A stretch of DNA of 63,092 nt, taken from a virus (Duplodnaviria; Caudoviricetes). Position 1 is the stretch's first letter. Every line of letters begins with the position of its first letter. Both the position numbers and the translations under genes were made by a program. The stretch is from the IMG/VR virus record IMGVR_UViG_3300036852_000204, positions 1-63,092 of that record. One strand, given 5' to 3'. Below, piece by piece: positions 1 to 63,092 of the stretch. Below the pieces are notes generated by a model. That model was not told the DNA's origin and searched no databases. It worked only from the letters and a program-made list of their open reading frames with translations.

Positions 1-106
1 CGTGCCTGCCCATCTGCCTGTGCCGATGGATGTTCGCTACAAGATGGTAGCGGAGCGCCTTCTGCGCAAGCTGCGTGATTTGCAGAAGAAACCTGTTACT
101 GATTGA
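1..106 (+). CDS. 3' part of small hypothetical protein that starts at 62998 and wraps the junction
   Basis: In-frame continuation ...DIVPAHLPVPMDVRYKMVAERLLRKLRDLQKKPVTD*. Confidence 0.7.
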   Translation, partial: VPAHLPVPMDVRYKMVAERLLRKLRDLQKKPVTD

Positions 107-156
107 GGAGCGCATAACCAAAGAATCTTTGGTCGTGCAGCGAAAGGAGGCGTGGC

Positions 157-273
157 ATGCCGACGCTCGATGAAATCCTAGACGACGCCCTCGTGGCCGT
201 TGCGCTCGATGGTGCAAACCCGGTTGCAGTACGTGAGAAGCTGAAAGCGGCGCTCGCGCCCTACCTGAAATAG
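157..273 (+). CDS. Small hypothetical protein (38 aa)
   Basis: AAGGAGG RBS, ATG at 157, MPTLDEILDD...LAPYLK*. Confidence 0.6.
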   Translation: MPTLDEILDDALVAVALDGANPVAVREKLKAALAPYLK

Positions 274-400
274 GAGGCGTCCTTACTAGCTCCAGGCGCT
301 TCGTAAAGAGGTCTTTACCAAGGAAGCGTTCCGGGTGCGGGGAGGTTGTATGAGCCCGCCGAGGCGTTCTTAACGATGAGAAAAAAGAGCACACAGGCAC

Positions 401-623
401 TGTGTCATTTTCTGTGCTACTGACCGACGATGTTTTCGGTGCGTTCTGGGTGCTCCTGATCGACTAAACCCATATTTATCAAGACTTGTAGCCATTGCCG
501 GCTAGATTGTGGATCTAGAGGTCGCCCGTTCGATCCGGGCAGGCGGTACCACAGCAAAATCAACGTCTTACCCACCGTTTCCGCTTCACTCGCTTTACGC
601 CGGGTGTGCTATTTTTTGTGTCA
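401..623. other. attP region: putative integrase arm sites, core and IHF box
   Basis: TGTGTCA-N5-TGTGCTA (401-419) and TGTGCTA-N5-TGTGTCA (605-623) flank the tRNA-derived core; AATCAACGTCTTA (558-570) matches IHF consensus WATCAANNNNTTR. Confidence 0.75.
501..551 (+). tRNA. 3' half of tRNA-His(GTG) used as att core; not a complete tRNA
   Basis: Anticodon arm CTAGA-TTGTGGA-TCTAG, T arm GCCCG-TTCGATC-CGGGC, ends ACCA; no D arm or 5' acceptor strand upstream. Confidence 0.9.
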
Positions 624-1741
624 CGAGCGCGGCCCTTTTCGAGTGCCTTATGCAAGTTATCGACGGTCAGGAACGCATAGTGTCGCTCCGTGACGCTGAT
701 CGATTTGTGGCCAAGCCACTTGCTCACCTCTTCCATAGACAACCCGTGCTCCTGCAACAATCGACACCCGCAGGTCCGCCGAAGGTCATGCCACGAGAAC
801 GGATCTAGCCCCGCTTTGATGACAGGGCCTCCCGCGAACTGGTTCGCGCGACCTTGCCGGCGGATGATGGCCGTGCCTGCGAAATGGCGCAGGGCCTTGT
901 CAAAATTTGAACGCGGACCTTTGCCGCCGAGGGCTGGGAATATCCACTCGCTAGCCGTCTCCTCCTGCATCTGCTTCAGAAGGGCCAGCGAACGGGGCAG
1001 GAGGGGCACCCAGCGGTCCTTCTTGGACTTGGCCACCTCCTTCCTCACCCGCACATTCCCCCGCTCAAAGCTGATATCCGGCCAGCGCATGTTGCACAGC
1101 TCGGCCAGGCGCAGCCCCGTGTCGATGGCGATGATGACGGCGCGCTTCAGGGTCAGCCGGCCGGCGTGGTCGGCGCTGCCGGCGGCGATCCAGGTATCCA
1201 GCAAGGCGAGGACGGCTTCCTCCTCGCCTCTGGTCAGCCAGCGCACGCGCGGCTCCCCACGCCTCACCTTGAGGGCGTTGGCCTTCATGTAGCGCTGCAC
1301 AGGGTTGCGGTCGATCAGGGACCACCCCTCGGCCTTGCTCATGATTGAACTGAGCACGGCCAGTTCGCTCCTGACCCCTCCGCTCGTGATCCCGTCGGCC
1401 AGCCTGGTCCTGACGAAGTTGTCGATCACGGCGTTGTCGATGTCCCGTACAACCTTATCGAACAGCCCGCCGACGGACAGCGCCTTGATGGCCCAGAAGT
1501 AGGTTTCCTGCGTGCCCGGCTTCAGGTGCTTGAAGTGCTCGCGCTTGTATCGCTCCGCTAGATCCTGCCAGAGCGTGTGGATGTCTCCGCCCGACTTGTG
1601 GGTGGAGAGGATGCTGGCGGCCCTGTTCTCGGCTTCGGCTCTGTTGCTGGTCTTGAGCGATAGCCGGTTGTACTTGCCCTTCGCCCCCGTAGGAACGCGG
1701 ACGTAGTAGTTGCCGTCTTCTCGCTGGTAGAGGCCGCGCAT
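560..1741 (-). CDS. int: Tyrosine recombinase, phage integrase
   Basis: TGLRLAEL, HDLRR, WLGH, TERHY catalytic motifs; adjacent to att core. Confidence 0.96.
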   Translation of the reverse strand: MRGLYQREDGNYYVRVPTGAKGKYNRLSLKTSNRAEAENRAASILSTHKSGGDIHTLWQDLAERYKREHFKHLKPGTQETYFWAIKALSVGGLFDKVVRDIDNAVIDNFVRTRLADGITSGGVRSELAVLSSIMSKAEGWSLIDRNPVQRYMKANALKVRRGEPRVRWLTRGEEEAVLALLDTWIAAGSADHAGRLTLKRAVIIAIDTGLRLAELCNMRWPDISFERGNVRVRKEVAKSKKDRWVPLLPRSLALLKQMQEETASEWIFPALGGKGPRSNFDKALRHFAGTAIIRRQGRANQFAGGPVIKAGLDPFSWHDLRRTCGCRLLQEHGLSMEEVSKWLGHKSISVTERHYAFLTVDNLHKALEKGRARDTKNSTPGVKRVKRKRWVRR

Positions 1742-1742
1742 T

Positions 1743-2174
1743 TCAATCCCACGCTTTCATTGTCGCTGGCGTCGGCGCCGGTTCCCATGCCAGCCAGTGG
1801 GTTGGCCGCAACCCGCCGCAGCTCAGGCAGGCGTGCCAGGCATCTTCCTCTACTGGGCGCCACTCGCCGTGCTTGCACGCTATCACCGGCCAATCGCAGG
1901 GTGGAATTCCAGCCCATCGTTTCGGCTTTTCTCTGATCGGCTTTGAGTACCACCACGATGCGACCGGATACCCGAATACTTCGCCGTCCCACAGCAGCAC
2001 GACTGAGCCATCTTTAGGCGCCGTCTCTATCGGCTGCCAAGGCGCTTGCTCATGATGCTGCCGGTGCGACCGCCCTTGCGCTTGTGCTTGCGCGTCGCCT
2101 TCTCGCCGTGGCGCAGTCTCGCCTTTGCACCGCGACGTTTGCGGCGAGTGTGAGTCGTGTGGCTCGACATTCAT
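1743..2174 (-). CDS. DUF551-like phage protein (true start uncertain)
   Basis: WQPIETAPKDG...PTHWLAW signature. Confidence 0.7.
   Translation of the reverse strand: MNVEPHDSHSPQTSRCKGETAPRREGDAQAQAQGRSHRQHHEQAPWQPIETAPKDGSVVLLWDGEVFGYPVASWWYSKPIREKPKRWAGIPPCDWPVIACKHGEWRPVEEDAWHACLSCGGLRPTHWLAWEPAPTPATMKAWD
2027..2170 (-). CDS. Very basic small peptide (47 aa)
   Basis: MSSHTTHTRRKRRGAKARLRHGEKATRKHKRKGG...; ATG directly follows upstream stop. Confidence 0.4.
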   Translation of the reverse strand: MSSHTTHTRRKRRGAKARLRHGEKATRKHKRKGGRTGSIMSKRLGSR

Positions 2175-2266
2175 TTAGCTCTCTTGCGGTCTCGTTCACG
2201 AATACGCCGCTGCTTCTGCTTGCCCTTGTGGCGGGATGTCCGCTTTGGACTAGTCCTCTTACTCAT
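2171..2266 (-). CDS. Very basic small peptide (31 aa)
   Basis: MSKRTSPKRTSRHKGKQKQRRIRERDRKRAK*. Confidence 0.4.
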   Translation of the reverse strand: MSKRTSPKRTSRHKGKQKQRRIRERDRKRAK

Positions 2267-2335
2267 TGATGTTGTTCCGTTATCGGAAAACCGATGACGA
2301 CCCGGAACTTTACGATTTTACCGTAAAGTTCGCGC

Positions 2336-2620
2336 TCATTCAGCGTCTAGTCCCCATTGCAAGTAGGTCCGCACCTGCTCGGCAAGGCTAAGCCTATTAC
2401 GGCGCGCTGCTTCTCTGACGGCTAAATAAAGCTCAGTGTCCATTTCAACGCTCAGCTTTTTCAGCTCGCCGTCAATGAAGCCAGTGGCCCGGATGCGCGG
2501 GCTAGAGCCCTTCCGACTTGAGCATCCCCGCCGGCTCCAAACTGTGCGGACGTAAGCTGCGCTGGTTCCCAGTTCACGAGCCTGGCGATGTCGCCGCCAT
2601 GATCTGGTCGGACAGTTTCA
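2336..2620 (-). pseudogene. Probably frameshifted HTH plus ribbon-helix-helix regulator
   Basis: Open frame ARELGTSAAYVRTVW...KLSVEMDTELYLAVREAARRNRLSLAEQVRTYLQWGL* has no upstream in-frame ATG/GTG/TTG; coupled ATG (MKLSDQIMA) is in another frame. Confidence 0.5.
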
Positions 2621-2938
2621 TCACCCCGCCTTCCTGAACCCCTCCAGCCACTCGTTCATCTCCACATTACGTGGCTTACGTGGGCCGGACTTGCCTCTGG
2701 TCTTGCGCTTCGTTTCACGCGGAACCTTGCCGGCTCTGAGATCGCGAACGTACCTGTCGAAGGCGTCGGGATCAAAGCGCCAGTGTCCGGACTCACCCTG
2801 CGTCCTGTAGGCACCGGGAATCCCACCGTGCTCCTTGTCTGCCGCCTTCTGGATCACCCATGATCTGGATACGCCAAGGATCTTGGCGGCTTCCTCTGGG
2901 AGATAGGCGGGGCGAATTGATTCAAGGCTTTGTTTCAT
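2621..2938 (-). CDS. xis: Excisionase-like HTH DNA-binding protein
   Basis: YLPEEAAKILGVSRSWV...IPGAYR...WRF MerR-like HTH upstream of int. Confidence 0.75.
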   Translation of the reverse strand: MKQSLESIRPAYLPEEAAKILGVSRSWVIQKAADKEHGGIPGAYRTQGESGHWRFDPDAFDRYVRDLRAGKVPRETKRKTRGKSGPRKPRNVEMNEWLEGFRKAG

Positions 2939-2970
2939 CTGCCTGACCCTTGGAAATAGTCACCCCGGCG
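2921..2970 (+). repeat. Tripartite 50-bp motif, copy 1
   Basis: TTCAAGGC-N24-GAAATAGTCACCCCGGCG. Confidence 0.9.
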
Positions 2971-3188
2971 TTGTCTTCCGCGCGACTGAACGACAGCGCC
3001 ATGCCGCCAATTTGGCCAGCGGCCAAACCAAGCACGAGTGCTGTGCGCAAGACGATGTCCTCGGGCATCGAAAACACCAACCAGCCGGCGCAAAACCCGC
3101 CACCCATTGCAAGGAAGACCGTCGCCATGGCCCGCAAGAATGCGGGAACCGGGACGGGTTTGTAGTTAACGACACCCTCATCTGTCAT
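2922..3188 (-). CDS. Small two-TM membrane protein ending inside motif copy 1
   Basis: Two hydrophobic segments; C-terminus AGVTISKGQADETKP* is encoded by the repeat. Confidence 0.65.
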   Translation of the reverse strand: MTDEGVVNYKPVPVPAFLRAMATVFLAMGGGFCAGWLVFSMPEDIVLRTALVLGLAAGQIGGMALSFSRAEDNAGVTISKGQADETKP

Positions 3189-3373
3189 GCTGGCGCCCCT
3201 CCGGCTGGAGGCTCAGGTAATGGCATCCAGTGTGTTGGCTCCGCATCAAACGAGACACCGTCGCAAAGCCAGCCGCGCCCGTTGTCGTAGCCAACCCGCA
3301 TTTCCGATGTGCCGGCCCAACACAGAAGAATGTCCCGACCGGCTGGAGCGGTCTTGATGGGCTGCCACGTCAT
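3185..3373 (-). CDS. DUF551-like protein
   Basis: MTWQPIKTAP...PTHWMPLPEPP. Confidence 0.8.
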   Translation of the reverse strand: MTWQPIKTAPAGRDILLCWAGTSEMRVGYDNGRGWLCDGVSFDAEPTHWMPLPEPPAGGAPA

Positions 3374-3408
3374 TCCACGTCCTCCCCGATCTTCACGACG
3401 CGCCGAGG

Positions 3409-3672
3409 TCATCCGGGTAGCCTTTTTTCCTCGCCGCACTTCAGGCACCTGCCGACGATACCGCCCTCCGGATGGCGCGCACCCTGCCAATCGTGCTCGC
3501 ACTCTTCATCCGTTGGTTGATCCTCTACGGCGATTGTTTCAAGACCGATCAAGGCGGCATCCTTGCCAACGAGCGTCGCCGCCCTCTGGCGTGCATTTTT
3601 CTCGCTGAAGAATGCCGCAACGCGCTCGATCTTTCCCGTCTCGTAGCGCTTGTAGACAACCCACATCTTCAT
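3409..3672 (-). CDS. Hypothetical protein with C-terminal CxH...CxxC
   Basis: Coupled to neighbours; CEHDW...RCLKCGE. Confidence 0.6.
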   Translation of the reverse strand: MKMWVVYKRYETGKIERVAAFFSEKNARQRAATLVGKDAALIGLETIAVEDQPTDEECEHDWQGARHPEGGIVGRCLKCGEEKRLPG

Positions 3673-4052
3673 GAATCCAACTCCTCTGCCTTGACGTACC
3701 TCTTGGCTCGCCAATCGAACACGTACCCCTCTGGGGGCTTCCTGAAGCCTTGCTTCCGGACGATGCCGTAGTGCTTGTCACGGACGCGTTTGCCTTTGCT
3801 GTTCTCAGTGATGTCGGTTTTTGTCTTAACGTCGTGGCAGGCTTCGTGCGCCGGCAGGACATTGGTTGGACTGTCGTCATCACTCAGAACGCGGCGAATG
3901 GTGTGCTCGGCGTCCCATTTCTCCCGCGCAGGGTCGATCTGCCCTTTGCAGATGTGACAGGTGAGCATGATCCGGCCGGTGACCGGATGAATCCACTTAT
4001 GTGCATCGAAGCACTCTCTTCTGACCTTCGTAGAGTTGGGACGGGAAGACAT
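3669..4052 (-). CDS. HNH-type endonuclease
   Basis: CHICK...WDAEH...NVLPAHEACHDVKT. Confidence 0.75.
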   Translation of the reverse strand: MSSRPNSTKVRRECFDAHKWIHPVTGRIMLTCHICKGQIDPAREKWDAEHTIRRVLSDDDSPTNVLPAHEACHDVKTKTDITENSKGKRVRDKHYGIVRKQGFRKPPEGYVFDWRAKRYVKAEELDS

Positions 4053-4054
4053 GA

Positions 4055-4104
4055 TTCAAGGCTTCGTTGCAGTTGACGGATTGTTGGAGATAGTCACCCC
4101 GGCG
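4055..4104 (+). repeat. Tripartite motif copy 2 (left IR of cassette A)
   Basis: TTCAAGGC-N24-GAGATAGTCACCCCGGCG. Confidence 0.92.
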
Positions 4105-4328
4105 TCTCCTCGTTTCATCAGGAGAATGTAACTGTCCATGCAGTCGCTAATGATCTCAAACAGCGTCTCGCGGTCTGGCTCACCGGTCGCGAGCGTCTCC
4201 ATGTAGCCGAGCGTGTTTGCAATCGCGGTGTAGATGATTGCCGTGTGGTGACCCGCGCACACGCTCATGATTTTCATCTGAAGTTCGTCGGCTTCTATTG
4301 CGCCGTTCGTCAGGTCCATCGGCATCAT
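4056..4328 (-). CDS. Hypothetical protein, cargo of cassette A
   Basis: AAGG RBS, ATG 12 nt inside copy 3; ends AGVTISNNPSTATKP* within copy 2. Confidence 0.65.
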   Translation of the reverse strand: MMPMDLTNGAIEADELQMKIMSVCAGHHTAIIYTAIANTLGYMETLATGEPDRETLFEIISDCMDSYILLMKRGDAGVTISNNPSTATKP

Positions 4329-4340
4329 CCTTGTTCTAAG

Positions 4341-4391
4341 CGCCGGGGTGACTATCTCGATTGGTCCGGCATGCAATGCGCACGCCTTGAT
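4341..4391 (-). repeat. Tripartite motif copy 3 (right IR of cassette A)
   Basis: CGCCGGGGTGACTATCTC-N25-GCCTTGAT; 18-mer is the perfect inverse of copy 2. Confidence 0.92.
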
Positions 4392-4505
4392 TCAAAATGG
4401 TGGTTCCACATCGAACTTCTTCTGTTTCCGGTCTCTCCGGTTGAGTTCGTAAATTATGCCAAGGGCGATGATGAGAAGGGCTAGGCCGATGATGATGGGT
4501 TCCAT
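4392..4505 (-). CDS. Small single-TM peptide
   Basis: MEPIIIGLALLIIALGIIYEL...; stop abuts motif copy 3. Confidence 0.55.
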   Translation of the reverse strand: MEPIIIGLALLIIALGIIYELNRRDRKQKKFDVEPPF

Positions 4506-4510
4506 GGCGG

Positions 4511-4948
4511 CTATGCTGCTTCTGCTTTCAGTTGATCGATAGGCCTTGTGTGGCCGTCCGTGAGAATTTCTGCCGCCTCCAAGAGCGCATGGAATTTGTC
4601 CGATGGCAAAGCGGCCCTGATCATGTCGATCACAGCGCGGTCTTTGGTGGCGTGGGCGCGCTGCTTTTCGATGCCGGCGAGACGCCCCTGCCTGTTCTGG
4701 CATTCGTCGCGATACAGCTTAGACCACTTGAGAGCGGCCTTGGCACGTGGAAGCCAGTCTAGCGGCTTGGCTGCGTTTTCCGTGGGATACGCCACCGCTT
4801 CGTGAAGATCGATTTGCAGTTCAATGTCGATGATCTTCTCTGACAGCGCATACTTCAACTCCATGAGGTCATCGACGCCCTTGCAGAGCGCGAAGTCTGG
4901 CCGGTCAATGTCGATGGTCGTGCCAGACGGCAAAGTAAAGTTGGGCAT
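4511..4948 (-). CDS. Hypothetical protein
   Basis: ORF coupled to upstream gene. Confidence 0.65.
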   Translation of the reverse strand: MPNFTLPSGTTIDIDRPDFALCKGVDDLMELKYALSEKIIDIELQIDLHEAVAYPTENAAKPLDWLPRAKAALKWSKLYRDECQNRQGRLAGIEKQRAHATKDRAVIDMIRAALPSDKFHALLEAAEILTDGHTRPIDQLKAEAA

Positions 4949-5433
4949 CACGCCGCTTCCTCTCGTAGCAACTGGTCCGCCCTTACCCCTAGTGCAGACT
5001 CGATTTCCGTCTCGATGGCCTCTCGGATCGGGCCGAACGCTTTTTGATCGAGCGTTGACCACGAGATCGACCGCGGCCTGAAGACCGCAATCGCGTCTCC
5101 ATGTACGCGAGTGAACGCGTAACTTCCCTCCGCAAGAGCCGCCTTAACTGCAGCTTCGACGGCGAGCGCAACCAGCTTGAACGCAACATCACGCTTCTCC
5201 TTGGGGAATAACTCGATGTCTTCAACGAAAATTGGAGTGGAGTCGTAGTGGCCTGCGCGACAGGTCAACCAAGCCCGAAGCTGGTCGACGGAGGCCGGCT
5301 GAAATTCGTGGGCCTCGGGCCACTGGTCGAACGCCTTCCCGATCATCCCGAACAGGCGCCTATGGTCGGCAGCGCTGCGGCCCTTGGTGAGCATCGAACC
5401 GCAATGCGGGCAAGAACGCTCGTGCCGTGTCAC
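4948..5433 (-). CDS. NinB/DUF1367-like recombination-associated protein
   Basis: RSAADHRRLFG...LRAWL...PRSISW...F pattern, next to RecT. Confidence 0.6.
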   Translation of the reverse strand: MTRHERSCPHCGSMLTKGRSAADHRRLFGMIGKAFDQWPEAHEFQPASVDQLRAWLTCRAGHYDSTPIFVEDIELFPKEKRDVAFKLVALAVEAAVKAALAEGSYAFTRVHGDAIAVFRPRSISWSTLDQKAFGPIREAIETEIESALGVRADQLLREEAA

Positions 5434-5649
5434 TTCTTCCTCCCGATCACGAAGGGCCGGACCCATTCCATATTCAGCTTCAGTTCGACGGAAATGTCCT
5501 CGTAGCCCCAGCCCTTGGCGGCCAGACGGTTGATCTCAGCAATGATGCCGGTCGTTGGAGCTTCCGTGGCTTTCATGGGGTGGTGATCCTTTAAGCCCTC
5601 GGCTTCCGAATTTGCCGTATGGGGACCGATGTTGCGTGAGGCGCATGGC

Positions 5650-6588
5650 TCACTCCGCTGCCTGAACGGCTTCGGCTGTTACTTTCTCCAACTCCTTCTT
5701 GAGCGCGAGCGCGCCGTCCTTGTCGCGTGCCCAATACTCGTTGAGGCCATGCCTGTTGCGCTCGCGCCAGAGCAGCACGACGGACGGCTCATCCGAGTGT
5801 TTCTTGATGAACTCCAACACACGGTCGCCGAACTTGCCGATGGGAACTGGCGTCAACGCCGCAGTCGGTTCCCACGATACGAGGATGGCATTCGAGCCGC
5901 CGACCGCCGCAAGCCGGCGCTCCGTCTCAACCGTTTCGATGATCTCAGTGGCGCTCAGTTCCAGCGTCTTGCCGGCGTCAAGGTCGCCGTCCACGTAGGA
6001 GCCCGCCGTCTCATTTGGCCAGCCCTTGCGGATAGCATCGGCCTCCACGCACTTTGCCAGCATGGTTTCCGGCATCGTGATCCAGTTGGTCTTTTTTGGG
6101 TCGAGCTGAAACTTGCCGCTCGGGCGGCGCTTGCCGTCTTCGCCGTTCTCCCAAATCTCCTTGATGGGAGCGCGCTCTTCCCACTTGAGGCGCGACACGC
6201 AAGGGAACCACTCACCGTGCGCGAAGCGATAGACTGCCACCTCGCAATCAACGATGCCCTTGGGGTTGAGCGGCCCAATCGCCTCCGGGTCGTATGTAAA
6301 GCGGGGCGGCTTGTCGTCTGGGCGGTAGTCGCGGGAGCGTGCGGCTATCTTGCGATAGAGGCCGATGCCCAGCACCGGAACCACGCGGCGCGTGGGCTTG
6401 TCGGCGTCGAACACAAAGAAGTAAATGTCCCGCGTGAACGGGTTGGCGCCGTACAGCTCGCACCACTCGATAGCCTCATCCACTTCTGGTCCGCGCAACT
6501 CCTTGCCGACCGTCTTGGTAAACAGCGACAACCGGCGCGGGTCGCTGCGCGAAAGGCCGCCGCTCTTAGCTAGAACGAGATTTGGCAT
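5650..6588 (-). CDS. recT: RecT/Red-beta-like single-strand annealing protein
   Basis: GANPFTRDIYF, IGLYRKIA, W..MPETMLAKCVEADAIRKGWP motifs. Confidence 0.88.
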   Translation of the reverse strand: MPNLVLAKSGGLSRSDPRRLSLFTKTVGKELRGPEVDEAIEWCELYGANPFTRDIYFFVFDADKPTRRVVPVLGIGLYRKIAARSRDYRPDDKPPRFTYDPEAIGPLNPKGIVDCEVAVYRFAHGEWFPCVSRLKWEERAPIKEIWENGEDGKRRPSGKFQLDPKKTNWITMPETMLAKCVEADAIRKGWPNETAGSYVDGDLDAGKTLELSATEIIETVETERRLAAVGGSNAILVSWEPTAALTPVPIGKFGDRVLEFIKKHSDEPSVVLLWRERNRHGLNEYWARDKDGALALKKELEKVTAEAVQAAE

Positions 6589-6593
6589 CGTAC

Positions 6594-7103
6594 TCACTCC
6601 CACCTGACTTGAAGGGTTTCGCCACCGTTGGAAAGCTGAGCGCCCGGTATCGCATCGCCGCCCTTGAGCGCATCCAATAGAGCCCGTTTGTCCAGCTTCG
6701 GGTCTGAAGGCTTCCAGAACATGCTTGGAATGTCGGCTTCCTCGACAACGACCACGCTGGGCGGTGTGCGCTTGCGCGTGATGGTGCCAACGTCGGTTTC
6801 GAACTTCGGCAAGCCGGCAAGCTCCATGGCCAGCAAGATCGCCTCGCGCAAGCTCCCCTGCTGGCCAGCAAGGCGTTCTCGCCTGCTCTTGAGCCTGTCG
6901 ATCATGTCGTCAATGCCGACGCCCATGGCGCGAATTTCAGCCAGCCGCACTAGGCCCGCGCGGATCGCCTCTTGGATGTTGGTCTCGCCCTCGACCATGT
7001 CCATCTTGGCCTGGTCGTCGTCGGCCAGGATGTCGCGATAGGTTGCAAGGAGAACCTTGGCGGCCTCAGTTTCCTTGTGCAGGGCGTGTGCCGGCTCTGA
7101 CAT
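6594..7103 (-). CDS. Siphovirus Gp157-family protein
   Basis: Coiled coil then PPSVVVVEEADIP...KLDKRALLDALK.G..IPGAQL. Confidence 0.85.
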   Translation of the reverse strand: MSEPAHALHKETEAAKVLLATYRDILADDDQAKMDMVEGETNIQEAIRAGLVRLAEIRAMGVGIDDMIDRLKSRRERLAGQQGSLREAILLAMELAGLPKFETDVGTITRKRTPPSVVVVEEADIPSMFWKPSDPKLDKRALLDALKGGDAIPGAQLSNGGETLQVRWE

Positions 7104-7109
7104 GACTGG

Positions 7110-7301
7110 CTACTCCTTGACTTGTTTCGGTGGCTTCGGCAGTGGCAACCAGTGGGTAGGCTTACGTGGATGCCCCACCGGATGATGATCAACGCGGATC
7201 ATCTCGGGCTGTACGCTCTTCTGCCAACCCGTCACCGTCTCCGGGTAGAACAGGATCAGCAGCTTTCCTGTCGGCGCAGTTTCGATGGGCTGCCATTCCA
7301 T
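7110..7301 (-). CDS. DUF551-like protein
   Basis: MEWQPIETAP...PTHWLPLPKPP. Confidence 0.85.
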   Translation of the reverse strand: MEWQPIETAPTGKLLILFYPETVTGWQKSVQPEMIRVDHHPVGHPRKPTHWLPLPKPPKQVKE

Positions 7302-7304
7302 CGC

Positions 7305-8392
7305 TCAAAACTCCGTCCCTGAGTTCTCCGGCAGATCGACCGCCATCAGAACCTCGCGCAGATGCTGGATCGCTGCATCCGCGCTCTCGTTATCCCGTAT
7401 CAAGGCCAAGCCGTTGGTGATCAGCTCCTTGCCCTGCTGGATTTTCAGAAGGCGGAACTGTTCTTCGCGTTCGGCGCGTTCCTTCGGGGTGCGGGCGTTG
7501 AGGATGGAGATCGAGCCTTGCAGGTCAGCCATGAGGTAGGGCCTCGACAGGTTGACGATGCAGTCCTTCGCCATCGCATCGATCCTCGCCTTGCTCTCTG
7601 GCGTCTTTGGCTCCTGGCGCTCGATGGATGTCACAGGACCACGCATAAAGGTGACGACGTTGCTCATGGGCGTGAGACCTTCTCGACAGGAGCGCCGTTC
7701 GAATACTCAACGATCTTGGTGTTGATGCAGGCGATCATCTCGCGTGCCGCCCACTCGACACCCGCATAGAACTCAGCCGTTTGCGGTATCGTCTTTCGGC
7801 CAGGATCGATCATGTCGCACGCAAAGCGGTAGGCGACGCGCAGGCCATCTTCGTAAGTGGCGCTCATTGCACGGTCTCCGTCTCATGGGCGGTCTTTTCG
7901 ACCGGCGCGAACACTTCCAACTCTCCAATCTCAGCCAACTCGTCTTTGGAGAATTGCGACACGAAGTGGTGCGCTTCCTCTGGGCTGTCGGCCTTGACCT
8001 CAACCTCGCCGTCGATGGAGAAGTGGACCTTGTAGGTGATCATGGGCTTGCCTCCGCACGTTTGCGCCGCCTGTAATCTCGCTGCCAGCGCCGTTCCTTC
8101 GCGCAAAAGGCTGGATTGCGGGCTCGCTTCTGCCTCACCCATTCTGCGTGGTAGCCGGGCGGGGTTGCGCGAGTGACCCTGACGTATTGAAGCGAGCAGC
8201 CAACCTCTTCGGCGATAGCAGCGACGGACCAACCAAGGGCCAGAAACCCGCGAATGCGCTCCTTTTTGGTCATCGGTGCAGCACTCCATAAAGAGCCACG
8301 GTCAAGGCCACGGACCCGAAAGTCAGCAAGAGGCTCATCGCTAGCCAGAAGGCGACGGGTCGGATGCCGTGTTGATTGATGTCGTCGGTCAT
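7305..8392 (-). other. Run of coupled small early ORFs (7305-7667, 7664-7867, 7864-8043, 8040-8273 HTH-like, 8270-8392 TM peptide)
   Basis: ATGA-type stop/start overlaps; IAEEVGCSLQYVR HTH in 8040-8273. Confidence 0.65.
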
Positions 8393-8394
8393 GG

Positions 8395-8445
8395 TTCACG
8401 GCTTCGTTGGTTGATGACGCGCACTTGGAGATAGTCACCCCGGCC
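8395..8445 (+). repeat. Tripartite motif copy 4 (left IR of cassette B)
   Basis: TTCACGGC-N25-GAGATAGTCACCCCGGCC. Confidence 0.92.
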
Positions 8446-8783
8446 TAGTACGAAGTGCTTCCGTCCGGTCCCGGTGGGCGCTCCATGTAGTGCGTGACGT
8501 ATTCTGCCCGCAGTTCAAGTTCCTCCATCTTCAGAATGTGGAACCACCTGCCGCACGGCTTTCTGTAGGCGTCGGTAATCCGCCACGCGTCTGACATTCC
8601 GAACGATGAAGGCGAGGCGCCCACGCTTAGCCAGAGGTCCACGCGGTCAAGTTGCGAACGCTCAGCGTCGAATTCCCTGATCGATTTCCAAGCCCCCATG
8701 TTCTTCCGTGATTTGGTGGCTTCGCCGGCTTCCCTGGCCCTTTCTTCCCAAGGCCTCTCCTGGTCGTCCATTACGCTGCCCAT
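8445..8783 (-). CDS. Hypothetical (divergent DUF551-like) protein, cargo of cassette B
   Basis: AGGAG/GAGG RBS; WKSI...VTHYMERPPGP; stop abuts copy 4. Confidence 0.7.
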   Translation of the reverse strand: MGSVMDDQERPWEERAREAGEATKSRKNMGAWKSIREFDAERSQLDRVDLWLSVGASPSSFGMSDAWRITDAYRKPCGRWFHILKMEELELRAEYVTHYMERPPGPDGSTSY

Positions 8784-8807
8784 CTTCCTCGCTCCTATTC
8801 ACCATTT

Positions 8808-8858
8808 GGCCGGGGTGACTATCTCTGCTGGTCCGGCAAAATCTTCGCTGGCCTTGAA
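8808..8858 (-). repeat. Tripartite motif copy 5 (right IR of cassette B)
   Basis: GGCCGGGGTGACTATCTC-N25-GCCTTGAA; 18-mer is the perfect inverse of copy 4. Confidence 0.92.
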
Positions 8859-8995
8859 TTCAATCTGGAACCGGGAGTACCCGGCAGCGTTTGGAGAGAA
8901 GCCATTCACCTACAAACGCCACCGGGTTCCCCCCGCATCACCTGACGGACCCTCGGACGGACGACCCCGCGCGCCCAACCGTCAGGCAAACTGGT

Positions 8996-9244
8996 TCAAG
9001 CGCTGATGCGCTCTTCATTCTTGCTGCTGACGGTGTGGATCTTCCGATCCGCAGGCCAGTCGATCTCCTGGCAAACATCAGCAAAGAGTTCGTGGATCGC
9101 ATCGCAGTGGTGGGCGATGGCATCGATCTTGGTCTGATCTCTGAGGCTGTAGGCGTCGGCCCAGCGCTTGGTGAGCAGCGCTATGAGGTCGTCTCTGCCG
9201 ATGGCGATGGCGGACTCGGCGTCTGGGTGGGACTTGGGTTGCAT
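8996..9244 (-). CDS. First gene of PL operon, hypothetical
   Basis: GGAGAGG RBS, ATG at 9244. Confidence 0.65.
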   Translation of the reverse strand: MQPKSHPDAESAIAIGRDDLIALLTKRWADAYSLRDQTKIDAIAHHCDAIHELFADVCQEIDWPADRKIHTVSSKNEERISA

Positions 9245-9340
9245 TAGCCTCTCCCGTGGAATTTCGTGTCGCTGAACCTGCACCGTTGATTGCCACTAGG
9301 GCGGTTGCGTTGGGGTTCGGTGCGGCTCAGCGACGATTGG

Positions 9341-9390
9341 ACAGTACAAAACGTACAGCGCGTCGTCAAGTACATTTTGTACAGTTGTAC
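9341..9390 (-). promoter_or_regulatory. PL promoter with OL operators
   Basis: Minus strand TTGACG-N17-TACTGT; GTAC-N5-GTAC at 9344-9356 and 9370-9382. Confidence 0.8.
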
Positions 9391-9430
9391 GGGGTGCGCA
9401 AGTTTTTGTGGAAAAGTGTGGCGCGGTTGC

Positions 9431-10097
9431 CTAGTTGGACCGGCGGTAGAAGGCGGCCATCACGCCGACGATGAAATCGTCCGTCGTTTCTTTGGTCGCG
9501 AAGTCCGGATTGAGCGGCACAAGCGCAATGCGCGAGCCGTGGTCGTTCTCGGCAACAATGCGCAACTTTCGGATCATCGCCTTCTTGCCGTCACGCGCCA
9601 GAACCATATTACCGGGCTGCGCTTTGCGGTCGGGATCAACGATCACGGTATCGCCCGGATAAAGGGAGTACGGCGACCCGCCAGGGTCAACCATGCTGTC
9701 GTCCTGTACCTCAAGGGCGAAGGCATCGACAGACAAGTTTTCTCCTTCCGGCACCACAACAAATCCCCGCGCTTCGGCACTTAGAAGCGTTGCTCGAAAT
9801 GTATCAGCACTGCTGATGGCCGTCCAACGCACGATCGGAATCTGGCGCAGGCCACTTCCGCTTTTCGCTGTCAGTGCGCCGGGGCTTTTTTGCTCCGCGG
9901 CCTGTCAGTAACCAGTCGACACTCACGCGATACGCCCTTGCGTACTTTACTGCGGCTTGGCGACTCGGGGGCCGCTGCCCGTTCTCGTTGGACCTGTAGG
10001 TATTCTCGTTCCAACCAAATGCCCTCGCCGCATCCGTGGCCGTTTTGTAGCCGGCTTCTTTGCGCGCTTCCTGCAGTCTGTCTGCGATCTCTTTCAT
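9431..10097 (-). pseudogene. cI: CI-like repressor (XRE HTH plus S24 domain) split by a +1 frameshift
   Basis: HTH RLQEARKEAG...VSVDWLLTG in one frame; IPIV...AFALEVQDDSM...PGDTVIVDP...LVPLNPDF in +1 frame; A6 run (T6 on +) at 9886-9891. Confidence 0.85.
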
Positions 10098-10106
10098 AGC
10101 CGCTAC

Positions 10107-10163
10107 GTACAGGCTTGTACAGTACGGAGGGCGTTGACAAACGCGCTGTACGTGTTGTACCGT
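10107..10163 (+). promoter_or_regulatory. PR promoter with OR operators
   Basis: TTGACA (10134)...TACCGT; GTAC-N5/6-GTAC at 10107-10120 and 10148-10160; nearly identical to PL. Confidence 0.8.
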
Positions 10164-10194
10164 TGCGCGAAATGAACTGCGCGGAGAGGCATCC

Positions 10195-10437
10195 TTGCAG
10201 ACCTTTCGAGACCTGATCGCGCGCTGGCCAACTGTCGCTGAATTCGGGCGGGATATTGGGGTTGAGTACCAGGCCGCCCGCAAGATGCACGAACGGGACA
10301 GCATCCGCGACGTGCATTGGACGGCCGTTGTGGCGGCGGCCCGTAAGCGTGGCATCCGCGTCACAGTGGAGGCGCTTGCTGCGATGAAGTCCCGCGGGGG
10401 AAACGAAGGCCGGGGCGGCGGTCGCGTAGCCGCCTGA
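10195..10437 (+). CDS. cro: Cro-like regulator
   Basis: Divergent from cI; GGAGAGG RBS, TTG start; WPTVAEFGRDIGV...AARKM..RDSI...HW. Confidence 0.8.
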   Translation: MQTFRDLIARWPTVAEFGRDIGVEYQAARKMHERDSIRDVHWTAVVAAARKRGIRVTVEALAAMKSRGGNEGRGGGRVAA

Positions 10438-11310
10438 GTTAGTACCCAGTCCCACTACGCGTCACCCCTCTACGCTTACGAATGTGGCAAAGTTGTGTAG
10501 TCAATTAACCACGTTGCCGCGCTGTGCACAAGTGAAATGCTCGCTTCCGTACAAACACTTACGTGACGAGTCCTCTAGCTAACCTGTGCGTTTCTTGGCG
10601 TTTGTGGACGGCGGGTCCGGTTTTGCTGCCCTACAGCAAGATGTGGCCTTCGCGATTGCCCTGCATCTCCAAGCCGGGCCTGCCTCCCACAGATGCCGCA
10701 AGGCACACAGTAAAGCGCTGCTGTTGGGGTTCATCGCCCATAGGTGGCGCAGGCCGAAGGTCACCGGCCCAGGTAGCTCGGGTGATGCTGGGCGAAGCGG
10801 GCTGGCGGACGCGGCAAGTTCAGGGTTCAGCGTGTTCGAGCGCCGGTCGGCTTACGTCAAGCGAGGTCTAAAGCGCGGGCGTCCCGGTCGCCCACCTCGG
10901 GCCGCTGACCCCTGCCAAGCTAGTTTAGTGCGGTAGCGTTCTGCGGATCACCCGCGCCGTACCCAGGTAGGTCGAAGGGACGACTGAACTGGCTCTGTGG
11001 CGTGGCTCCTGACCAGCAATAGTCGTGGGCTTTCGAGCGTCACGTGAGCGGGTGAAGGCCTCGGCCGAGGCTGACGCTCTTGGTCCGCAGAATCCTGCCG
11101 CAGTTTTCGTTGCGTCACGCGTCTCACTAGAAAATTTGGGGGATTTGCCGTGCGCAATCGTCGCTACGATGCCGACCTATTCCTGCGTGAGCGCTTCCAT
11201 GCGCTCCGCCCGTCCATCAATCAGATATCGGAACAGCCTGGCGAAATCATGACGCGCCAGCACCCATCAGCTTGTAGCGCTGATGCGGGGCCTGCAAGTC
11301 AGCGGCCCCG

Positions 11311-11376
11311 GAACCCTTCTCGGGTTCTTTCCTCCCTAGACTCGGGCGCTGGGCTCACGCCTGGCGCCCCTCTTTC
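11311..11376 (+). ncRNA. MmgR/suhB (alpha-r8)-like small RNA
   Basis: Hairpin GAACCC-TTCTC-GGGTTC, 10-mer TTTCCTCCCT, AGACT, GC-rich terminator-like hairpin and CTCTTT. Confidence 0.7.
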
Positions 11377-11393
11377 GGGGGAGGGCGAGTAAA

Positions 11394-11912
11394 ATGGAAA
11401 AGGGCTCAACCTGGTCCGGCCCAAAACGCGAGCGCATGTACGCTCTGTGGATCGGTGGCTGCAGCGCCGCCACCGTTGCGCGCATTCTCAACAATGAGTT
11501 CGGTTCCGCACACACGCGCAACTCCATCATCGGCCAAATGAACCGGCACTACCCGGATGCGCCGAGCCACAAAATCCACGAGAACAAGGCTCGCAAACGC
11601 AAGCCGCGGCCCCGCCCGACGCGCGTACCCCTATCGCCGCTGCAGGCCATTATGGCGCAGAAGGCCCCGATGCCGCCGCGTTCGGAGACGGATGTTGCGC
11701 GCGTGTCCTTTGCGGACCTAGAGAACGGCAAGCACTGTAAGTTCATCCCCGGCAATCCAGGCGACGATTTTCGCCTCGACAAACCGATATACTGCGGCAT
11801 GCCGCCCGTGCCCGGAACGCACTATTGCGAGCCGCACCTTGTCCGCTGCCACTCTCCGCCTGAGCTGAGAATCCGCGTGCGCGTCTCCGACAAGACCAAG
11901 GAGTTCGCGTGA
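11394..11912 (+). CDS. gcrA: GcrA-family cell-cycle regulator
   Basis: W...R...LW..G.SA..VA...TRNSIIG HTH; C-terminal CKFIPG...YCG.P..PG..YCEPH. Confidence 0.88.
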   Translation: MEKGSTWSGPKRERMYALWIGGCSAATVARILNNEFGSAHTRNSIIGQMNRHYPDAPSHKIHENKARKRKPRPRPTRVPLSPLQAIMAQKAPMPPRSETDVARVSFADLENGKHCKFIPGNPGDDFRLDKPIYCGMPPVPGTHYCEPHLVRCHSPPELRIRVRVSDKTKEFA

Positions 11913-12175
11913 CCAAATCCACCAAAGCCGATCAGGTCCGCGCATGGCTCAATGGCAGCGACCTTAACTCGCGAGAGATCGCCGAGGCGGTCGAATGCCA
12001 TCAAGGGTTCGTTCTGGCGATCAAGCAGCGGATGCTGCACCCAGAACGGGAGCGCAAGCGGAACCGCGATCGCAACGCCGCGCGTTGGCAGAACCCAGAG
12101 TGCCGCAAGAAGGCGGCATCATGGAATAGCCGTCGGCGAAAGCGAGCGATCGAGGATACCCACGTCAATGGATGA
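11909..12175 (+). CDS. Small HTH protein
   Basis: SREIAEAVECHQGFV. Confidence 0.6.
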   Translation: MTKSTKADQVRAWLNGSDLNSREIAEAVECHQGFVLAIKQRMLHPERERKRNRDRNAARWQNPECRKKAASWNSRRRKRAIEDTHVNG

Positions 12176-12316
12176 CCTCCGCACGATCCTGATGGCTGCT
12201 TCCTTCGGCTTACTCGTAGCTGTCGGAGCTATTTATTCCACCGGCTATGGCGGAAAGGTTGCTGGATTTGAGATCGGGCCTTCGGTGCCTTGGCTACGGG
12301 TGGCCGCACACTAGCC

Positions 12317-13303
12317 ATGGAAAACCGGAAGACCAGATTCGAGTTGGCGAAGTCCCTTTGTGTGCTTGCCGTGCTTGTCGGCGTTGCGGCTGCCGCCATC
12401 CAACTCGCCATCGACATTAGGCAGGGTGTGACAGCTGACATGACGGACCATGAGCGCCTTATCCAGATTGGGCAGATGTCCCTGATCACGGTGTTTGTCG
12501 TGATCCTGGGGGCGATCGCCGGCACGTGGGTCAGCAACGGTCACTGGAAGTGGGCAGCATGCCTCTACGCCGTAGCCAGCGTCTGCATGGCGGTCACAGC
12601 GTCGAACGGCATGGACTTCCTCGCCAACAAGACGGTTGCCCGCACGCAGGCACAGATCAAGAAAGCCACGGCAGAGCGCGACATCACCGACATCAAAAAC
12701 AAGCTCACCCTGGATGAGCGCAAGGAAAAGCAGGAAAACCTCTGGCGAACCTACCTTTCCGCAAGGGGTAGCGAGAAGGACAAGGTTCTTTCCGAGATCA
12801 AGGCCGCCACGCAGGAGGCTGTAGACCTGAAATCAGACGTGGATGTCGTGCAATTGGGTGTCGGCGGTTCGATCAGCTACCACTTCGGGTGGCGCCCGGA
12901 GGCTATCCAGGAAGCCAGGGCCATCGCCATACCGATCGTCACCATGGTCTTGAAGGCGTTGCTGATTTCCATCGGCTTCGGCTGCTGGCCGAACACAGCA
13001 GCGAAGCAATGGGAAACCTCGCCGCCAACACGGCTTGCCGTCGCTCATTTCCAGGAAAGCCCCCAGAAACTTTCTAAGGATGACGCGCGCAAGGACATCA
13101 TTTCCATGATCCACGCCGGGGCCAGTATCCGCTCGGGGCGAGAGCTATCGGAAAGGTGGGGCGTAGGCGAGGGCACAGTCAGCAAATGGCTGGGTGATTT
13201 TCGCAGGGAAGGGCTGATCAAGCGTCAACCAAACGGCAACGCACGGGGGGTCATCGCGGCTCCGCATGTGAACGGCAATGGGCGCGTGGCGGGTACGGCC
13301 TGA
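12317..13303 (+). CDS. Multi-TM/coiled-coil protein with C-terminal HTH
   Basis: Four hydrophobic segments; SGRELSERWGVGEGTVSKWL. Confidence 0.75.
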   Translation: MENRKTRFELAKSLCVLAVLVGVAAAAIQLAIDIRQGVTADMTDHERLIQIGQMSLITVFVVILGAIAGTWVSNGHWKWAACLYAVASVCMAVTASNGMDFLANKTVARTQAQIKKATAERDITDIKNKLTLDERKEKQENLWRTYLSARGSEKDKVLSEIKAATQEAVDLKSDVDVVQLGVGGSISYHFGWRPEAIQEARAIAIPIVTMVLKALLISIGFGCWPNTAAKQWETSPPTRLAVAHFQESPQKLSKDDARKDIISMIHAGASIRSGRELSERWGVGEGTVSKWLGDFRREGLIKRQPNGNARGVIAAPHVNGNGRVAGTA

Positions 13304-13313
13304 AAAGCAGTAA

Positions 13314-13335
13314 GCCCGCCGGATCAGGGCGGGCA
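13314..13335. terminator. GC-rich hairpin, possible terminator
   Basis: GCCCGCC-GGATCAG-GGCGGGC after stop codon. Confidence 0.45.
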
Positions 13336-13577
13336 CTTGGGTGGGCGTCTCTTGATTTTATCCGCTCTCGAACCGCTCGCAACGGGGAAAGAGCAACGCA
13401 CGAAGGAAAATGAACAATGCACTTATACCCTAGAAATCCACTGAGTGTCAACAGCAACCCCTCGGTGTTCGACACGCTTGTCAAGCGCGCCGTTATCGCC
13501 GCTTACGTGTGGGGCCTGCTGTCCGTCGACACGACCCAGCATCTCGTCAACCGCTTCCAACTGTGGAGCGCGTGAGA

Positions 13578-14524
13578 TGAGCACGACCACAGCAACCAGC
13601 GTCACCGCACTGAATGCCGCCGCTGAGGCGAACGTCACCACAGCCATCCTGATGCTCATCAAGGAGGCGCTGATCACCGCGATTGCGGATCGGCGTCTCG
13701 AAAGGGGACACCTTCGGGTTCTGGCTGCCATCGCCACCGTCATGAAGGGCAGCGCCAAGGCTTGGCCAAGTCGGGCGTATCTTGCTGAACTTAGCGGGCT
13801 CTCTCTCGCATCCGTTTCCAACAGCCTGCACGAGCTGCGCGCGTGGGGCTACTTGATCGCCGACAAGGAGACGGTCGAGGAGGCCAGTAACCGCCGTCTG
13901 ACGGTCTACACCTTCGGCAATATCGACCACGACACCATCCGCAAGGAAATCACGTCCTTCGTCCAGAAAGCCCGCGAGGCCCGTGATCCTGCGAAGTTCA
14001 CCGCCCACGGTGATGATAGTTCACCGCCCACGGTGAAGAAGGAGTTCACCGCCCACGGTGATGGTTCACCGCCCACGGTGAAGGAATCCAAGAAAAGTTC
14101 ACCGCAGACGGTGCCCCGTATAGATAATAATAATATACCCCCAAACGCTGGCGAGGGTGACGATACAACCCCCTCGCGCAAGCGCGAGGCAACCACCAGG
14201 ACTAAATTAAGGGAAGATTGGATTCCTGCCCCAGAGACCGTCGCATGGGTCAGGGAGAACTACGTTGCGAGCGATCAGCAGATCGCGAACGAAGCCCAGA
14301 AGTTTCGCGACTACCACGTCAGCAAGGGCTCCAAGATGGCCGACTGGCGTGCGGCTTGGCGCACATGGTGGGGCAATGGGTGGCACAAGTGTCCACGCCG
14401 CATGGGCGCCCACGCTCAGATGGCGATTTCAGCGGCCGGCCAGACAGCAACAGACCAAGCCCTGCACGACGCCTTTGAGCGCGCCCGCCTCATGGACGAG
14501 GAGGACGCCAAATGCCGACGTTAG
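13578..14524 (+). CDS. Replication initiator (N-terminal wHTH, internal iterons, DnaT-like C-terminus)
   Basis: AWPSRAYLAELSGLS..SV...L.EL..WGYL; LREDWIP...KFRDYH...DWRAAWRTW. Confidence 0.85.
13997..14137 (+). repeat. Iterons and AT-rich tract (putative replication origin)
   Basis: TTCACCGCCCACGGTGA at 13997, 14020, 14045, 14065, degenerate at 14098; then TAGATAATAATAATATA. Confidence 0.85.
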
Positions 14525-15063
14525 CGGACCTGCTTCACGAGGAGGGCGTCACCCTCCGCAAGCAGAACGACGGGCGCCATTACACGGTCTGCCCGAAGTG
14601 CTCCGCAGGTCGCAAAAAACACAACCGCCGCAAGCCGTGCCTGAAGGTTGAGATCGATGGCCGGGGGGTCCGGTTCGGATGCTTCAACTGCTCCTGGCAC
14701 ACGGCGCGGTTCTACGACGAAGGAAGTTGGAATGCTGGCCAAACTGCAGTTGTCCATCGAGCACGCAAAGTGGCTCGAAGCCGTGCGCAAGATCCCATGC
14801 GAGATTGCAGCGGAGGCGGGCGTCGTGTCGAAGGGGGAGAACTTGGCGTTCGAGTACCGGCAGAACGGCGTGTCGTCGTTCCTGAAGGTCCGCACGCCGC
14901 AAAAAGGCTTTTGGATCGAGCCGAAGGGCGCCGCGTTGTGCTTGTGGAACGAGGACACGCTGAGCGAACCGTGCGGCTCGGCGCCGCTGATCATAACGGA
15001 GGGCGAGTTCGACGCGTTGTCATTCCTAGCTGCAGGGGGCACGCGCGTGGTTTCCGTACCTAA
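14512..15063 (+). CDS. Primase-type zinc-binding domain protein; only the first ~70 aa look conserved
   Basis: CPKCS..RKK....CL.V......FGCFNCSW. Confidence 0.7.
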   Translation: MPTLADLLHEEGVTLRKQNDGRHYTVCPKCSAGRKKHNRRKPCLKVEIDGRGVRFGCFNCSWHTARFYDEGSWNAGQTAVVHRARKVARSRAQDPMRDCSGGGRRVEGGELGVRVPAERRVVVPEGPHAAKRLLDRAEGRRVVLVERGHAERTVRLGAADHNGGRVRRVVIPSCRGHARGFRT

Positions 15064-16180
15064 CGGCGCCGCCGGCCGCCCCGGCAAGGATGAGATTATC
15101 CCCTCAGAGGATGCGCAGTTCGCATACCTCTGGGAGGGCGGTCGTCTGCGCAAAGGGCTGCAGCAGTTCACCAAGATCATTCTCGCCACCGACGCCGACC
15201 AGCCTGGGCAGATCCTGCGCGACGAGCTGGCCATCAGGTTGGGGCGCAACCGCTGCTGGTTCGTGGCCTATCCCGGCAACTGCAAGGACGCCAACGATGT
15301 GTTGGTGCAGTTCGGACCCGACGCACTGCAGGACGTGATTGCCGAAGCGCGGCCGATGGTGCCGAGCCGTCTCGTATCGTTCTCCGACATCCCGTCGCGC
15401 TCCGAGCTGCCGCGGTATTCCTCGGGTTGGGCTGGTCTTGACGGCAACCTGATGATTGTGCCGCCAGAGCTGATCGTGGTGACGGGCACGCCCGGCGCCG
15501 GCAAGAGCCAATGGACGCTAGCGCTATGCGCCAATCTCGCCCGCATCCATGGGCTGAAGGGCGCAATCCTACAGTTCGAGGACAAGCCCGACCGCAACCG
15601 CAACGACCTTCTGCGCTACGCCCGTTCTTGGGAGGGGCAGGACAAGTCAATCGGACAGGGAGGCGCCAGCGCGTGGGTCGACCGCATGTTCAAGACGATC
15701 GCCCCAGCCGAGGACGACGACGGAGACACGGATTTCAATCTGGCTTGGCTGCAGTCCACCATCGAGGAAGCGGCCACACGCCACGACGCAAAGTGGGTGT
15801 TGGTCGACCCGTGGAATGAGGTCGAGCACGTCTGGAAGGTCAGCGAGACGGAGACTGGCTACACGAACCAAGCCCTTCGCGAACTGAAGCGCCTGACGCG
15901 CCGGTATCAGATAGGCTTGATCATCGTCACTCACCCCAGCAAGGGCGGCGGCGCCAAACCTCCCAGCGAAATGTCCCTCTACGACATCAGCGGCTCGGCT
16001 GCGTGGAAGAACAAGGCCGACCACGGGATCATCATAGCGCGAGAGAGCCCGACGGCCATCGAGACGCTGGTCAAGATCGACAAATCCAAGGACTTCAAAA
16101 CCATGGGGCGACCCGGCGTCGTCCGCATGAAGTTCGAGCCAGAGCGTGCGTCGTTCTCATTCGTCGCAGCGGGGATGTGA
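14732..16180 (+). CDS. TOPRIM primase/DnaB-like helicase (T7 gp4/Twinkle-like)
   Basis: IITEGEFDALS, SVPNGA, ATDADQPG, KDAND, Walker A GTPGAGKS, VDPWN, ISGSAAW.NKAD. Confidence 0.9.
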   Translation: MLAKLQLSIEHAKWLEAVRKIPCEIAAEAGVVSKGENLAFEYRQNGVSSFLKVRTPQKGFWIEPKGAALCLWNEDTLSEPCGSAPLIITEGEFDALSFLAAGGTRVVSVPNGAAGRPGKDEIIPSEDAQFAYLWEGGRLRKGLQQFTKIILATDADQPGQILRDELAIRLGRNRCWFVAYPGNCKDANDVLVQFGPDALQDVIAEARPMVPSRLVSFSDIPSRSELPRYSSGWAGLDGNLMIVPPELIVVTGTPGAGKSQWTLALCANLARIHGLKGAILQFEDKPDRNRNDLLRYARSWEGQDKSIGQGGASAWVDRMFKTIAPAEDDDGDTDFNLAWLQSTIEEAATRHDAKWVLVDPWNEVEHVWKVSETETGYTNQALRELKRLTRRYQIGLIIVTHPSKGGGAKPPSEMSLYDISGSAAWKNKADHGIIIARESPTAIETLVKIDKSKDFKTMGRPGVVRMKFEPERASFSFVAAGM

Positions 16181-16248
16181 TGGAGCACATCTCCGCTGCG
16201 CTATCCCGCGCAATTGAAACCATCGCAGCCAACTACAGAGGAGCAACC

Positions 16249-17197
16249 ATGTTCAACTTCGACAAATCGCAACTGCCAGACATCATGGAACGCGAGAAGG
16301 CATTCGAACTGCGCAGGGCTTACGAGGCCTTGAACGACGCGCTTTACGAACAAGAGCACGACGGCGAAGAGGCGTTCAACCTGGCCAAGGCGAGGGAGAA
16401 CGAAGCCGAGGAGGCATACGACGCCTGCGGCGTTGAATTGCTACTGGACCCACACGGCAACGCCGTTCGTTGCGCGGTCAGCGGTGCGCCTGTTCTCACA
16501 TCCGACGAAGCCGTGACCGACACCATGACGGATGAAGTGTTCCTCCGCATCGCCATCGGCCTTCCTCCCCGTCCATCAGAACCAGAAGAACAAATGCTCC
16601 CGGATATGGAGGACGTGGCGTGAGCAGAGATTATGATCCCGAGCTTGACGGCCCGCTGCCAGCTTCATCGCAGGAACCGGATCTGCCGGCAACGAAGCGC
16701 TATCCGATTTGCCCCGAGTGCGGGTGCAATACGCTGGTGATGTTCTCGCCGCCGCGCGAGGGGATTGTTGGCACCGAAGAAGGATACCGCCTGTGGGCGC
16801 TGCATTCGGCCGACTACGTCGATTGGGACAAGGCGCACCTCTACTGCTGCAACGGGCAGACGAATTGCCAAATCAATATCCCTGTGCGCGGCGGCATGAC
16901 GACGCCAGTCAAGGAGAAGCGGCGCCGGTTCGTGGAGGACGTTGCGTGAGGCTCCTATCCGGCATGTTCGGTGGAGGCGGCAACGGTGCTGAGGGTCGCT
17001 CTGCGAGTGCATGCGGCAGCACATCTCACGAACTCAATTTCGACCTTCCCAATCTTCCATGGAACGTCTGGATCGACGGCAAGAACCTGATCGTCAGGGA
17101 TGCCTGCAACGAATACGTCGGGACGTTTAGAGCCGAGAGCAAATGCCTTGTGTCTGATGTGGCGAAACTGATCGAACAGGCGACGAGGGCACGATGA
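16249..17197 (+). other. Three small hypothetical ORFs (16249-16623, 16620-16949, ~16965-17197)
   Basis: RBS or coupled starts; CPECG in 16620-16949. Confidence 0.6.
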
Positions 17198-18603
17198 ATT
17201 TGCAGCTTGCCAGTTACGACAAGTTTTTGATGGCCAAGGCGGTCACGGCGCCCCCGTGTGGGTTCGAACCGAGTTCGACCATGCCGAGGGGCATCAAGCC
17301 GTTTCAGCGTGACATCGTGAAATGGGCCTGCCGGCGTGGGCGTGCGGCGATCTTTGCGGCAACCGGCCTCGGCAAGACCCTGCAGGAGCTCGCGTGGGCG
17401 GCGCAGGTCGCCAAACATACGCAGGGTGAGGTTCTGTTGTTCACGCCGCTGGCGGTGGCCGAGCAGACCGTTCAGGAGGCCGCCAAATTCGGCGTCAAAG
17501 GCGTCGCCTACGCGCCCGACGCGAGCTCAATCACGGGGCGGATCACCGTCACCAACTACGATCGCCGCGACAAGTTCGACCTGTCCCGCTTTGCCGGCGT
17601 CGTTTGTGATGAGAGCGGCATTCTGAAGGATCACGCCAGCAAGACACGGCTGGAGCTCACCGAAGCGTGTCAGGACATCGCCTATCTCCTGTGCGGCTCA
17701 GCGACGCCGGCACCGAATGATTGGACTGAGCTCGGGCAGCACGCCGAGTTCCTGGGGGTCATGTCAGCCAAAGAAATGCTCGCCATGTTCTTCGTGCACG
17801 ATGGCGCCGTGCGGGCCAATGCCGAGGAAGACTGGCGCCTGAAGGGCCACGCCCAAGACGAGTTCTGGCGCTGGGTGTCGTCATGGGCCGTTATGATCCG
17901 GCATCCCCGCGATCTTGGCTACGACGATCCCGGCTACGACTTGCCACCGCTGCGGATGGAGCAGGTGACGGTACAGGTCGACGGCACGCCCGCAGACGGC
18001 ATGTTGTTCGCGATGGAGGCCAACACGCTGCAGGAGCGCATTGCCGCGCGCCGAAGCTCAATCAGTCAGCGCGTAGCAGCTGCCCGCCAAATCGTAGCCA
18101 GCAAGCCGGATGAGCCGTGGTTGATCTGGTGCAACCTCAATGCCGAGGCCGCCGAGCTCCTGGAAGCCATCCCAGGCGCCGTCAATGTCGAAGGTAGCGA
18201 TAGCATCGAGTTCAAGACGAAGAACTTGCTTGGCTTCTGCAATGGCGACCCGCTGCGGCTGATTTCAAAGCCCAGCATCGCCGGCCGCGGCATGAACTAT
18301 CAGCACTGCGCAAACATGGTGTTCGTGGGTCTCAACGATAGCTTTGAGAGCTTATTCCAAGCCGTGCGCCGCTGCTGGCGGTTCGGGCAAGCGCGCGAGG
18401 TGACGGCTTACCTGATCGCCTCTGAGCTCGAGGGCGCCGTGGTCGCCAACCTGCAGAAGAAAGAACGCAAATACGAGGCTATGGCCGATGCTATGGCCGG
18501 GCACATGAAAGAGTTGACCCGTTCGGCAGTTCGGGGTGGTCGCGTTGCGTCGTCGAAGTACGAACCCAAGCAAGCGATGGAGTTGCCGACATGGTGGCAG
18601 TGA
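17194..18603 (+). CDS. SNF2-like superfamily 2 helicase
   Basis: TGLGKT, CDES, SATPAPND, QAVRRCWRFGQ. Confidence 0.9.
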   Translation: MNLQLASYDKFLMAKAVTAPPCGFEPSSTMPRGIKPFQRDIVKWACRRGRAAIFAATGLGKTLQELAWAAQVAKHTQGEVLLFTPLAVAEQTVQEAAKFGVKGVAYAPDASSITGRITVTNYDRRDKFDLSRFAGVVCDESGILKDHASKTRLELTEACQDIAYLLCGSATPAPNDWTELGQHAEFLGVMSAKEMLAMFFVHDGAVRANAEEDWRLKGHAQDEFWRWVSSWAVMIRHPRDLGYDDPGYDLPPLRMEQVTVQVDGTPADGMLFAMEANTLQERIAARRSSISQRVAAARQIVASKPDEPWLIWCNLNAEAAELLEAIPGAVNVEGSDSIEFKTKNLLGFCNGDPLRLISKPSIAGRGMNYQHCANMVFVGLNDSFESLFQAVRRCWRFGQAREVTAYLIASELEGAVVANLQKKERKYEAMADAMAGHMKELTRSAVRGGRVASSKYEPKQAMELPTWWQ

Positions 18604-19577
18604 TCGAGCAGGCCGAAGGCGACGGCTGGAAGGTCTGGAACGCCGATTGCGTGGATGTCACGCGCGGCCTGCCAGACGATAAGTTGCACTACACGGTGTT
18701 TTCCCCGCCGTTCGAGAGCCTGTACACGTTCTCGGATGATCCGCGCGATATGTCGAACTGCAACGACACCAAGACGTTCTGGGCGCACTTCAGTTTCCTG
18801 ATTGCCGAGCTCTACCGCGCGACAATGCCGGGGCGGCTGTGTTCGATCCACTGCATGCAGCTGCCAACGTCCAAGCTGCGCGATGGGTTTATTGGGCTGC
18901 GCGACTTCCGCGGCGAAATCATTCGCGCTTTCCAGGCGGCCGGATGGCTCTATCACTCCGAGGTGTGCATCCGAAAGGACCCTGTTGCAGCCATGCAGCG
19001 CTCGAAGTCGATCGGGCTCCTGCACAAGCAAATCTGCAAGGACTCCACCATCTCCCGGATGGCCGTTGCCGATTACGTCGTGACGATGCGCAAGCCAGGC
19101 GATAACCCCGAGCGCGTGGATGGCCCGTTCGACTGCTACTACGGCAGCGAGACGACACCACTTGGGCCGCTGGTGACGGAAACCGGAAAGAGCAAAAGCA
19201 CCAACCTGCCTGGGGACGAATGGTACTCAGTCGCGGTGTGGCAGCGATATGCCGAGCCGGTTTGGATGGACATCAATCAGGGCGATGTTCTCTCGCGCAA
19301 CGCTGTCCGCGCCGAGGCCGACGAACGCCATATCTCGCCCCTGCAGCTGACCGTCATTCGCCGCTGTATCGACTTATGGAGCAATCCAGGCGACGTGGTC
19401 TACAGCCCGTTCGCAGGCATCGGGTCAGAGCTCTACTGCGCCATTGAGATGGGCCGCAAGGCACTCGGCGCCGAGCTCAAGCCCAGCTACTTCCGCCAAG
19501 CCGCGGCGAACCTCCGCCTGGCCGTCGAGAACAAATCGCGGGTGACGCTGCTGGATCACATGGAGGCAGCCGAATGA
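18591..19577 (+). CDS. DNA amino-methyltransferase (N4-C/N6-A, beta class)
   Basis: Catalytic SPPF precedes SAM motif SPFAGIGS; HISPLQ, WSNPGD. Confidence 0.9.
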   Translation: MVAVIEQAEGDGWKVWNADCVDVTRGLPDDKLHYTVFSPPFESLYTFSDDPRDMSNCNDTKTFWAHFSFLIAELYRATMPGRLCSIHCMQLPTSKLRDGFIGLRDFRGEIIRAFQAAGWLYHSEVCIRKDPVAAMQRSKSIGLLHKQICKDSTISRMAVADYVVTMRKPGDNPERVDGPFDCYYGSETTPLGPLVTETGKSKSTNLPGDEWYSVAVWQRYAEPVWMDINQGDVLSRNAVRAEADERHISPLQLTVIRRCIDLWSNPGDVVYSPFAGIGSELYCAIEMGRKALGAELKPSYFRQAAANLRLAVENKSRVTLLDHMEAAE

Positions 19578-19771
19578 AGCCCATCATCGCCTCATCCCCC
19601 GAAGACAAGGACAGGGAAATCATCCGTCTCCGCAGGCGCAATGAATACCTGCAGAGAAGGGTCGATGTCCTCGAAGGCCAAGAGCGTGAATTCGCCAACA
19701 GAGACCAGAGGAATGCTCAGAGAGCAGCACAGAAACACGGGAACGGTTTTGCGGGGTGCAACAATGATTAG
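19574..19771 (+). CDS. Small coiled-coil protein
   Basis: Coupled ATGA; its TAG directly precedes motif copy 6. Confidence 0.6.
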   Translation: MKPIIASSPEDKDREIIRLRRRNEYLQRRVDVLEGQEREFANRDQRNAQRAAQKHGNGFAGCNND

Positions 19772-19821
19772 TTCAAGGCGAGACCATGCGATGACGGACG
19801 GTCGAGAAAGTCACCCCGGCG
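19772..19821 (+). repeat. Tripartite motif copy 6
   Basis: TTCAAGGC-N24-GAGAAAGTCACCCCGGCG, then RBS and ATG at 19839. Confidence 0.88.
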
Positions 19822-19930
19822 TTGGGATGGAGAGAAATATGAGGTGGTGCGATGTGTTTGAGACCCTGGTCGGGATGGCCATCTTCGCCGCGCTTGGGTT
19901 TGTCGCCTATGCCGTCTACCTGGCTTTCCA

Positions 19931-20461
19931 ATGAGGTCTGCCATGCTCCGACTTTCCCTAGCCCTCCTTCTGCTGCTGGTCGCGTGGCCGGCACAGGCCG
20001 ACACCACGCGGGAAGAGATCCGCCGTCAGCTTATATCCTCCTGCAAGTTCTGGGGGACGTGCGGGCAGTATTTCAGGCCGAAGCATCGGGCTCCGTATCG
20101 GCATTACGAGCTGAGGGCGGAGAGGGTCTACGGGTATCGCCGCGACGGGGACGACGAGCGCCACCGCGTGCCGAGCTATTGCCCGGACCGCTATGTCAGC
20201 AAGGCTGGCGAAGAGAGATACGGCAGGGACCGCGCAAAGCAGGCCGCCGCCCAAGCGTGGGCCGAGGAAGTCCGCAACCAGTGTGGCGTTTTGTGGATGG
20301 ATGTCCGCAATGTCCGCGAAGGCACCTACGAGTGCGTCGAGAGCGCGACCGGCAATCGCAAGTCAGAGCAGGGCGTCGCCACGGTTGGGCAAGTGCTTGA
20401 GCAATGCGTGCTCAGAGCAAAGCCCGGCCGCGCGAAGCTTGAGCCAGTGAACAGGGAGTGA
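19931..20461 (+). CDS. Secreted Cys-rich hypothetical protein
   Basis: Signal peptide LSLALLLLLVAWPAQA; six Cys. Confidence 0.7.
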   Translation: MRSAMLRLSLALLLLLVAWPAQADTTREEIRRQLISSCKFWGTCGQYFRPKHRAPYRHYELRAERVYGYRRDGDDERHRVPSYCPDRYVSKAGEERYGRDRAKQAAAQAWAEEVRNQCGVLWMDVRNVREGTYECVESATGNRKSEQGVATVGQVLEQCVLRAKPGRAKLEPVNRE

Positions 20462-20894
20462 TGACTATGATCCTGCACGTCGCCAACGCTTACGGCTTCA
20501 CGCCATCGACCGCCAAGGCCGCGTTGAAGGGGTTTAGCGAAGCCGACATACAGGCTCTTCGAGCCCCGCAGCGAGAGATATCTGACCGAGAGCTTGCGGC
20601 CTACTTGGCTCATGTGTGGCTGGGTGCGCGAGCGAAGGTGTTCGGGCGCGAGGCAGAGATCATTCCCATCAAAAGGCGAGCCAAATGACCCGACAGATCG
20701 CCATCAAGGGCTACCGTCTCAAAGACGGCTTGCTCGTCAAGTGCACCAAGCACCTGGATGCGTCGGCTCGTGCCCGTCGGCGAGGTTCCAAGAAGATCAC
20801 CGTCAAGCGCAAGACCGCGCAAAGGCCTTTCTGAGTTTCTTTCTGTTGCGTCCCCGAGTGCGTTTTCAACCTTCAACAACGGAGACGTAACGTC

Positions 20895-21533
20895 ATGTCA
20901 TTCCTTCAGAGAGACTTCCGAGACACGCATCCCAAGCTAGGCAGGCAGATGCTGGCCTGGCTTCTGGCCATCGCAGCCTTCGTTGCCCTGTTCGGGTATT
21001 TCTCCAAGGCCAAGGCCGACACGCCATACAATTGGACCGGCATGTACGTCGGCGGTTCGGTCGGCGCCACGTCAGCCGTAGGCAATGGACTGGGTGCTGA
21101 CGGGCACAGCTTCGGCGCGACGGCCGGCGCCGGCATCCAGATGGGCATGCTCTACTTCGGCGGCTTCATTGACTACGACCATAAGAAGCTCGACTGGGCT
21201 GGCATGCCCTTCGAAGTGCAGGAGATCACGGCCGGCGGACGTGGCGGCATTCTCGTGACCAACGCAACCCTGCTCTATGCGCTGGTCGGCCACGTCTGGC
21301 TGGACGCGAAGGACTTCGACTTCAAGACAACCGGACTTGCTATCGGCGGCGGTGTGGAGACGCGGGTTTCCGAGCACGTCTCCATCGGCCTCGAATACCG
21401 CCAGCAGACCTTCGATGACCTGCCCAACGGCACCGAGCATGTCGTCAAGGCCCGCCTCAACTGGAACATCCCAGCATCCATGTATCAGGCGTTGGATGCT
21501 CCGGTGAAGGGCGCCAAGAAGCTGGCACCGTAA
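20895..21533 (+). CDS. Outer-membrane beta-barrel protein, Omp25/RopB-like
   Basis: Signal peptide; YNWTGMYVGGSVG; LLYALVG; GLAIGGGVE..V...VSIGLEYR. Confidence 0.85.
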   Translation: MSFLQRDFRDTHPKLGRQMLAWLLAIAAFVALFGYFSKAKADTPYNWTGMYVGGSVGATSAVGNGLGADGHSFGATAGAGIQMGMLYFGGFIDYDHKKLDWAGMPFEVQEITAGGRGGILVTNATLLYALVGHVWLDAKDFDFKTTGLAIGGGVETRVSEHVSIGLEYRQQTFDDLPNGTEHVVKARLNWNIPASMYQALDAPVKGAKKLAP

Positions 21534-21661
21534 GGTGAACGAACTATCCGAAAATACGAGATAGTTCGCACGAGGTATCCGGTCGGTGGTTCAACACTAA
21601 GCGCGTGGCCTCGATAAGAGGCGGGACCGCCGGCCGGGTAATTTGAAAGAGGAAGAGCATC

Positions 21662-21871
21662 ATGGGCTACGAAATTAGCGTGTCGGTGAATGCCAAGACC
21701 AAAGACGAGGCGGCGTCCGCCATCCAGCGCATCATTGCGAACCTCCAGGAAACGGGGTGGCAGGATACAGCGTATGGCAGCGCGGGTGGAGGCGGGCCGT
21801 CTTCGCTCGTTTACGCCGGGCATCGACGCATGACTCTTGAGGAACGGGTTAGGCGACTTGAGGGGCGCTAA
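21662..21871 (+). CDS. Small hypothetical protein flanked by 15-bp direct repeats
   Basis: GAGG RBS; CGCCGGCCGGGTAAT at 21628 and 21877. Confidence 0.65.
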   Translation: MGYEISVSVNAKTKDEAASAIQRIIANLQETGWQDTAYGSAGGGGPSSLVYAGHRRMTLEERVRRLEGR

Positions 21872-21909
21872 TAATTCGCCGGCCGGGTAATGCACCAAAA
21901 GGACAAGCA

Positions 21910-22461
21910 GTGAACGCAGAAGCCGCTATCAATTGGTACGTGCTGAAGACGATCCCGGTGCATCGCCTGGAGTTCCAGGTTCTGCACGCCCTCCATCAGC
22001 TCGAATACCAAGCCATGGTGCCGTTTGAGACGCGCTGCGTTCCAATCCGCAACAGCCAATTGTGGGACCAAGTCAAGTACCCGCTGTTCCCGCGCTACGT
22101 CATGGTCGCCCTGCACAGCCACATGGAGTTTCCCTACATCAAGGCCAAGATCAACCAGGCCGCCGAGGACCGTGGCAAGAGTCCGCCCGTCATGGGGCTG
22201 ATCGGACCCAACAGCGAGCCCGGCAAGCTCAAGCCCAAGGAAGTCGAGATCATGCGAACCTACTCGGTGGAGGAGGCAACCGAAGTCAACATCCACAAAA
22301 CCATGCAGATCGGCAGCGAGATCGACATCTTTCGCGGCGCATGGGCAGGCAGGAAAAGCCACATCGAGGCCTTCACAAGGAAGGGCGTCAAGGCGATGGT
22401 GGAGGTGTTCAGCTCATGGCACGTGGTAGAGATACCCATGCGAGACGTGAGGGCGGCGTGA
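21910..22461 (+). CDS. NusG-family paralog (NGN plus KOW), putative late-gene antiterminator
   Basis: WYVLKT, PLFPRYVMV, IGSEIDIFRGAWAG...VEVF; at the Q position before terminase. Confidence 0.85.
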   Translation: MNAEAAINWYVLKTIPVHRLEFQVLHALHQLEYQAMVPFETRCVPIRNSQLWDQVKYPLFPRYVMVALHSHMEFPYIKAKINQAAEDRGKSPPVMGLIGPNSEPGKLKPKEVEIMRTYSVEEATEVNIHKTMQIGSEIDIFRGAWAGRKSHIEAFTRKGVKAMVEVFSSWHVVEIPMRDVRAA

Positions 22462-23089
22462 TGTTTGGAAAGCTGAGAAAGCTGTTTTCGTGCAGGCACC
22501 GGAAGGGTGAGCAAAAAACCTACCTACAGGGTGGCGATGACGGACTGCTGATCGTGCACTTTGTGTGCGCCAAGTGCGGCGAGACTGTTCCAAATGGAGC
22601 ATTTATCGCCACGTTCGATGGTCTGGATCGTTTGGCGAAGCGCGGCCGTGAAATGCGGCACGGGGCGGTTGAGCGGGTCGTCTAATCGATTGTTCGTGTG
22701 CGAACGAGCAACGAACGGAAACAAAATGCGCAACAAAATGACCAAACCGCGAAATAACAGTTGAACTTACTGGTGAGATTTGAGACAAGAAGGCGTGATT
22801 TGGTGATTGGCGTCAGGGCTACCCTGGCCGATAAGCCACAGGGCAGTGCTCTGAAAAGACCCCAAATCAACGTGGGCACCAAAGCCCTCCGTGTCCCCAA
22901 AGCAACCTGCTACCCTGAACTGATTTGCGCTCCCGCGCAATCCCAAACTCAGCGCCATATACAACGCTTATTACCATGACGCGCTGATCGAGGCGTCAAC
23001 GCCACCATGAAATAGCAACGCCCGACTGCCAGTTCTCACTAGCTAGCCGAGCGTTTGTTACGCAACACAAACTCACCAACTCTCACTTG

Positions 23090-23860
23090 GGCAACATACA
23101 GGCGAACATCGCGCTCGCGCTCGTAAGCGGTCCGACCAAACTCAATCCCAAGGTACAATAACATGCGCGTGCACACTGACGTGGGCGCGGGCCTTCCCAG
23201 GGCCCGCACGATGCCTTCCCGCTATTCGCTCGTTGTTAGCCAAAAGGGCCAAGAGGTCGTTGGGGAAGCCGCGACTGTATTCTCGGGCGGCCCCTCAGAC
23301 ATGCAGGGCGACACTCGTGGGATGCCTTGTGTGCGTTTTACGAGTGCAGCCGATTGGCTGGAGTTCCAACGTCATGTTGCGCAGTGGAAGACTGAGACCG
23401 CATACCAATCCATGATTGAGGATATGGTTCTCTCTGAGTCGTACCAGCGCATCATCGGCATGGGCGCTCGCGCCATACCCTTGATCATATGGCAGATCGA
23501 AATTGAGGGGTCCAACCCTGATCATTGGTGGTGGGCTTTGCGCGTCCTTGCTCAGCACGACCCAGTACCGGCAGAGCACAAGGGCAACGTTGCCGAAATG
23601 GCAAAGCGTTGGGTGGAGTGGTACCGTGAAAATCAGCTGGCCAGCTAAGGAATTTCCTCACCTGAACGCAGCACCTCATGCCGTCACTCGGCAACTCCGT
23701 GATGGTGGGTGGACGAGCAAGATGGGTAAAGCAGAGGACATTACCCACACGAGCGCTAAAGACGTTTCCGGGCCCTTTTATGGACAGGTCGTTCTTTATC
23801 TGAAGAGAACGCGCGGCCAGCCACTGGTTGCCTAACGACTGAGTCAAGTATATTGTTGCC
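23090..23860. mobile_element. Non-autonomous IS1595-like element with passenger genes
   Basis: GGCAACA...TGTTGCC ends; 8-bp duplication CTCACTTG (23082-89, 23861-68); right end contains GTCAAGTATA like the adjacent IS. Confidence 0.7.
23163..23648 (+). CDS. Passenger hypothetical protein
   Basis: YQRIIGMG..AIPLI...PDHWWWAL...DPV. Confidence 0.7.
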   Translation: MRVHTDVGAGLPRARTMPSRYSLVVSQKGQEVVGEAATVFSGGPSDMQGDTRGMPCVRFTSAADWLEFQRHVAQWKTETAYQSMIEDMVLSESYQRIIGMGARAIPLIIWQIEIEGSNPDHWWWALRVLAQHDPVPAEHKGNVAEMAKRWVEWYRENQLAS

Positions 23861-24134
23861 CTCACTTGCCCTAACGTGTAACCCAACATCGTGATCGTTT
23901 GATGGCATAAACGCAGAAGGCGGGAAGTGTATACATAACATAGAAAAGGTTTGACGGTTTTGCCCGAAGCAGCGAATGATGGCCCCGACAGGCCGGCGCT
24001 CGAATGCAGAATGCTGATCAGCCACGAAATGATCGAGGCTGGGCTTGATGAGTTGTTTGCAAGCTCGGCAATGCTTGGTGAGTCGAACAAGGATGAACTG
24101 CGCGGCCCCTTAGCCCGCGCCCTGTGCGCAATGC

Positions 24135-24677
24135 TTAGCGCTTCTTCTTTCGGATTTCGATTTCATCCAGAATGTCCGCCCGAAGCTTAGAGACTTTGTC
24201 GCGCAGTTTTCGGATGTCTTCGATCGCCTTTGTGATCTCTGCATCCTCAATGTCTTTCATGCCGTAGGTGGGCGTCTTAGACGGCATGCTTCGGAACTGA
24301 GCTGGCCGCTTGGATGTTTTTTCCATGTACCACGGGTCGTGGATTATCCTGTTGCGTGCCTCGTTGGGCGTTATGCCCTGCAGCCCGTTAATCCGCTCCA
24401 CTAGTCTTTTCTTGAGACCCATTTGCTGAGCAAGAGTTGAGATCGCTCTGTAGCGCGGAGCCGTACCCATCAGTTGGGCCGTGATGCACGCGCCCTTCTG
24501 AGGCACAAGATCCGCCAGTTCCCAGATGATTAAGTCCAATACGTGCTCAACGTGCGCCCACTCCGATGCGACTCGGCCTATCATCTGATAAAAGGGGTGG
24601 TCGTCAGGCAGCGGCTCATGAACTCGAAGCTGTGCGTTGCCGAGCAGAAGAAGAAGCGTCATGCGAAATTCTCCCAA
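24135..24677 (-). CDS. IS passenger; helical protein with RN...H motif (HEPN-like)
   Basis: IGRVASEWAHVE...ARNRIIHDPW. Confidence 0.65.
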   Translation of the reverse strand: MGEFRMTLLLLLGNAQLRVHEPLPDDHPFYQMIGRVASEWAHVEHVLDLIIWELADLVPQKGACITAQLMGTAPRYRAISTLAQQMGLKKRLVERINGLQGITPNEARNRIIHDPWYMEKTSKRPAQFRSMPSKTPTYGMKDIEDAEITKAIEDIRKLRDKVSKLRADILDEIEIRKKKR

Positions 24678-24891
24678 GCAATCAAAAGAACCGGATCAGC
24701 ACAGCGAGCAAGAGACTGCGCGCCGTCGCGACGAATGGTTGCGCCGAACCCTCAACAGTCCGCCGAAGCCGCACAAGGATGTCGTTGCGGAGCGGAAGAC
24801 GAAGCGCGCAGGGCGCGAGACCAAGAAACGATGAAGTGCGAGTGCTCAGATATCGCTGCGTCGTGCAATGTCTTGCGCGCGCAACGCACGT

Positions 24892-25296
24892 CTAGTGGCT
24901 ACTTGGTCCAACTTGGAGCTTCGGAATTTCGTCCCGTACCGCTTGTTGAAGTGAAGCTGCCCGTCCCGCATCAAGCGCGAACCATTTCAGAACCTTGCCA
25001 GAGTGCAGACCGAGGAAAACGCACGGAGCCCCGTTCACATGACCGTTCATCACGCGGTGTTCGTCGACGATAGCAGCGCGCAACGATCCACGCTCACCAG
25101 GAGCAATGCCGGCGACGGGGTCGTGCAGTGACGAAAGGTGCTCCAGATCATTCAAGACGGTGATGAGATGGTCTAAGTGTTCGACTTGCAACGATAGATC
25201 AAGTGATCCCTGGCTCGTGCGAAACCTGAATTCGAACGCGGTCCTGTCCGCAGAAATTGTCGCGCTCTCAATGCCGGTCAACTGGAATGCTGGCAT
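24892..25296 (-). CDS. IS passenger hypothetical protein
   Basis: GGAG RBS, 134-aa ORF. Confidence 0.65.
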   Translation of the reverse strand: MPAFQLTGIESATISADRTAFEFRFRTSQGSLDLSLQVEHLDHLITVLNDLEHLSSLHDPVAGIAPGERGSLRAAIVDEHRVMNGHVNGAPCVFLGLHSGKVLKWFALDAGRAASLQQAVRDEIPKLQVGPSSH

Positions 25297-25403
25297 GTTT
25301 GTTCTCCGCGTGGTTGATTCGTCGCAGAACCAGCTTACACGGAGAGGGGCCGCTAGGTGACTAGCGGCCCGCCTTCTCTCGCTTCCACTTCCGGAAAGCT
25401 TCC

Positions 25404-26360
25404 CTAAGCTCCCGTGTCATCTTCACGGGGCTTGGCTGCTTTGTCAGGCTGTCGATAAGTAAGCCTCTTGCCGACGGCACCCTTCATCAACAGTGACGCG
25501 CGTTCCGTATCCTCGACGCCCAGCGCAGATCGGGTGTTCCAGCGGAAGGCAAACTCGTCAATGTAGCGCTGCAAATGCTGCTCGCTGATTGAGTGAAAGC
25601 TTCCCATGACGCCGCGCTTCAGGATGGCAAAGAACGCTTCGGCGGATTGAATGTGCGTCTTGCCATCCTTGGACACGTATTCGTCTTTGGAGTGGTTCAC
25701 GACACCATGCGCGGCGAACTCTTTGCTCATATGGTAGTAAGCCAGCGCGTCGTCGGTGTTCATGGTTGTGCCCTTGGCGACATGCTTGGCGATCGCCTTG
25801 CGCAGCGTCTTGGCCGATACATCAGCAACGTGCGTTGCGCGCACCTGACCGCCACGCTCTACTAGCGCATGGACGGCGTGCTTCTTGGGCTCAGGCTTGC
25901 CCTTGTGGACGTTTTTCTTCTTGCCGCCGACAAACGTCTCGTCGCTCTCGACAGTCTTGCCCTCGCCACCAATCGGGCCAGCCTTCAGATCAGGGCCAGC
26001 GGCCTCGCGAATGCGCATGGTGAGAAACCAAGCGGTCTTGTATGTGACGCCAAGCATGCGCTGGAGCTGCTTAGAGGACATACCCTTCTTGCTGGCGGCC
26101 ATCAGGTGGTAGGCCAGTACCCACTTGGTCAGCGGGATTTTGGACCGCTCCATCACGCTACCAACCGTCACGGTGAAGGCTTGCAGGCATGAATTGCACT
26201 GGAATAGACCGGGGCGGTGGCTTTTGCCTTCGAGGCGGTGAATGTTTTCGGTTTCGCCGCAATGAGGACAGAACGGGCCGTCGGGCCAGCGCTGAGCTTC
26301 TAAATGCTCGCGAGCTTTGTCTTCATCGTGAAAAATCGGGTTAGTGAGATTGACGGACAC
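25404..26360 (-). CDS. tnpA: IS1595-family DDE transposase
   Basis: RWPDGPFCPHCG...QCNSC Zn ribbon; VESDETF, NTDD, VNHS..EYV, HLQRYIDEFAFRWN. Confidence 0.96.
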   Translation of the reverse strand: MSVNLTNPIFHDEDKAREHLEAQRWPDGPFCPHCGETENIHRLEGKSHRPGLFQCNSCLQAFTVTVGSVMERSKIPLTKWVLAYHLMAASKKGMSSKQLQRMLGVTYKTAWFLTMRIREAAGPDLKAGPIGGEGKTVESDETFVGGKKKNVHKGKPEPKKHAVHALVERGGQVRATHVADVSAKTLRKAIAKHVAKGTTMNTDDALAYYHMSKEFAAHGVVNHSKDEYVSKDGKTHIQSAEAFFAILKRGVMGSFHSISEQHLQRYIDEFAFRWNTRSALGVEDTERASLLMKGAVGKRLTYRQPDKAAKPREDDTGA

Positions 26361-26435
26361 AATGCACCTCGCTTTCTGAGGTGAATATGGCCTCGCAATC
26401 TCACTATGTCAAGTATACACTTCCCCAGAAGGCGC

Positions 26436-26924
26436 ATGAAGGGGCTTCCATCCAAATATACCGAGGCGCTAGGCGTTCGGATTTGTGAATTGCTGGCTGA
26501 AGGCAAAACGCTCCGCTCAATATGCGAAGCAGAGGGAATGCCTTCCGAGGTCACAATTCGTAGATGGGCCATAGACTTAGATCATCCGTTCGCGGCGCAA
26601 TACGCGCGTGCGCGTGAGGTCGGCTATCAGAGGATGGCCGATGATCTCGTTGATATTGCTGACGGAAAGCGGGTCGATTGGGTTGCGGCGGCCGGGGATG
26701 CTGAAAGCGCAGACGGTCCAAAGGACGCCGTGCAGCGTGATCGACTACGAGTTGATACCCGTAAGTGGCTGCTTTCCAAGGCGCTGCCCAAAATATACGG
26801 CGACAAGGTCACCAACGAGATCACGGGCAAAGATGGTGCGGATTTAATCCCGGTTTTGAATGTCACCATCGGCAACGCTAAATCTGGACCTGCACCCAAA
26901 GCAGGGGGTGGCACTACAGACTAA
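26436..26924 (+). CDS. terS: Terminase small subunit
   Basis: PSKYT..L...ICE.LAEG..LRSIC...MPS...W; RDRLRVDTRKWLLSK..PK.YGDK. Confidence 0.9.
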   Translation: MKGLPSKYTEALGVRICELLAEGKTLRSICEAEGMPSEVTIRRWAIDLDHPFAAQYARAREVGYQRMADDLVDIADGKRVDWVAAAGDAESADGPKDAVQRDRLRVDTRKWLLSKALPKIYGDKVTNEITGKDGADLIPVLNVTIGNAKSGPAPKAGGGTTD

Positions 26925-28437
26925 GGCGACGGAGGTTCTGTATGGCGGCGCCGCCGGGGGCGGCAAAAGCCATCTGATGCGGGTGGCGTCGATCCTCTGG
27001 TGCACGGCCATACCGGGGCTGCAGGTTTATCTGTTTCGTCGCATCCGGGACGACCTATTCAAAAACCACATGGAAGGCCCCAAGGGCTTCCGGGCCATCC
27101 TGGCGGGCTGGTCGCTGAGTGGGTTCGTCAAGATCGTCGAGGACGAAATCCGCTTCTGGAACGGCTCGAAAATCTATCTTTGCCACTGCAAGGATGAGAA
27201 GGACATCTACAAATACCAGGGCGCCGAGATCCACGTCCTTCTGATCGACGAGCTGACCCACTTTACCGAGACCATGTACCGCTTCCTGCGCAACCGCGTG
27301 CGCATGGTCGGCATTTCCCTGGCCAAGCAGTTTGCCGGCATGTTTCCCCGCATCTTGTGCGGTGCCAACCCCGGCAACATCGGCCACCTCTGGGTCAAGC
27401 GCACCTTTGTTGATGGGGTGCAGGATACTCAGGTACGCAAGGCGCCGCCCAGTGAGGGCGGCATGCTGCGCCAGTTCATTCGCGCAGTGCTCGAAGACAA
27501 CCCGAGCATGGCGTCGGATGATCCGGGCTACGAGAACAGGCTGCAAGGCCTAGGCTCCAAGGCCCTTGTTCAGGCCATGCGGTATGGGGACTGGGATGTC
27601 GTAGAGGGCGCGTTCTTCGATTGCTGGGAGCCGCAGCGCCACATCCTTCGTCCATTCCCGGTGCCCAAGGACTGGAAGCGGTTCAGATCCGGCGATTGGG
27701 GCTCAGCCAAGCCGTTCTCAATCGGTTGGTGGACGATCGTTCCAGACGATTACCCGGCGCTCAACGTGTTCGATGCGCCGCTGATCGTGCCCCGCGGTGC
27801 TCTGGTCCGTTACCGAGAGTGGTATGGCGCTGCCAAGGACGAGGGCGGCAACACCATTCCCGATGCCGGACTGAAGATGGACGCCATGGAGGTTGGGCGC
27901 CGCATCGCTGAGATTGAGGGCGCCAAGTTTGACGAAACGCGCACCAAGATGATCGCCCCAAAAACGGAACTCGTGACCGGGGGCGTAATGGACCCGGCGG
28001 TGTTCTCGAACCATGGCGGCCCGTCAATCGGCGAGATGCTGTCACGGGGCGGGGCCGGGTTTGGTCCAGCCGACAATACCCGCGTTCCGCAACGCGGGGC
28101 CATGAGCGGTTGGAACCAGATGCGCCAGCGCATGCAGGGCGACGGTGAGGGCCGGGCGATGCTGTACTGCTTCTCGACCTGCACGGACTCAATACGCACC
28201 ATACCCGTTCTGCAGCACGACACGGATCGCCCCGAAGATCTCAATACGGACATGGAAGACCACGCGGCGGACGACTGGCGCTACGCCTGCAACTCCCGCC
28301 CGTTCCTGCCCGAAGCGCCTCGCGAGAAGCCCAAGAACTTCACCTACATTGCCGATCCCGTAACCGGCACCGTCTCCTCCACCTGGACCATGAACGACAT
28401 CATCAAGCGCAAGGAACGCGCTCGGAAAGGGGCTTGA
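26860..28437 (+). CDS. terL: Terminase large subunit
   Basis: YGGAAGGGKS, IDELTHF, GANPG, DWG, EDHAADDWRY. Confidence 0.95.
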   Translation: MSPSATLNLDLHPKQGVALQTKATEVLYGGAAGGGKSHLMRVASILWCTAIPGLQVYLFRRIRDDLFKNHMEGPKGFRAILAGWSLSGFVKIVEDEIRFWNGSKIYLCHCKDEKDIYKYQGAEIHVLLIDELTHFTETMYRFLRNRVRMVGISLAKQFAGMFPRILCGANPGNIGHLWVKRTFVDGVQDTQVRKAPPSEGGMLRQFIRAVLEDNPSMASDDPGYENRLQGLGSKALVQAMRYGDWDVVEGAFFDCWEPQRHILRPFPVPKDWKRFRSGDWGSAKPFSIGWWTIVPDDYPALNVFDAPLIVPRGALVRYREWYGAAKDEGGNTIPDAGLKMDAMEVGRRIAEIEGAKFDETRTKMIAPKTELVTGGVMDPAVFSNHGGPSIGEMLSRGGAGFGPADNTRVPQRGAMSGWNQMRQRMQGDGEGRAMLYCFSTCTDSIRTIPVLQHDTDRPEDLNTDMEDHAADDWRYACNSRPFLPEAPREKPKNFTYIADPVTGTVSSTWTMNDIIKRKERARKGA

Positions 28438-28438
28438 T

Positions 28439-28810
28439 ATGGCGGTCACGGAGACAATGCCGGCATCGGCCGGGTGGTCCTATGTCGCTGGCTCAGGTGG
28501 CATAGCCGATACCAGCGACGTGACGCTGGCCGCAGCGCCAACTGCCGGCATGCGCAATTATCTCTGCGCCCTGCAGTTCATCAATACGGATGCCACGGTC
28601 GGCACGGAAATCGTCGTCAAGGACGGTGCCACTGTGCTGTGGCGGGGTTATGCGCAGCATTCAGTGGCAGCCGTCACGCAGCCCGGCATGGTCAGCGTCG
28701 TCTTCCCGGTGGCGATCCGCCAGCCGAGCACGGCTACGGCCCTGACCGCCGCGTGCATCACGACCAGCAGCCAGACCTACATCAACGCGCAAGGTTATAC
28801 GGGCATCTGA
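28439..28810 (+). CDS. Ala/Thr-rich putative virion protein
   Basis: Composition and late-operon position. Confidence 0.65.
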   Translation: MAVTETMPASAGWSYVAGSGGIADTSDVTLAAAPTAGMRNYLCALQFINTDATVGTEIVVKDGATVLWRGYAQHSVAAVTQPGMVSVVFPVAIRQPSTATALTAACITTSSQTYINAQGYTGI

Positions 28811-28811
28811 C

Positions 28812-29471
28812 ATGGCCGATGATCTGACCATCACGCAAGGCACCGGCACGACCATTGCCGCCGACGAGATTTCCAGCGTCAAATACCAGCGGATCAAGCT
28901 ATCGCTGGGTGCCGATGGAACGGCGGTCGATGCCATAGCTGGTGCGGGCGTCGTTGGAACTGGTGTTCAGCGCACGACGCTGGCATCTGATGATCCCGCC
29001 GTTACCGCCCTTCAGGTCGTCGATGATTGGGATGAGTCAGATCGCGCCAAGGTCAATCTGATTGTTGGCCAGGCGGGCATTGCGGCAGGGGCCGGGGCGG
29101 TCGGCGCTACCGTTCCGCGCGTTACCCACGCTTCCGATGATCCCGCGGTCACCGCTCTGCAGTTGGTTGATGACTTCGGCGTCGGTGAATACGAAACCGT
29201 GGCCGCCTCACAGACCGCTCAGGTGATCGGGGCCACAGGCGCGGCCGGGGATTTCATATCTGGTCTACTGGTCACGCCAGCCAATACCTCGCCCGGCAAC
29301 GTCATCATTCTCGACAATGCCACCTCGATCACCGTGTTTGCCGGCGGCGCATCCAGTGTCTCCAACCTGGTGCCGTTCTTCATTCCGCTCGGCATGCGCA
29401 GCGTGTCGGGGGCGTGGAAGGTGACGACCGGCGCCGATGTGTCCGTTATCGCTATGGGGAACTTCACATGA
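28812..29471 (+). CDS. Putative virion fibre/decoration protein, paralog of 29625
   Basis: YQRIKL.LGADG...ASDDP.VT...DDWDE.DRAKVN shared block. Confidence 0.7.
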   Translation: MADDLTITQGTGTTIAADEISSVKYQRIKLSLGADGTAVDAIAGAGVVGTGVQRTTLASDDPAVTALQVVDDWDESDRAKVNLIVGQAGIAAGAGAVGATVPRVTHASDDPAVTALQLVDDFGVGEYETVAASQTAQVIGATGAAGDFISGLLVTPANTSPGNVIILDNATSITVFAGGASSVSNLVPFFIPLGMRSVSGAWKVTTGADVSVIAMGNFT

Positions 29472-29624
29472 GATGGCTGCTGGAAAATTCGCTGTTTCTG
29501 GGTGTGTTTGCCATGCTGCCGTTCTATCGCGCCACAACCCGCGCCGCTCTGGACGCATCTGGTGGTCTTCCTACCGGCACTGGCAAGTTTGGCTTTCTGA
29601 TGCTGTTCCCAAGGGCGCCCTGAT

Positions 29625-30530
29625 ATGGCAGACAACGCAAATGCAACGGCTGGAGATGGTTCGGTCGTCGTGGCTGCCGATGACATCGGCGGCGTCCACT
29701 ACCAGCGGGTCAAGCTTGCGCTGGGGGCCGATGGTGCTGGCGTCGATGCGGTGGCCGGGGCCGGGGCCGTAAGCACCGCCGTGCAGCGCGTCACGCTGGC
29801 CAGCGACGATCCCGTCACGACATCCGTGCAGATCATGGATGATTGGGACGAAACCGATCGCGCCAAGGTCAACGTCATTGTCGGCCAGGCGGGCATTGCT
29901 GCCGGCACGGGCGTAGATGGGGTCACGGTGCCGCGCGTGTCGCTTGCCACCGACGTGCCATTGCCAGCCGGCACCAACGGCATCGGCAAGCTGACCGCCA
30001 ACTCGGGCGTAGACATTGGCGACGTTGATGTCACCTCGATTTCGGCTGGTGAAAACCACTTGGGCGAGGTCGGCGGCAAGACGGCGGTGGTTGCTGTCAC
30101 GCTCAGCACAGACACATCAGCTTATGCCTCGGGCGATCTGATCGCCGACACGCAGCAGATTGACACCTTCTTCCGCAAGGCGGATGGCACTGGCGTCATC
30201 AATTCCATCAACATCATCGATGAGGATGCCCAGGGCGTTGCCCTTTACATCATCTTCATGAGCACCAGCACCAGCCTTGGCACTGAGAACAGCGCACCGA
30301 ACATCTCCGACGCCAACCTGACGGCGGGCTTCCAAGGCATCGTGTCGGTCGGGACTTCAGATTACGTTACGATCAGCGGCGCCAAGGTTGCCACCATCCG
30401 CAACATCGGCCTTCCCGTCAAAGCTGTCTCCGGCACGGATGACATCTACATCGCCGTGCTGAACTCTACGGGCACGCCGACCTTCACGGCATCCGGCTTA
30501 GAGATGCGTATCGGCGTGTTGTTGGATTAG
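29625..30530 (+). CDS. Putative virion fibre/decoration protein
   Basis: Same N-terminal block, different C-terminal domain. Confidence 0.7.
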   Translation: MADNANATAGDGSVVVAADDIGGVHYQRVKLALGADGAGVDAVAGAGAVSTAVQRVTLASDDPVTTSVQIMDDWDETDRAKVNVIVGQAGIAAGTGVDGVTVPRVSLATDVPLPAGTNGIGKLTANSGVDIGDVDVTSISAGENHLGEVGGKTAVVAVTLSTDTSAYASGDLIADTQQIDTFFRKADGTGVINSINIIDEDAQGVALYIIFMSTSTSLGTENSAPNISDANLTAGFQGIVSVGTSDYVTISGAKVATIRNIGLPVKAVSGTDDIYIAVLNSTGTPTFTASGLEMRIGVLLD

Positions 30531-30534
30531 GCCG

Positions 30535-31440
30535 ATGCCGGTCTTTCAAGGTTCGCGCTTTGCGCTGTTGAATAGGGTCTCTGCTGGCAGCCTCTCCGCA
30601 AGCACGGGTGGCACGATCAGCGAGGCAGGCGGCTATCGCATCCACACCTTCACGTCGAACGGCACGTTCACGGCGAGCGGGTCCGGGACTATCGAAGTCC
30701 TGATTGTCGCTGGCGGCGCCAGTGGCGGTTCTGACGACGGCGGCGGTGGCGGTGCTGGTGGTCTTCTGTACTACGGTGCAGAGACACCCAAGACGCCAAA
30801 CGGCGCCGCGCTGGCGGTGTCAGCGGGCGCGCATGCCGTCGTGGTCGGAGGCGGCGGCGCTGCGGTTGCGACCGGCACACATGGCAACAACGGCAGTGAC
30901 AGCTCGGCGACGATCAACGACGTCCCGTACACAGCGACCGGCGGCGGTGGCGGCGGCTTCCGCAGCGATACCGATACATCCGCTGGCCGCCGAGGCGCGA
31001 ACGGCGGGTCGGCTGGCGGCGGCTCCATCAATATCGGCGGTACTGCCTCGGGCGCGGGCGGTACAGGAACGGCAGATCAGGGCAATAACGGCGGAACATC
31101 GGCCAGCGGCAGCCCTTACGGCGGCGGCGGCGGCGGCGGCGCTAGCGCTGTTGGCACAAACGGAACCAACGGCGGGCCTGCCGGCAGCGGCGGCAATGGC
31201 CTCGCCTACTCGATTACGGGCTCATCTGTAACCTACGCGGGCGGCGGCGGTGGCTCTCAGCGCGGAGGCACCGCAGGCTCCGGTGGCACGGGTGGCGGCG
31301 GAGCCGGTTCCAACACCTCCGGCGTAAACGCTACATCTGGTACAGCAGAGACCGGTGGTGGCGGCGGCGGATGTCCGTTCAGCGCCGGCAACAGCGGCGC
31401 AGGCGGCTCCGGTATCGTGATTATCCGCTATCTGCTGTGA
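30535..31440 (+). CDS. Glycine-rich fibre-like protein
   Basis: YRIHTFTSNGTF, VAGG, GGGG repeats, GGSGIVIIRY end. Confidence 0.8.
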   Translation: MPVFQGSRFALLNRVSAGSLSASTGGTISEAGGYRIHTFTSNGTFTASGSGTIEVLIVAGGASGGSDDGGGGGAGGLLYYGAETPKTPNGAALAVSAGAHAVVVGGGGAAVATGTHGNNGSDSSATINDVPYTATGGGGGGFRSDTDTSAGRRGANGGSAGGGSINIGGTASGAGGTGTADQGNNGGTSASGSPYGGGGGGGASAVGTNGTNGGPAGSGGNGLAYSITGSSVTYAGGGGGSQRGGTAGSGGTGGGGAGSNTSGVNATSGTAETGGGGGGCPFSAGNSGAGGSGIVIIRYLL

Positions 31441-31613
31441 GTCTGGCGAACTTGCTCCACGAGGGCCGCCCATCTCTGTGCCTCTCTTTCGACTATCTCG
31501 GCACTCCGATCATCCGCCATCTGTGCGCTCTCCTGCAGGCGCCTCGCATGCTCCATGGCCGCCTCTGCAAGCGCATCGACGGCCTCTTGTGAATAGGTGG
31601 CCTGTTTCATCAT
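31428..31613 (-). CDS. Small reverse-oriented moron
   Basis: AGGAG RBS; MMKQATYSQEAVDAL... Confidence 0.5.
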   Translation of the reverse strand: MMKQATYSQEAVDALAEAAMEHARRLQESAQMADDRSAEIVEREAQRWAALVEQVRQTHSR

Positions 31614-31693
31614 TCGTGTCTCCTGCGTGATCCACAGAAACCAGCATGCCACTGAAGTGGCCCACCTGACAACAGCCCTAGCGAAGCGACCAA

Positions 31694-33934
31694 ATGATTG
31701 ACACCGAAGTCGCCGCCTCGGGCACCTACGAGTCCGAGAAGGAAGCCCAGGCCAGCAAGGCGGCGACCGTCAAGCGGTGGCTGGATGAGATCGCGCTTGC
31801 CGACTCCACGGAGAAGGACTGGCGCAAGGAAGCCCAGGAAGCCGTCAACATCTACCGAGCCGAGAAGGAAGGCGACCAGCGCCGCTTCAACATCGTCTAT
31901 TCCAACACGCAGACAAGAGCGCCCTCGCTTTACAATTCGACGCCCATCCCCGATGTCCGCCCGCGCTACAACGATCCCAACGAGACCTCGCGCCTTACAT
32001 CACAGACCATCGAGCGGGCGCTGTCCTATTCGCTGGACGCCTACGATTTCGACTCCACCATGAAGGCCGTGGTGCAGGACATGGTGTTGCCGGGCCGAGG
32101 AACCGCCAGGGTGCGCTACTCCCCGTACACAGACCCGCAGACCAACAGCGTCTATGACGAGGTCGTCTGCGAGCACGTGCTGTGGAAGAACCGCCGGCAG
32201 GGGCAGGCTGATCGCTGGGCCGACGTGCCGTGGCTCGGCTACGAGCTGTTTCTGACCCGCGACCAGATGGTGCAGCTCAACCCGGGGCTAGGCGCCAGCG
32301 TCAATCTGGACGTGGCAGTAGAGGGCATCGACAAGGACAAGGCCACCATTCAGCCCAACGTCTTCAAACGCGCCCGCGTCTGGGAGATCTGGGACAAGGC
32401 CACCCGCAAGGTTCTGTTCATCGCCCCGGCCCACACCGCCGAGCCGATCCGGGTGGAGGACGATCCCCTAGGCCTGATCAACTTCTTTCCCGAGCCGGAG
32501 CCGCTGTGCGCGGCCAGAACCTCCGACAGCCAGATACCCATCTGCACCTACAAGATCATCAAGCCGCTGGTCGATGAGCTTGAAGAGATCACCAAGCGCA
32601 TTCAGGCGTTGATCCGCGTCATTCGCTGGAGGGGCTACCAGCACCCCAACCTGCCGTCCTTCGAGCGCCTGCAGGATGCCGAGGATGGCGAGCTGGTGCC
32701 GGCCACGGACGATCTGCTGGCCCTTGCCCAGGCCGGCGGCCTCGACAAGTTCATTTGGCTGATGCCGATCGACGTGGCCATCAAGGCCCTGCAGCAGCTC
32801 TACGTGCAGCGCGAGCAGATCAAGCAGACCATATTCGAGGTCGACGGACTATCGGACATCCTGCGCGGCTCCACCGACCCCAACGAGACCCTTGGTGCCC
32901 AGGAGATCAAAGCCAACTTCGGCTCGATGCGCCTGCAGGACCAGCAGAAGGACGTACAGCGGTTCTGTCGCGACCTGATGCGCCTCAAGGCCGAGATCAT
33001 CTGCACGCATTTCAGCCCGGAGAACATCGCCGCTATCACCGGCATGGCGCTGCCCTCCAAGCAGGAGGTCGAGCAGGCCAAGGCCCGCCTGGCACAACTG
33101 GAGCAGGTGCAGAAGCAGGCCAGCATGCAGCCGCAGCTTGGTCAGCCGGGTGCTCCGCAGATGGGCGGCGGCATGAACGGCGTCGGCGCCACGCAGACCA
33201 CCATGCCGGTCGATCCGGCGCTGATGGAGCAGCTGAAGAAAACCGCCGAGTCCGTATCATGGGACGACGTGGTCGGCATGCTGCGCTCCGGCGTCACCCG
33301 CCAGTACCGCATCGATATCGAGACGGACAGCACCATCCGTGGTGAAATCCGTACCCAGCAGCAGAGCGCCTCGGCCTTCCTGGAGGGGACGGCCAAGTTC
33401 TTCGAGGCGATCGGACCAGGTGTGCAGTCGGGCTTCATGCCGGGGGATGTGGCGGTCGATCTTTACGCGGCGTTCACGCGGTTCTTCAAGCTCGGCAAGC
33501 AGGCCGAAGACGCGCTGTCGCGCATGTCGCATGCGGCGCAGGAAGCCGCCAAAAACCCGCAGGAGCAGCCGCCAGACCCGGAGGTTGTCAAGGCCCAGCT
33601 TGCCGCCAAGCAGGCCGACCAGCAGATGGCACACGACAAGGAGCGCCACAGCATGGACATGCAGTCCAAGCAGGCGGACTTGGCCATGAATAAGCAGATG
33701 AAGGAAATGGAGATCGGCGCCAAGCAGCAGGAAGCCGAGATGGATTTTGCCATCGAAGCCAAGAAGGCCGACATGGAGATGGAGTCCGAAGGCCGCCGCA
33801 TGCAAATGGAAGAGGCGGCCCAGCGCAGGGAGCTGCAGGGCAGCTATGAGACGGCGGCCTTGGATGAGTTTATGGCGCGGCAGAAGGCCAAGCGGGAGTT
33901 GGAGAAGCCAGCAGCACGGGGGAGGCCGAATTGA
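31694..33934 (+). CDS. Portal protein with long Q/E-rich C-terminal barrel
   Basis: Size and position; FNIVYSN...P, LINFFPEP, GLSDILRG....ETLGAQ.IK, YRIDIETDST. Confidence 0.88.
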   Translation: MIDTEVAASGTYESEKEAQASKAATVKRWLDEIALADSTEKDWRKEAQEAVNIYRAEKEGDQRRFNIVYSNTQTRAPSLYNSTPIPDVRPRYNDPNETSRLTSQTIERALSYSLDAYDFDSTMKAVVQDMVLPGRGTARVRYSPYTDPQTNSVYDEVVCEHVLWKNRRQGQADRWADVPWLGYELFLTRDQMVQLNPGLGASVNLDVAVEGIDKDKATIQPNVFKRARVWEIWDKATRKVLFIAPAHTAEPIRVEDDPLGLINFFPEPEPLCAARTSDSQIPICTYKIIKPLVDELEEITKRIQALIRVIRWRGYQHPNLPSFERLQDAEDGELVPATDDLLALAQAGGLDKFIWLMPIDVAIKALQQLYVQREQIKQTIFEVDGLSDILRGSTDPNETLGAQEIKANFGSMRLQDQQKDVQRFCRDLMRLKAEIICTHFSPENIAAITGMALPSKQEVEQAKARLAQLEQVQKQASMQPQLGQPGAPQMGGGMNGVGATQTTMPVDPALMEQLKKTAESVSWDDVVGMLRSGVTRQYRIDIETDSTIRGEIRTQQQSASAFLEGTAKFFEAIGPGVQSGFMPGDVAVDLYAAFTRFFKLGKQAEDALSRMSHAAQEAAKNPQEQPPDPEVVKAQLAAKQADQQMAHDKERHSMDMQSKQADLAMNKQMKEMEIGAKQQEAEMDFAIEAKKADMEMESEGRRMQMEEAAQRRELQGSYETAALDEFMARQKAKRELEKPAARGRPN

Positions 33935-34082
33935 TCGAACTGTCTAAGTCGCAAATGGTCGTTCTGGCCGCGCTATCGCTATCGTTGGCGGTGTCGCTGA
34001 GCTACGGGATTTTTCTGGTCGCCTGTACCCACAGCGACTGGCCGACGTTCGTGCGTTGGATGTTGCGCGCTGGGTGCCTCTA

Positions 34083-34487
34083 ATGCCTTCCTACGTCTAC
34101 GACCCGCAAGACGGTAAACTCGTCGACAAAGCTACCTACTATGCCACGAAGGCCGCCAGAACGCCCAGCAAGGCCGCTGACGGCCTTCCCATGCCCTACG
34201 TGCGGGGTGACATCCCCTCCTACGTCTCGCCCGTCACGGGCAAGCCTGTAGAAGGCAGGGCGGCAAGGCGGGAAGACCTCGCTCGTACAGGTTGCCGGGA
34301 GGTTGACCCCTCCGAGTACAAGCCCGTCTACAAGAACTACGAGTTCTGCCAGAAGCACCGCAAGCCCTACATGGGCGGCGATGTGCCCCCACCGATGACG
34401 AAGGATCAGCGAGTGGCGGCGAAGGAGCGGCGGGCCAAACAGGTTGCCGCTGAGAATGCAGTAGGCGCGAAGCCTAAAGAGGGGTGA
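34083..34487 (+). CDS. Head-module hypothetical protein
   Basis: YVSPVTGKPVEGR.ARREDL.RTGCRE. Confidence 0.7.
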   Translation: MPSYVYDPQDGKLVDKATYYATKAARTPSKAADGLPMPYVRGDIPSYVSPVTGKPVEGRAARREDLARTGCREVDPSEYKPVYKNYEFCQKHRKPYMGGDVPPPMTKDQRVAAKERRAKQVAAENAVGAKPKEG

Positions 34488-34490
34488 GCC

Positions 34491-34871
34491 GTGACGATGG
34501 TTCTTGAGCGCATTGCCGCCTCTCTGGAAAAGATCGCGAGCGTCCTTGAGGGAAGGCAGCGCGATGAGGACGAGGCGAAAGACTTTGCGAAGAAGGCGAG
34601 AGCCTTCTGGTCGAAGGTCGAAAGCGATAAGAGGTATCCCAGTGGTCTTCGAGATCGCTTCCGAGACATCGCTTTTCAAGATGCGCTTTGCAGCGCGGTC
34701 ATAGAGCACGATGACCCGGTGGCTCTGGTCCATGCGCTAACGCTTCCCGCCAACAAGGCATTTGTGGCTCGCCTCAACTCCCTTCCCGACGCGGAGGCTG
34801 TTGCGGAGCTAGAGAGGTTTGCTTCCACCCTTTCAGAGAGCGGCCGAGTTCTCAGGCTCATGCCTGACTGA
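34491..34871 (+). CDS. Hypothetical protein
   Basis: 126-aa ORF. Confidence 0.55.
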   Translation: MTMVLERIAASLEKIASVLEGRQRDEDEAKDFAKKARAFWSKVESDKRYPSGLRDRFRDIAFQDALCSAVIEHDDPVALVHALTLPANKAFVARLNSLPDAEAVAELERFASTLSESGRVLRLMPD

Positions 34872-34897
34872 TGGCCATCAAGTCACTCAGAGGCTAA

Positions 34898-36088
34898 ATG
34901 ACCGAACAAGTCGCGAATGCCGAACCGGCCCCGACCACGGGCGCTGGAGGCCAAACTGCGCCTGAGCAGGCCACCACAACCGCTACTCCAGCCGCCGCCC
35001 CATCCCTCGATGACGAGCTTTCCGCCGTCTACGACCGGATGCAGGCCAAGGGTGCCGAGCAGGAGCAGGCCAAGAACGCGCTCGCCAAGGAGCTGAGCAC
35101 ACCAATTGCACCTGAGAAGACCGAGGATGAGGTCTTCAAGGAGCTAACCGTTTCCGACGAGCCCGCGAAGGCGGAAGGCGAACCGGCTTTGTCCCCGGCC
35201 ATCGCCCCTCCAAATTCAGCGTCGGCGGAGATCAAGGCCCTATGGGCAACCCTTCCACCCAAAGCGCAGGAATTCATTGCGCAGCGGGAGAAGGATTCCC
35301 ACGCCAAGATCTCCGAGCAGGGCAATGAGTTGGCGACGTTCCAGCCACTTCGCCCAGTCTACGAAGCAATGCGACATGAGCTAGGGGTGCACCCAGGCCG
35401 CGAGGCAGAGGTGATCACCAACTACCTCAAGGCGGATCTGTACCTGCGTAACGATCCGATCGGTTGCCTTCGTTGGCTCGCGGAATCTGCAGGCGTCGAT
35501 CTCGCTCAGGCGTTCGGCCAAAAGTCACAGCAGGCAGCGCAACCACCCAGCGAAACTCTGGATGGTCTCTTCCGAGACGAACGTCTCGATCGGGACATCA
35601 ATCCAAAAGTTCAAAAGTTGGAAGCGACGGTTGCTCGGCTCGAAGGCCACCTAACTGCCCGTGAGCGTGCGGACATAGCGCACCGAGAGTCGACTGCCCA
35701 AGAGATCATCACCAAGTTCTCTGCTGACAAGCCGTACTGGGCTGATGTGAAGGATGATGTCACCCGCGAGGTGGCCATCCTGAAGCAATCCAACCCTCGC
35801 ACCCCCATGGAGCAGCTTATCCAGGAAGGGTACGACCGTGCCATCTGGGCCAACAAGGGCGTGCGCGAGCGCCTCCTTGCCGACCAGAGGCACGAGGCCG
35901 ACACCAAAGCCGAAGCCGCCCGCAAGGCGGCCGAAGCCGAGAAGCAAAAGCAGGCGGACAAGGCCAAGAAGATGGCTTCCCTCAACCAGCGGACGGGCTC
36001 AAGTGCCTCAGCTCCGTCGGTCGGAGGCTTTCTCGATGACGCGGCACTCGGTGCCATCTATGACCGCGCGGTTTCGGGCTCCCGATAA
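34898..36088 (+). CDS. Capsid scaffolding protein
   Basis: Acidic/coiled-coil, directly upstream of MCP. Confidence 0.75.
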   Translation: MTEQVANAEPAPTTGAGGQTAPEQATTTATPAAAPSLDDELSAVYDRMQAKGAEQEQAKNALAKELSTPIAPEKTEDEVFKELTVSDEPAKAEGEPALSPAIAPPNSASAEIKALWATLPPKAQEFIAQREKDSHAKISEQGNELATFQPLRPVYEAMRHELGVHPGREAEVITNYLKADLYLRNDPIGCLRWLAESAGVDLAQAFGQKSQQAAQPPSETLDGLFRDERLDRDINPKVQKLEATVARLEGHLTARERADIAHRESTAQEIITKFSADKPYWADVKDDVTREVAILKQSNPRTPMEQLIQEGYDRAIWANKGVRERLLADQRHEADTKAEAARKAAEAEKQKQADKAKKMASLNQRTGSSASAPSVGGFLDDAALGAIYDRAVSGSR

Positions 36089-36112
36089 TCCCAATCAGGG
36101 GACCAAACCAAA

Positions 36113-37087
36113 ATGGCAAGCCCAAACTCTACCTTTACGGAGCTGGTATCCACCACGCTCCGCAACCATCCCAACGAGGTGGCCGACAACGTCAGCACCC
36201 ACAACGCGTTCTATCGGCGCCTGAAGGACAAGGGCAAGATCCAGCTCTACTCCGGTGGCTACGAGATCGCGCGGCCGTTGGACTATTCGGAGAACTCCAC
36301 GTACCAGAGGTTCTCCGGCTTCGACGTGCTGAACGTCGGTTCCAGCAACGTCATCAGCGCCGCCAAATTCGACACCGTGCAGGCGGCCGTGCACGTGGCC
36401 GCTTCCGGCGAAGAGCTGCGCAAAAACGCCGGCAAGGAGCAGTTGATCAACCTTGCCAAGGCGAAGCTCACCAATGCTCGTCGCACCGCGGCGAACAACA
36501 TGAGCATCGACCTGTACTCGTCGGGCTCGCTGACCAACCAGATGGGCGGGCTGGGTCACATCATCCAGACCAACGGTCAGGGTACGGTAGGCGGCATTGA
36601 CTCAGGTACGTACACTTTTTGGAGGAATCAGTTCCGCGAGATTTCCGGCACCAACACGTGGACGAAGTCGACCATCAAGGGCGAGATGAACGCCATCTGG
36701 TTGACGCTCAACCGCGGCACGGACAAGCCGGATCTCATCCTGTCCACCCAGGACTTCTATGCGGCGTACTGGGAGAGCCTGCAGGATCTGACCCGCTATA
36801 ACGATCCGGGTATGGACACTAAGGCAGTGGCTGGCTTCTCGGCGCTGAAGTACGCCACGGCTGACGTGGTCTACGACAGCAACTCCAACTTCACGGCCAC
36901 TGGCGAGAAGATGCTCTTTCTCAACTCGGAGTATCTGTGGCTGCAGGTTCACCGCGAGGCGAACTGGAGCCAGGTCGACGAGAAGGTTCCCGTCAACCAG
37001 GACGCCGTGCTCATCCCGCTGATCTGGATGGGTCAGATGATCTGCAGCAACCGCTCGCTGCAGGGCATCCTGCTCGACGCCTCGTAA
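36113..37087 (+). CDS. Major capsid protein
   Basis: TTLRN....ADNV..HNA, SGGYEI..PL.Y, GTVGGID...FWRNQ, PVNQDA, CSNRSLQG. Confidence 0.9.
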   Translation: MASPNSTFTELVSTTLRNHPNEVADNVSTHNAFYRRLKDKGKIQLYSGGYEIARPLDYSENSTYQRFSGFDVLNVGSSNVISAAKFDTVQAAVHVAASGEELRKNAGKEQLINLAKAKLTNARRTAANNMSIDLYSSGSLTNQMGGLGHIIQTNGQGTVGGIDSGTYTFWRNQFREISGTNTWTKSTIKGEMNAIWLTLNRGTDKPDLILSTQDFYAAYWESLQDLTRYNDPGMDTKAVAGFSALKYATADVVYDSNSNFTATGEKMLFLNSEYLWLQVHREANWSQVDEKVPVNQDAVLIPLIWMGQMICSNRSLQGILLDAS

Positions 37088-37102
37088 GAAGGAGATACGC
37101 AC

Positions 37103-37594
37103 ATGACCTCACTTGTTGGCGCCAATCTCAGCGCCCCCCTGACCGCAACGGAAGTTGCCAACGGAAAAGGCCACAGTCTCGGCGACCGTCTTACGGACCA
37201 CAGCGGCAATACGTGGGTGTTCGTGCAGGCCTCTGCGGCCTGTGCGATCTACGACGTGTTGACGATCAAGAACGGCTACGAGACCACGCCCATCACCGCA
37301 GCCACGGCCAAGACGCCTATGGAAGTTGGGTTCGCTCAATTTGCATTCGCGGCTGACGAGTACGGCTGGGTGATGACCAACGGTCGGCCGACCATCAACG
37401 TGCTGGTGGATGCCGCCGTCAACGTGCCCCTGTACACGTCCGGCACCGCCGGCAAGCTCGACGATGCCACGACCTCGCAGGCAATCCGTGGCCTCGTGCT
37501 CACCGACACCATGACGGCAACCACCTCGGGGCCGTGCTCGGCAGTGGCGAACTTCCCGCAGGTCGAGTGGGGCGCAACCCTGAGCCAGATCTAA
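37103..37594 (+). CDS. Capsid decoration/cement protein
   Basis: After MCP with strong RBS; GNTWVFVQA, EYGWVMTNG, TAGKLDD. Confidence 0.75.
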   Translation: MTSLVGANLSAPLTATEVANGKGHSLGDRLTDHSGNTWVFVQASAACAIYDVLTIKNGYETTPITAATAKTPMEVGFAQFAFAADEYGWVMTNGRPTINVLVDAAVNVPLYTSGTAGKLDDATTSQAIRGLVLTDTMTATTSGPCSAVANFPQVEWGATLSQI

Positions 37595-37652
37595 CAGGCA
37601 CAAGAGCCGGGCGACGTTGTGTCGCCCGGCTGCTCCAGTTACGCGAGGTCAA

Positions 37653-39014
37653 ATGCTGCAAACCATTACACCCGAGTACGCGGCGCTCAATCGCCATCTG
37701 CACGGCTCAACAACCGAGCCCTATGGTGGCGGGGGCTTCCGCTTTTCCGACATGGTGGCTGGGCTGCGCGCACAGACGGACTCGGAAACCGTGCTCGACT
37801 ACGGGTGCGGCAAGGGCACGCTTGGTAATGCGCTGGGGCGCCCAGACTGGTTGCGTGAGTACGATCCGGCCGTCGATGGCAAAGAGGCAAAGCCCGACCG
37901 GGCGGACATCGTGGTTTGCACTGATGTTCTGGAGCACATCGAGCCGGACCTGCTGGACAACGTCCTCTCCCATATCGCCGATCTGGCCAGCAAGGCGGCC
38001 CTGCTCGTCATCTCGACCGTGCCGGCTATCAAGACGCTTGCGGACGGCCGCAACGCGCATCTGATCGTCAGGCCGGCAGCATGGTGGAAGGAGAAGCTGG
38101 AGAAGTATTTCCTGGTCTCGTCATGGAATGCAACCGCACACGAGATCGTCGCCGTTGGCGCAACGGTGCGCCAGATCAACGACCTGGTGGCACAGAGTGC
38201 CGTCTCCGAAACGCTTCGCTTCGAGAACTCGCTGCGCAACTGCGGGCTGGTCAAGGAGCGCGTGCGCGAGGCGCCGCGCCATGAGCGCAGGGTGGCCATC
38301 GTATGCTATGGCCCGTCGCTCGCCCACACGTGGCGCACGCTGCACGCCGAGCGAAAGCTGTTCGGCGCAATGATCGTCTCTGTATCCGGCGCGCACGACT
38401 TCCTGATCGAGCGCGGCATCGTCCCAGACATTCACATCGAGTGCGACCCGCGCGAGCACAAGGCGTTCTTCACCCGCAATCCGCATCCCGATGTTACCTA
38501 TTGGATTGCCTCCTGCTGCCACCCGAAGCTGATCGATCAGCTCGCCAGCCAAAAATTGGCGCTGTGGCATGTCTACAATTCGGAGACGGACAAGGGGATC
38601 ATCGCGCCGGACGGGCCTGACCCTGACAACTTCCTGCTGGCCGGGGCCGGCACAGTCGGGAGCCGTGCCGTGAACCTCATGTACGTCGCAGGCTACCGCA
38701 TCTTTTCCGTGTACGGGATGGACTGCTCGTTCGCCAACGATGGCCTTCAGCACGCGGGCGTGCACTCCGGCAAGCAACAGCACGAGATCCCCATTCGTAT
38801 CGGCAATCGCTGGTTCAAGAGTTCCGGCAATCTCGCCTACACCGCGCGCGGCTTCATGGACAACATGCGGGTGCTCTCCCAGGCATCAGAGGCAAAGGGC
38901 GAGCCATTCATCGACGGCACAACGGTGCGGGTCGAGATGTTCCTGCACGGCGACGGCCTGTTGCAGGAAATGTATCAGCAGGCGGCCCAGCAGCAAGCAA
39001 AGGACGCGGCATGA
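37653..39014 (+). CDS. Class I SAM methyltransferase fused to Maf/DUF115-like domain
   Basis: VLDYGCGKG, YDPA, CTDVLEHI; VAIVCYGPSL, GIVPD....DPR, CHP, GTVG.RA..L.Y..GYR....GMDCS. Confidence 0.8.
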   Translation: MLQTITPEYAALNRHLHGSTTEPYGGGGFRFSDMVAGLRAQTDSETVLDYGCGKGTLGNALGRPDWLREYDPAVDGKEAKPDRADIVVCTDVLEHIEPDLLDNVLSHIADLASKAALLVISTVPAIKTLADGRNAHLIVRPAAWWKEKLEKYFLVSSWNATAHEIVAVGATVRQINDLVAQSAVSETLRFENSLRNCGLVKERVREAPRHERRVAIVCYGPSLAHTWRTLHAERKLFGAMIVSVSGAHDFLIERGIVPDIHIECDPREHKAFFTRNPHPDVTYWIASCCHPKLIDQLASQKLALWHVYNSETDKGIIAPDGPDPDNFLLAGAGTVGSRAVNLMYVAGYRIFSVYGMDCSFANDGLQHAGVHSGKQQHEIPIRIGNRWFKSSGNLAYTARGFMDNMRVLSQASEAKGEPFIDGTTVRVEMFLHGDGLLQEMYQQAAQQQAKDAA

Positions 39015-39757
39015 GGAGCATTTGGGTAGGCTACGACCCCAGGGAAAGCGAAGCGTTTGCGGTGTGTCGGCATTCGCTGCGCCGCCGTTCCGGCAACGTG
39101 CCCATCCATGCGGTTGTGCTGGGTGATCTGAGGGCTGCCGGCCTCTACTCCCGTCCCACATCCAAGCGCGACAGCAAGCTATGGGATGACATCTCGGATG
39201 CGCCGATGTCGACTGAGTTTGCAATCAGCCGGTTTCTGGTGCCGCACCTCGCTAAGCGCGGTTGGGCACTGTTCATGGACTGCGACATCCTTGCCCGCAC
39301 GGATGTCAACGAACTGTTCGACATGGCCGACCCTCGCTATGCCATGATGTGCGTAAAGCACCCGAACTACATCCCCAAAGAGGCCGTCAAGATGGATGGC
39401 CAGGAGCAGACCAGATATCTGCGCAAGAACTGGTCGTCGGTGATGCTGTTCAACTGCGAGCATCCGTGGAACCAAAACCTGACCGTCGATCTGATCAACA
39501 GCGTACCTGGGCGTGATCTGCACCGTTTTTGCTGGTTGCAGAATGATCTGATCGGCGATCTGCCGATGAGCTGGAACTGGCTGGTTGGAACGTCGGACCC
39601 GGAGATTGTGCCAGATCTGGTGCACTTCACGTCCGGCGGGCCGTGGTTCGAAGGCTATCGCAACGTACCTTATGCCGACGAGTGGCTCGCCGAGCGCGGC
39701 GCTTGGTTGCGCGACACAACCGAGCGCGCCGCAGATATAACTGAGAGGGCAGCATAG
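39011..39757 (+). CDS. GT-A fold glycosyltransferase (GT8/CDI-like)
   Basis: VGYDPRE, STEFAISRFLVP, FMDCD (DxD), RKNWSSVMLFN, HFTSGGPWF. Confidence 0.88.
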   Translation: MRSIWVGYDPRESEAFAVCRHSLRRRSGNVPIHAVVLGDLRAAGLYSRPTSKRDSKLWDDISDAPMSTEFAISRFLVPHLAKRGWALFMDCDILARTDVNELFDMADPRYAMMCVKHPNYIPKEAVKMDGQEQTRYLRKNWSSVMLFNCEHPWNQNLTVDLINSVPGRDLHRFCWLQNDLIGDLPMSWNWLVGTSDPEIVPDLVHFTSGGPWFEGYRNVPYADEWLAERGAWLRDTTERAADITERAA

Positions 39758-40477
39758 ATGGGCAATCTCTACACCGACCCCCTTTTGCAAGGCAGGCTCG
39801 GCATCCGCGAAAGCGACAATGCGCTGCTATTATCGGGTGGGGCGGCGGTCATACCCAATGCGGTGGAGGTGACCCTGCCAGCAACCGCCGGCACACTGGC
39901 TGGGTTGGCGGCGACTAATGCGTTCACGGGCGCCAATTCATTCGCTACGGCCGTTACCCCGACGGGCGGCGTCGCCGCAGCTGGTGGGTTCAGCGCGACG
40001 CCGCGCAATGTGCACACGGGAGGCAACCCTGCGTCGCTTTCGACCGACGGCACCAACCTCGATATCGTCGTTACCGAACTGTACGTTGCCGAGGTATTCA
40101 TCCCCTGCAACATGACAGTCACTGGAGTGGCCGTGTTCTGGGGCGCTGCCACCAACGGCAATGCCAAAGTGATGCTGTTTGATTCGGCCGGTGCGCGAGT
40201 GGCGATCTCCGCTTCTACCGATGTGTCTGGGTTCACGGCCGACTCCTACGGCACACGCATCCCCTTCACGGCGACCTATGCCGCCAAGGGTCCGGCCACC
40301 TACTACGTCGGCGTGATCTGCGACGACAACACCAACGACATCAACACGCACATTCTCGGCAACTTCGGTGCCGGCAAGATTGAATCCCTCGTTTACGCCA
40401 CCGAGGCAGGCTACGCGACCATAACCGTTCCTACCACCTTCACGACGGGCCTCGGGCCAATCGCCACCCTCTACTGA
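39758..40477 (+). CDS. Thr/Ala-rich putative fibre protein
   Basis: VTLPATAGTLAGL...NAFTGANSF fibre-like repeat. Confidence 0.7.
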   Translation: MGNLYTDPLLQGRLGIRESDNALLLSGGAAVIPNAVEVTLPATAGTLAGLAATNAFTGANSFATAVTPTGGVAAAGGFSATPRNVHTGGNPASLSTDGTNLDIVVTELYVAEVFIPCNMTVTGVAVFWGAATNGNAKVMLFDSAGARVAISASTDVSGFTADSYGTRIPFTATYAAKGPATYYVGVICDDNTNDINTHILGNFGAGKIESLVYATEAGYATITVPTTFTTGLGPIATLY

Positions 40478-40480
40478 GCC

Positions 40481-40897
40481 ATGCCCGATCAATCACTGAT
40501 CGAGCTGCTGAGCGGGTACGACGTAACCGACGGAACCGGCGGTCTGGTTGCTCGACTGAAGGTTCACCCAGACAACAGTGTCGGGAACGTCATGGTGATG
40601 GACCATTCGCTTCGTCGCCAAGGCATCGCCACGGCGCTTTACGACTATGCCGCCAAGGATAGAGGCGTTCCACGCCTAGAGGCCGGCAGCTATCAGACAG
40701 CGGAGGGAGTGGCACTTCGCACTGCTTACGACCGCCGGGGTGACTATCTCGGCGGCGAGGCAAAAGACGCGGCTTCCTTGAATAAAGCCGCCGCCGTAAA
40801 GGAACTCTACGCCAAGCAAGGAATGCCAGTTTCTGGGGAAGACAGAGAGAATAAGCGTTCCCGCCTCAATGGCTTTGGCGGCCCAGTCCCCAACTAA
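40481..40897 (+). CDS. GNAT-like acetyltransferase running through motif copy 7
   Basis: V....LRRQGIATALYD motif A; QTAEG. Confidence 0.65.
   Translation: MPDQSLIELLSGYDVTDGTGGLVARLKVHPDNSVGNVMVMDHSLRRQGIATALYDYAAKDRGVPRLEAGSYQTAEGVALRTAYDRRGDYLGGEAKDAASLNKAAAVKELYAKQGMPVSGEDRENKRSRLNGFGGPVPN
40733..40782 (-). repeat. Tripartite motif copy 7
   Basis: CGCCGGGGTGACTATCTC-N24-TCCTTGAA. Confidence 0.88.
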
Positions 40898-40938
40898 ACA
40901 GCATCCCCCCCCCATCACCAGTAAGAAACGGAGAACCC

Positions 40939-41583
40939 ATGTCTTCCATTCCCATGCCTATGGTCGAAGGCCCCCAGCAGGTCGCCGCCATCCATCCCTT
41001 GCGGTTCTACATCGCCTACAAGGAGAGGAAGGTGGCAAACCCGGATAATCCTCTGGTGCCGAAGACCGTCACCGTCCCCGTCGAATGGTGCGACTGGGCC
41101 AAGAAGGGCGTCGAGCGTCCGACCACCGGAGGCGACGCCATCTCCCGGCTCATGAAGAGCCCGCCGGATTGGGCCGCCATCGAGCCCTACTACAAGAACT
41201 GGAAGGCGGGCGGAAACGATGTGGTCGTCAACGGCATGCCGCTCACCGTCTGGGCCGGCATCTCTGCCGACATGGTCGAACTGCTGAAGCCCTACCGGAT
41301 CTATTCGGTGGAGGACTTGGGCAGCATGTCGGACTCCGTCATGCAGAAGATCCCGCACCCCGACATCGTCCGCGTCAGGGACCGCGCCAAGAAGTACCTG
41401 ACCACCAAGGATCTGGCGGATGCCGTGCGCGCGATTGACGACAGGGACGACGCGGTCAAGCAACTGCAGGAGCAGAACGCGAAACTGCAGGCTCAGATGC
41501 AGGCCCTAATGGAGGCCAATGCGATCACGTCGCAGGCGGTGGCCGGCAAAGGCCGGCGCAAGGTGGCAGAGGCGGCGGAGTAG
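40939..41583 (+). CDS. Phage hypothetical protein
   Basis: GMPLTVWAGI...IYSVEDL..MSD; C-terminal coiled coil. Confidence 0.75.
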   Translation: MSSIPMPMVEGPQQVAAIHPLRFYIAYKERKVANPDNPLVPKTVTVPVEWCDWAKKGVERPTTGGDAISRLMKSPPDWAAIEPYYKNWKAGGNDVVVNGMPLTVWAGISADMVELLKPYRIYSVEDLGSMSDSVMQKIPHPDIVRVRDRAKKYLTTKDLADAVRAIDDRDDAVKQLQEQNAKLQAQMQALMEANAITSQAVAGKGRRKVAEAAE

Positions 41584-41814
41584 TCACGCCTTGGCCTCTA
41601 AGTACGCCTGAATAGCCGCGTATGCATCGCCTTTCAGTCGCTCCACTTTTTCGAGTGGGCCGCTGATATCAAAGCGAACCGTCTCGCGTATGAGGCCCTT
41701 GTCTACCTCGATCTCAATTTTGAGGTGCCGTTCCCAGCACTCATCCTTCAAGAACTTCGGGATGCGCAGCCAGCGCGGCCCCTCGAATACGTCTATCCAG
41801 TGTGCGTCGCCCAT
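41584..41814 (-). CDS. Small reverse-oriented moron
   Basis: 76 aa, GAGG RBS, opposite to late operon. Confidence 0.6.
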   Translation of the reverse strand: MGDAHWIDVFEGPRWLRIPKFLKDECWERHLKIEIEVDKGLIRETVRFDISGPLEKVERLKGDAYAAIQAYLEAKA

Positions 41815-41879
41815 CTCAACCTCATGCTGATTTGCAAGCGGAAATCATACCACGGACGACCACGCGGTAGGAGGCTAAA

Positions 41880-42587
41880 CTGAGTTTGCTCACCCTTATC
41901 CAGGCGGCAACCGACCGCATCGGCATCGTCCGCCCGCAGAGCGTCATAGGCTCAGCTGACGGACAGGTGCGCCAGTTGCTGGCCTTGGCCCAGCAGGAGG
42001 GCAAGGAGCTGGCACGTCGCTGGCCGTGGCAGGCCCTCGTCAAGGAAAAGACCATCACCGCCACGGCCACGGAAACCCAGACCAGCGCCATCCCGACCGA
42101 TTTCGACCGCTTCATTGATGAGACATTCTACAACCGCACGCAGAAGCGGAAGGTGGAGGGCCCGCTCAATGCCCAGGAATGGGCCGACTACAAGGGGCGC
42201 ACGGCAACGGTGGTCTGGGATGCGTTTCGGGTCAGGGGCAATTCCATCCTGCTGGCGCCGACGCCGACGGCCAACGACAGCTACGTCTACGAGTACGTCA
42301 GCACCTATTGGGCAACGACCATCGGCAGCACGACTCCTAGTCTTGCGGCATGGGCGGCCGATACCGATGAAGGCATCCTGTCCGAAGAGCTGATGACGGA
42401 TGGCGTTGTCTGGCGGTTCAAGAAAGCCAAAGGCCTCGACTATGCGGAAGAATTCCGTACCTACGAGGCGCAGCTTGCCTTGAGGATCGGCCGGGATGGG
42501 GGAAGGCGACGGGTCAACATGGCCTCCAGCCGCTACCCGATGAAGCCTGGCGTGACGGTGCCTGAAGGCAGCTGGAACCTGCCGTGA
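41880..42587 (+). CDS. Head-tail adaptor/tail tubular protein A; probable CTG start
   Basis: AGGAGG RBS then CTG-AGT-TTG (MSLLTLIQ); WPWQAL, PTDFDR, YEYVS, WRFKKAKGLDYAE. Confidence 0.8.
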   Translation: MSLLTLIQAATDRIGIVRPQSVIGSADGQVRQLLALAQQEGKELARRWPWQALVKEKTITATATETQTSAIPTDFDRFIDETFYNRTQKRKVEGPLNAQEWADYKGRTATVVWDAFRVRGNSILLAPTPTANDSYVYEYVSTYWATTIGSTTPSLAAWAADTDEGILSEELMTDGVVWRFKKAKGLDYAEEFRTYEAQLALRIGRDGGRRRVNMASSRYPMKPGVTVPEGSWNLP

Positions 42588-43198
42588 GCACGAAGGACCA
42601 GCGCACCATCAACATGGTGCACTATCCGCTGGGGGACTCGACAAACCCGCAGGAGCTTGGCGACTATCTCGATGCGATCGACACGACCGCAGCGGCCAAG
42701 ATTGGCGGATCGACTGGTGGCACTGACAATCTCCTGCTGCGCTCGGACGGCACGGGCGGCAAGACGCTGCAGAACTCAACCATTGCCGTAACGGATGCGG
42801 GGGCATTATCCGGCATCACAACTCTGGCAACGACGGGCGCCATCACTCGGGATAACGGCGTTGCCATCCCCGTTCCAACGCAGACGGTTGGCGCGTCGTT
42901 CGTGTTCAAGTTCCCGGAAGACGAAACCGTTACCTTGATCCTCAAGTGCCCGTTTGCGTGGACGATCACAGAAACCACAACAAAAACCGAAGTCGGCACG
43001 GCGACCTGCACCTTTAAGATCGACGGCGTATCGTTGGGCGGAACGGCCAATGCCGCATCTACGTCAGAGCAGAGCCAGGCCCATTCGTCGGCTAACGCGG
43101 TAGCGGCAGATACGGATGTGCAGGCGACGCTATCGTCGACATCTTCCGACTGCGAAAATCTTTCGATCACCTTCAAGGGCACAAGGACGCTTTCTTGA
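42584..43198 (+). CDS. Tail-associated fibre protein
   Basis: STGGTDNLLLRSDGTGGKTLQNS; Thr/Ser-rich. Confidence 0.7.
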   Translation: MSTKDQRTINMVHYPLGDSTNPQELGDYLDAIDTTAAAKIGGSTGGTDNLLLRSDGTGGKTLQNSTIAVTDAGALSGITTLATTGAITRDNGVAIPVPTQTVGASFVFKFPEDETVTLILKCPFAWTITETTTKTEVGTATCTFKIDGVSLGGTANAASTSEQSQAHSSANAVAADTDVQATLSSTSSDCENLSITFKGTRTLS

Positions 43199-43843
43199 AT
43201 GTTCGTGGCAACCGCAGCAATTGGTGGCCGCAACACGTTTGTCGAGTTCACGGCAAACTCTGACGATACGGTAGACAGAACCACCTATACGTTTGGGTCG
43301 CTGGCTGCTGGAGACGCGCATCCACGCCGGCAGATATTTGTTGGCACCTTTGTGGCACCGCAGGGCGCCGACGTTTCGACCACGCAAACCGTCACCATCA
43401 ACGGCAGCGCCACGACACTTGTATCTGGCGTCTCGTTTCTGCGCATTTTCAGGTTGGCTGTCCCGACCGGGTCAACGGTATCCGTTGAGGTCACGCGCGG
43501 CGGCAACAATATGTCGTCATGCAATGTCGTGGTGTGGGCCGGCTACGATCTGATCAGCACAACTCCGGTCGATACGGCTGCTTTGGCCAGCGTGAGTAAT
43601 CCGGTATCCGCGGACGTGGACACCTCATCGGGCGGCTTTGTGATCGGCATGGCAGTCCCGAATTCCGGGGCGGCTACATTCACATGGTCAGGGCTGACAG
43701 AGGATGTGGATACGTCGCCGGCTAGCGGCACGGCATACACGGCAGCCAGCGCCAGCAAGGTTTCCGCAGAAACACCGCGTGCCATCAGCGTAACCCGCAG
43801 CGCTGGCGCATCAACAACCATCGTCACGGCATCTTTCCGGTAA
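43199..43843 (+). CDS. Ser/Thr-rich tail-associated protein
   Basis: Composition and position. Confidence 0.65.
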   Translation: MFVATAAIGGRNTFVEFTANSDDTVDRTTYTFGSLAAGDAHPRRQIFVGTFVAPQGADVSTTQTVTINGSATTLVSGVSFLRIFRLAVPTGSTVSVEVTRGGNNMSSCNVVVWAGYDLISTTPVDTAALASVSNPVSADVDTSSGGFVIGMAVPNSGAATFTWSGLTEDVDTSPASGTAYTAASASKVSAETPRAISVTRSAGASTTIVTASFR

Positions 43844-43847
43844 GGGA

Positions 43848-45491
43848 ATGCTCGCACCACTCGCCCCCAATGCCCGACGCGCCGCCGTCGTAAGGCCAGC
43901 GACCGTCCTGGCCCCGGTGGATGGTTGGTATTCGGAAGCGGTGTTTTCCGACACCAGGAAGCGCCGCGCCAAACAGCTCAAGAACTGGTTCCCGCAGAAA
44001 GACTATGTTGAGATGCGGCGCGGCCACTTGGCGCACTCTCTCGATCTTGGCACATCCTCCACGCCGGTCGAAACGTTGATGCCGTGGAACGGGCCGGGCG
44101 CAACGCGCAAGATGTTCGCAGCGGCCGGCGGCGTCATCTATGACGCGACCAGTTCTGGCGTGGCGGCAACGTCATCGCTGACCGGCCTGAGTGAGGACCG
44201 CTGGCAGTGGGTCAACTTCACCACGTCGGCCGGGGCTTACTTGTGGATATGCAACGGCACCGATGCGCCGCGGCACTACGACGGCTCGGCTTGGGCGACG
44301 CCTGCCATCACCGGCATCACCGAAGAAGATGCCATCCATGTCTGCGTGCATAAGAAACGTATCTGGCTCACCCTAAAGGATTCAACCAAGGCGGCCTACC
44401 TCGGAACGGAGGCGGTGGCCGGAGCCGCGACCACCTTTGAGCTTGGCTCCAATTTCTCCGAGGGCGGCTACCTACTCGGTATGGCCACCTGGACGCGCGA
44501 TGGCGGCACCGGGGCCGACGACTTTGCGGCCTTCATCTCCTCCAAGGGACAGGTGGCTATCTATCAGGGCACCGACCCATCTTCGGCCCTGACCTGGGAA
44601 CTGGTCGGCGTGTTCAAGATACCGACGCCGCTGGGTCGTCGCTGTTTCGCCAATTGGGGCGCGGATGTCCTGATCGCCACCGAGTCCGGCGTCTACCCGC
44701 TGAGCAAAATCCTGGGCGCCGATCGCTCGCAGCAGGAACTGGCTGCCCTGACGGAGAACATCGCACCAGACATCAACGCCGCGGCGCGCTCCTACGGGTC
44801 CAATTTCGGCTGGGAGATTAATATTTATCCGCGCGGCACGCGGATGATGCTGAACATTCCCACCGCCGAAGGATCGACCGCCATCCAGTACGTCATGAAC
44901 ACCTTGACGGGGGCATGGTGCGAGTTCGATGCCCACAACGCGCTGTGCTGGCTGACCTTCAATGGGCTGCAGTATTTTGGCGGGCCGGACGGGACTGTGT
45001 ACCGGGCGGATACGTCGGCGCAGGACGGCACCACGGCCATCACGGCGGTTGGGCAGACCGCATGGCAAGCGTTCGGATCACCTGGCTCCCTGAAGCGCTT
45101 CTGCATGGTGCAGCCGCTGGTGCGCAGCCAGGGCGTTGCCAGACCATCGGTCGGCATCAGCGTGGACTTCGTGGAAACGACATCCATGTCCACGCCGAGC
45201 GCCAGCAGTGCGGCACAGGCTCTCTACGGCACGGCCGTCTACGGCGTGGATGTCTATGGTTCAACCGACGTGTTCGTTGCGGACTGGACCTCGACGCCGG
45301 CCCTGGGTCGTTTTGCCAGCGTCAAGTTCCAGGCCAGCACGGATGGGGCGGATGTCGAAAGCGAAGCCGGCACACCGATCGGCCTGCTGCTGGCACTGAC
45401 GGTCAGCGAAGATGTCTACGAAGAAACGCCGGACCCTCTCATGCAGGTCAACGGCTTTGTGGTGCTGGCGGAGAGCGGCGGCTACTTGTGA
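43848..45491 (+). CDS. Tail nozzle/stabilisation protein (P22 gp10-like role)
   Basis: APVDGW, NWFP, beta-propeller-like repeats, QYVMNT.TGAWCEF. Confidence 0.8.
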   Translation: MLAPLAPNARRAAVVRPATVLAPVDGWYSEAVFSDTRKRRAKQLKNWFPQKDYVEMRRGHLAHSLDLGTSSTPVETLMPWNGPGATRKMFAAAGGVIYDATSSGVAATSSLTGLSEDRWQWVNFTTSAGAYLWICNGTDAPRHYDGSAWATPAITGITEEDAIHVCVHKKRIWLTLKDSTKAAYLGTEAVAGAATTFELGSNFSEGGYLLGMATWTRDGGTGADDFAAFISSKGQVAIYQGTDPSSALTWELVGVFKIPTPLGRRCFANWGADVLIATESGVYPLSKILGADRSQQELAALTENIAPDINAAARSYGSNFGWEINIYPRGTRMMLNIPTAEGSTAIQYVMNTLTGAWCEFDAHNALCWLTFNGLQYFGGPDGTVYRADTSAQDGTTAITAVGQTAWQAFGSPGSLKRFCMVQPLVRSQGVARPSVGISVDFVETTSMSTPSASSAAQALYGTAVYGVDVYGSTDVFVADWTSTPALGRFASVKFQASTDGADVESEAGTPIGLLLALTVSEDVYEETPDPLMQVNGFVVLAESGGYL

Positions 45492-45920
45492 ATGGAGCTG
45501 ATCTGGGGCCATGACGAAACCGTCTGGCGGTGGGCTTCGCGACGGTTCGAGGGCGGGCTTGATCGCCCGACGTGGGCAGTCGGCATCGTTGATCGGCGCG
45601 GGGTTCTGAGGGGCGGCCTGCTCGGCGACGAGGTCAACACGTGGACGGTGGAAGTCACCATCTGCGCCGATAGCGCCATCAGCAACGACATCGCCAAGGC
45701 GTTCTTTCGCGCGGTGTTTGCCCGCTACTGGCGGATACAGGTTTCGACCACCAGGGACAACAAAAGCGTCAAGCAGAACGCCCCCAAGTGGGGTTTTGCG
45801 TTCGAGGGTACGGCCAAGGGCTACTACGGCCCCGGCCGGGATGCGTTGCGCTACCGCATGACGGCGGCCGAATGCCGCTGGCTCCATCCCCAACAAAGAG
45901 AGACGATCCATGGGTTCGAA
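45492..45920 (+). CDS. GNAT-fold tail assembly protein; ORF continues to 46073 over the next gene
   Basis: DN.......KWGFAFEG....YYGPG.DA..Y.M...ECRWL. Confidence 0.65.
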
Positions 45921-46746
45921 GCCGAAGGCGCCAGCGCCGATCGACGTGGGCAAGGTCGCAGGCGAGCAGAGCGCGCAAAACACCGCGAACCTGCAAACCC
46001 AGCAGGCCTACAACCGCCCGGACCAAACCAATCAGTTCGGCAGCCAGTCGCAATGGCGGCAGACGGGCACTGATGCCAGCGGCAACCCGACCTTCGAGCA
46101 GTCAACAAGCCTCGGGCAGGAAGGCCAGCAGTTCGCGTCCGGGTTCTCCGGGCTGGGGCAGCAGTACATCGACCAGGCCGGACAATTCGTCGGCAACCGC
46201 CCGGATATGTCGAGCAGTGCTGCATTCGATCAGGCGGATCAGTTCTGGCGGCAGCGCGAGGAGCCGCGCCTACAGCAGCAACAGGACGCGCTCGACAACC
46301 AGCTCGCCAACAAAGGGTTTGCGGCGGGTTCGGAAGGCTACACACGCGCCAAGGATGATCTTGCCCGCCAGCAGGGCGACCAGCGTGCCGGCTTCCTCAA
46401 CAGCGCGCAGAATCAGTTCTTCAATCAGGGCCTCGCCGATCGCAACCAACAGGCGGGCGAGTTCGGGTTGCTCAATCCCGGTGTGAACTACGGCAACCAG
46501 GCCATCAATTCCGGTTTCTCCAGCGTGCCCGGCGTCAACGTCCAGAACGTCGACCTGACCCAGCTCTATAATCAAAACCAGCAGCAGCAACAGCAGAACT
46601 ATCAGAACGAATTGGCCAGCTACAATGGCATGCTGGGCGGCGTTGCCGGGCTTGGCGGGACGATCCTGGGCGGCGCGTTGGGGTCGCCGTGGCTGGGCAC
46701 GGCCTTGGGCTACGGAACGCAGCGCAAACCGAGCGGGATAGCCTGA
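45910..46746 (+). CDS. Internal virion/ejection protein (Q/N-rich)
   Basis: MGSKPKAPAP..., NRPDQTNQFGS, hydrophobic Gly-rich C-terminus. Confidence 0.75.
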   Translation: MGSKPKAPAPIDVGKVAGEQSAQNTANLQTQQAYNRPDQTNQFGSQSQWRQTGTDASGNPTFEQSTSLGQEGQQFASGFSGLGQQYIDQAGQFVGNRPDMSSSAAFDQADQFWRQREEPRLQQQQDALDNQLANKGFAAGSEGYTRAKDDLARQQGDQRAGFLNSAQNQFFNQGLADRNQQAGEFGLLNPGVNYGNQAINSGFSSVPGVNVQNVDLTQLYNQNQQQQQQNYQNELASYNGMLGGVAGLGGTILGGALGSPWLGTALGYGTQRKPSGIA

Positions 46747-46747
46747 C

Positions 46748-47983
46748 ATGGCCGACCTATCCTCCATCCTCGCCGGCACCGACGAACTCCAGACGCCGGA
46801 GGAAGTCGAGCGACGCCGCCGGCAGGGCACAGCCCTGTTCAACCAGGGCACGTCCGTGGCCCCGTTGCAGCACTGGACACAGGCGCTGGCTCGGGGCGTA
46901 CAGGGAGGTCTTGGCGGCTACGAGATCGGCCAGGCACGCGATCAGGAGGCCAGAGGCAAGGGGGCTGCAAATTCGGCGCTGGTGGAGGCTTTGACAGGCG
47001 GCAAGTCGCCTACCGACACCATAGGAACCATGCTGAAAAACCCGTGGTCGGCGGACGCTGGGCAGAAGATGGCGACAAGCCACCTGTCGAGCCAAATGCA
47101 GCAGAACACGCCGCAGGCGCAAATGGCGTTGAAGCTGCAGCAGGCGCAAATCCGCAACCTCGACCGACGCGAGGAACCCGAGATTGTTCGCACGCTGCGC
47201 GCGGCCGGCATCGATCCCAAGTCGCCGGAAGGCCAGCAAGCCATCATGGGCACCGTAAAGCATCGCCCGGAATCCGCGCTGGACAAGAAGGTCGCAAACG
47301 AGACTGCGGAAATTGCCGTCAAGTATATCCAATCGGGCGACGCGGCTGGGGACATGATGGGTGCAGTCAATGAATTGAAGCAGATCGCCCAAGATCCCAG
47401 CCTTGTTTCGGCGATCGGTCCGGTGATGGGCGACAGCCGCTACCAGAGCACCATCGGGCGCCTTCCGCTGGCCAGCGGAAACCCAGAGCTTAACGCTCGC
47501 ATCAATCGGCTACAGCAGGCGCTTTCGCTTGGCGGTACGCAGGCGTTCCTAAAGGGACTCGGCTCAGCGTCCGATGCGGAGGGCAGGCGGGTTGAGCAGG
47601 CCGTGTCAAATCTAACCACGTCGCGCGATGCCAAAGAGTTCAACAGCAATTTGCGCATTATCGAGACCGGTCTGCAGCGAACACTGGCTCGGGCCTCTGC
47701 AGCCAAGCAGCGCTTCCCACAGCTTGACGTGGCTGGATACGGACAGCCGCAAGTGCCGGGCTCAACAACTCAAGGCTCTGGCGCTGGCGGCGTGACTACC
47801 CCCACACCTGGCAAGCGCCAGTTCAACGACCTGCCGAGGGCCGACCAGAGAACGGCCATTATGCGCATGGCCAAGGATTCGAGCCCGGAAACGCTGAAGA
47901 ACTTCGAAGAAGAGTTTGGGTCGGAGGCGCTTGGGCGAGCGCTCGACGCGATTAAGAAACTCAAATCCGGGACGGCATTCTGA
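46748..47983 (+). CDS. Internal virion/ejection protein
   Basis: Position; GSASDAEG. Confidence 0.7.
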   Translation: MADLSSILAGTDELQTPEEVERRRRQGTALFNQGTSVAPLQHWTQALARGVQGGLGGYEIGQARDQEARGKGAANSALVEALTGGKSPTDTIGTMLKNPWSADAGQKMATSHLSSQMQQNTPQAQMALKLQQAQIRNLDRREEPEIVRTLRAAGIDPKSPEGQQAIMGTVKHRPESALDKKVANETAEIAVKYIQSGDAAGDMMGAVNELKQIAQDPSLVSAIGPVMGDSRYQSTIGRLPLASGNPELNARINRLQQALSLGGTQAFLKGLGSASDAEGRRVEQAVSNLTTSRDAKEFNSNLRIIETGLQRTLARASAAKQRFPQLDVAGYGQPQVPGSTTQGSGAGGVTTPTPGKRQFNDLPRADQRTAIMRMAKDSSPETLKNFEEEFGSEALGRALDAIKKLKSGTAF

Positions 47984-50127
47984 TGGCCTTCCGGTTCGAC
48001 GATCTTGGCAGCAGTGCAAAGCCGGAGGCGGCGGCCGGCGGAGGCACGACGTTCTCCGATCTTGGGGCGAAGCAGACCGGCGGCGCCAATCAGGAGTACC
48101 AGGACTGGGGGTCTTGGGTGCTTGACTTGGCGCGCACGGGTGGCGGGCAGGGCGTCCTGCTCGGCTTCGGCGACGAGATCATCGGCGCGGCGCGCTCCCT
48201 GGCGTCTGGCCGGCCGTATGCAGAGTTGCGGGACGAAGAGCGCGATGCTGTTGACCGCTTCCGCAAGCAGAACCCCAAAACGGCGTTCGGGGCTGAATTG
48301 GCTGGCGGGTTGCTGACGCCAGGCCTGGGCACCGCGGCGGCTGTTGCCAAGGCGCCGACGCTGCTAGGCAAGGCAGCACGCGCCGTGCCTGTCGGGTACG
48401 GGTTTGGTGGCGTTGCCGGTATCGGCGCGTCTGAGAGCGAGGACCCGCGTGAAATGCTGCAGGCCGGTCACGAGGCCGGCAAGACAGGCGCAATGATCGC
48501 GCCGGCTCTTCCGATCGCGGGTCGCGTGCTCGGCAATGCGTTGCAGAAAGGTGATACGGCAGCCCAAAATCTCGTCAATAAAGAGGGGTCGGCACAGCTC
48601 TATCTAGCCGATAAGCTGCGCTCACGCGGCACGACGGAAGCGGCTCTTGCTGACGATCTTGCTAGGGGGCAGAGGGCGGCAGATTTTCATGTCGGCAAAT
48701 CCCCAGATCAGGTCGCCGAAGATGCGCTGCTGCGCGGTCGGTCGGATGCAGAGACACTGAAGCAGATCAAGGCGGCTCAGACAAAACAAGCTAACGCGCA
48801 GGCGCCCCTGCCAGAGACTATTGCGGATGTTTCGCCAGCCACGCAGAGAACTCTACGCGGCATCAAGGTCGGCGGGGAGGCCGACGACATAATTGAGCCG
48901 TTTCTCGGCCAGCGCCAAGCCGGCTCTATTGACTTTGCGAAGGGCGCGGAGCAAGGCGGACAGTTCTCTAGGCTTGGAGACCAGCTAAGACTGTCTCTGA
49001 AGCTGAAGGATGAAGACCTAGCCGACAAACTCAGTGCTCTGACCGGCAAGCGCAGCGCTGAAGCTGACAAGCTGTTTGATGCAGCACGCAAGGGGTCGGA
49101 ACCATTTGACCTTAGCCGCACGCTGGAGAAATACAACCTGCTGGCCATGGATATGGCTGACCCGCGGCAGGGCAACATTCTGAGGCGAGCGATCGCCTTA
49201 TTCGACCAGTCGGGTACGGCTGGTGAAAAGCTCAAAGGAAGGTTTCCGGTCGACAACATAGCGCGCTTCCATAACGGCAAGCAGGCGCTCGATGATTTGC
49301 TGGGCAGTGAGTCCATACAGCAGGCAGGCAACTTGCGTCGTCTGCTGACGGGCCTCAAACACGACCTTATGGATGGCGTGTTCGACGGTGGGCGCAATCA
49401 AGCCTACCGCACGGCCTTGGATCGTTACGCCTCCAAGTCGGAACTCTTGAATGCGGCAAAGCTTGGCGAAGGGTTCGCGCGCGGCACGGAAGAGGTGACG
49501 GACAAAATGTTCCGCAGCCTATCGGAGGGCGAGCGGACCATGTTCCGAGCCGCGTGGCTTAGAACCACGCAACGAGATATGGGCGGCAAGGCAGCTGGAC
49601 CTACGACTGATTTTACGCAGGAGCTGCGGAAGCCGAACACAGCGCAGGATCTGCGCATGATCTTGCCGCCCACGGCCGGCAAGTCAGCAGACTTCCCCGG
49701 TGGCAACCGCGAGCGCATCGGCGAGCTTGTGAGCCGCGAAGCTCGTATGTCGGACACGTCCCGCAAGGTACTAGGCAACAGCTCCACTGCGGAGAAGGCA
49801 GCCGACGCGATCGACATTGGCCGCATTGCTCGCGTGACGCGCTATATCAAAGATACTGGCGGACTGGTGCAGGCCGCGGCGGCGTCCCTATCTGATGCCC
49901 TTGAGAAGATGTCAGCGATCAAGGGTGATCGCGCCCGCTACCTGGCGACCAAGCTTCTGGAAACAGACTCCGCCAAACAGCAGGCGTTCCTGCGCGAAGT
50001 CGAGAAGCGCTACGGTGCCAACGCGGTGCGCCAGATTAACGATACCTTCTCGAATTGGTTGGTGAGGTTCGAGGCTTCGTTCGCTGGTCAGTCCGGCCGA
50101 GACGCCGAAGTCAAGGGGAGGCAGTGA
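47983..50127 (+). CDS. Large internal virion/ejection protein
   Basis: QGVLLGFGDEI, GAELAGGL, GNSSTA. Confidence 0.75.
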   Translation: MAFRFDDLGSSAKPEAAAGGGTTFSDLGAKQTGGANQEYQDWGSWVLDLARTGGGQGVLLGFGDEIIGAARSLASGRPYAELRDEERDAVDRFRKQNPKTAFGAELAGGLLTPGLGTAAAVAKAPTLLGKAARAVPVGYGFGGVAGIGASESEDPREMLQAGHEAGKTGAMIAPALPIAGRVLGNALQKGDTAAQNLVNKEGSAQLYLADKLRSRGTTEAALADDLARGQRAADFHVGKSPDQVAEDALLRGRSDAETLKQIKAAQTKQANAQAPLPETIADVSPATQRTLRGIKVGGEADDIIEPFLGQRQAGSIDFAKGAEQGGQFSRLGDQLRLSLKLKDEDLADKLSALTGKRSAEADKLFDAARKGSEPFDLSRTLEKYNLLAMDMADPRQGNILRRAIALFDQSGTAGEKLKGRFPVDNIARFHNGKQALDDLLGSESIQQAGNLRRLLTGLKHDLMDGVFDGGRNQAYRTALDRYASKSELLNAAKLGEGFARGTEEVTDKMFRSLSEGERTMFRAAWLRTTQRDMGGKAAGPTTDFTQELRKPNTAQDLRMILPPTAGKSADFPGGNRERIGELVSREARMSDTSRKVLGNSSTAEKAADAIDIGRIARVTRYIKDTGGLVQAAAASLSDALEKMSAIKGDRARYLATKLLETDSAKQQAFLREVEKRYGANAVRQINDTFSNWLVRFEASFAGQSGRDAEVKGRQ

Positions 50128-50128
50128 G

Positions 50129-51718
50129 ATGGCCGATCAGGGGCAGGACATTGATCCGAGGCTGCTGGCCATTCTGTCCGGCGTAATCGACAGCAACGAC
50201 GAGTTGACGCCGGAAGCCATGGCGCGTCTGCCGAAGACTACGCCTGGCACGCCCCAGTACCCTTGGTCGGACCCGTTGAAGAACATCATGGCCGGCGTCG
50301 AGGGAATGCCAATTGGGCGCGGCATGATGGCCGCACCAGGTGCAGCCAAGATGGCCTTAACTGAAATCCTGGCGAGAACGCCGAAATCTGCTGCGGCCGG
50401 CGTGCCTGCTCTCGCGGCGACTCTTGCGGGCACAAATGAAGCTGGCTCACAAGACCAAGCGCCTTTGCAGAGGCTCTATGAGCAGCAGGCCGCCATACAG
50501 CGCCAAGCCGAAGACGCGAGGACCCGACGCGAGGCGATGCGCCCGAAAGGCCGAGCCCCCAATGCACAGCAGGACCCTCAGTTCACGGCAGCCGATCAGG
50601 AATATAGCCGGTTAAGCGGGCAGTTGGAGGGGGTCGGCCGCGCGATCGAAGCGGAGAACCAGCGCAGCTCGCCGGAATGGCGGCGCAGGCAAGAGGAGGC
50701 GGACCAACTTGCCAAGCAGACACGCGAACAGCAGGCCGCAAAGCGACCATGGCGCGAGCGCAACCCAGAGCTTGCCGCCGATTGGAGCAAGTACACCATC
50801 CTCGCGTCGATCATGGCGGGCCTAGGCTTCAAAGGAGCAGAGAAGGCCGCGAAGTACGTCGGCAACATGCCTTGGCACAAGACCGTTGGTGAGGCCAAGG
50901 ATATGGTTGCGAAGGGCGACGCAGGTGTGACGCCACTACTTCGCGAGCTTGCGGAACGCAATAAGGGTTACGTCGCACAGCCGCCTAGCGGCTCGGGAGC
51001 GGCCATGATGGGTGGCGCGGCGGCGGGCGCAGAAATGGGAATGTATCCGCTGCAAAGCGACATAGCCAATCTGGGATTTGCAGAAGCCGTCAAAGACCCG
51101 TGGGAGCTTGGCAAGGTCGGCATCAATATGGGCTTAGGAGCCCTTACGGGCGGCACAGCAGCCAAATTCGGTCAGGTGGCAATTCCAGACAGCAAGCCGC
51201 CGATCGAATCTTCGCGCGCTCTTGCAAGCATCCTATCTGCGACCAGTGCGCAGGATGCGGGGAAAGTTGCCACTAATCTTGAGAGAATGGGGCTTAGGTC
51301 GCCCGGCGGAGGCTTCGGCTCCGATTTTGCCACAGCCCAAGGCAGAACCCAGCTGCCCACGTCGCCAGCAACACAGGGCCAGCAATTTTCCCAGCCTCAA
51401 CAATCCCTGTCGGGTGCTCTAGCGAATACAGGAGGCCCGTCACAAGGGCCAGAAGACCTAGCCAAAGTATTGTCCTCATCGCGCGCATCTCCTTCTGCAA
51501 CTCCAAAGACTCCCACGGCCGACCCAAAGCGTCAAGCGGAGACGGAATGGCGCAAGGCAACTGGTACGCACCACATTAACGACCAGAACCGCGGGCCGGA
51601 CGGAAAACTCTTGCCTGGCAAGAGGAAGATAAACGGATCGTTGTCGAGCATCCTAGCCGGCACCGCTGGGTACGAGTCCCTTTCCGACGGGCCGTCCAGC
51701 GACTATGGCGACTTCTAA
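50129..51718 (+). CDS. Putative internal virion protein
   Basis: Coupled ORF in ejection module. Confidence 0.6.
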   Translation: MADQGQDIDPRLLAILSGVIDSNDELTPEAMARLPKTTPGTPQYPWSDPLKNIMAGVEGMPIGRGMMAAPGAAKMALTEILARTPKSAAAGVPALAATLAGTNEAGSQDQAPLQRLYEQQAAIQRQAEDARTRREAMRPKGRAPNAQQDPQFTAADQEYSRLSGQLEGVGRAIEAENQRSSPEWRRRQEEADQLAKQTREQQAAKRPWRERNPELAADWSKYTILASIMAGLGFKGAEKAAKYVGNMPWHKTVGEAKDMVAKGDAGVTPLLRELAERNKGYVAQPPSGSGAAMMGGAAAGAEMGMYPLQSDIANLGFAEAVKDPWELGKVGINMGLGALTGGTAAKFGQVAIPDSKPPIESSRALASILSATSAQDAGKVATNLERMGLRSPGGGFGSDFATAQGRTQLPTSPATQGQQFSQPQQSLSGALANTGGPSQGPEDLAKVLSSSRASPSATPKTPTADPKRQAETEWRKATGTHHINDQNRGPDGKLLPGKRKINGSLSSILAGTAGYESLSDGPSSDYGDF

Positions 51719-51811
51719 AAGTATCAACCAAGCGCCCGCGTCCATGGTGCGCATCCTGCCGGATCAATGCGGCGGATTTGAAGCAATCTAGCCAGATATC
51801 AGGAGGCTAAA

Positions 51812-52798
51812 ATTCCTCGCAACGGATCAGGCGTATACGCCGTGCCAAACACGCTGGTCACGGCCACGGCTATCGAGGTCGCGCCGCACAATGCCAACTA
51901 TGCGGACCTCGGCGCTGAGATTTCAGGCAGCCTCGCCACCGACGGCCAATCGCAGATGATCGGCCAGCTCAAGATTGCCAGCGGGACGGTGGGCGCTCCG
52001 GGGCTTGCGCCGGCCTCCGATCTGGATACGGGCATCTATCGCATCGGAGGCGACAATCTTGGCGTGGCTTGTGCCGGCGCCAAGGTGCTGGACATCGCGA
52101 CGACGGGGCTTGGTGTTACAGGCACATTGACGGCATCCGGCGCACTGACGGCTGCGTCTGCGTCGATCACAACCCCGTTGCCTGTCGCAAGCGGCGGCAC
52201 GAGCGGTGCTACGGCCACAGCGGCTTTCAACGCGCTGTCTCCCGTTACCACGCGCGGAGACATCATCACGCGCGATGCGACGAACAATGTGCGGCTTGCG
52301 GTTGGTGCTGCAGATACCGTTCTAAAGTCAGACGGCACCGATCCGTCATGGGCCAAGATCGTCAACGCCAACATCACGGATGCAACGATTGCGCACGGCA
52401 AGCTGGCAAGCGCCGTCACGGCTGATCAAACGGCTATGGAGGCGGCATCAGCAACCGACAGCTTCGCCTCGCCAGGCAACCTGAAATACCACCCCGGCGT
52501 AGCGAAGTTCTGGGCCTATATCACAGTGAGTGGAGGTACGCCGACTTTGGTGGCGAGTCACAACGTGTCCGGCATCACCGACCACGCGGCTGGCGACATC
52601 ACCATCACATTCAGCACTCCTTTCTCCAGCGCGAACTACGCCGTGATCGGCACTGGTGGACTCAACGGAGACTATGGCGTCGTGACCGTGGCCCCGACAG
52701 GAAGGGCTGCGGGCTCCATACGCCTGCACTATGGCCTCTCCGGTTTTGGGACTATCGAGCCCTCTCAGTGGAACGTAATGGGCTTCGGAGACCAGTAG
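51812..52798 (+). CDS. Tail fibre protein; probable ATT start
   Basis: AGGAGG RBS then ATT-CCT-CGC-AAC-GGA (M)PRNGSGVY; PLPVASGGT; NVSGITD...G.I.ITF.TPFSSANYAV. Confidence 0.8.
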   Translation: MPRNGSGVYAVPNTLVTATAIEVAPHNANYADLGAEISGSLATDGQSQMIGQLKIASGTVGAPGLAPASDLDTGIYRIGGDNLGVACAGAKVLDIATTGLGVTGTLTASGALTAASASITTPLPVASGGTSGATATAAFNALSPVTTRGDIITRDATNNVRLAVGAADTVLKSDGTDPSWAKIVNANITDATIAHGKLASAVTADQTAMEAASATDSFASPGNLKYHPGVAKFWAYITVSGGTPTLVASHNVSGITDHAAGDITITFSTPFSSANYAVIGTGGLNGDYGVVTVAPTGRAAGSIRLHYGLSGFGTIEPSQWNVMGFGDQ

Positions 52799-52849
52799 GC
52801 GCTGACAAACGCTTCTTCCCAGTTTCATTCCACTAGATAGAGCCAGAAC

Positions 52850-53689
52850 ATGCCAACACTCCTGGAAGTATGGGAATCTCGCCTCGGTATCGAGGAGGTT
52901 TCCGGCAAGAAGCACAACCCAGTGATCCTGGAGTGGTGGATGGATGCCGGCCACCCCGAGATTATCGATGATGAGACGGCCTGGTGTTCCGGGGCGATGT
53001 GTTCGGCAGCGAAGGCGGCTGGCCTGCCGTTCCCGCCGGTCAACGTCAATACCATGGCGCGCTCGTGGCTCACCATGGGCAAGGGCGTCTCGCCGGCAGA
53101 GGTGCAGCCCGGCGATGTGGTGGTATGGCCCCGCGGCAAACCCAACAGCGGCAGCGGGCACGTCAACTGTGTGAAGGAGGTTCGCCGCACCAAGACATCG
53201 GTCAAGGTGAAGTGCATAGGCGGCAACCAATCGCATCCGTCCGGGGGCGCCGTAACGGTCACGGATTGGACCGATCTGTCCGGTGCCTTGTCGAACGGCA
53301 TCCGCCGCCTAGTGCCGGCCACAGTGCCAGCCCTACGCGAGGCAGGATCGACCACAATCAAGAACGCTGACCGCAAGGAAAAACTCGGCATCCTCGCCGT
53401 GTTCTTCGCGCCCATCGTTAAGGGCATCGAGTACGTCGCCAACATGTTTGGGCCACCCGACGTGCCGACGTTCGCCACTCTGCCCGAAGGGCTGACTTGG
53501 TGGCAAACCGTGCTGGGGGCCGCAAATGGCATATGGGGCTATGCTGTCGACCATCCGTACCTGGCCGCTACGCTGGTTGCCGGTCTTGCGCTCTGGGGCA
53601 TCAGCCGCATTGAGAAGGCTGGGCGGGTTGCCGAGCACGCCGCAGGCATTCCCATCGCTGCGGAAGTGGCGAAGCTGGAGGCCGCCTAA
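52850..53689 (+). CDS. Endolysin, TIGR02594/NlpC-P60-like, with C-terminal TM segments
   Basis: DETAWCS, ARSW, PGDVVVW.R, GHV, GGNQ. Confidence 0.85.
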   Translation: MPTLLEVWESRLGIEEVSGKKHNPVILEWWMDAGHPEIIDDETAWCSGAMCSAAKAAGLPFPPVNVNTMARSWLTMGKGVSPAEVQPGDVVVWPRGKPNSGSGHVNCVKEVRRTKTSVKVKCIGGNQSHPSGGAVTVTDWTDLSGALSNGIRRLVPATVPALREAGSTTIKNADRKEKLGILAVFFAPIVKGIEYVANMFGPPDVPTFATLPEGLTWWQTVLGAANGIWGYAVDHPYLAATLVAGLALWGISRIEKAGRVAEHAAGIPIAAEVAKLEAA

Positions 53690-53690
53690 C

Positions 53691-53972
53691 ATGACGCCCT
53701 CCATGTGGCTTGGCGGGGCCGTAGCGGGCTGCCTGGCGCTATTTGCAGCGGGGGTGACTATCAAGCACCGGACGCAGCTGGCAGACGCTGTAGAGACGGG
53801 GAAGGCCATTGGGACGGGGGAGGCCTCTACAGCCGCCGTAACGGCCGCCACGGAGACCGCCACAGCCCTCCGAGAGGCGGAAGCAGAGACGCCGTTGCCC
53901 GTAGACAAACAGGCCATACTGGACCTCTGCAAGCGCAGGGCGTCTTGTCGCGAACGTGGAGCCATCAAATGA
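53691..53972 (+). CDS. Putative i-spanin
   Basis: N-terminal TM, Ala-rich, C-terminal Cys pair, after endolysin. Confidence 0.6.
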   Translation: MTPSMWLGGAVAGCLALFAAGVTIKHRTQLADAVETGKAIGTGEASTAAVTAATETATALREAEAETPLPVDKQAILDLCKRRASCRERGAIK

Positions 53973-54196
53973 AGGTCGCCCTGAGCCTTGTCCTTCTCGC
54001 GCCCCTGTTGATGGGCGCCAAGGGCGGCTGCCAGTTGTTCGGTGGCGGAGATCCGCAAGTGACCGCCGTCGATACCTTCTGTCTCAGTGCGCAGAAGCGC
54101 AAATGGTCGGTCAACGACACTCCTGAGACCATTCGCGATGCGGAGGCATGGAATACGGCGGTGGACAAGAAGTGCGGAGTAAGGAAGGCGACCTGA
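53969..54196 (+). CDS. Putative o-spanin lipoprotein
   Basis: Signal peptide ending AKGGC; DTFC...DTPETI...N....KKCG. Confidence 0.7.
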   Translation: MKVALSLVLLAPLLMGAKGGCQLFGGGDPQVTAVDTFCLSAQKRKWSVNDTPETIRDAEAWNTAVDKKCGVRKAT

Positions 54197-54226
54197 CGGT
54201 CTAAGCTGAGAGGGAAGCAATGGACG

Positions 54227-54487
54227 ATGGATCAGCGGCACTCGCCAAGGTGGCAATCGCCCTCGCCGGGGTACTCGACCAACGATCTCAGCAACGAGCG
54301 CAGGATCACGGTTCTAGAAATCTCCGACCAGCACCAACAGAAATTCAATACCAAGGTGAAGACCAGGCTGTCGCGGATCGAGAAGATCATCTTAGCCGTC
54401 ATCGCCGCCCTCAACATCCTAGCCCACGACAAGCTGCCGGACTGGGCCAAAGGGATGTCCCTGATCTTGAAGGCAGTGATGGGATGA
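54227..54487 (+). CDS. Putative holin-like protein
   Basis: RITVLE...RLSRIEKIILAVIAAL in lysis cassette. Confidence 0.5.
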   Translation: MDQRHSPRWQSPSPGYSTNDLSNERRITVLEISDQHQQKFNTKVKTRLSRIEKIILAVIAALNILAHDKLPDWAKGMSLILKAVMG

Positions 54488-54935
54488 GCCGCACGTTTGC
54501 GATCACCATCCTCGTGCTGGCCGTGCTGTTCCTTGCGCGGCTGAGTTGGCATCTGGTGATGATCTGGGTTGGTTGAACTTGCGATGCTGATTGCTGGGTG
54601 AACGGCGAATGGGCAAGGCCTTGTGTCGTTCTGGGCCTTGTAGATACAGGATGCCGGGCTTCAATCAGTAGTTTCGCCGCGCGCCTTCGCCAGCGCAGCT
54701 TTCGCTTCGATCCATGTATCGTAATCCGTACCCGGAGGCTCTGGCGCCCAGGCGTTCACCATCCGGTGCAAGGCCGCATAGAGGTCGGGCGCAGCGGCGA
54801 TCATGTTGGCAACGCGGTGTAAAGCGTGGCTCGATAGTCAGAGCCATCCTGCACGATTGGCAGCTTGGCGTGCAAGACTGGCAGGTCTAAGCCGGTGGTG
54901 ACCGATATTGGCAGGCCAGTGACCGGATTGGGCCG

Positions 54936-55166
54936 ATGAACCGGAAAAATGACCAGATTGGGCTTGTGCGGGAGTTTAGGGGTTCGCCGCTCCCAGAGAT
55001 GGCCGTCTTGGCAGGCTATAGCGCTCTGATAGATCGCTTTGACCTTCAGATCCCGCTCCCTCCCTTTTTAGCCGCGGTCGGCATGCGCCGGAACCCGACC
55101 TCTTCGGAGCAATGGCAACTCATCACGAACCGACAGGCCGTGCCGACCGATTTGGCGGGACATCTC
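54936..55166 (+). pseudogene. N-terminal fragment of a Fic-family protein
   Basis: LPE.A.LAGYSALI.RFDL.IPLP...W......P.DLAGHL, then similarity stops. Confidence 0.55.
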
Positions 55167-58100
55167 GCAAGCTTTTTGATCCCCTCCGCAATCGAGGTGA
55201 GCGCATCTGCGATGACCTCAACGGGCACCTCGTCTGCGATGCGCTGCGCGTATCCGTGCATCTGCGTGGCCTTCCCCTAGACTGCGCCGATGGCGCGAAG
55301 CGCAGCATACCCACCTAGCGCATACAGCGCTCCAGATGTGAGCATGCGAAGCGCCCACCCGACGACCCAACCAGCGAACGTCCTCGTCGCGGCAATGGTG
55401 TATTCTGCGTCGGTCGTCATCTTGCCCGGCCTCATCTTTGACGGTTGATCTGCGCGCGGAGCGCGGCGTTTTCTTCTCTCAGCTTGAGCGTCTCGCGGAT
55501 GAACTCAACAACTAAATCCGCCAGTTGCTCCACGCATCCCTGCGAGACACGTGCGCGGTCACTCTTGGGCATGGCCGGCCATCTGGTTGAAAGGGTTTTC
55601 GGAAACCTTGAAGTGCCGTTGCGCACCGAGCGGCAAGTTGAACACATCATCGGCAACGGTCGGTTTGCCGTGCGCCATCGCGAACAGCACCGGAACCGCC
55701 GTTGCCAATTCGTAGGCCGTGATGTCCTCCAGGGGCACCCACTGCACGAGTTTGGGGAAATGAAGCTGCGCTGTGCCTGACATCGGGGCGGCCTTTCAGT
55801 TGCTCTTGAGCGCCATCCACTGGCGCGGCTTAAACGGTCCATAGTTTCCGTGTAGAAAGTATTCGCCGTGGCCGCGCCCTGGCATGAGAACGCGCCAGCC
55901 AGTTTCGCGGGCGACCTCCACCGTCTCCCATGTGGAGAGTTGCCACCACTTCCTTTCGACTTGCCGCGTCTCTTTGTGCGGCACATCGCTTACCCATGCC
56001 ATCATGACCGGCCAGCCGTCGAAGTCGCCGAGAACAATCTCGCCGGTCGTTGGTGCTGTCTCCATCGACTGCCAGCACATAGGGCGGCCCCTTCTAGGCT
56101 TCAGCGGTCAGTTCACGGAGTGCCTTACGACCCTCCGTCGTGATCATGTAGCAATCGTCGCCTCGGTAGACGGCCCAGCCCTTGCCGACGCAGTACCCCA
56201 TCCCGAGCCAGATAGTGCGCCCATCATCGAGCGCAGACAGCTTCACTTCTCGATCGGTGCTAGCCAGCCGCTTGAGAGCATCGATCTTCGCGTTCTCTAG
56301 TCGCATGCTGGCGGCCTTTCCGTTCACTCAAGCGGGTGAGTGACTTCGTGAAAATTGTTGATGCAGTCGAGGCCAAGCACGCAGTACCCGTCCTTTAGCC
56401 CAAAGTCTCCGTCTGCCGCCATGAGCTTGTGGCACACGCGCGCCCTGACATAGCGACCCGAGAAAGCGTGAGTCTTCGGATCATATTCACGGAGCATCAG
56501 CAGGTCGTCCACCTGATAGTCGCGGTCGTTCTTGCGAACCTCGTATTGCTTGATGCCGCCAGCAACATCGCGGAATGGCGCGGGCCACGTCTTCAGGTGG
56601 TGGATGTTCCTCACTGTCGGCCTTTACGTTGTCGGTTTCGGTAGGCTGCAATAGCCCTTGAGTGAGGCGTTCATTAGCGGCTCGCGGACTAAGTTAAAAA
56701 CGACCTCGGAGTGGTCAAGCCCCCAGATGCCGGTTGCCTTGAGCTGATCGATCATCGCCCACACCTGCGACGGCAGATTGACCTCTCGCACGTCACCGTC
56801 TACCGGCTCCTGTGTCTCTGGTTCGCGTGGCTTGTGCTCAAAGCCGCCGTAGGTCGTTGCCATGGTCCCGGCCCTTTATTGGTTGTGATCGGTGGCCTGC
56901 GCAATGGCTTGGCGCATCTGCTCGCGCAGGGCGTCGTATCGGGCCTCGCATCTGCTCGCCATCTCGCGTTCCATCGCCTCAAGCGCCAACAGCATCGCAG
57001 GCGCGGCGGCGGCTAGTCGTGAGCCGTGCCCGCTGTCGAGATTGAACTTGGCGAGGCAGGCGCCCATGTTGTCGTAGAGATACCAACGGCCCGCGTCCGG
57101 CTTCGCCTTCCAAGGGAAGTGGCTGCGCATCATGGCCAGCATCTTCTCGTGCCAGATTTGCCCATCCGTCTTGCCTGCGTCTTCCGGTTTGCGCGGCGGC
57201 GTGTTGTCGATGTGCAGAACGCTCATGGTTCCGGCCTTTCGTTTGATCTAAAACTCGCTGAACCCGCGCCACGTTAGCGCTTGCACATCGTCCGTATTGT
57301 GCTCAACGGCGAGCTTGAGCGCCTGATCGCGCGTTACCTTCCCCGCCTTCTTTGCGCCGCATCAAGCGCGGCGCAAAGAAGGCCTGCGCTTGCTCTAGCG
57401 TGATTTCGCCGGAGTGGACGCGAGCCATGAGGGCCTTGCGAACCTCCATCGAGTCTGCGACGGCGCCACGCGCCTCTGCTTGCTTCAGCGCCTCGCGCCG
57501 CAAGCGCCAGCGGTCATATCGGTTGTTCGGCATGCTCTGGGCCTCATCTTTGCTTTAGAGCTTGGCTGATGTTCCACTGATTTTTGAACAGGCGGTCAGC
57601 CCACGTCCCATCAGTAGGAACGAACCCCCGCAGGGCGCCTTCTGAGATCAGTTTGTGGGTGGCGTCGAGGACGCTGCGCAACTTGTTGATCTCGTCCGCA
57701 GCGCCGCCAAGAGCAACGCTCAGGTCCGCGCACTCGCCTTGTGAGATTTCGCGCGTTGTTGGCGTCTTGCCAAGCTCGACGCACGGGCGGTTGCCGTAGA
57801 ACTCCGCCATCTCGCGAAGTTGCTTCGGGTCTCTGATTTGGAACTCGCTGTCGGGGTCTGACATGGCGGCCTCAATTTGACAAAAAGTCTTTGATCTTAG
57901 TTTCGTACTCAATGAGATACCAATCTAGCAGTTCGGCCATTACGCGGCGCGTCTCTGGCGAGTGAGCAGAACCGAGCTTTCCTGGTCCGGGTTTCTCCCT
58001 CAGCGCGTCCCGCTGCTGACGCATCATGGCAAACATATCGGTCACGCCTTCGCGCAGTTCAACCAGATCAAGCTCGTTCGCAAGCGTGGCCTCATCTATG

Positions 58101-58891
58101 TGCGTTTGCTTCGGCATCTTGCCCGGCCTCTACGTTGACGTTTCGGGGATGACGGAAAAGCCCGTTCGCCTGGGCTTACCGTCCGTGTAGATACGTTTGG
58201 CGCTGATGCGCACGATGCGCGGGCCGCGCTGACACACGAGCGGGTCCACATCGCCGTGGATGACCTCGACAACAGTGCCTTCCGGCACTCGTGGGTCATT
58301 GTCTTTGAGCTTGGTTCCCGACTTCAGCATTGTGTCCGGCCTCAATTTGGTGTTTCGGGGAACGCTTCTGGGATGATCTTTTGCCACTCTTCCTCGGGGT
58401 TGTGCCCGCGCTCAAGAAACTCTGGGCGCTCAATGTCCCGCACATACTCAATCAAGCCGTGCGGGTCAGTGTCCCCATCTACGATGATGCGCTCGATATC
58501 GCGAAGCCAGTTTGTTGGGCATGAGTTTTCGTCCACCATGAACTCCCCCACTTCGGACTCCGGGTGAACTCGCGGAACGACAAAATAGACCGGCTTGTCC
58601 TGGGGTGGCAGGCAGACGATCGTGTACCCTTCATGCTTCGCCACGGTCGCGGCCTTTCTCTTCTCAGAGCACATCTTGGCTTGAGCGGCACTCTACAGCG
58701 ATAACGTCCGGGCTGCCTTTGCCCCATGTCTCAAGGCGTGCCGCCACCAGTTCAGGGCGGCCGACGCACGATGCGATCTTCCACGTCTCGCCCCGCTTGT
58801 GCAGGATTGCGTGGGTGTATTGGCGGGCCGCGCTGGTGCGGTGGAGGGCCTTGCCGTCCGGTGCCACGAAGGTGAAGATTTGTTTTGCCAT
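55100..58891 (-). other. Leftward array of about 13 small ORFs
   Basis: e.g. 55559-55783, 55796-56080 (DUF551-like), 56094-56306, 56624-56863, 56876-57226, 57303-57533, 57544-57864, 57872-58117, 58130-58387, 58342-58674, 58664-58891. Confidence 0.7.
56324..56614 (-). CDS. DUF3850/ASCH-domain protein
   Basis: HHLKTWP..F.....GIKQYEVRKNDRDYQVDD.LMLREYDP. Confidence 0.85.
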   Translation of the reverse strand: MRNIHHLKTWPAPFRDVAGGIKQYEVRKNDRDYQVDDLLMLREYDPKTHAFSGRYVRARVCHKLMAADGDFGLKDGYCVLGLDCINNFHEVTHPLE

Positions 58892-58950
58892 GACCAATAT
58901 GTAGCACACGTCTCTTGACTTTACAATACCTGTCGTGTAGATTTTCGGAA
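58892..58950. promoter_or_regulatory. Overlapping divergent sigma70-type promoters, probably leaderless transcripts
   Basis: Plus TTGACT-N17-TAGATT 7 nt before ATG 58951; minus TTGTAA-N17-TACATA 6 nt before ATG 58891. Confidence 0.65.
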
Positions 58951-59571
58951 ATGAACACTGGAGACGTATTTGTCATTGTTCGCGGCCATCGTTGGATGTC
59001 GGCCGACAAGCAGGCCGACGCCATGCGGGAGCCCAAACCCAAGGCGGTCTGGTCGCTCGACGGTGGTAAAAAGCTGCCGGCATGCACGCTCCGCGATCTT
59101 GAGAAGTGGGCGACGCCAGGTCGAGTGTTCCGCGTCTATCACCTGTTTCTGCTGGCCGACCCGGCGAAGCGTACTCCGCTCATGGTCGAGCGGCTTCTAG
59201 CTCTGGTGCACAAACTTGTGGATAGGCGCGGCGTTGTGATCGAGGACGCATTCTGCGGGCTAAGTACCGCGCACAAAGGGCAAAAGAGCGCGATGCTAGC
59301 GCTGGCGAAAGAAATGATTGCGCGCAGTTGCAAGGGCGCCCGGTCGGCCGTGAACGGCAAAAAGAGCAAGGGCCGCCCGCTCGCGTTCTCGGCCGCGCAG
59401 ATTGATATTGTCGAGGCCGAATGGTTCAACGCGCGGCACGCCACGAACGAAGCAGCGCTGAAGGCGATGGCCAAGCAAGGCGTCAAGATCAGCGAGACAC
59501 AGGCATGGCGCGAGATGGAAAAGCGCCGAGGTAGAGGCAAGGGCGGCAGCGGCCGACCCTATCAACGCTAG
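58951..59571 (+). CDS. Degenerate resolvase/invertase-fold protein with GRP-HTH C-terminus
   Basis: R....SADKQADAM, PGRVFRVYHLFLLA, RGVVIED, GRP...HTH; no catalytic RVS or DRL. Confidence 0.55.
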   Translation: MNTGDVFVIVRGHRWMSADKQADAMREPKPKAVWSLDGGKKLPACTLRDLEKWATPGRVFRVYHLFLLADPAKRTPLMVERLLALVHKLVDRRGVVIEDAFCGLSTAHKGQKSAMLALAKEMIARSCKGARSAVNGKKSKGRPLAFSAAQIDIVEAEWFNARHATNEAALKAMAKQGVKISETQAWREMEKRRGRGKGGSGRPYQR

Positions 59572-59578
59572 GAGGCGT

Positions 59579-62500
59579 GTGGATAACGTCGTGAAGATCA
59601 AGCGCAAGGTCCGCCCGCTGCGGGCTACATATCAGCCAGACGCGCCTTATGTGGTGGAACGGGAAGATCAGGACGACGGATCGATCCGCTACATGGTGTT
59701 CGATCACCGGCCGGACACGTACCGTTTTGTATGCAGCACGAATGACGATTGTGGCGCCGACCCGAGCGCAAAGCACGATGCAGAACAGATTGCGCGCGGT
59801 CTAAACCTGCTGGTGCAGCACGGCCTAGAGAAAGCGCCACTGATTGTTGACTTGCCTAATCAGGAAGAATGAAGAGGAGCGGTTGTGCGCGTTGACATCA
59901 ACGATACGATCATCGCGGATCAGGGGCGTCAGCTACGTCGCGCCCGCCAGACGCTGCAGCGCATACTGCAGTTTGCGGACGACGCGACGCTCACGACGGA
60001 AAAGGCAGTTGAGAAGATCGCCGCCCTATGTCGTGAGCGACTTGAAGACTTGGAAAAGTAGGATCTGAAATGCAGGTGCGCCGGAGAGACATTAAACCGG
60101 GGGCCGTGATCCAACAGGCCGGGACCAATCACGTGCGCATCGTGCGCTCCATAGAGTATGGCCGGGCTACGTTCTTTGACAGCCTCTTTGGCGAAGGCGA
60201 GTGCCTGTGTACGTCGATGGTCGCGTGGGCCAACTGGCCGCTTAAACGAGAGCGCATCAAGAAGATAGTCCGTGAACAGAAGCAATAAACGAACGGAGCG
60301 GATGGTGGTCAACATTGCGCAGGGGATGCCTGGCATCGTTGCTGACATTCTCGCGGAGGCCAGGCGCCCCATGACTATCAAAGAGATCGCCACGGAGGTT
60401 GACCGTCTCGGTCGGACGCATGCGAGGTACACATCGTACAAAGCTGCGATTGGCGCGCTGCAGAAGCGGAAGAAGAAAGTGGGCGATGTGCGTGTCGTGT
60501 CGCCGGGTGTTTGGGAAACAGCGAAGCCGTAAAGGAGGCGCACATGATCAACACCGAAGAGATGGACCGGGAGCTGTTGGCAGCCGGCCACATCACGAAA
60601 GAGCAATTCGAAGCGAACCAGATGGCACGCGCTCGGCAGGCGGAATACTCGGCCATGATCGCGATGCTGGCGTATGGACGAACGTGGCGCACACGCTAAC
60701 GGTCAGGAATTTATCAGGTACGCGCTTTCGCCAGACGGCCTCCGCGCCCTGGCCGAAGCGCTGCAATAATAGGGAGAGGCGCGTGGACGATATCAGGATG
60801 GAAGTCATCTACGGTCACAAGATCATAGAGCCGAAGTTTCACGCCCGGCTTACCTATGTTGAGCCGACGCGGTGGCAGCGGTTCAGGTGGTTCGTCAGTC
60901 GCAATTGGTACGTGCCGATCTGCATGGCGGTGGCGGTATTCGTCGGTATGCACGCGCCGGGCCTACTGGCTATCGGAGTGGCTTCATTCGTCACATCGTT
61001 TCTTCTTGTCACCCTGTTTGGACGGTTACTGAAATAGGAGGGAGACCGTGGCCAATACGATCCGATGGCTGATGGCGTGGTCCTGCTATTGGGTTGGCCA
61101 CTGCGTTTGGAAAGTCGGGGACATGATTCTCGGAAAGCACATGCCGGGAGGGTGGTATCGCATCTACAGCACGTGCATGGTGTGGTCTGACTACTGGCAG
61201 GGCGACACGACGCACGGGCCGTGGAAAGCGGTCGAAGGCGATAGCTGAAAAGGAGGCACAGCGTGCCGGAAACTTGGGGCAACTACGACGTGACCTACTC
61301 GCTTGACGGCAAGCAATGGGCGTTGCCCGTGCGTGCCACGAGTGCCGAGGATGCGATGCGCCGCGTTCGGCGTGCGGCGGCCTTCGGGAAGGCAGATGGG
61401 CCGTGGAGCCGACCAATCGCGGCGTGGCACGGCTGGCTGTGGGTTCCTCTCTATGTGTGGTGGCGCAATGCCCGTACTTAGGCCACGCATCGACATGAGC
61501 CGCTTTACCAAGACGCGCTTTCTGGCCATCGCCAAGAGCCGCAGCAAGCGCCATCAGTTCGTGGACGACTACACGGGAGCGAACCTAGCCGCGCAACTGC
61601 GAGCCTTGCGCGAGGATCGCGGTCTATCGCAGCACGAGATGGCGAAGCTAAGCGGCATAGCCCAGCCGACCATCAGCGAGTGCGAGACGCCCGAGCGGTG
61701 TAGCCATGTGACCATCGCTACGCTTCTGCGGTTCGCGGCGTTCTTTGACGTGGCACTGATCATCCGGTTTGTCGGCTGGCCAACCTTCGTGGCTCTACTG
61801 CCGGATGGAAACGTCGTTGATGTGCCGCCAGCGTTCGCAGGCGATTTGCCGAAGTTGGCATAAAACGAAGGGAGGAGTGGCAGTGCAGAGCCTCGTGGAT
61901 GCCATCGCCGCGCTGGAGAAGGACGACCGCTTTCCCAAGCACGTTCGCGATGAAGCAATCTGGGCGCTGCGCAAGGTGATTGAGGAAGCCGACCGGCGTC
62001 CAGTTTACGTCAAGACCGAGGATGCCGCAGACCTCATGAAGGAACTTGCTACTGCGCCCGAGTGCGGCCCGGTGGCGCGCGTGCTGAGTAAATTGATCGC
62101 CCTTCTGGGCGGCGTGAAGCTCAAATAAACGGAGCATCGCAGTGGATGATGATAGTCGCCTCTATCGGGCACTTAGGGCTGGGACGAGCCAGCCGGGCGA
62201 CATCGAGCGCGTCGTTCAGTGTCTACGAGATGCAGGCTTCGCGATCACCCGCAATCCAGACCCGAACGAAGAGGTGATATGGGCCACCTCAATGACCGGG
62301 GACGACTTTCGGTGCGTTCACGCTGACGACTGGCGCATTGCGCAGGTACGCATCGCCGAGCTTGAAGCGGCGCTGCGCAAGATTGTAGAGCACAGCAAAA
62401 TGACGCCGCCCGATTGGATGTACGCGTCCATCGAGGAAGCGGCGAAGATGGTCAAGAAATAGGAGGCGATGATGTCCGAAGCACACATGGTGACGATGGA

Positions 62501-63092
62501 TGACCTGCACGAAGAAATGCGTGGAGGTCATCACTGGCGCGGCGAGGCAAAGCGGTATGAGGCGTTGTGGCGTAGTGCGCTCAGCAAGCAGGCCATGTGC
62601 TCCGACCACGTGAAGGGTGATGTTGAAATCACCTACACCTGGGATGACGGAAAGCAGGACACTCGAAAGATGCATAGCGACGAAGCCGAGCGTCTGCTCA
62701 GCCAGATTGCGCACGCTGCAGTGTTCCACGGCAGAACACGCGATGTCGCTACCGTCACGTTGACGGTGCGGCGCGCTGTCAAATAACGGAGCCACAGATG
62801 TTGCAACCCGAGACGACACTTTTGATCGGACTGTTCGCAGGCGGCATCGTTGGGTACGCGCTCGGCTTTCTGCTGGCGCGTGCAATCTATCGCAGGGATT
62901 GCGCAGCGCTGTAGTTACCTCATCCCACCTTGGTGGGATGTCGCTATCCGTGAGGACGCGACCCAGCGCTGCGCAACTGAATTGGGAGTAGAGGACCATG
63001 AGCGGCAACATCACGATCAACGTGTCGGATAACGTAGTTGGCATCAGCGAAACTGCCTGCGAGATCGACCGCATGGCCAATGATATCGTGCC
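59579..63092 (+). other. Rightward array of small ORFs continuing across the junction
   Basis: 59579-59872, 60070-60288, 60272-60532, 60545-60699, 61048-61248, 61263-61481, 62142-62462, 62469-62786, 62998->106; many with GGAGG RBS. Confidence 0.7.
61468..61863 (+). CDS. XRE-family HTH regulator
   Basis: QLRALREDRGLSQHEMAKLSGIAQPTISECE...TIATLLRFAAFFDV. Confidence 0.85.
   Translation: MPVLRPRIDMSRFTKTRFLAIAKSRSKRHQFVDDYTGANLAAQLRALREDRGLSQHEMAKLSGIAQPTISECETPERCSHVTIATLLRFAAFFDVALIIRFVGWPTFVALLPDGNVVDVPPAFAGDLPKLA

Follow-up and report, generated by a model that had tools for sequence, protein, structure and literature searches.

A motif of about 56 bp at the gene and domain boundaries of uncultivated temperate phages: a possible new type of module-junction signal

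Described repeat systems and the three-box motif

Phage genomes are mosaic, and the sequences that join their modules are rarely visible. The available excerpts of two papers on T4-like phages (PMC4122927, PMC2839356) describe promoter-early stem-loops (PeSLs), composite terminator/promoter sequences that form conserved repeats of about 50 bp between the small ORFs of hyperplastic accessory regions and at which insertions, deletions and replacements between relatives break. The three-box motif analysed here was found in a window of 63,092 nt, which is a complete 63-kb genome of an uncultivated temperate soil phage, and in metagenome contigs (denoted by L numbers). It resembles the PeSLs, as those excerpts present them, in lying between small ORFs of variable regions, with differences breaking at the motif. 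PeSLs are direct repeats that recombine into circles, whereas the motif copies form inverted pairs, carry neither a promoter (scan of copies 1-5) nor a stem-loop (folds against shuffles), and are unrelated in host group and sequence.

In Cluster K mycobacteriophages, the available portion of PMC3203893 describes SAS and ESAS repeats that are limited to non-structural gene regions, lie at gene starts and include a Shine-Dalgarno core. The SAS has 13 bp, stands almost always in one orientation at 3-7 bp from the start codon, sometimes overlaps the upstream stop and is conserved across subclusters ahead of different gene families, while the ESAS has a 17-bp inverted repeat and a spacer of 4-13 bp; the function of both is given there as not known, with a DNA-binding protein suspected (PMC3203893). 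Of the reverse copies of the three-box motif 8 of 9 stand ahead of a gene start, and the motif sometimes overlaps an upstream stop; measured against that portion, it differs in having 56 bp and three boxes, in using both orientations and in marking gene ends too. The stoperators of Cluster A mycobacteriophages are, in the part of PMC9283540 available, bound by the immunity repressor, which also halts transcription elongation there. The asymmetry of the three-box motif and its dispersal over the genome recall the stoperators as that part depicts them. Stoperators often lie at gene boundaries, have 13-14 bp and keep one orientation relative to transcription, whereas 15 of 25 motif copies are forward (F), 9 reverse (R) and 1 undecided relative to local transcription, and the repressor operators of the window appear to be another, TGTAC-type repeat.

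Mobile insertion cassettes (MICs) and MITEs are IS-derived, transposase-less units flanked by inverted repeats, some with passenger genes. Motif pairs are similar in forming inverted ends around passenger genes without a transposase, and one empty pair is MITE-sized; they differ in lacking a target duplication, a cognate IS and copies in the searched species genomes, in their many solo ends and in inter-box stretches diverged to saturation. With integrons the motif shares single-gene units that lie in an operon, lack a promoter and bring an RBS of their own, and a recombination-type site at the gene 3' end. An attC site is an imperfect palindrome that is recognised as a folded single strand, stands in direct orientation and requires IntI and attI, whereas the motif has no stable fold (RNA parameters) and its pairs are inverted. 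The only tyrosine recombinase of the window matches the general Phage_integrase family.

Anatomy and occurrence of the motif

The 17-mer GCCGGGGTGACTWTYTC, termed box A, occurs at seven sites in the window with 0 mismatches at each, whereas shuffling gave 0.04 sites on average and never more than 1. An earlier note on this DNA had placed seven copies of a tripartite site there; all seven were recovered with boxes B and C, in the order box A, 19-20 nt, box B, 17-18 nt, box C (Table 1). At each copy GKCA lies 8-9 nt past the 17-mer, and CCKTGA follows 12-13 nt further. The conservation and spacing counts are based on 25 non-redundant copies, whose comparison gives a non-palindromic motif of about 56 bp with the consensus aaCGCCGGGGTGACTaTcTC - N5-6 - GnnCGKCA - N12-13 - kCCTTGAAycaa and a spacing of about two helical turns both from A to B and from B to C. 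Box A has twelve positions with little or no variation, and the inter-box stretches are free. The start of box B follows that of box A by 19 nt in 11 copies and 20 nt in 14, box C follows box B by 18 nt in 19 copies and 17 nt in 5, and box C follows box A by 37 nt in 15 copies and 38 nt in 9, never by 36.

An HMM of the 25 copies gave seven matches of 44.9-50.5 bits in the window, the next best reaching only 4.9 bits, and metagenome loci showed the same split, with either at least 40 bits or at most 8.9 bits. As the scores fall into two separate groups, motif copies are either intact or absent, and no decayed copies were detected with this HMM in the window or the metagenome loci.

The 18 further copies belong to 10 distinct metagenome contigs that have almost nothing else in common with the window. 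The carriers come from soil and groundwater and comprise uncultivated temperate phages as well as further mobile DNA; the host group of these phages is probably Alphaproteobacteria, a guess from a GcrA-like gene. Five of the seven window copies lie within the leftward early operon, the single copy of the viral contig L019 is directly past the immunity region at a gene start, L064 has a copy at a gene start, and those of L163 are in the tail/lysis region. The tripartite motif had 0 matches in 185,579 GTDB species genomes and none in plasmids or isolated phages. In the species genomes the box-A 17-mer gave single matches of box A only, about as many as expected by chance according to a rough estimate. 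A REP/BIME-type host repeat was ruled against, the motif being non-palindromic and absent from these species genomes. The recombination genes of the window phage are RecT, Gp157 and NinB/Orf.

The boxes are preserved in DNA translated in any of three frames, on either strand, between genes and in the two-gene overlap at copy 1; as judged from this comparison of sequences, selection on the motif acts at the DNA level. Read on the motif strand, the inter-box stretches contain 25% A and 17% T in F copies and 15% A and 28% T in R copies (chi-square p 0.006), which in both orientations is the local sense-strand bias of A over T. Copies of the same orientation are 43% alike there, against 37% for opposite orientations (permutation p 0.0002). 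This drift to the local strand composition suggests a long residence of the copies. Binding sites for a phage regulator had been named earlier as an alternative to a cassette system, and the tight box spacing and DNA-level selection would fit a protein reader.

Table 1. Motif copies, cargo and neighbouring genes in the window
Feature	Position	Strand	Orientation	HMM score (bits)	Box A 17-mer	Remarks
Copy 1	2921-2971	-	F (leftward transcription)	48.6	2953-2969(-)	solo
Copy 2	4055-4105	-	F	49.8	4087-4103(-)	closes cassette A
Copy 3	4340-4391	+	R (leftward transcription)	50.5	4342-4358(+)	opens cassette A
Copy 4	8395-8446	-	F	46.6	8428-8444(-)	closes cassette B; box C variant CCGTGAA
Copy 5	8807-8858	+	R	44.9	8809-8825(+)	opens cassette B
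Copy 6	19772-19822	-	R (rightward transcription)	46.1	19804-19820(-)	
Copy 7	40732-40782	+	F	50.1	40734-40750(+)	solo
Cargo A	4056-4319	-				87-aa ORFan, no family matched
Cargo B	8445-8783	-				112-aa ORFan
37-aa TM-peptide gene	4392-4505	-				stop abuts copy 3
40-aa TM-peptide gene	8270-8392	-				GC by codon position 0.60/0.40/0.75
HNH endonuclease gene	3669-4052	-				directly behind cassette A
NinB/Orf-like recombination mediator gene	4948-5466	-				backbone flank of the expanded interval with cassette A
Tyrosine recombinase gene	560-1741					general Phage_integrase family

Orientation, cargo and neighbouring genes

Copies 2/3 and 4/5 had been described as inverted pairs that each enclose one small gene with an RBS and no evident promoter, and this description holds: box A faces inward in both, one ORF lies in each (87 aa and 112 aa), both ORFs have a Shine-Dalgarno sequence, and a sigma-70-like scan was empty. 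The same arrangement was found throughout the 8 close pairs, which come from 7 phage contigs. Along transcription, a reverse copy opens and a forward copy closes every one of them (8/8), with box A inward. The suggestion to look in relatives for empty sites or different cargo was fruitful, as one pair (L163/L165, about 120 bp) is empty and the seven others are all differently loaded. In 7/7 loaded cassettes the cargo is sense-oriented, beside the reverse copy and provided with an RBS. Behind 8 of the 9 R copies a Shine-Dalgarno sequence, outside the conserved boxes, and a start codon follow at 13-23 nt, the ninth being that of the empty pair. Going downstream from an R copy, one always meets an F copy next (9/9 cases, 8 of them at 13-900 bp; chance about 0.015). 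F copies lie at the end of the upstream ORF in 12 of 15 cases, in a range from 7 nt before box A to the TGA of box C; of the remaining three, one belongs to the empty pair and the other two are located inside ORFs. At least five forward copies are solo (window copies 1 and 7, L167 at 1963 and 173, and L161). A forward copy contains TGA stops in two frames, within GGGGTGA and CCTTGAA, and frequently a start codon lies within it or 2-5 nt past box C.

The upstream ORFs of copies 1 and 2 are translated across the motif (..AGVTIS..KP) and end at the TGA inside CCTTGAA. These two copies are thus not purely intergenic. Copy 1 contains the end of ORF 2922-3188, which there reads ..NAGVTISKGQADETKP, and also covers the start of an Xis-like gene, with its ATG at 2938 between box B and box C. 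The ORF of cargo A reads through copy 2 to the TGA of box C (4056-4058), and the ATG of the HNH gene (4052) lies 2 nt past that box; the ATG of the 40-aa TM peptide (8392) is likewise 2 nt past copy 4, so the reported distance is correct for both copies. The stop TAG of cargo B (8445-8447) comes directly before box A of copy 4. Equally, the outer box abuts or overlaps the upstream stop at copies 3 and 6, as had been noticed: copy 3 abuts TGA 4392-4394 of the 37-aa TM-peptide gene, and copy 6 starts (TTCAAGG) immediately after TAG 19769-19771 of a 65-aa ORF. On the side of box A, copy 3 is followed by a Shine-Dalgarno sequence and ATG (4319), copy 5, which ends a non-coding stretch of about 210 nt that follows the opening gene of the leftward early operon, by AATAGGAGCGAGGAAG and ATG at 8783, and copy 6, near which no forward partner was found, by GGAGAG and ATG (19839) of a 31-aa TM peptide. 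Copy 7 is inside ORF 40481-40897, past its weak GNAT-like part (Pfam E 0.002), and is translated in a third frame (..RRGDYLGGEAKDAASLNK..). The unpaired copies mark a gene end (1), a gene start (6) and the end of the weakly matched GNAT part (7), in agreement with the first reading. The interior of cassette A (4106-4339) has 53.8% GC against 60.6% in the genome.

Within a pair, 12-19 nt of box A are complementary between the arms, both of which belong to the same transcription unit, and the F copy carries GGGGUGA, Shine-Dalgarno-like when set against the 16S 3' end, with its complement in the R copy. An RNA device could be built on this, in which the R and F copies of one transcript pair around the cargo as a double-strand RNase processing stem or a translational switch, for instance; we consider it very unlikely. 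Single copies folded no better than shuffles (Z -1.4 to +2.1, 7 copies, RNA parameters), nor did the 7 extended reverse units (Z -1.8 to +2.1), and Rfam gave no family at any copy (whole window, E<=1), its sole match being elsewhere at 11306-11384. Compensatory change is absent: the W/Y positions of box A are identical in only 4/8 pairs, and K of box B differs between the arms in 6/8. The co-variation of the innermost base reported earlier is present in the two window pairs and does not extend to the other pairs, where both arms mostly have C. Solo and within-ORF copies also speak against pairing. A scan of copies 1-5 found neither a sigma-70-like promoter nor a terminator-like site.

Inverted repeats flanking single genes, together with a tyrosine recombinase encoded in the window, could also be taken for an invertible-segment switch of the inverton or shufflon type, in which a recombinase flips the gene between the copies on and off. 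This is extremely improbable in our view, and the inversion of accessory genes contained in the earlier proposal was not borne out, given the constant cargo orientation and RBS position in 7/7 loaded cassettes. No inversion or excision joints were found at any copy in the contigs of three soil runs, a weak test because contigs hide rare forms. Recombinase core sites typically consist of inverted binding arms separated by a short spacer, which the motif lacks. Operons would be disrupted if the DNA between copies as far apart as 6 and 7 were inverted, and no serine invertase was present among the 50 window proteins scanned against Pfam.

Breakpoints at the motif and a proposed exchange of modules

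Homology between contigs frequently stops at the motif edge. The common sequence of L160 and L168 is the motif and 40 nt alone (95% over 95 bp), and that of window copy 6, L170 and L172 is the motif and RBS only (84-88% over 57-69 bp), with unrelated flanks. L167 encodes a TM peptide orthologous to the 37-aa TM peptide of the window (44% identity), with an R copy behind both genes, and past this syntenic junction the cargos are unrelated; different cargo at the same locus is thus seen in one contig pair, linked by 44% identity over a 37-aa peptide. In an HTH_23 homologue of L167 the C-terminus is replaced by a motif-coded tail, and in L161 a copy forms part of the linker joining two domains of a giant polyvalent protein of >4,399 aa, both of which occur separately in other proteins. 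In motif-less RecT-type relatives the NinB and HNH genes overlap by 4 nt (GTGA in L153, ATGA in L149), compared with about 0.9 kb including cassette A between them in the window; the overlap is a tight, ancestral-type junction. One sharply defined 56-bp signal marks joints at several levels: between genes, around single accessory genes, at a gene start and in a domain linker.

These breakpoints would be incidental if the motif served only a regulator, as its operator or as punctuation, and acted as a roadblock to transcription, an activator or an insulator, like stoperators or SAS/ESAS. The fixed spacing of the three boxes, their conservation at the DNA level in spite of coding constraints, the concentration of copies in early operons, the lone L019 copy behind the immunity region and the association of gene starts with R copies and of gene ends with F copies are all in line with such a role. 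It is quite unlikely, however, as both orientations occur inside one operon, some copies are located in coding sequence and one in the linker of two protein domains, contigs with no detectable protein in common with the window in the compared stretches carry the same boxes, and breakpoints repeatedly fall at the motif edge. As regulatory punctuation only, the motif would be a new counterpart, in probably alphaproteobacterial phages (a guess), of the unexplained SAS/ESAS repeats.

We tentatively favour the reading that the motif is a DNA element recognised by a protein and a junction where accessory modules are exchanged, both the reader and the recombination route being inferred. A conserved protein with sequence specificity would recognise the motif in double-stranded form and might also affect expression. 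No protein family recurs beside the motif across the examined loci, and no reader was found among them; it may be host-encoded or widely shared, because contigs without other detectable homology carry the same boxes. An R copy with the Shine-Dalgarno sequence behind it would open a small accessory cassette and an F copy would close it, supplying stops and often passing translation on to the next start codon. As the element is the only sequence common to otherwise unrelated neighbours, recombination there, presumably between co-resident phages or prophages, would add, remove or replace the intervening DNA. This would leave the conserved backbone with a hyperplastic accessory region comparable in function to that at the PeSLs of T4-like phages. 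The exchange event itself was not seen directly in the contigs of three soil runs matched to the window. Two features count against this reading: the longest unbroken identity between copies, about 19-21 nt, is short for general homologous recombination, and the arrangement is inverted, where homology-driven exchange would need a direct one; inverted copies are the natural form for transposon ends. If a protein does read the motif, its discovery would offer a handle on how accessory ('moron'-like) genes enter tightly coupled operons with translation unbroken, and could also provide a junction that can be transferred when phages of high-GC soil bacteria are engineered.

The inverted copies may instead be the ends of non-autonomous, MIC- or MITE-like passenger-gene elements, moved by a transposase or recombinase acting in trans from the host or another element, with solo copies as remnants. 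All 8 close pairs are inverted with box A inward around a cargo that differs in every loaded cassette, the empty pair has the size of a MITE, motif units of 57-95 bp are 84-95% identical across contigs with unrelated flanks, copies occur in DNA as different as the L163 tail/lysis region and the giant protein gene of L161, and the tight box spacing suits an end-binding enzyme. We regard this reading as unlikely. Flanks read by eye showed no target duplication at cassettes A and B, with no direct repeat at the tip positions tried, and the only transposase of the window is of the IS1595 type, with unrelated flanks and no similar repeats; on both points the earlier note had reached the same result. 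The absence from the species genomes, the five or more solo forward copies and the lack of decayed copies also argue against it, and the insertions are not recent, because the inter-box stretches are saturated and adapted to the local strand bias.

A likewise improbable proposal makes the three-box element the recognition site of a novel trans-acting recombination enzyme that moves promoterless gene or domain cassettes within the mobile DNA of soil bacteria, phages and prophages included. Such an enzyme would imply a phage-borne cassette system distinct from integrons and IS-derived MICs, whose inverted 56-bp ends also give stops, starts and RBS and so splice cargo seamlessly into operons and even polyvalent proteins. 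Of the capture, swapping or inversion first proposed, swapping is supported by the 8/8 brackets with varied cargo, the comparison with L167, the breakpoints and the motif-less relatives. Dedicated capture machinery finds no such backing, with no target duplication or candidate enzyme, several solo copies and drifted inter-box stretches. Among the neighbours of the motif, the 40-aa TM peptide of the window has a look-alike (31% identity) behind a forward copy in L170.

Structure and selection of the three-box motif

The consensus of 25 copies of the motif, a DNA element of about 56 bp with boxes A, B and C, reads aaCGCCGGGGTGACTaTcTC, N5-6, GnnCGKCA, N12-13, kCCTTGAAycaa. The box starts are separated by 19 or 20 nt from A to B and by 18 or 17 nt from B to C, and the distance from A to C is 37 in 15 copies, 38 in 9 copies and 36 in none. 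In the window, the 17-mer GCCGGGGTGACTWTYTC occurs seven times with zero mismatches versus 0.04 expected, and boxes B and C follow at this spacing in all seven copies. Scored with the 25-copy profile, these copies reached 44.9-50.5 bits, while everything else in the window gave at most 4.9 bits. The motif is a genuine and unusual feature whose conservation extends far beyond its surroundings.

The inter-box stretches are unconstrained and show the A>T bias of the local sense strand, and no half-decayed copies were present among the profile matches, which points to old resident sites under selection at the DNA level and not to fresh insertions. Rereading of the flanking sequence confirmed the stop and start codons that the earlier note had described at the copies. 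Translation of the upstream ORF at copies 1 and 2 runs on across the motif (..AGVTIS..KP) and terminates at the TGA within CCTTGAA; at copy 1 the start of the Xis-like gene also lies between boxes B and C, so the boxes are kept there despite two overlapping reading frames.

A conserved peptide was ruled out as the explanation because the boxes persist whichever of three frames or two strands they fall on, and also where the DNA is non-coding. That selection holds irrespective of orientation and frame speaks for a putative reader of double-stranded DNA. A sigma-70 promoter scan found none at copies 1-5, and the boxes tried as -35 and -10 elements gave impossible spacers. Sigma-32, sigma-54, ECF and phage RNA polymerase promoters were considered and set aside; a Pfam scan of 50 proteins of the window gave no phage RNA polymerase. 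The scan for a terminator pattern at the copies was negative. A structured RNA or ribozyme was rejected, with no Rfam match at the copies and folds no better than those of shuffled sequences, as was a CcrM/GcrA site, since no more than 9 of the 25 copies have GANTC within box C or beside it.

Distribution of the motif

Exact matches to the 17-mer were found in 21 IMG/VR stretches and in at least 120 stretches of GTDB genomes (185,579 species genomes), one in each, which is about the number that we estimate for chance, and they concern box A only. With the profile HMM, 88 of 154 other loci matched at E<=0.01, nearly all by box A alone, and the match covered the entire motif in L019 (28 bits) and L064 (20.6 bits). 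The variant, found once in each of these contigs (L019 is viral), keeps boxes A and C around a different middle and makes up a variant motif family. In each contig it forms the first 18 codons, and so the N-terminus (MDQG..AE[IK]VTPA), of a small protein, and the two proteins are otherwise unrelated. The L064 contig is binned as Bryobacteraceae and falls outside the presumed alphaproteobacterial host range.

The tripartite pattern had no match in the 185,579 species genomes, two in IMG/VR, both by chance, and 13 stretches in metagenome contigs. The isolated phages searched gave no match, and the plasmids only two chance matches of 19-20 nt. L171 (a chance match of 6.9-8.9 bits on a contig of 68.7% GC), L166 (no difference from L161 across 9,225 bp) and L165 (98.7% identity with L163 in the region of the pair) were left out of the counts, and the orientation of L169 was entered as neither forward nor reverse. 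The set kept comprises 18 copies on 10 contigs with a GC content of 56-63%. Almost no other DNA is common to the window and these contigs or among the contigs, most of which have no detectable protein in common over the stretches compared. The RecT-type relatives L149-L157 carry no motif copy in the loci compared, and five whole relative records gave only chance matches with 3 mismatches, equalled by the reversed control.

In the metagenome contig L161, a protein of more than 4,399 aa contains the motif in frame (KAGVTISGG..) in the linker that joins two of its domains, and homologues of these two domains were found separately in other proteins. The giant frame appears to encode a polyvalent protein of several domains, which are also met with in other long metagenome proteins. 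One homologue, P0003, reads VTING at the site of the motif-coded VTISG.

Paired copies and exchange of genes at the motif

Judged against the local direction of transcription, copies 1, 2, 4 and 7 of the window are forward (box A first) and copies 3, 5 and 6 are reverse. Behind eight of the nine reverse copies known, a start codon preceded by a Shine-Dalgarno sequence (often TGGAGAATAGGAG) comes at 13-23 nt; the remaining copy belongs to an empty pair in L163, whose arms are separated by 12-13 bp. The copy next downstream of a reverse copy is forward in 9/9 cases, and in eight of these it lies 13-900 bp off (rough chance 0.015). Eight close pairs are thereby formed: cassettes A (copies 3/2) and B (copies 5/4) of the window and those of L162, L167, L168, L170, L172 and L163. 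The seven loaded pairs enclose one to three ORFs, which differ between pairs and mostly have no family; cassettes A and B hold one ORF each (87 and 112 aa), neither of a known family.

Twelve of the 15 forward copies are situated at the end of an upstream ORF, and in five of the 15 the next start codon lies within the motif or up to about 5 nt past box C. Four of these five starts lack their own Shine-Dalgarno sequence; the fifth, at copy 1, has one in the stretch from box A to box B. Such an arrangement would fit a hand-over by termination and re-initiation. Solo forward copies are copies 1 and 7 of the window, those at 1963 and 173 in L167 and that of L161. Strikingly many of the genes that touch the motif encode very small peptides (31-56 aa) that cross the membrane once, and two families of these were found again across contigs.

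Several comparisons place a change of neighbouring genes at the motif. L160 and L168 have 95 bp in common at 95% identity, consisting of the motif and 40 nt, with both flanks different and the left break at the inner edge of box A. Copy 6 of the window, L170 and L172 have the motif and the RBS in common (84-88% identity) between unrelated genes. The window and L167 encode orthologous membrane peptides of 37/38 aa (44% identity), each with its stop in the outer flank of a reverse copy, past which the window has an 87-aa ORFan and L167 an unrelated 78-aa ORFan and an HTH_23 gene. The latter is homologous to the HTH_23 gene of the window (47% identity), with the C-terminus swapped for a motif-coded tail. 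Relatives without the motif, identified by their RecT (about 60% identity), have NinB and HNH genes that overlap by 4 nt (L153, L149); in the window, about 0.9 kb with an extra ORF, a membrane peptide and cassette A, whose GC content is below that of the genome, lies between them.

We tentatively read the motif, from sequence comparison, as a possible junction element of exchangeable accessory modules that would be recognised by a putative protein, a reading to which we give slightly less than even weight. That a dedicated cassette-moving enzyme acts at the motif is unlikely. No target duplication was found at the cassettes. An inversion switch is weakened by the sense orientation of every loaded cassette, and pairing of the arms as an RNA duplex by the lack of compensatory changes between them. 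The inversion or excision junctions that the earlier note had proposed to look for did not appear: the assembled contigs of three soil runs, one of which may be the source and all of which match the window at the pieces listed, showed no joint at any copy, a comparison which rare inverted or excised forms could escape. In the portions of the literature available, the closest system in function is the PeSL repeats of T4-like phages (PMC4122927, PMC2839356), and the closest in unexplained association with starts and stops is the SAS/ESAS repeats of Cluster K mycobacteriophages (PMC3203893); as described there, both differ from the motif in sequence, three-box architecture, inverted pairing and host group.

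Layout of the phage genome

With its 63,092 bp, the window corresponds to an entire IMG/VR virus record that is graded complete, and its genes are arranged as in a lambdoid temperate phage. The rightward operon also contains genes for a primase-helicase, an SNF2 helicase and a DNA methylase. The phage further encodes the large subunit of the terminase as well as structural proteins. The search for tRNA and tmRNA genes in the window found none.

Features of the window and of the contigs compared
Feature	Position	Strand	Remark
Integrase	560-1741
Xis-like HTH_17 gene	2621-2938
Membrane-peptide gene touching the motif	2922-3188
HNH	3669-4052		Leftward early operon
Membrane-peptide gene touching the motif	4392-4505
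NinB/Orf	4948-5466		Leftward early operon
RecT	5650-6603		Leftward early operon
Gp157	6594-7103		Leftward early operon
HTH_23 gene	8040-8270
Membrane-peptide gene touching the motif	8270-8392
Inverted repeat, 23 nt	9341-9363 / 10141-10163		91% complementary, TGTAC/GTACA-rich
CI-like HTH + S24 repressor	9431-10364	-	TGTAC-type operator repeats either side
suhB/mmgR sRNA (RF00519) match	11306-11384	+	36.6 bits against a gathering score of 41, E 0.0007; directly 5' of the GcrA-like gene
GcrA-like gene	11394-11912		Rightward operon
HTH_36 replication-initiator gene	13445-14524		Rightward operon
Iterons	13991-14083		Four in tandem within the initiator gene, spacing 20-25 bp, core GTTCACCGCCCACGGTGA
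Membrane-peptide gene touching the motif	19839-19934
NusG-like gene	21910-22461	+	Rightward operon; Pfam NusG E 5e-8; precedes late region
IS1595-family transposase	25404-26360	-	DDE_Tnp_IS1595 E 2e-35; just before terminase gene
Adjacent genes connected by the direct repeat	28812-29471, 29625-30530
Direct repeat, 281 nt	28857-29137 / 29673-29953		71% identity
58951 protein	58915-59571
L019 small protein	9662-9886	+	Begins with the variant motif
L064 small protein	3407-3652	+	Begins with the variant motif
L161 giant frame	1212-14411	-	Single open frame, 4,399 aa or longer, extends past the end of the stretch
L162 NusG-like homologue	447-989	-	29% identity; start 22 nt behind a forward motif copy
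L167 membrane-peptide gene touching the motif	1781-1894
L170 membrane-peptide genes touching the motif	249-416, 475-594

The 58951 protein, which the earlier note had proposed to test together with the motif, has no Pfam, PHROG or PDB-sequence match, so nothing ties it to the motif. The HTH_23 protein had no PDB match, IMG/VR homologue searches with it and with HNH returned none, and the sole homologue of the GNAT-like ORF was itself.

The CI-like repressor is encoded in two overlapping frames: the HTH part stops at 9804, while that of the S24 peptidase is open between 9904 and 9431. One base fewer is present at 9886 in a contig of the soil run X3 (depth 2.8), which would bring both parts into one frame, so the split in the window may reflect a frameshift variant or a mistake in the assembly. 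The inverted repeats on either side of it are probably the left and right operators, and the iterons are probably the origin of replication. The flanks of the IS1595-family transposase gene showed no clear terminal repeats, and the GC content around it is lower (about 56-57% at 22-26 kb). The two adjacent genes connected by the 281-nt direct repeat are probably paralogous structural genes.
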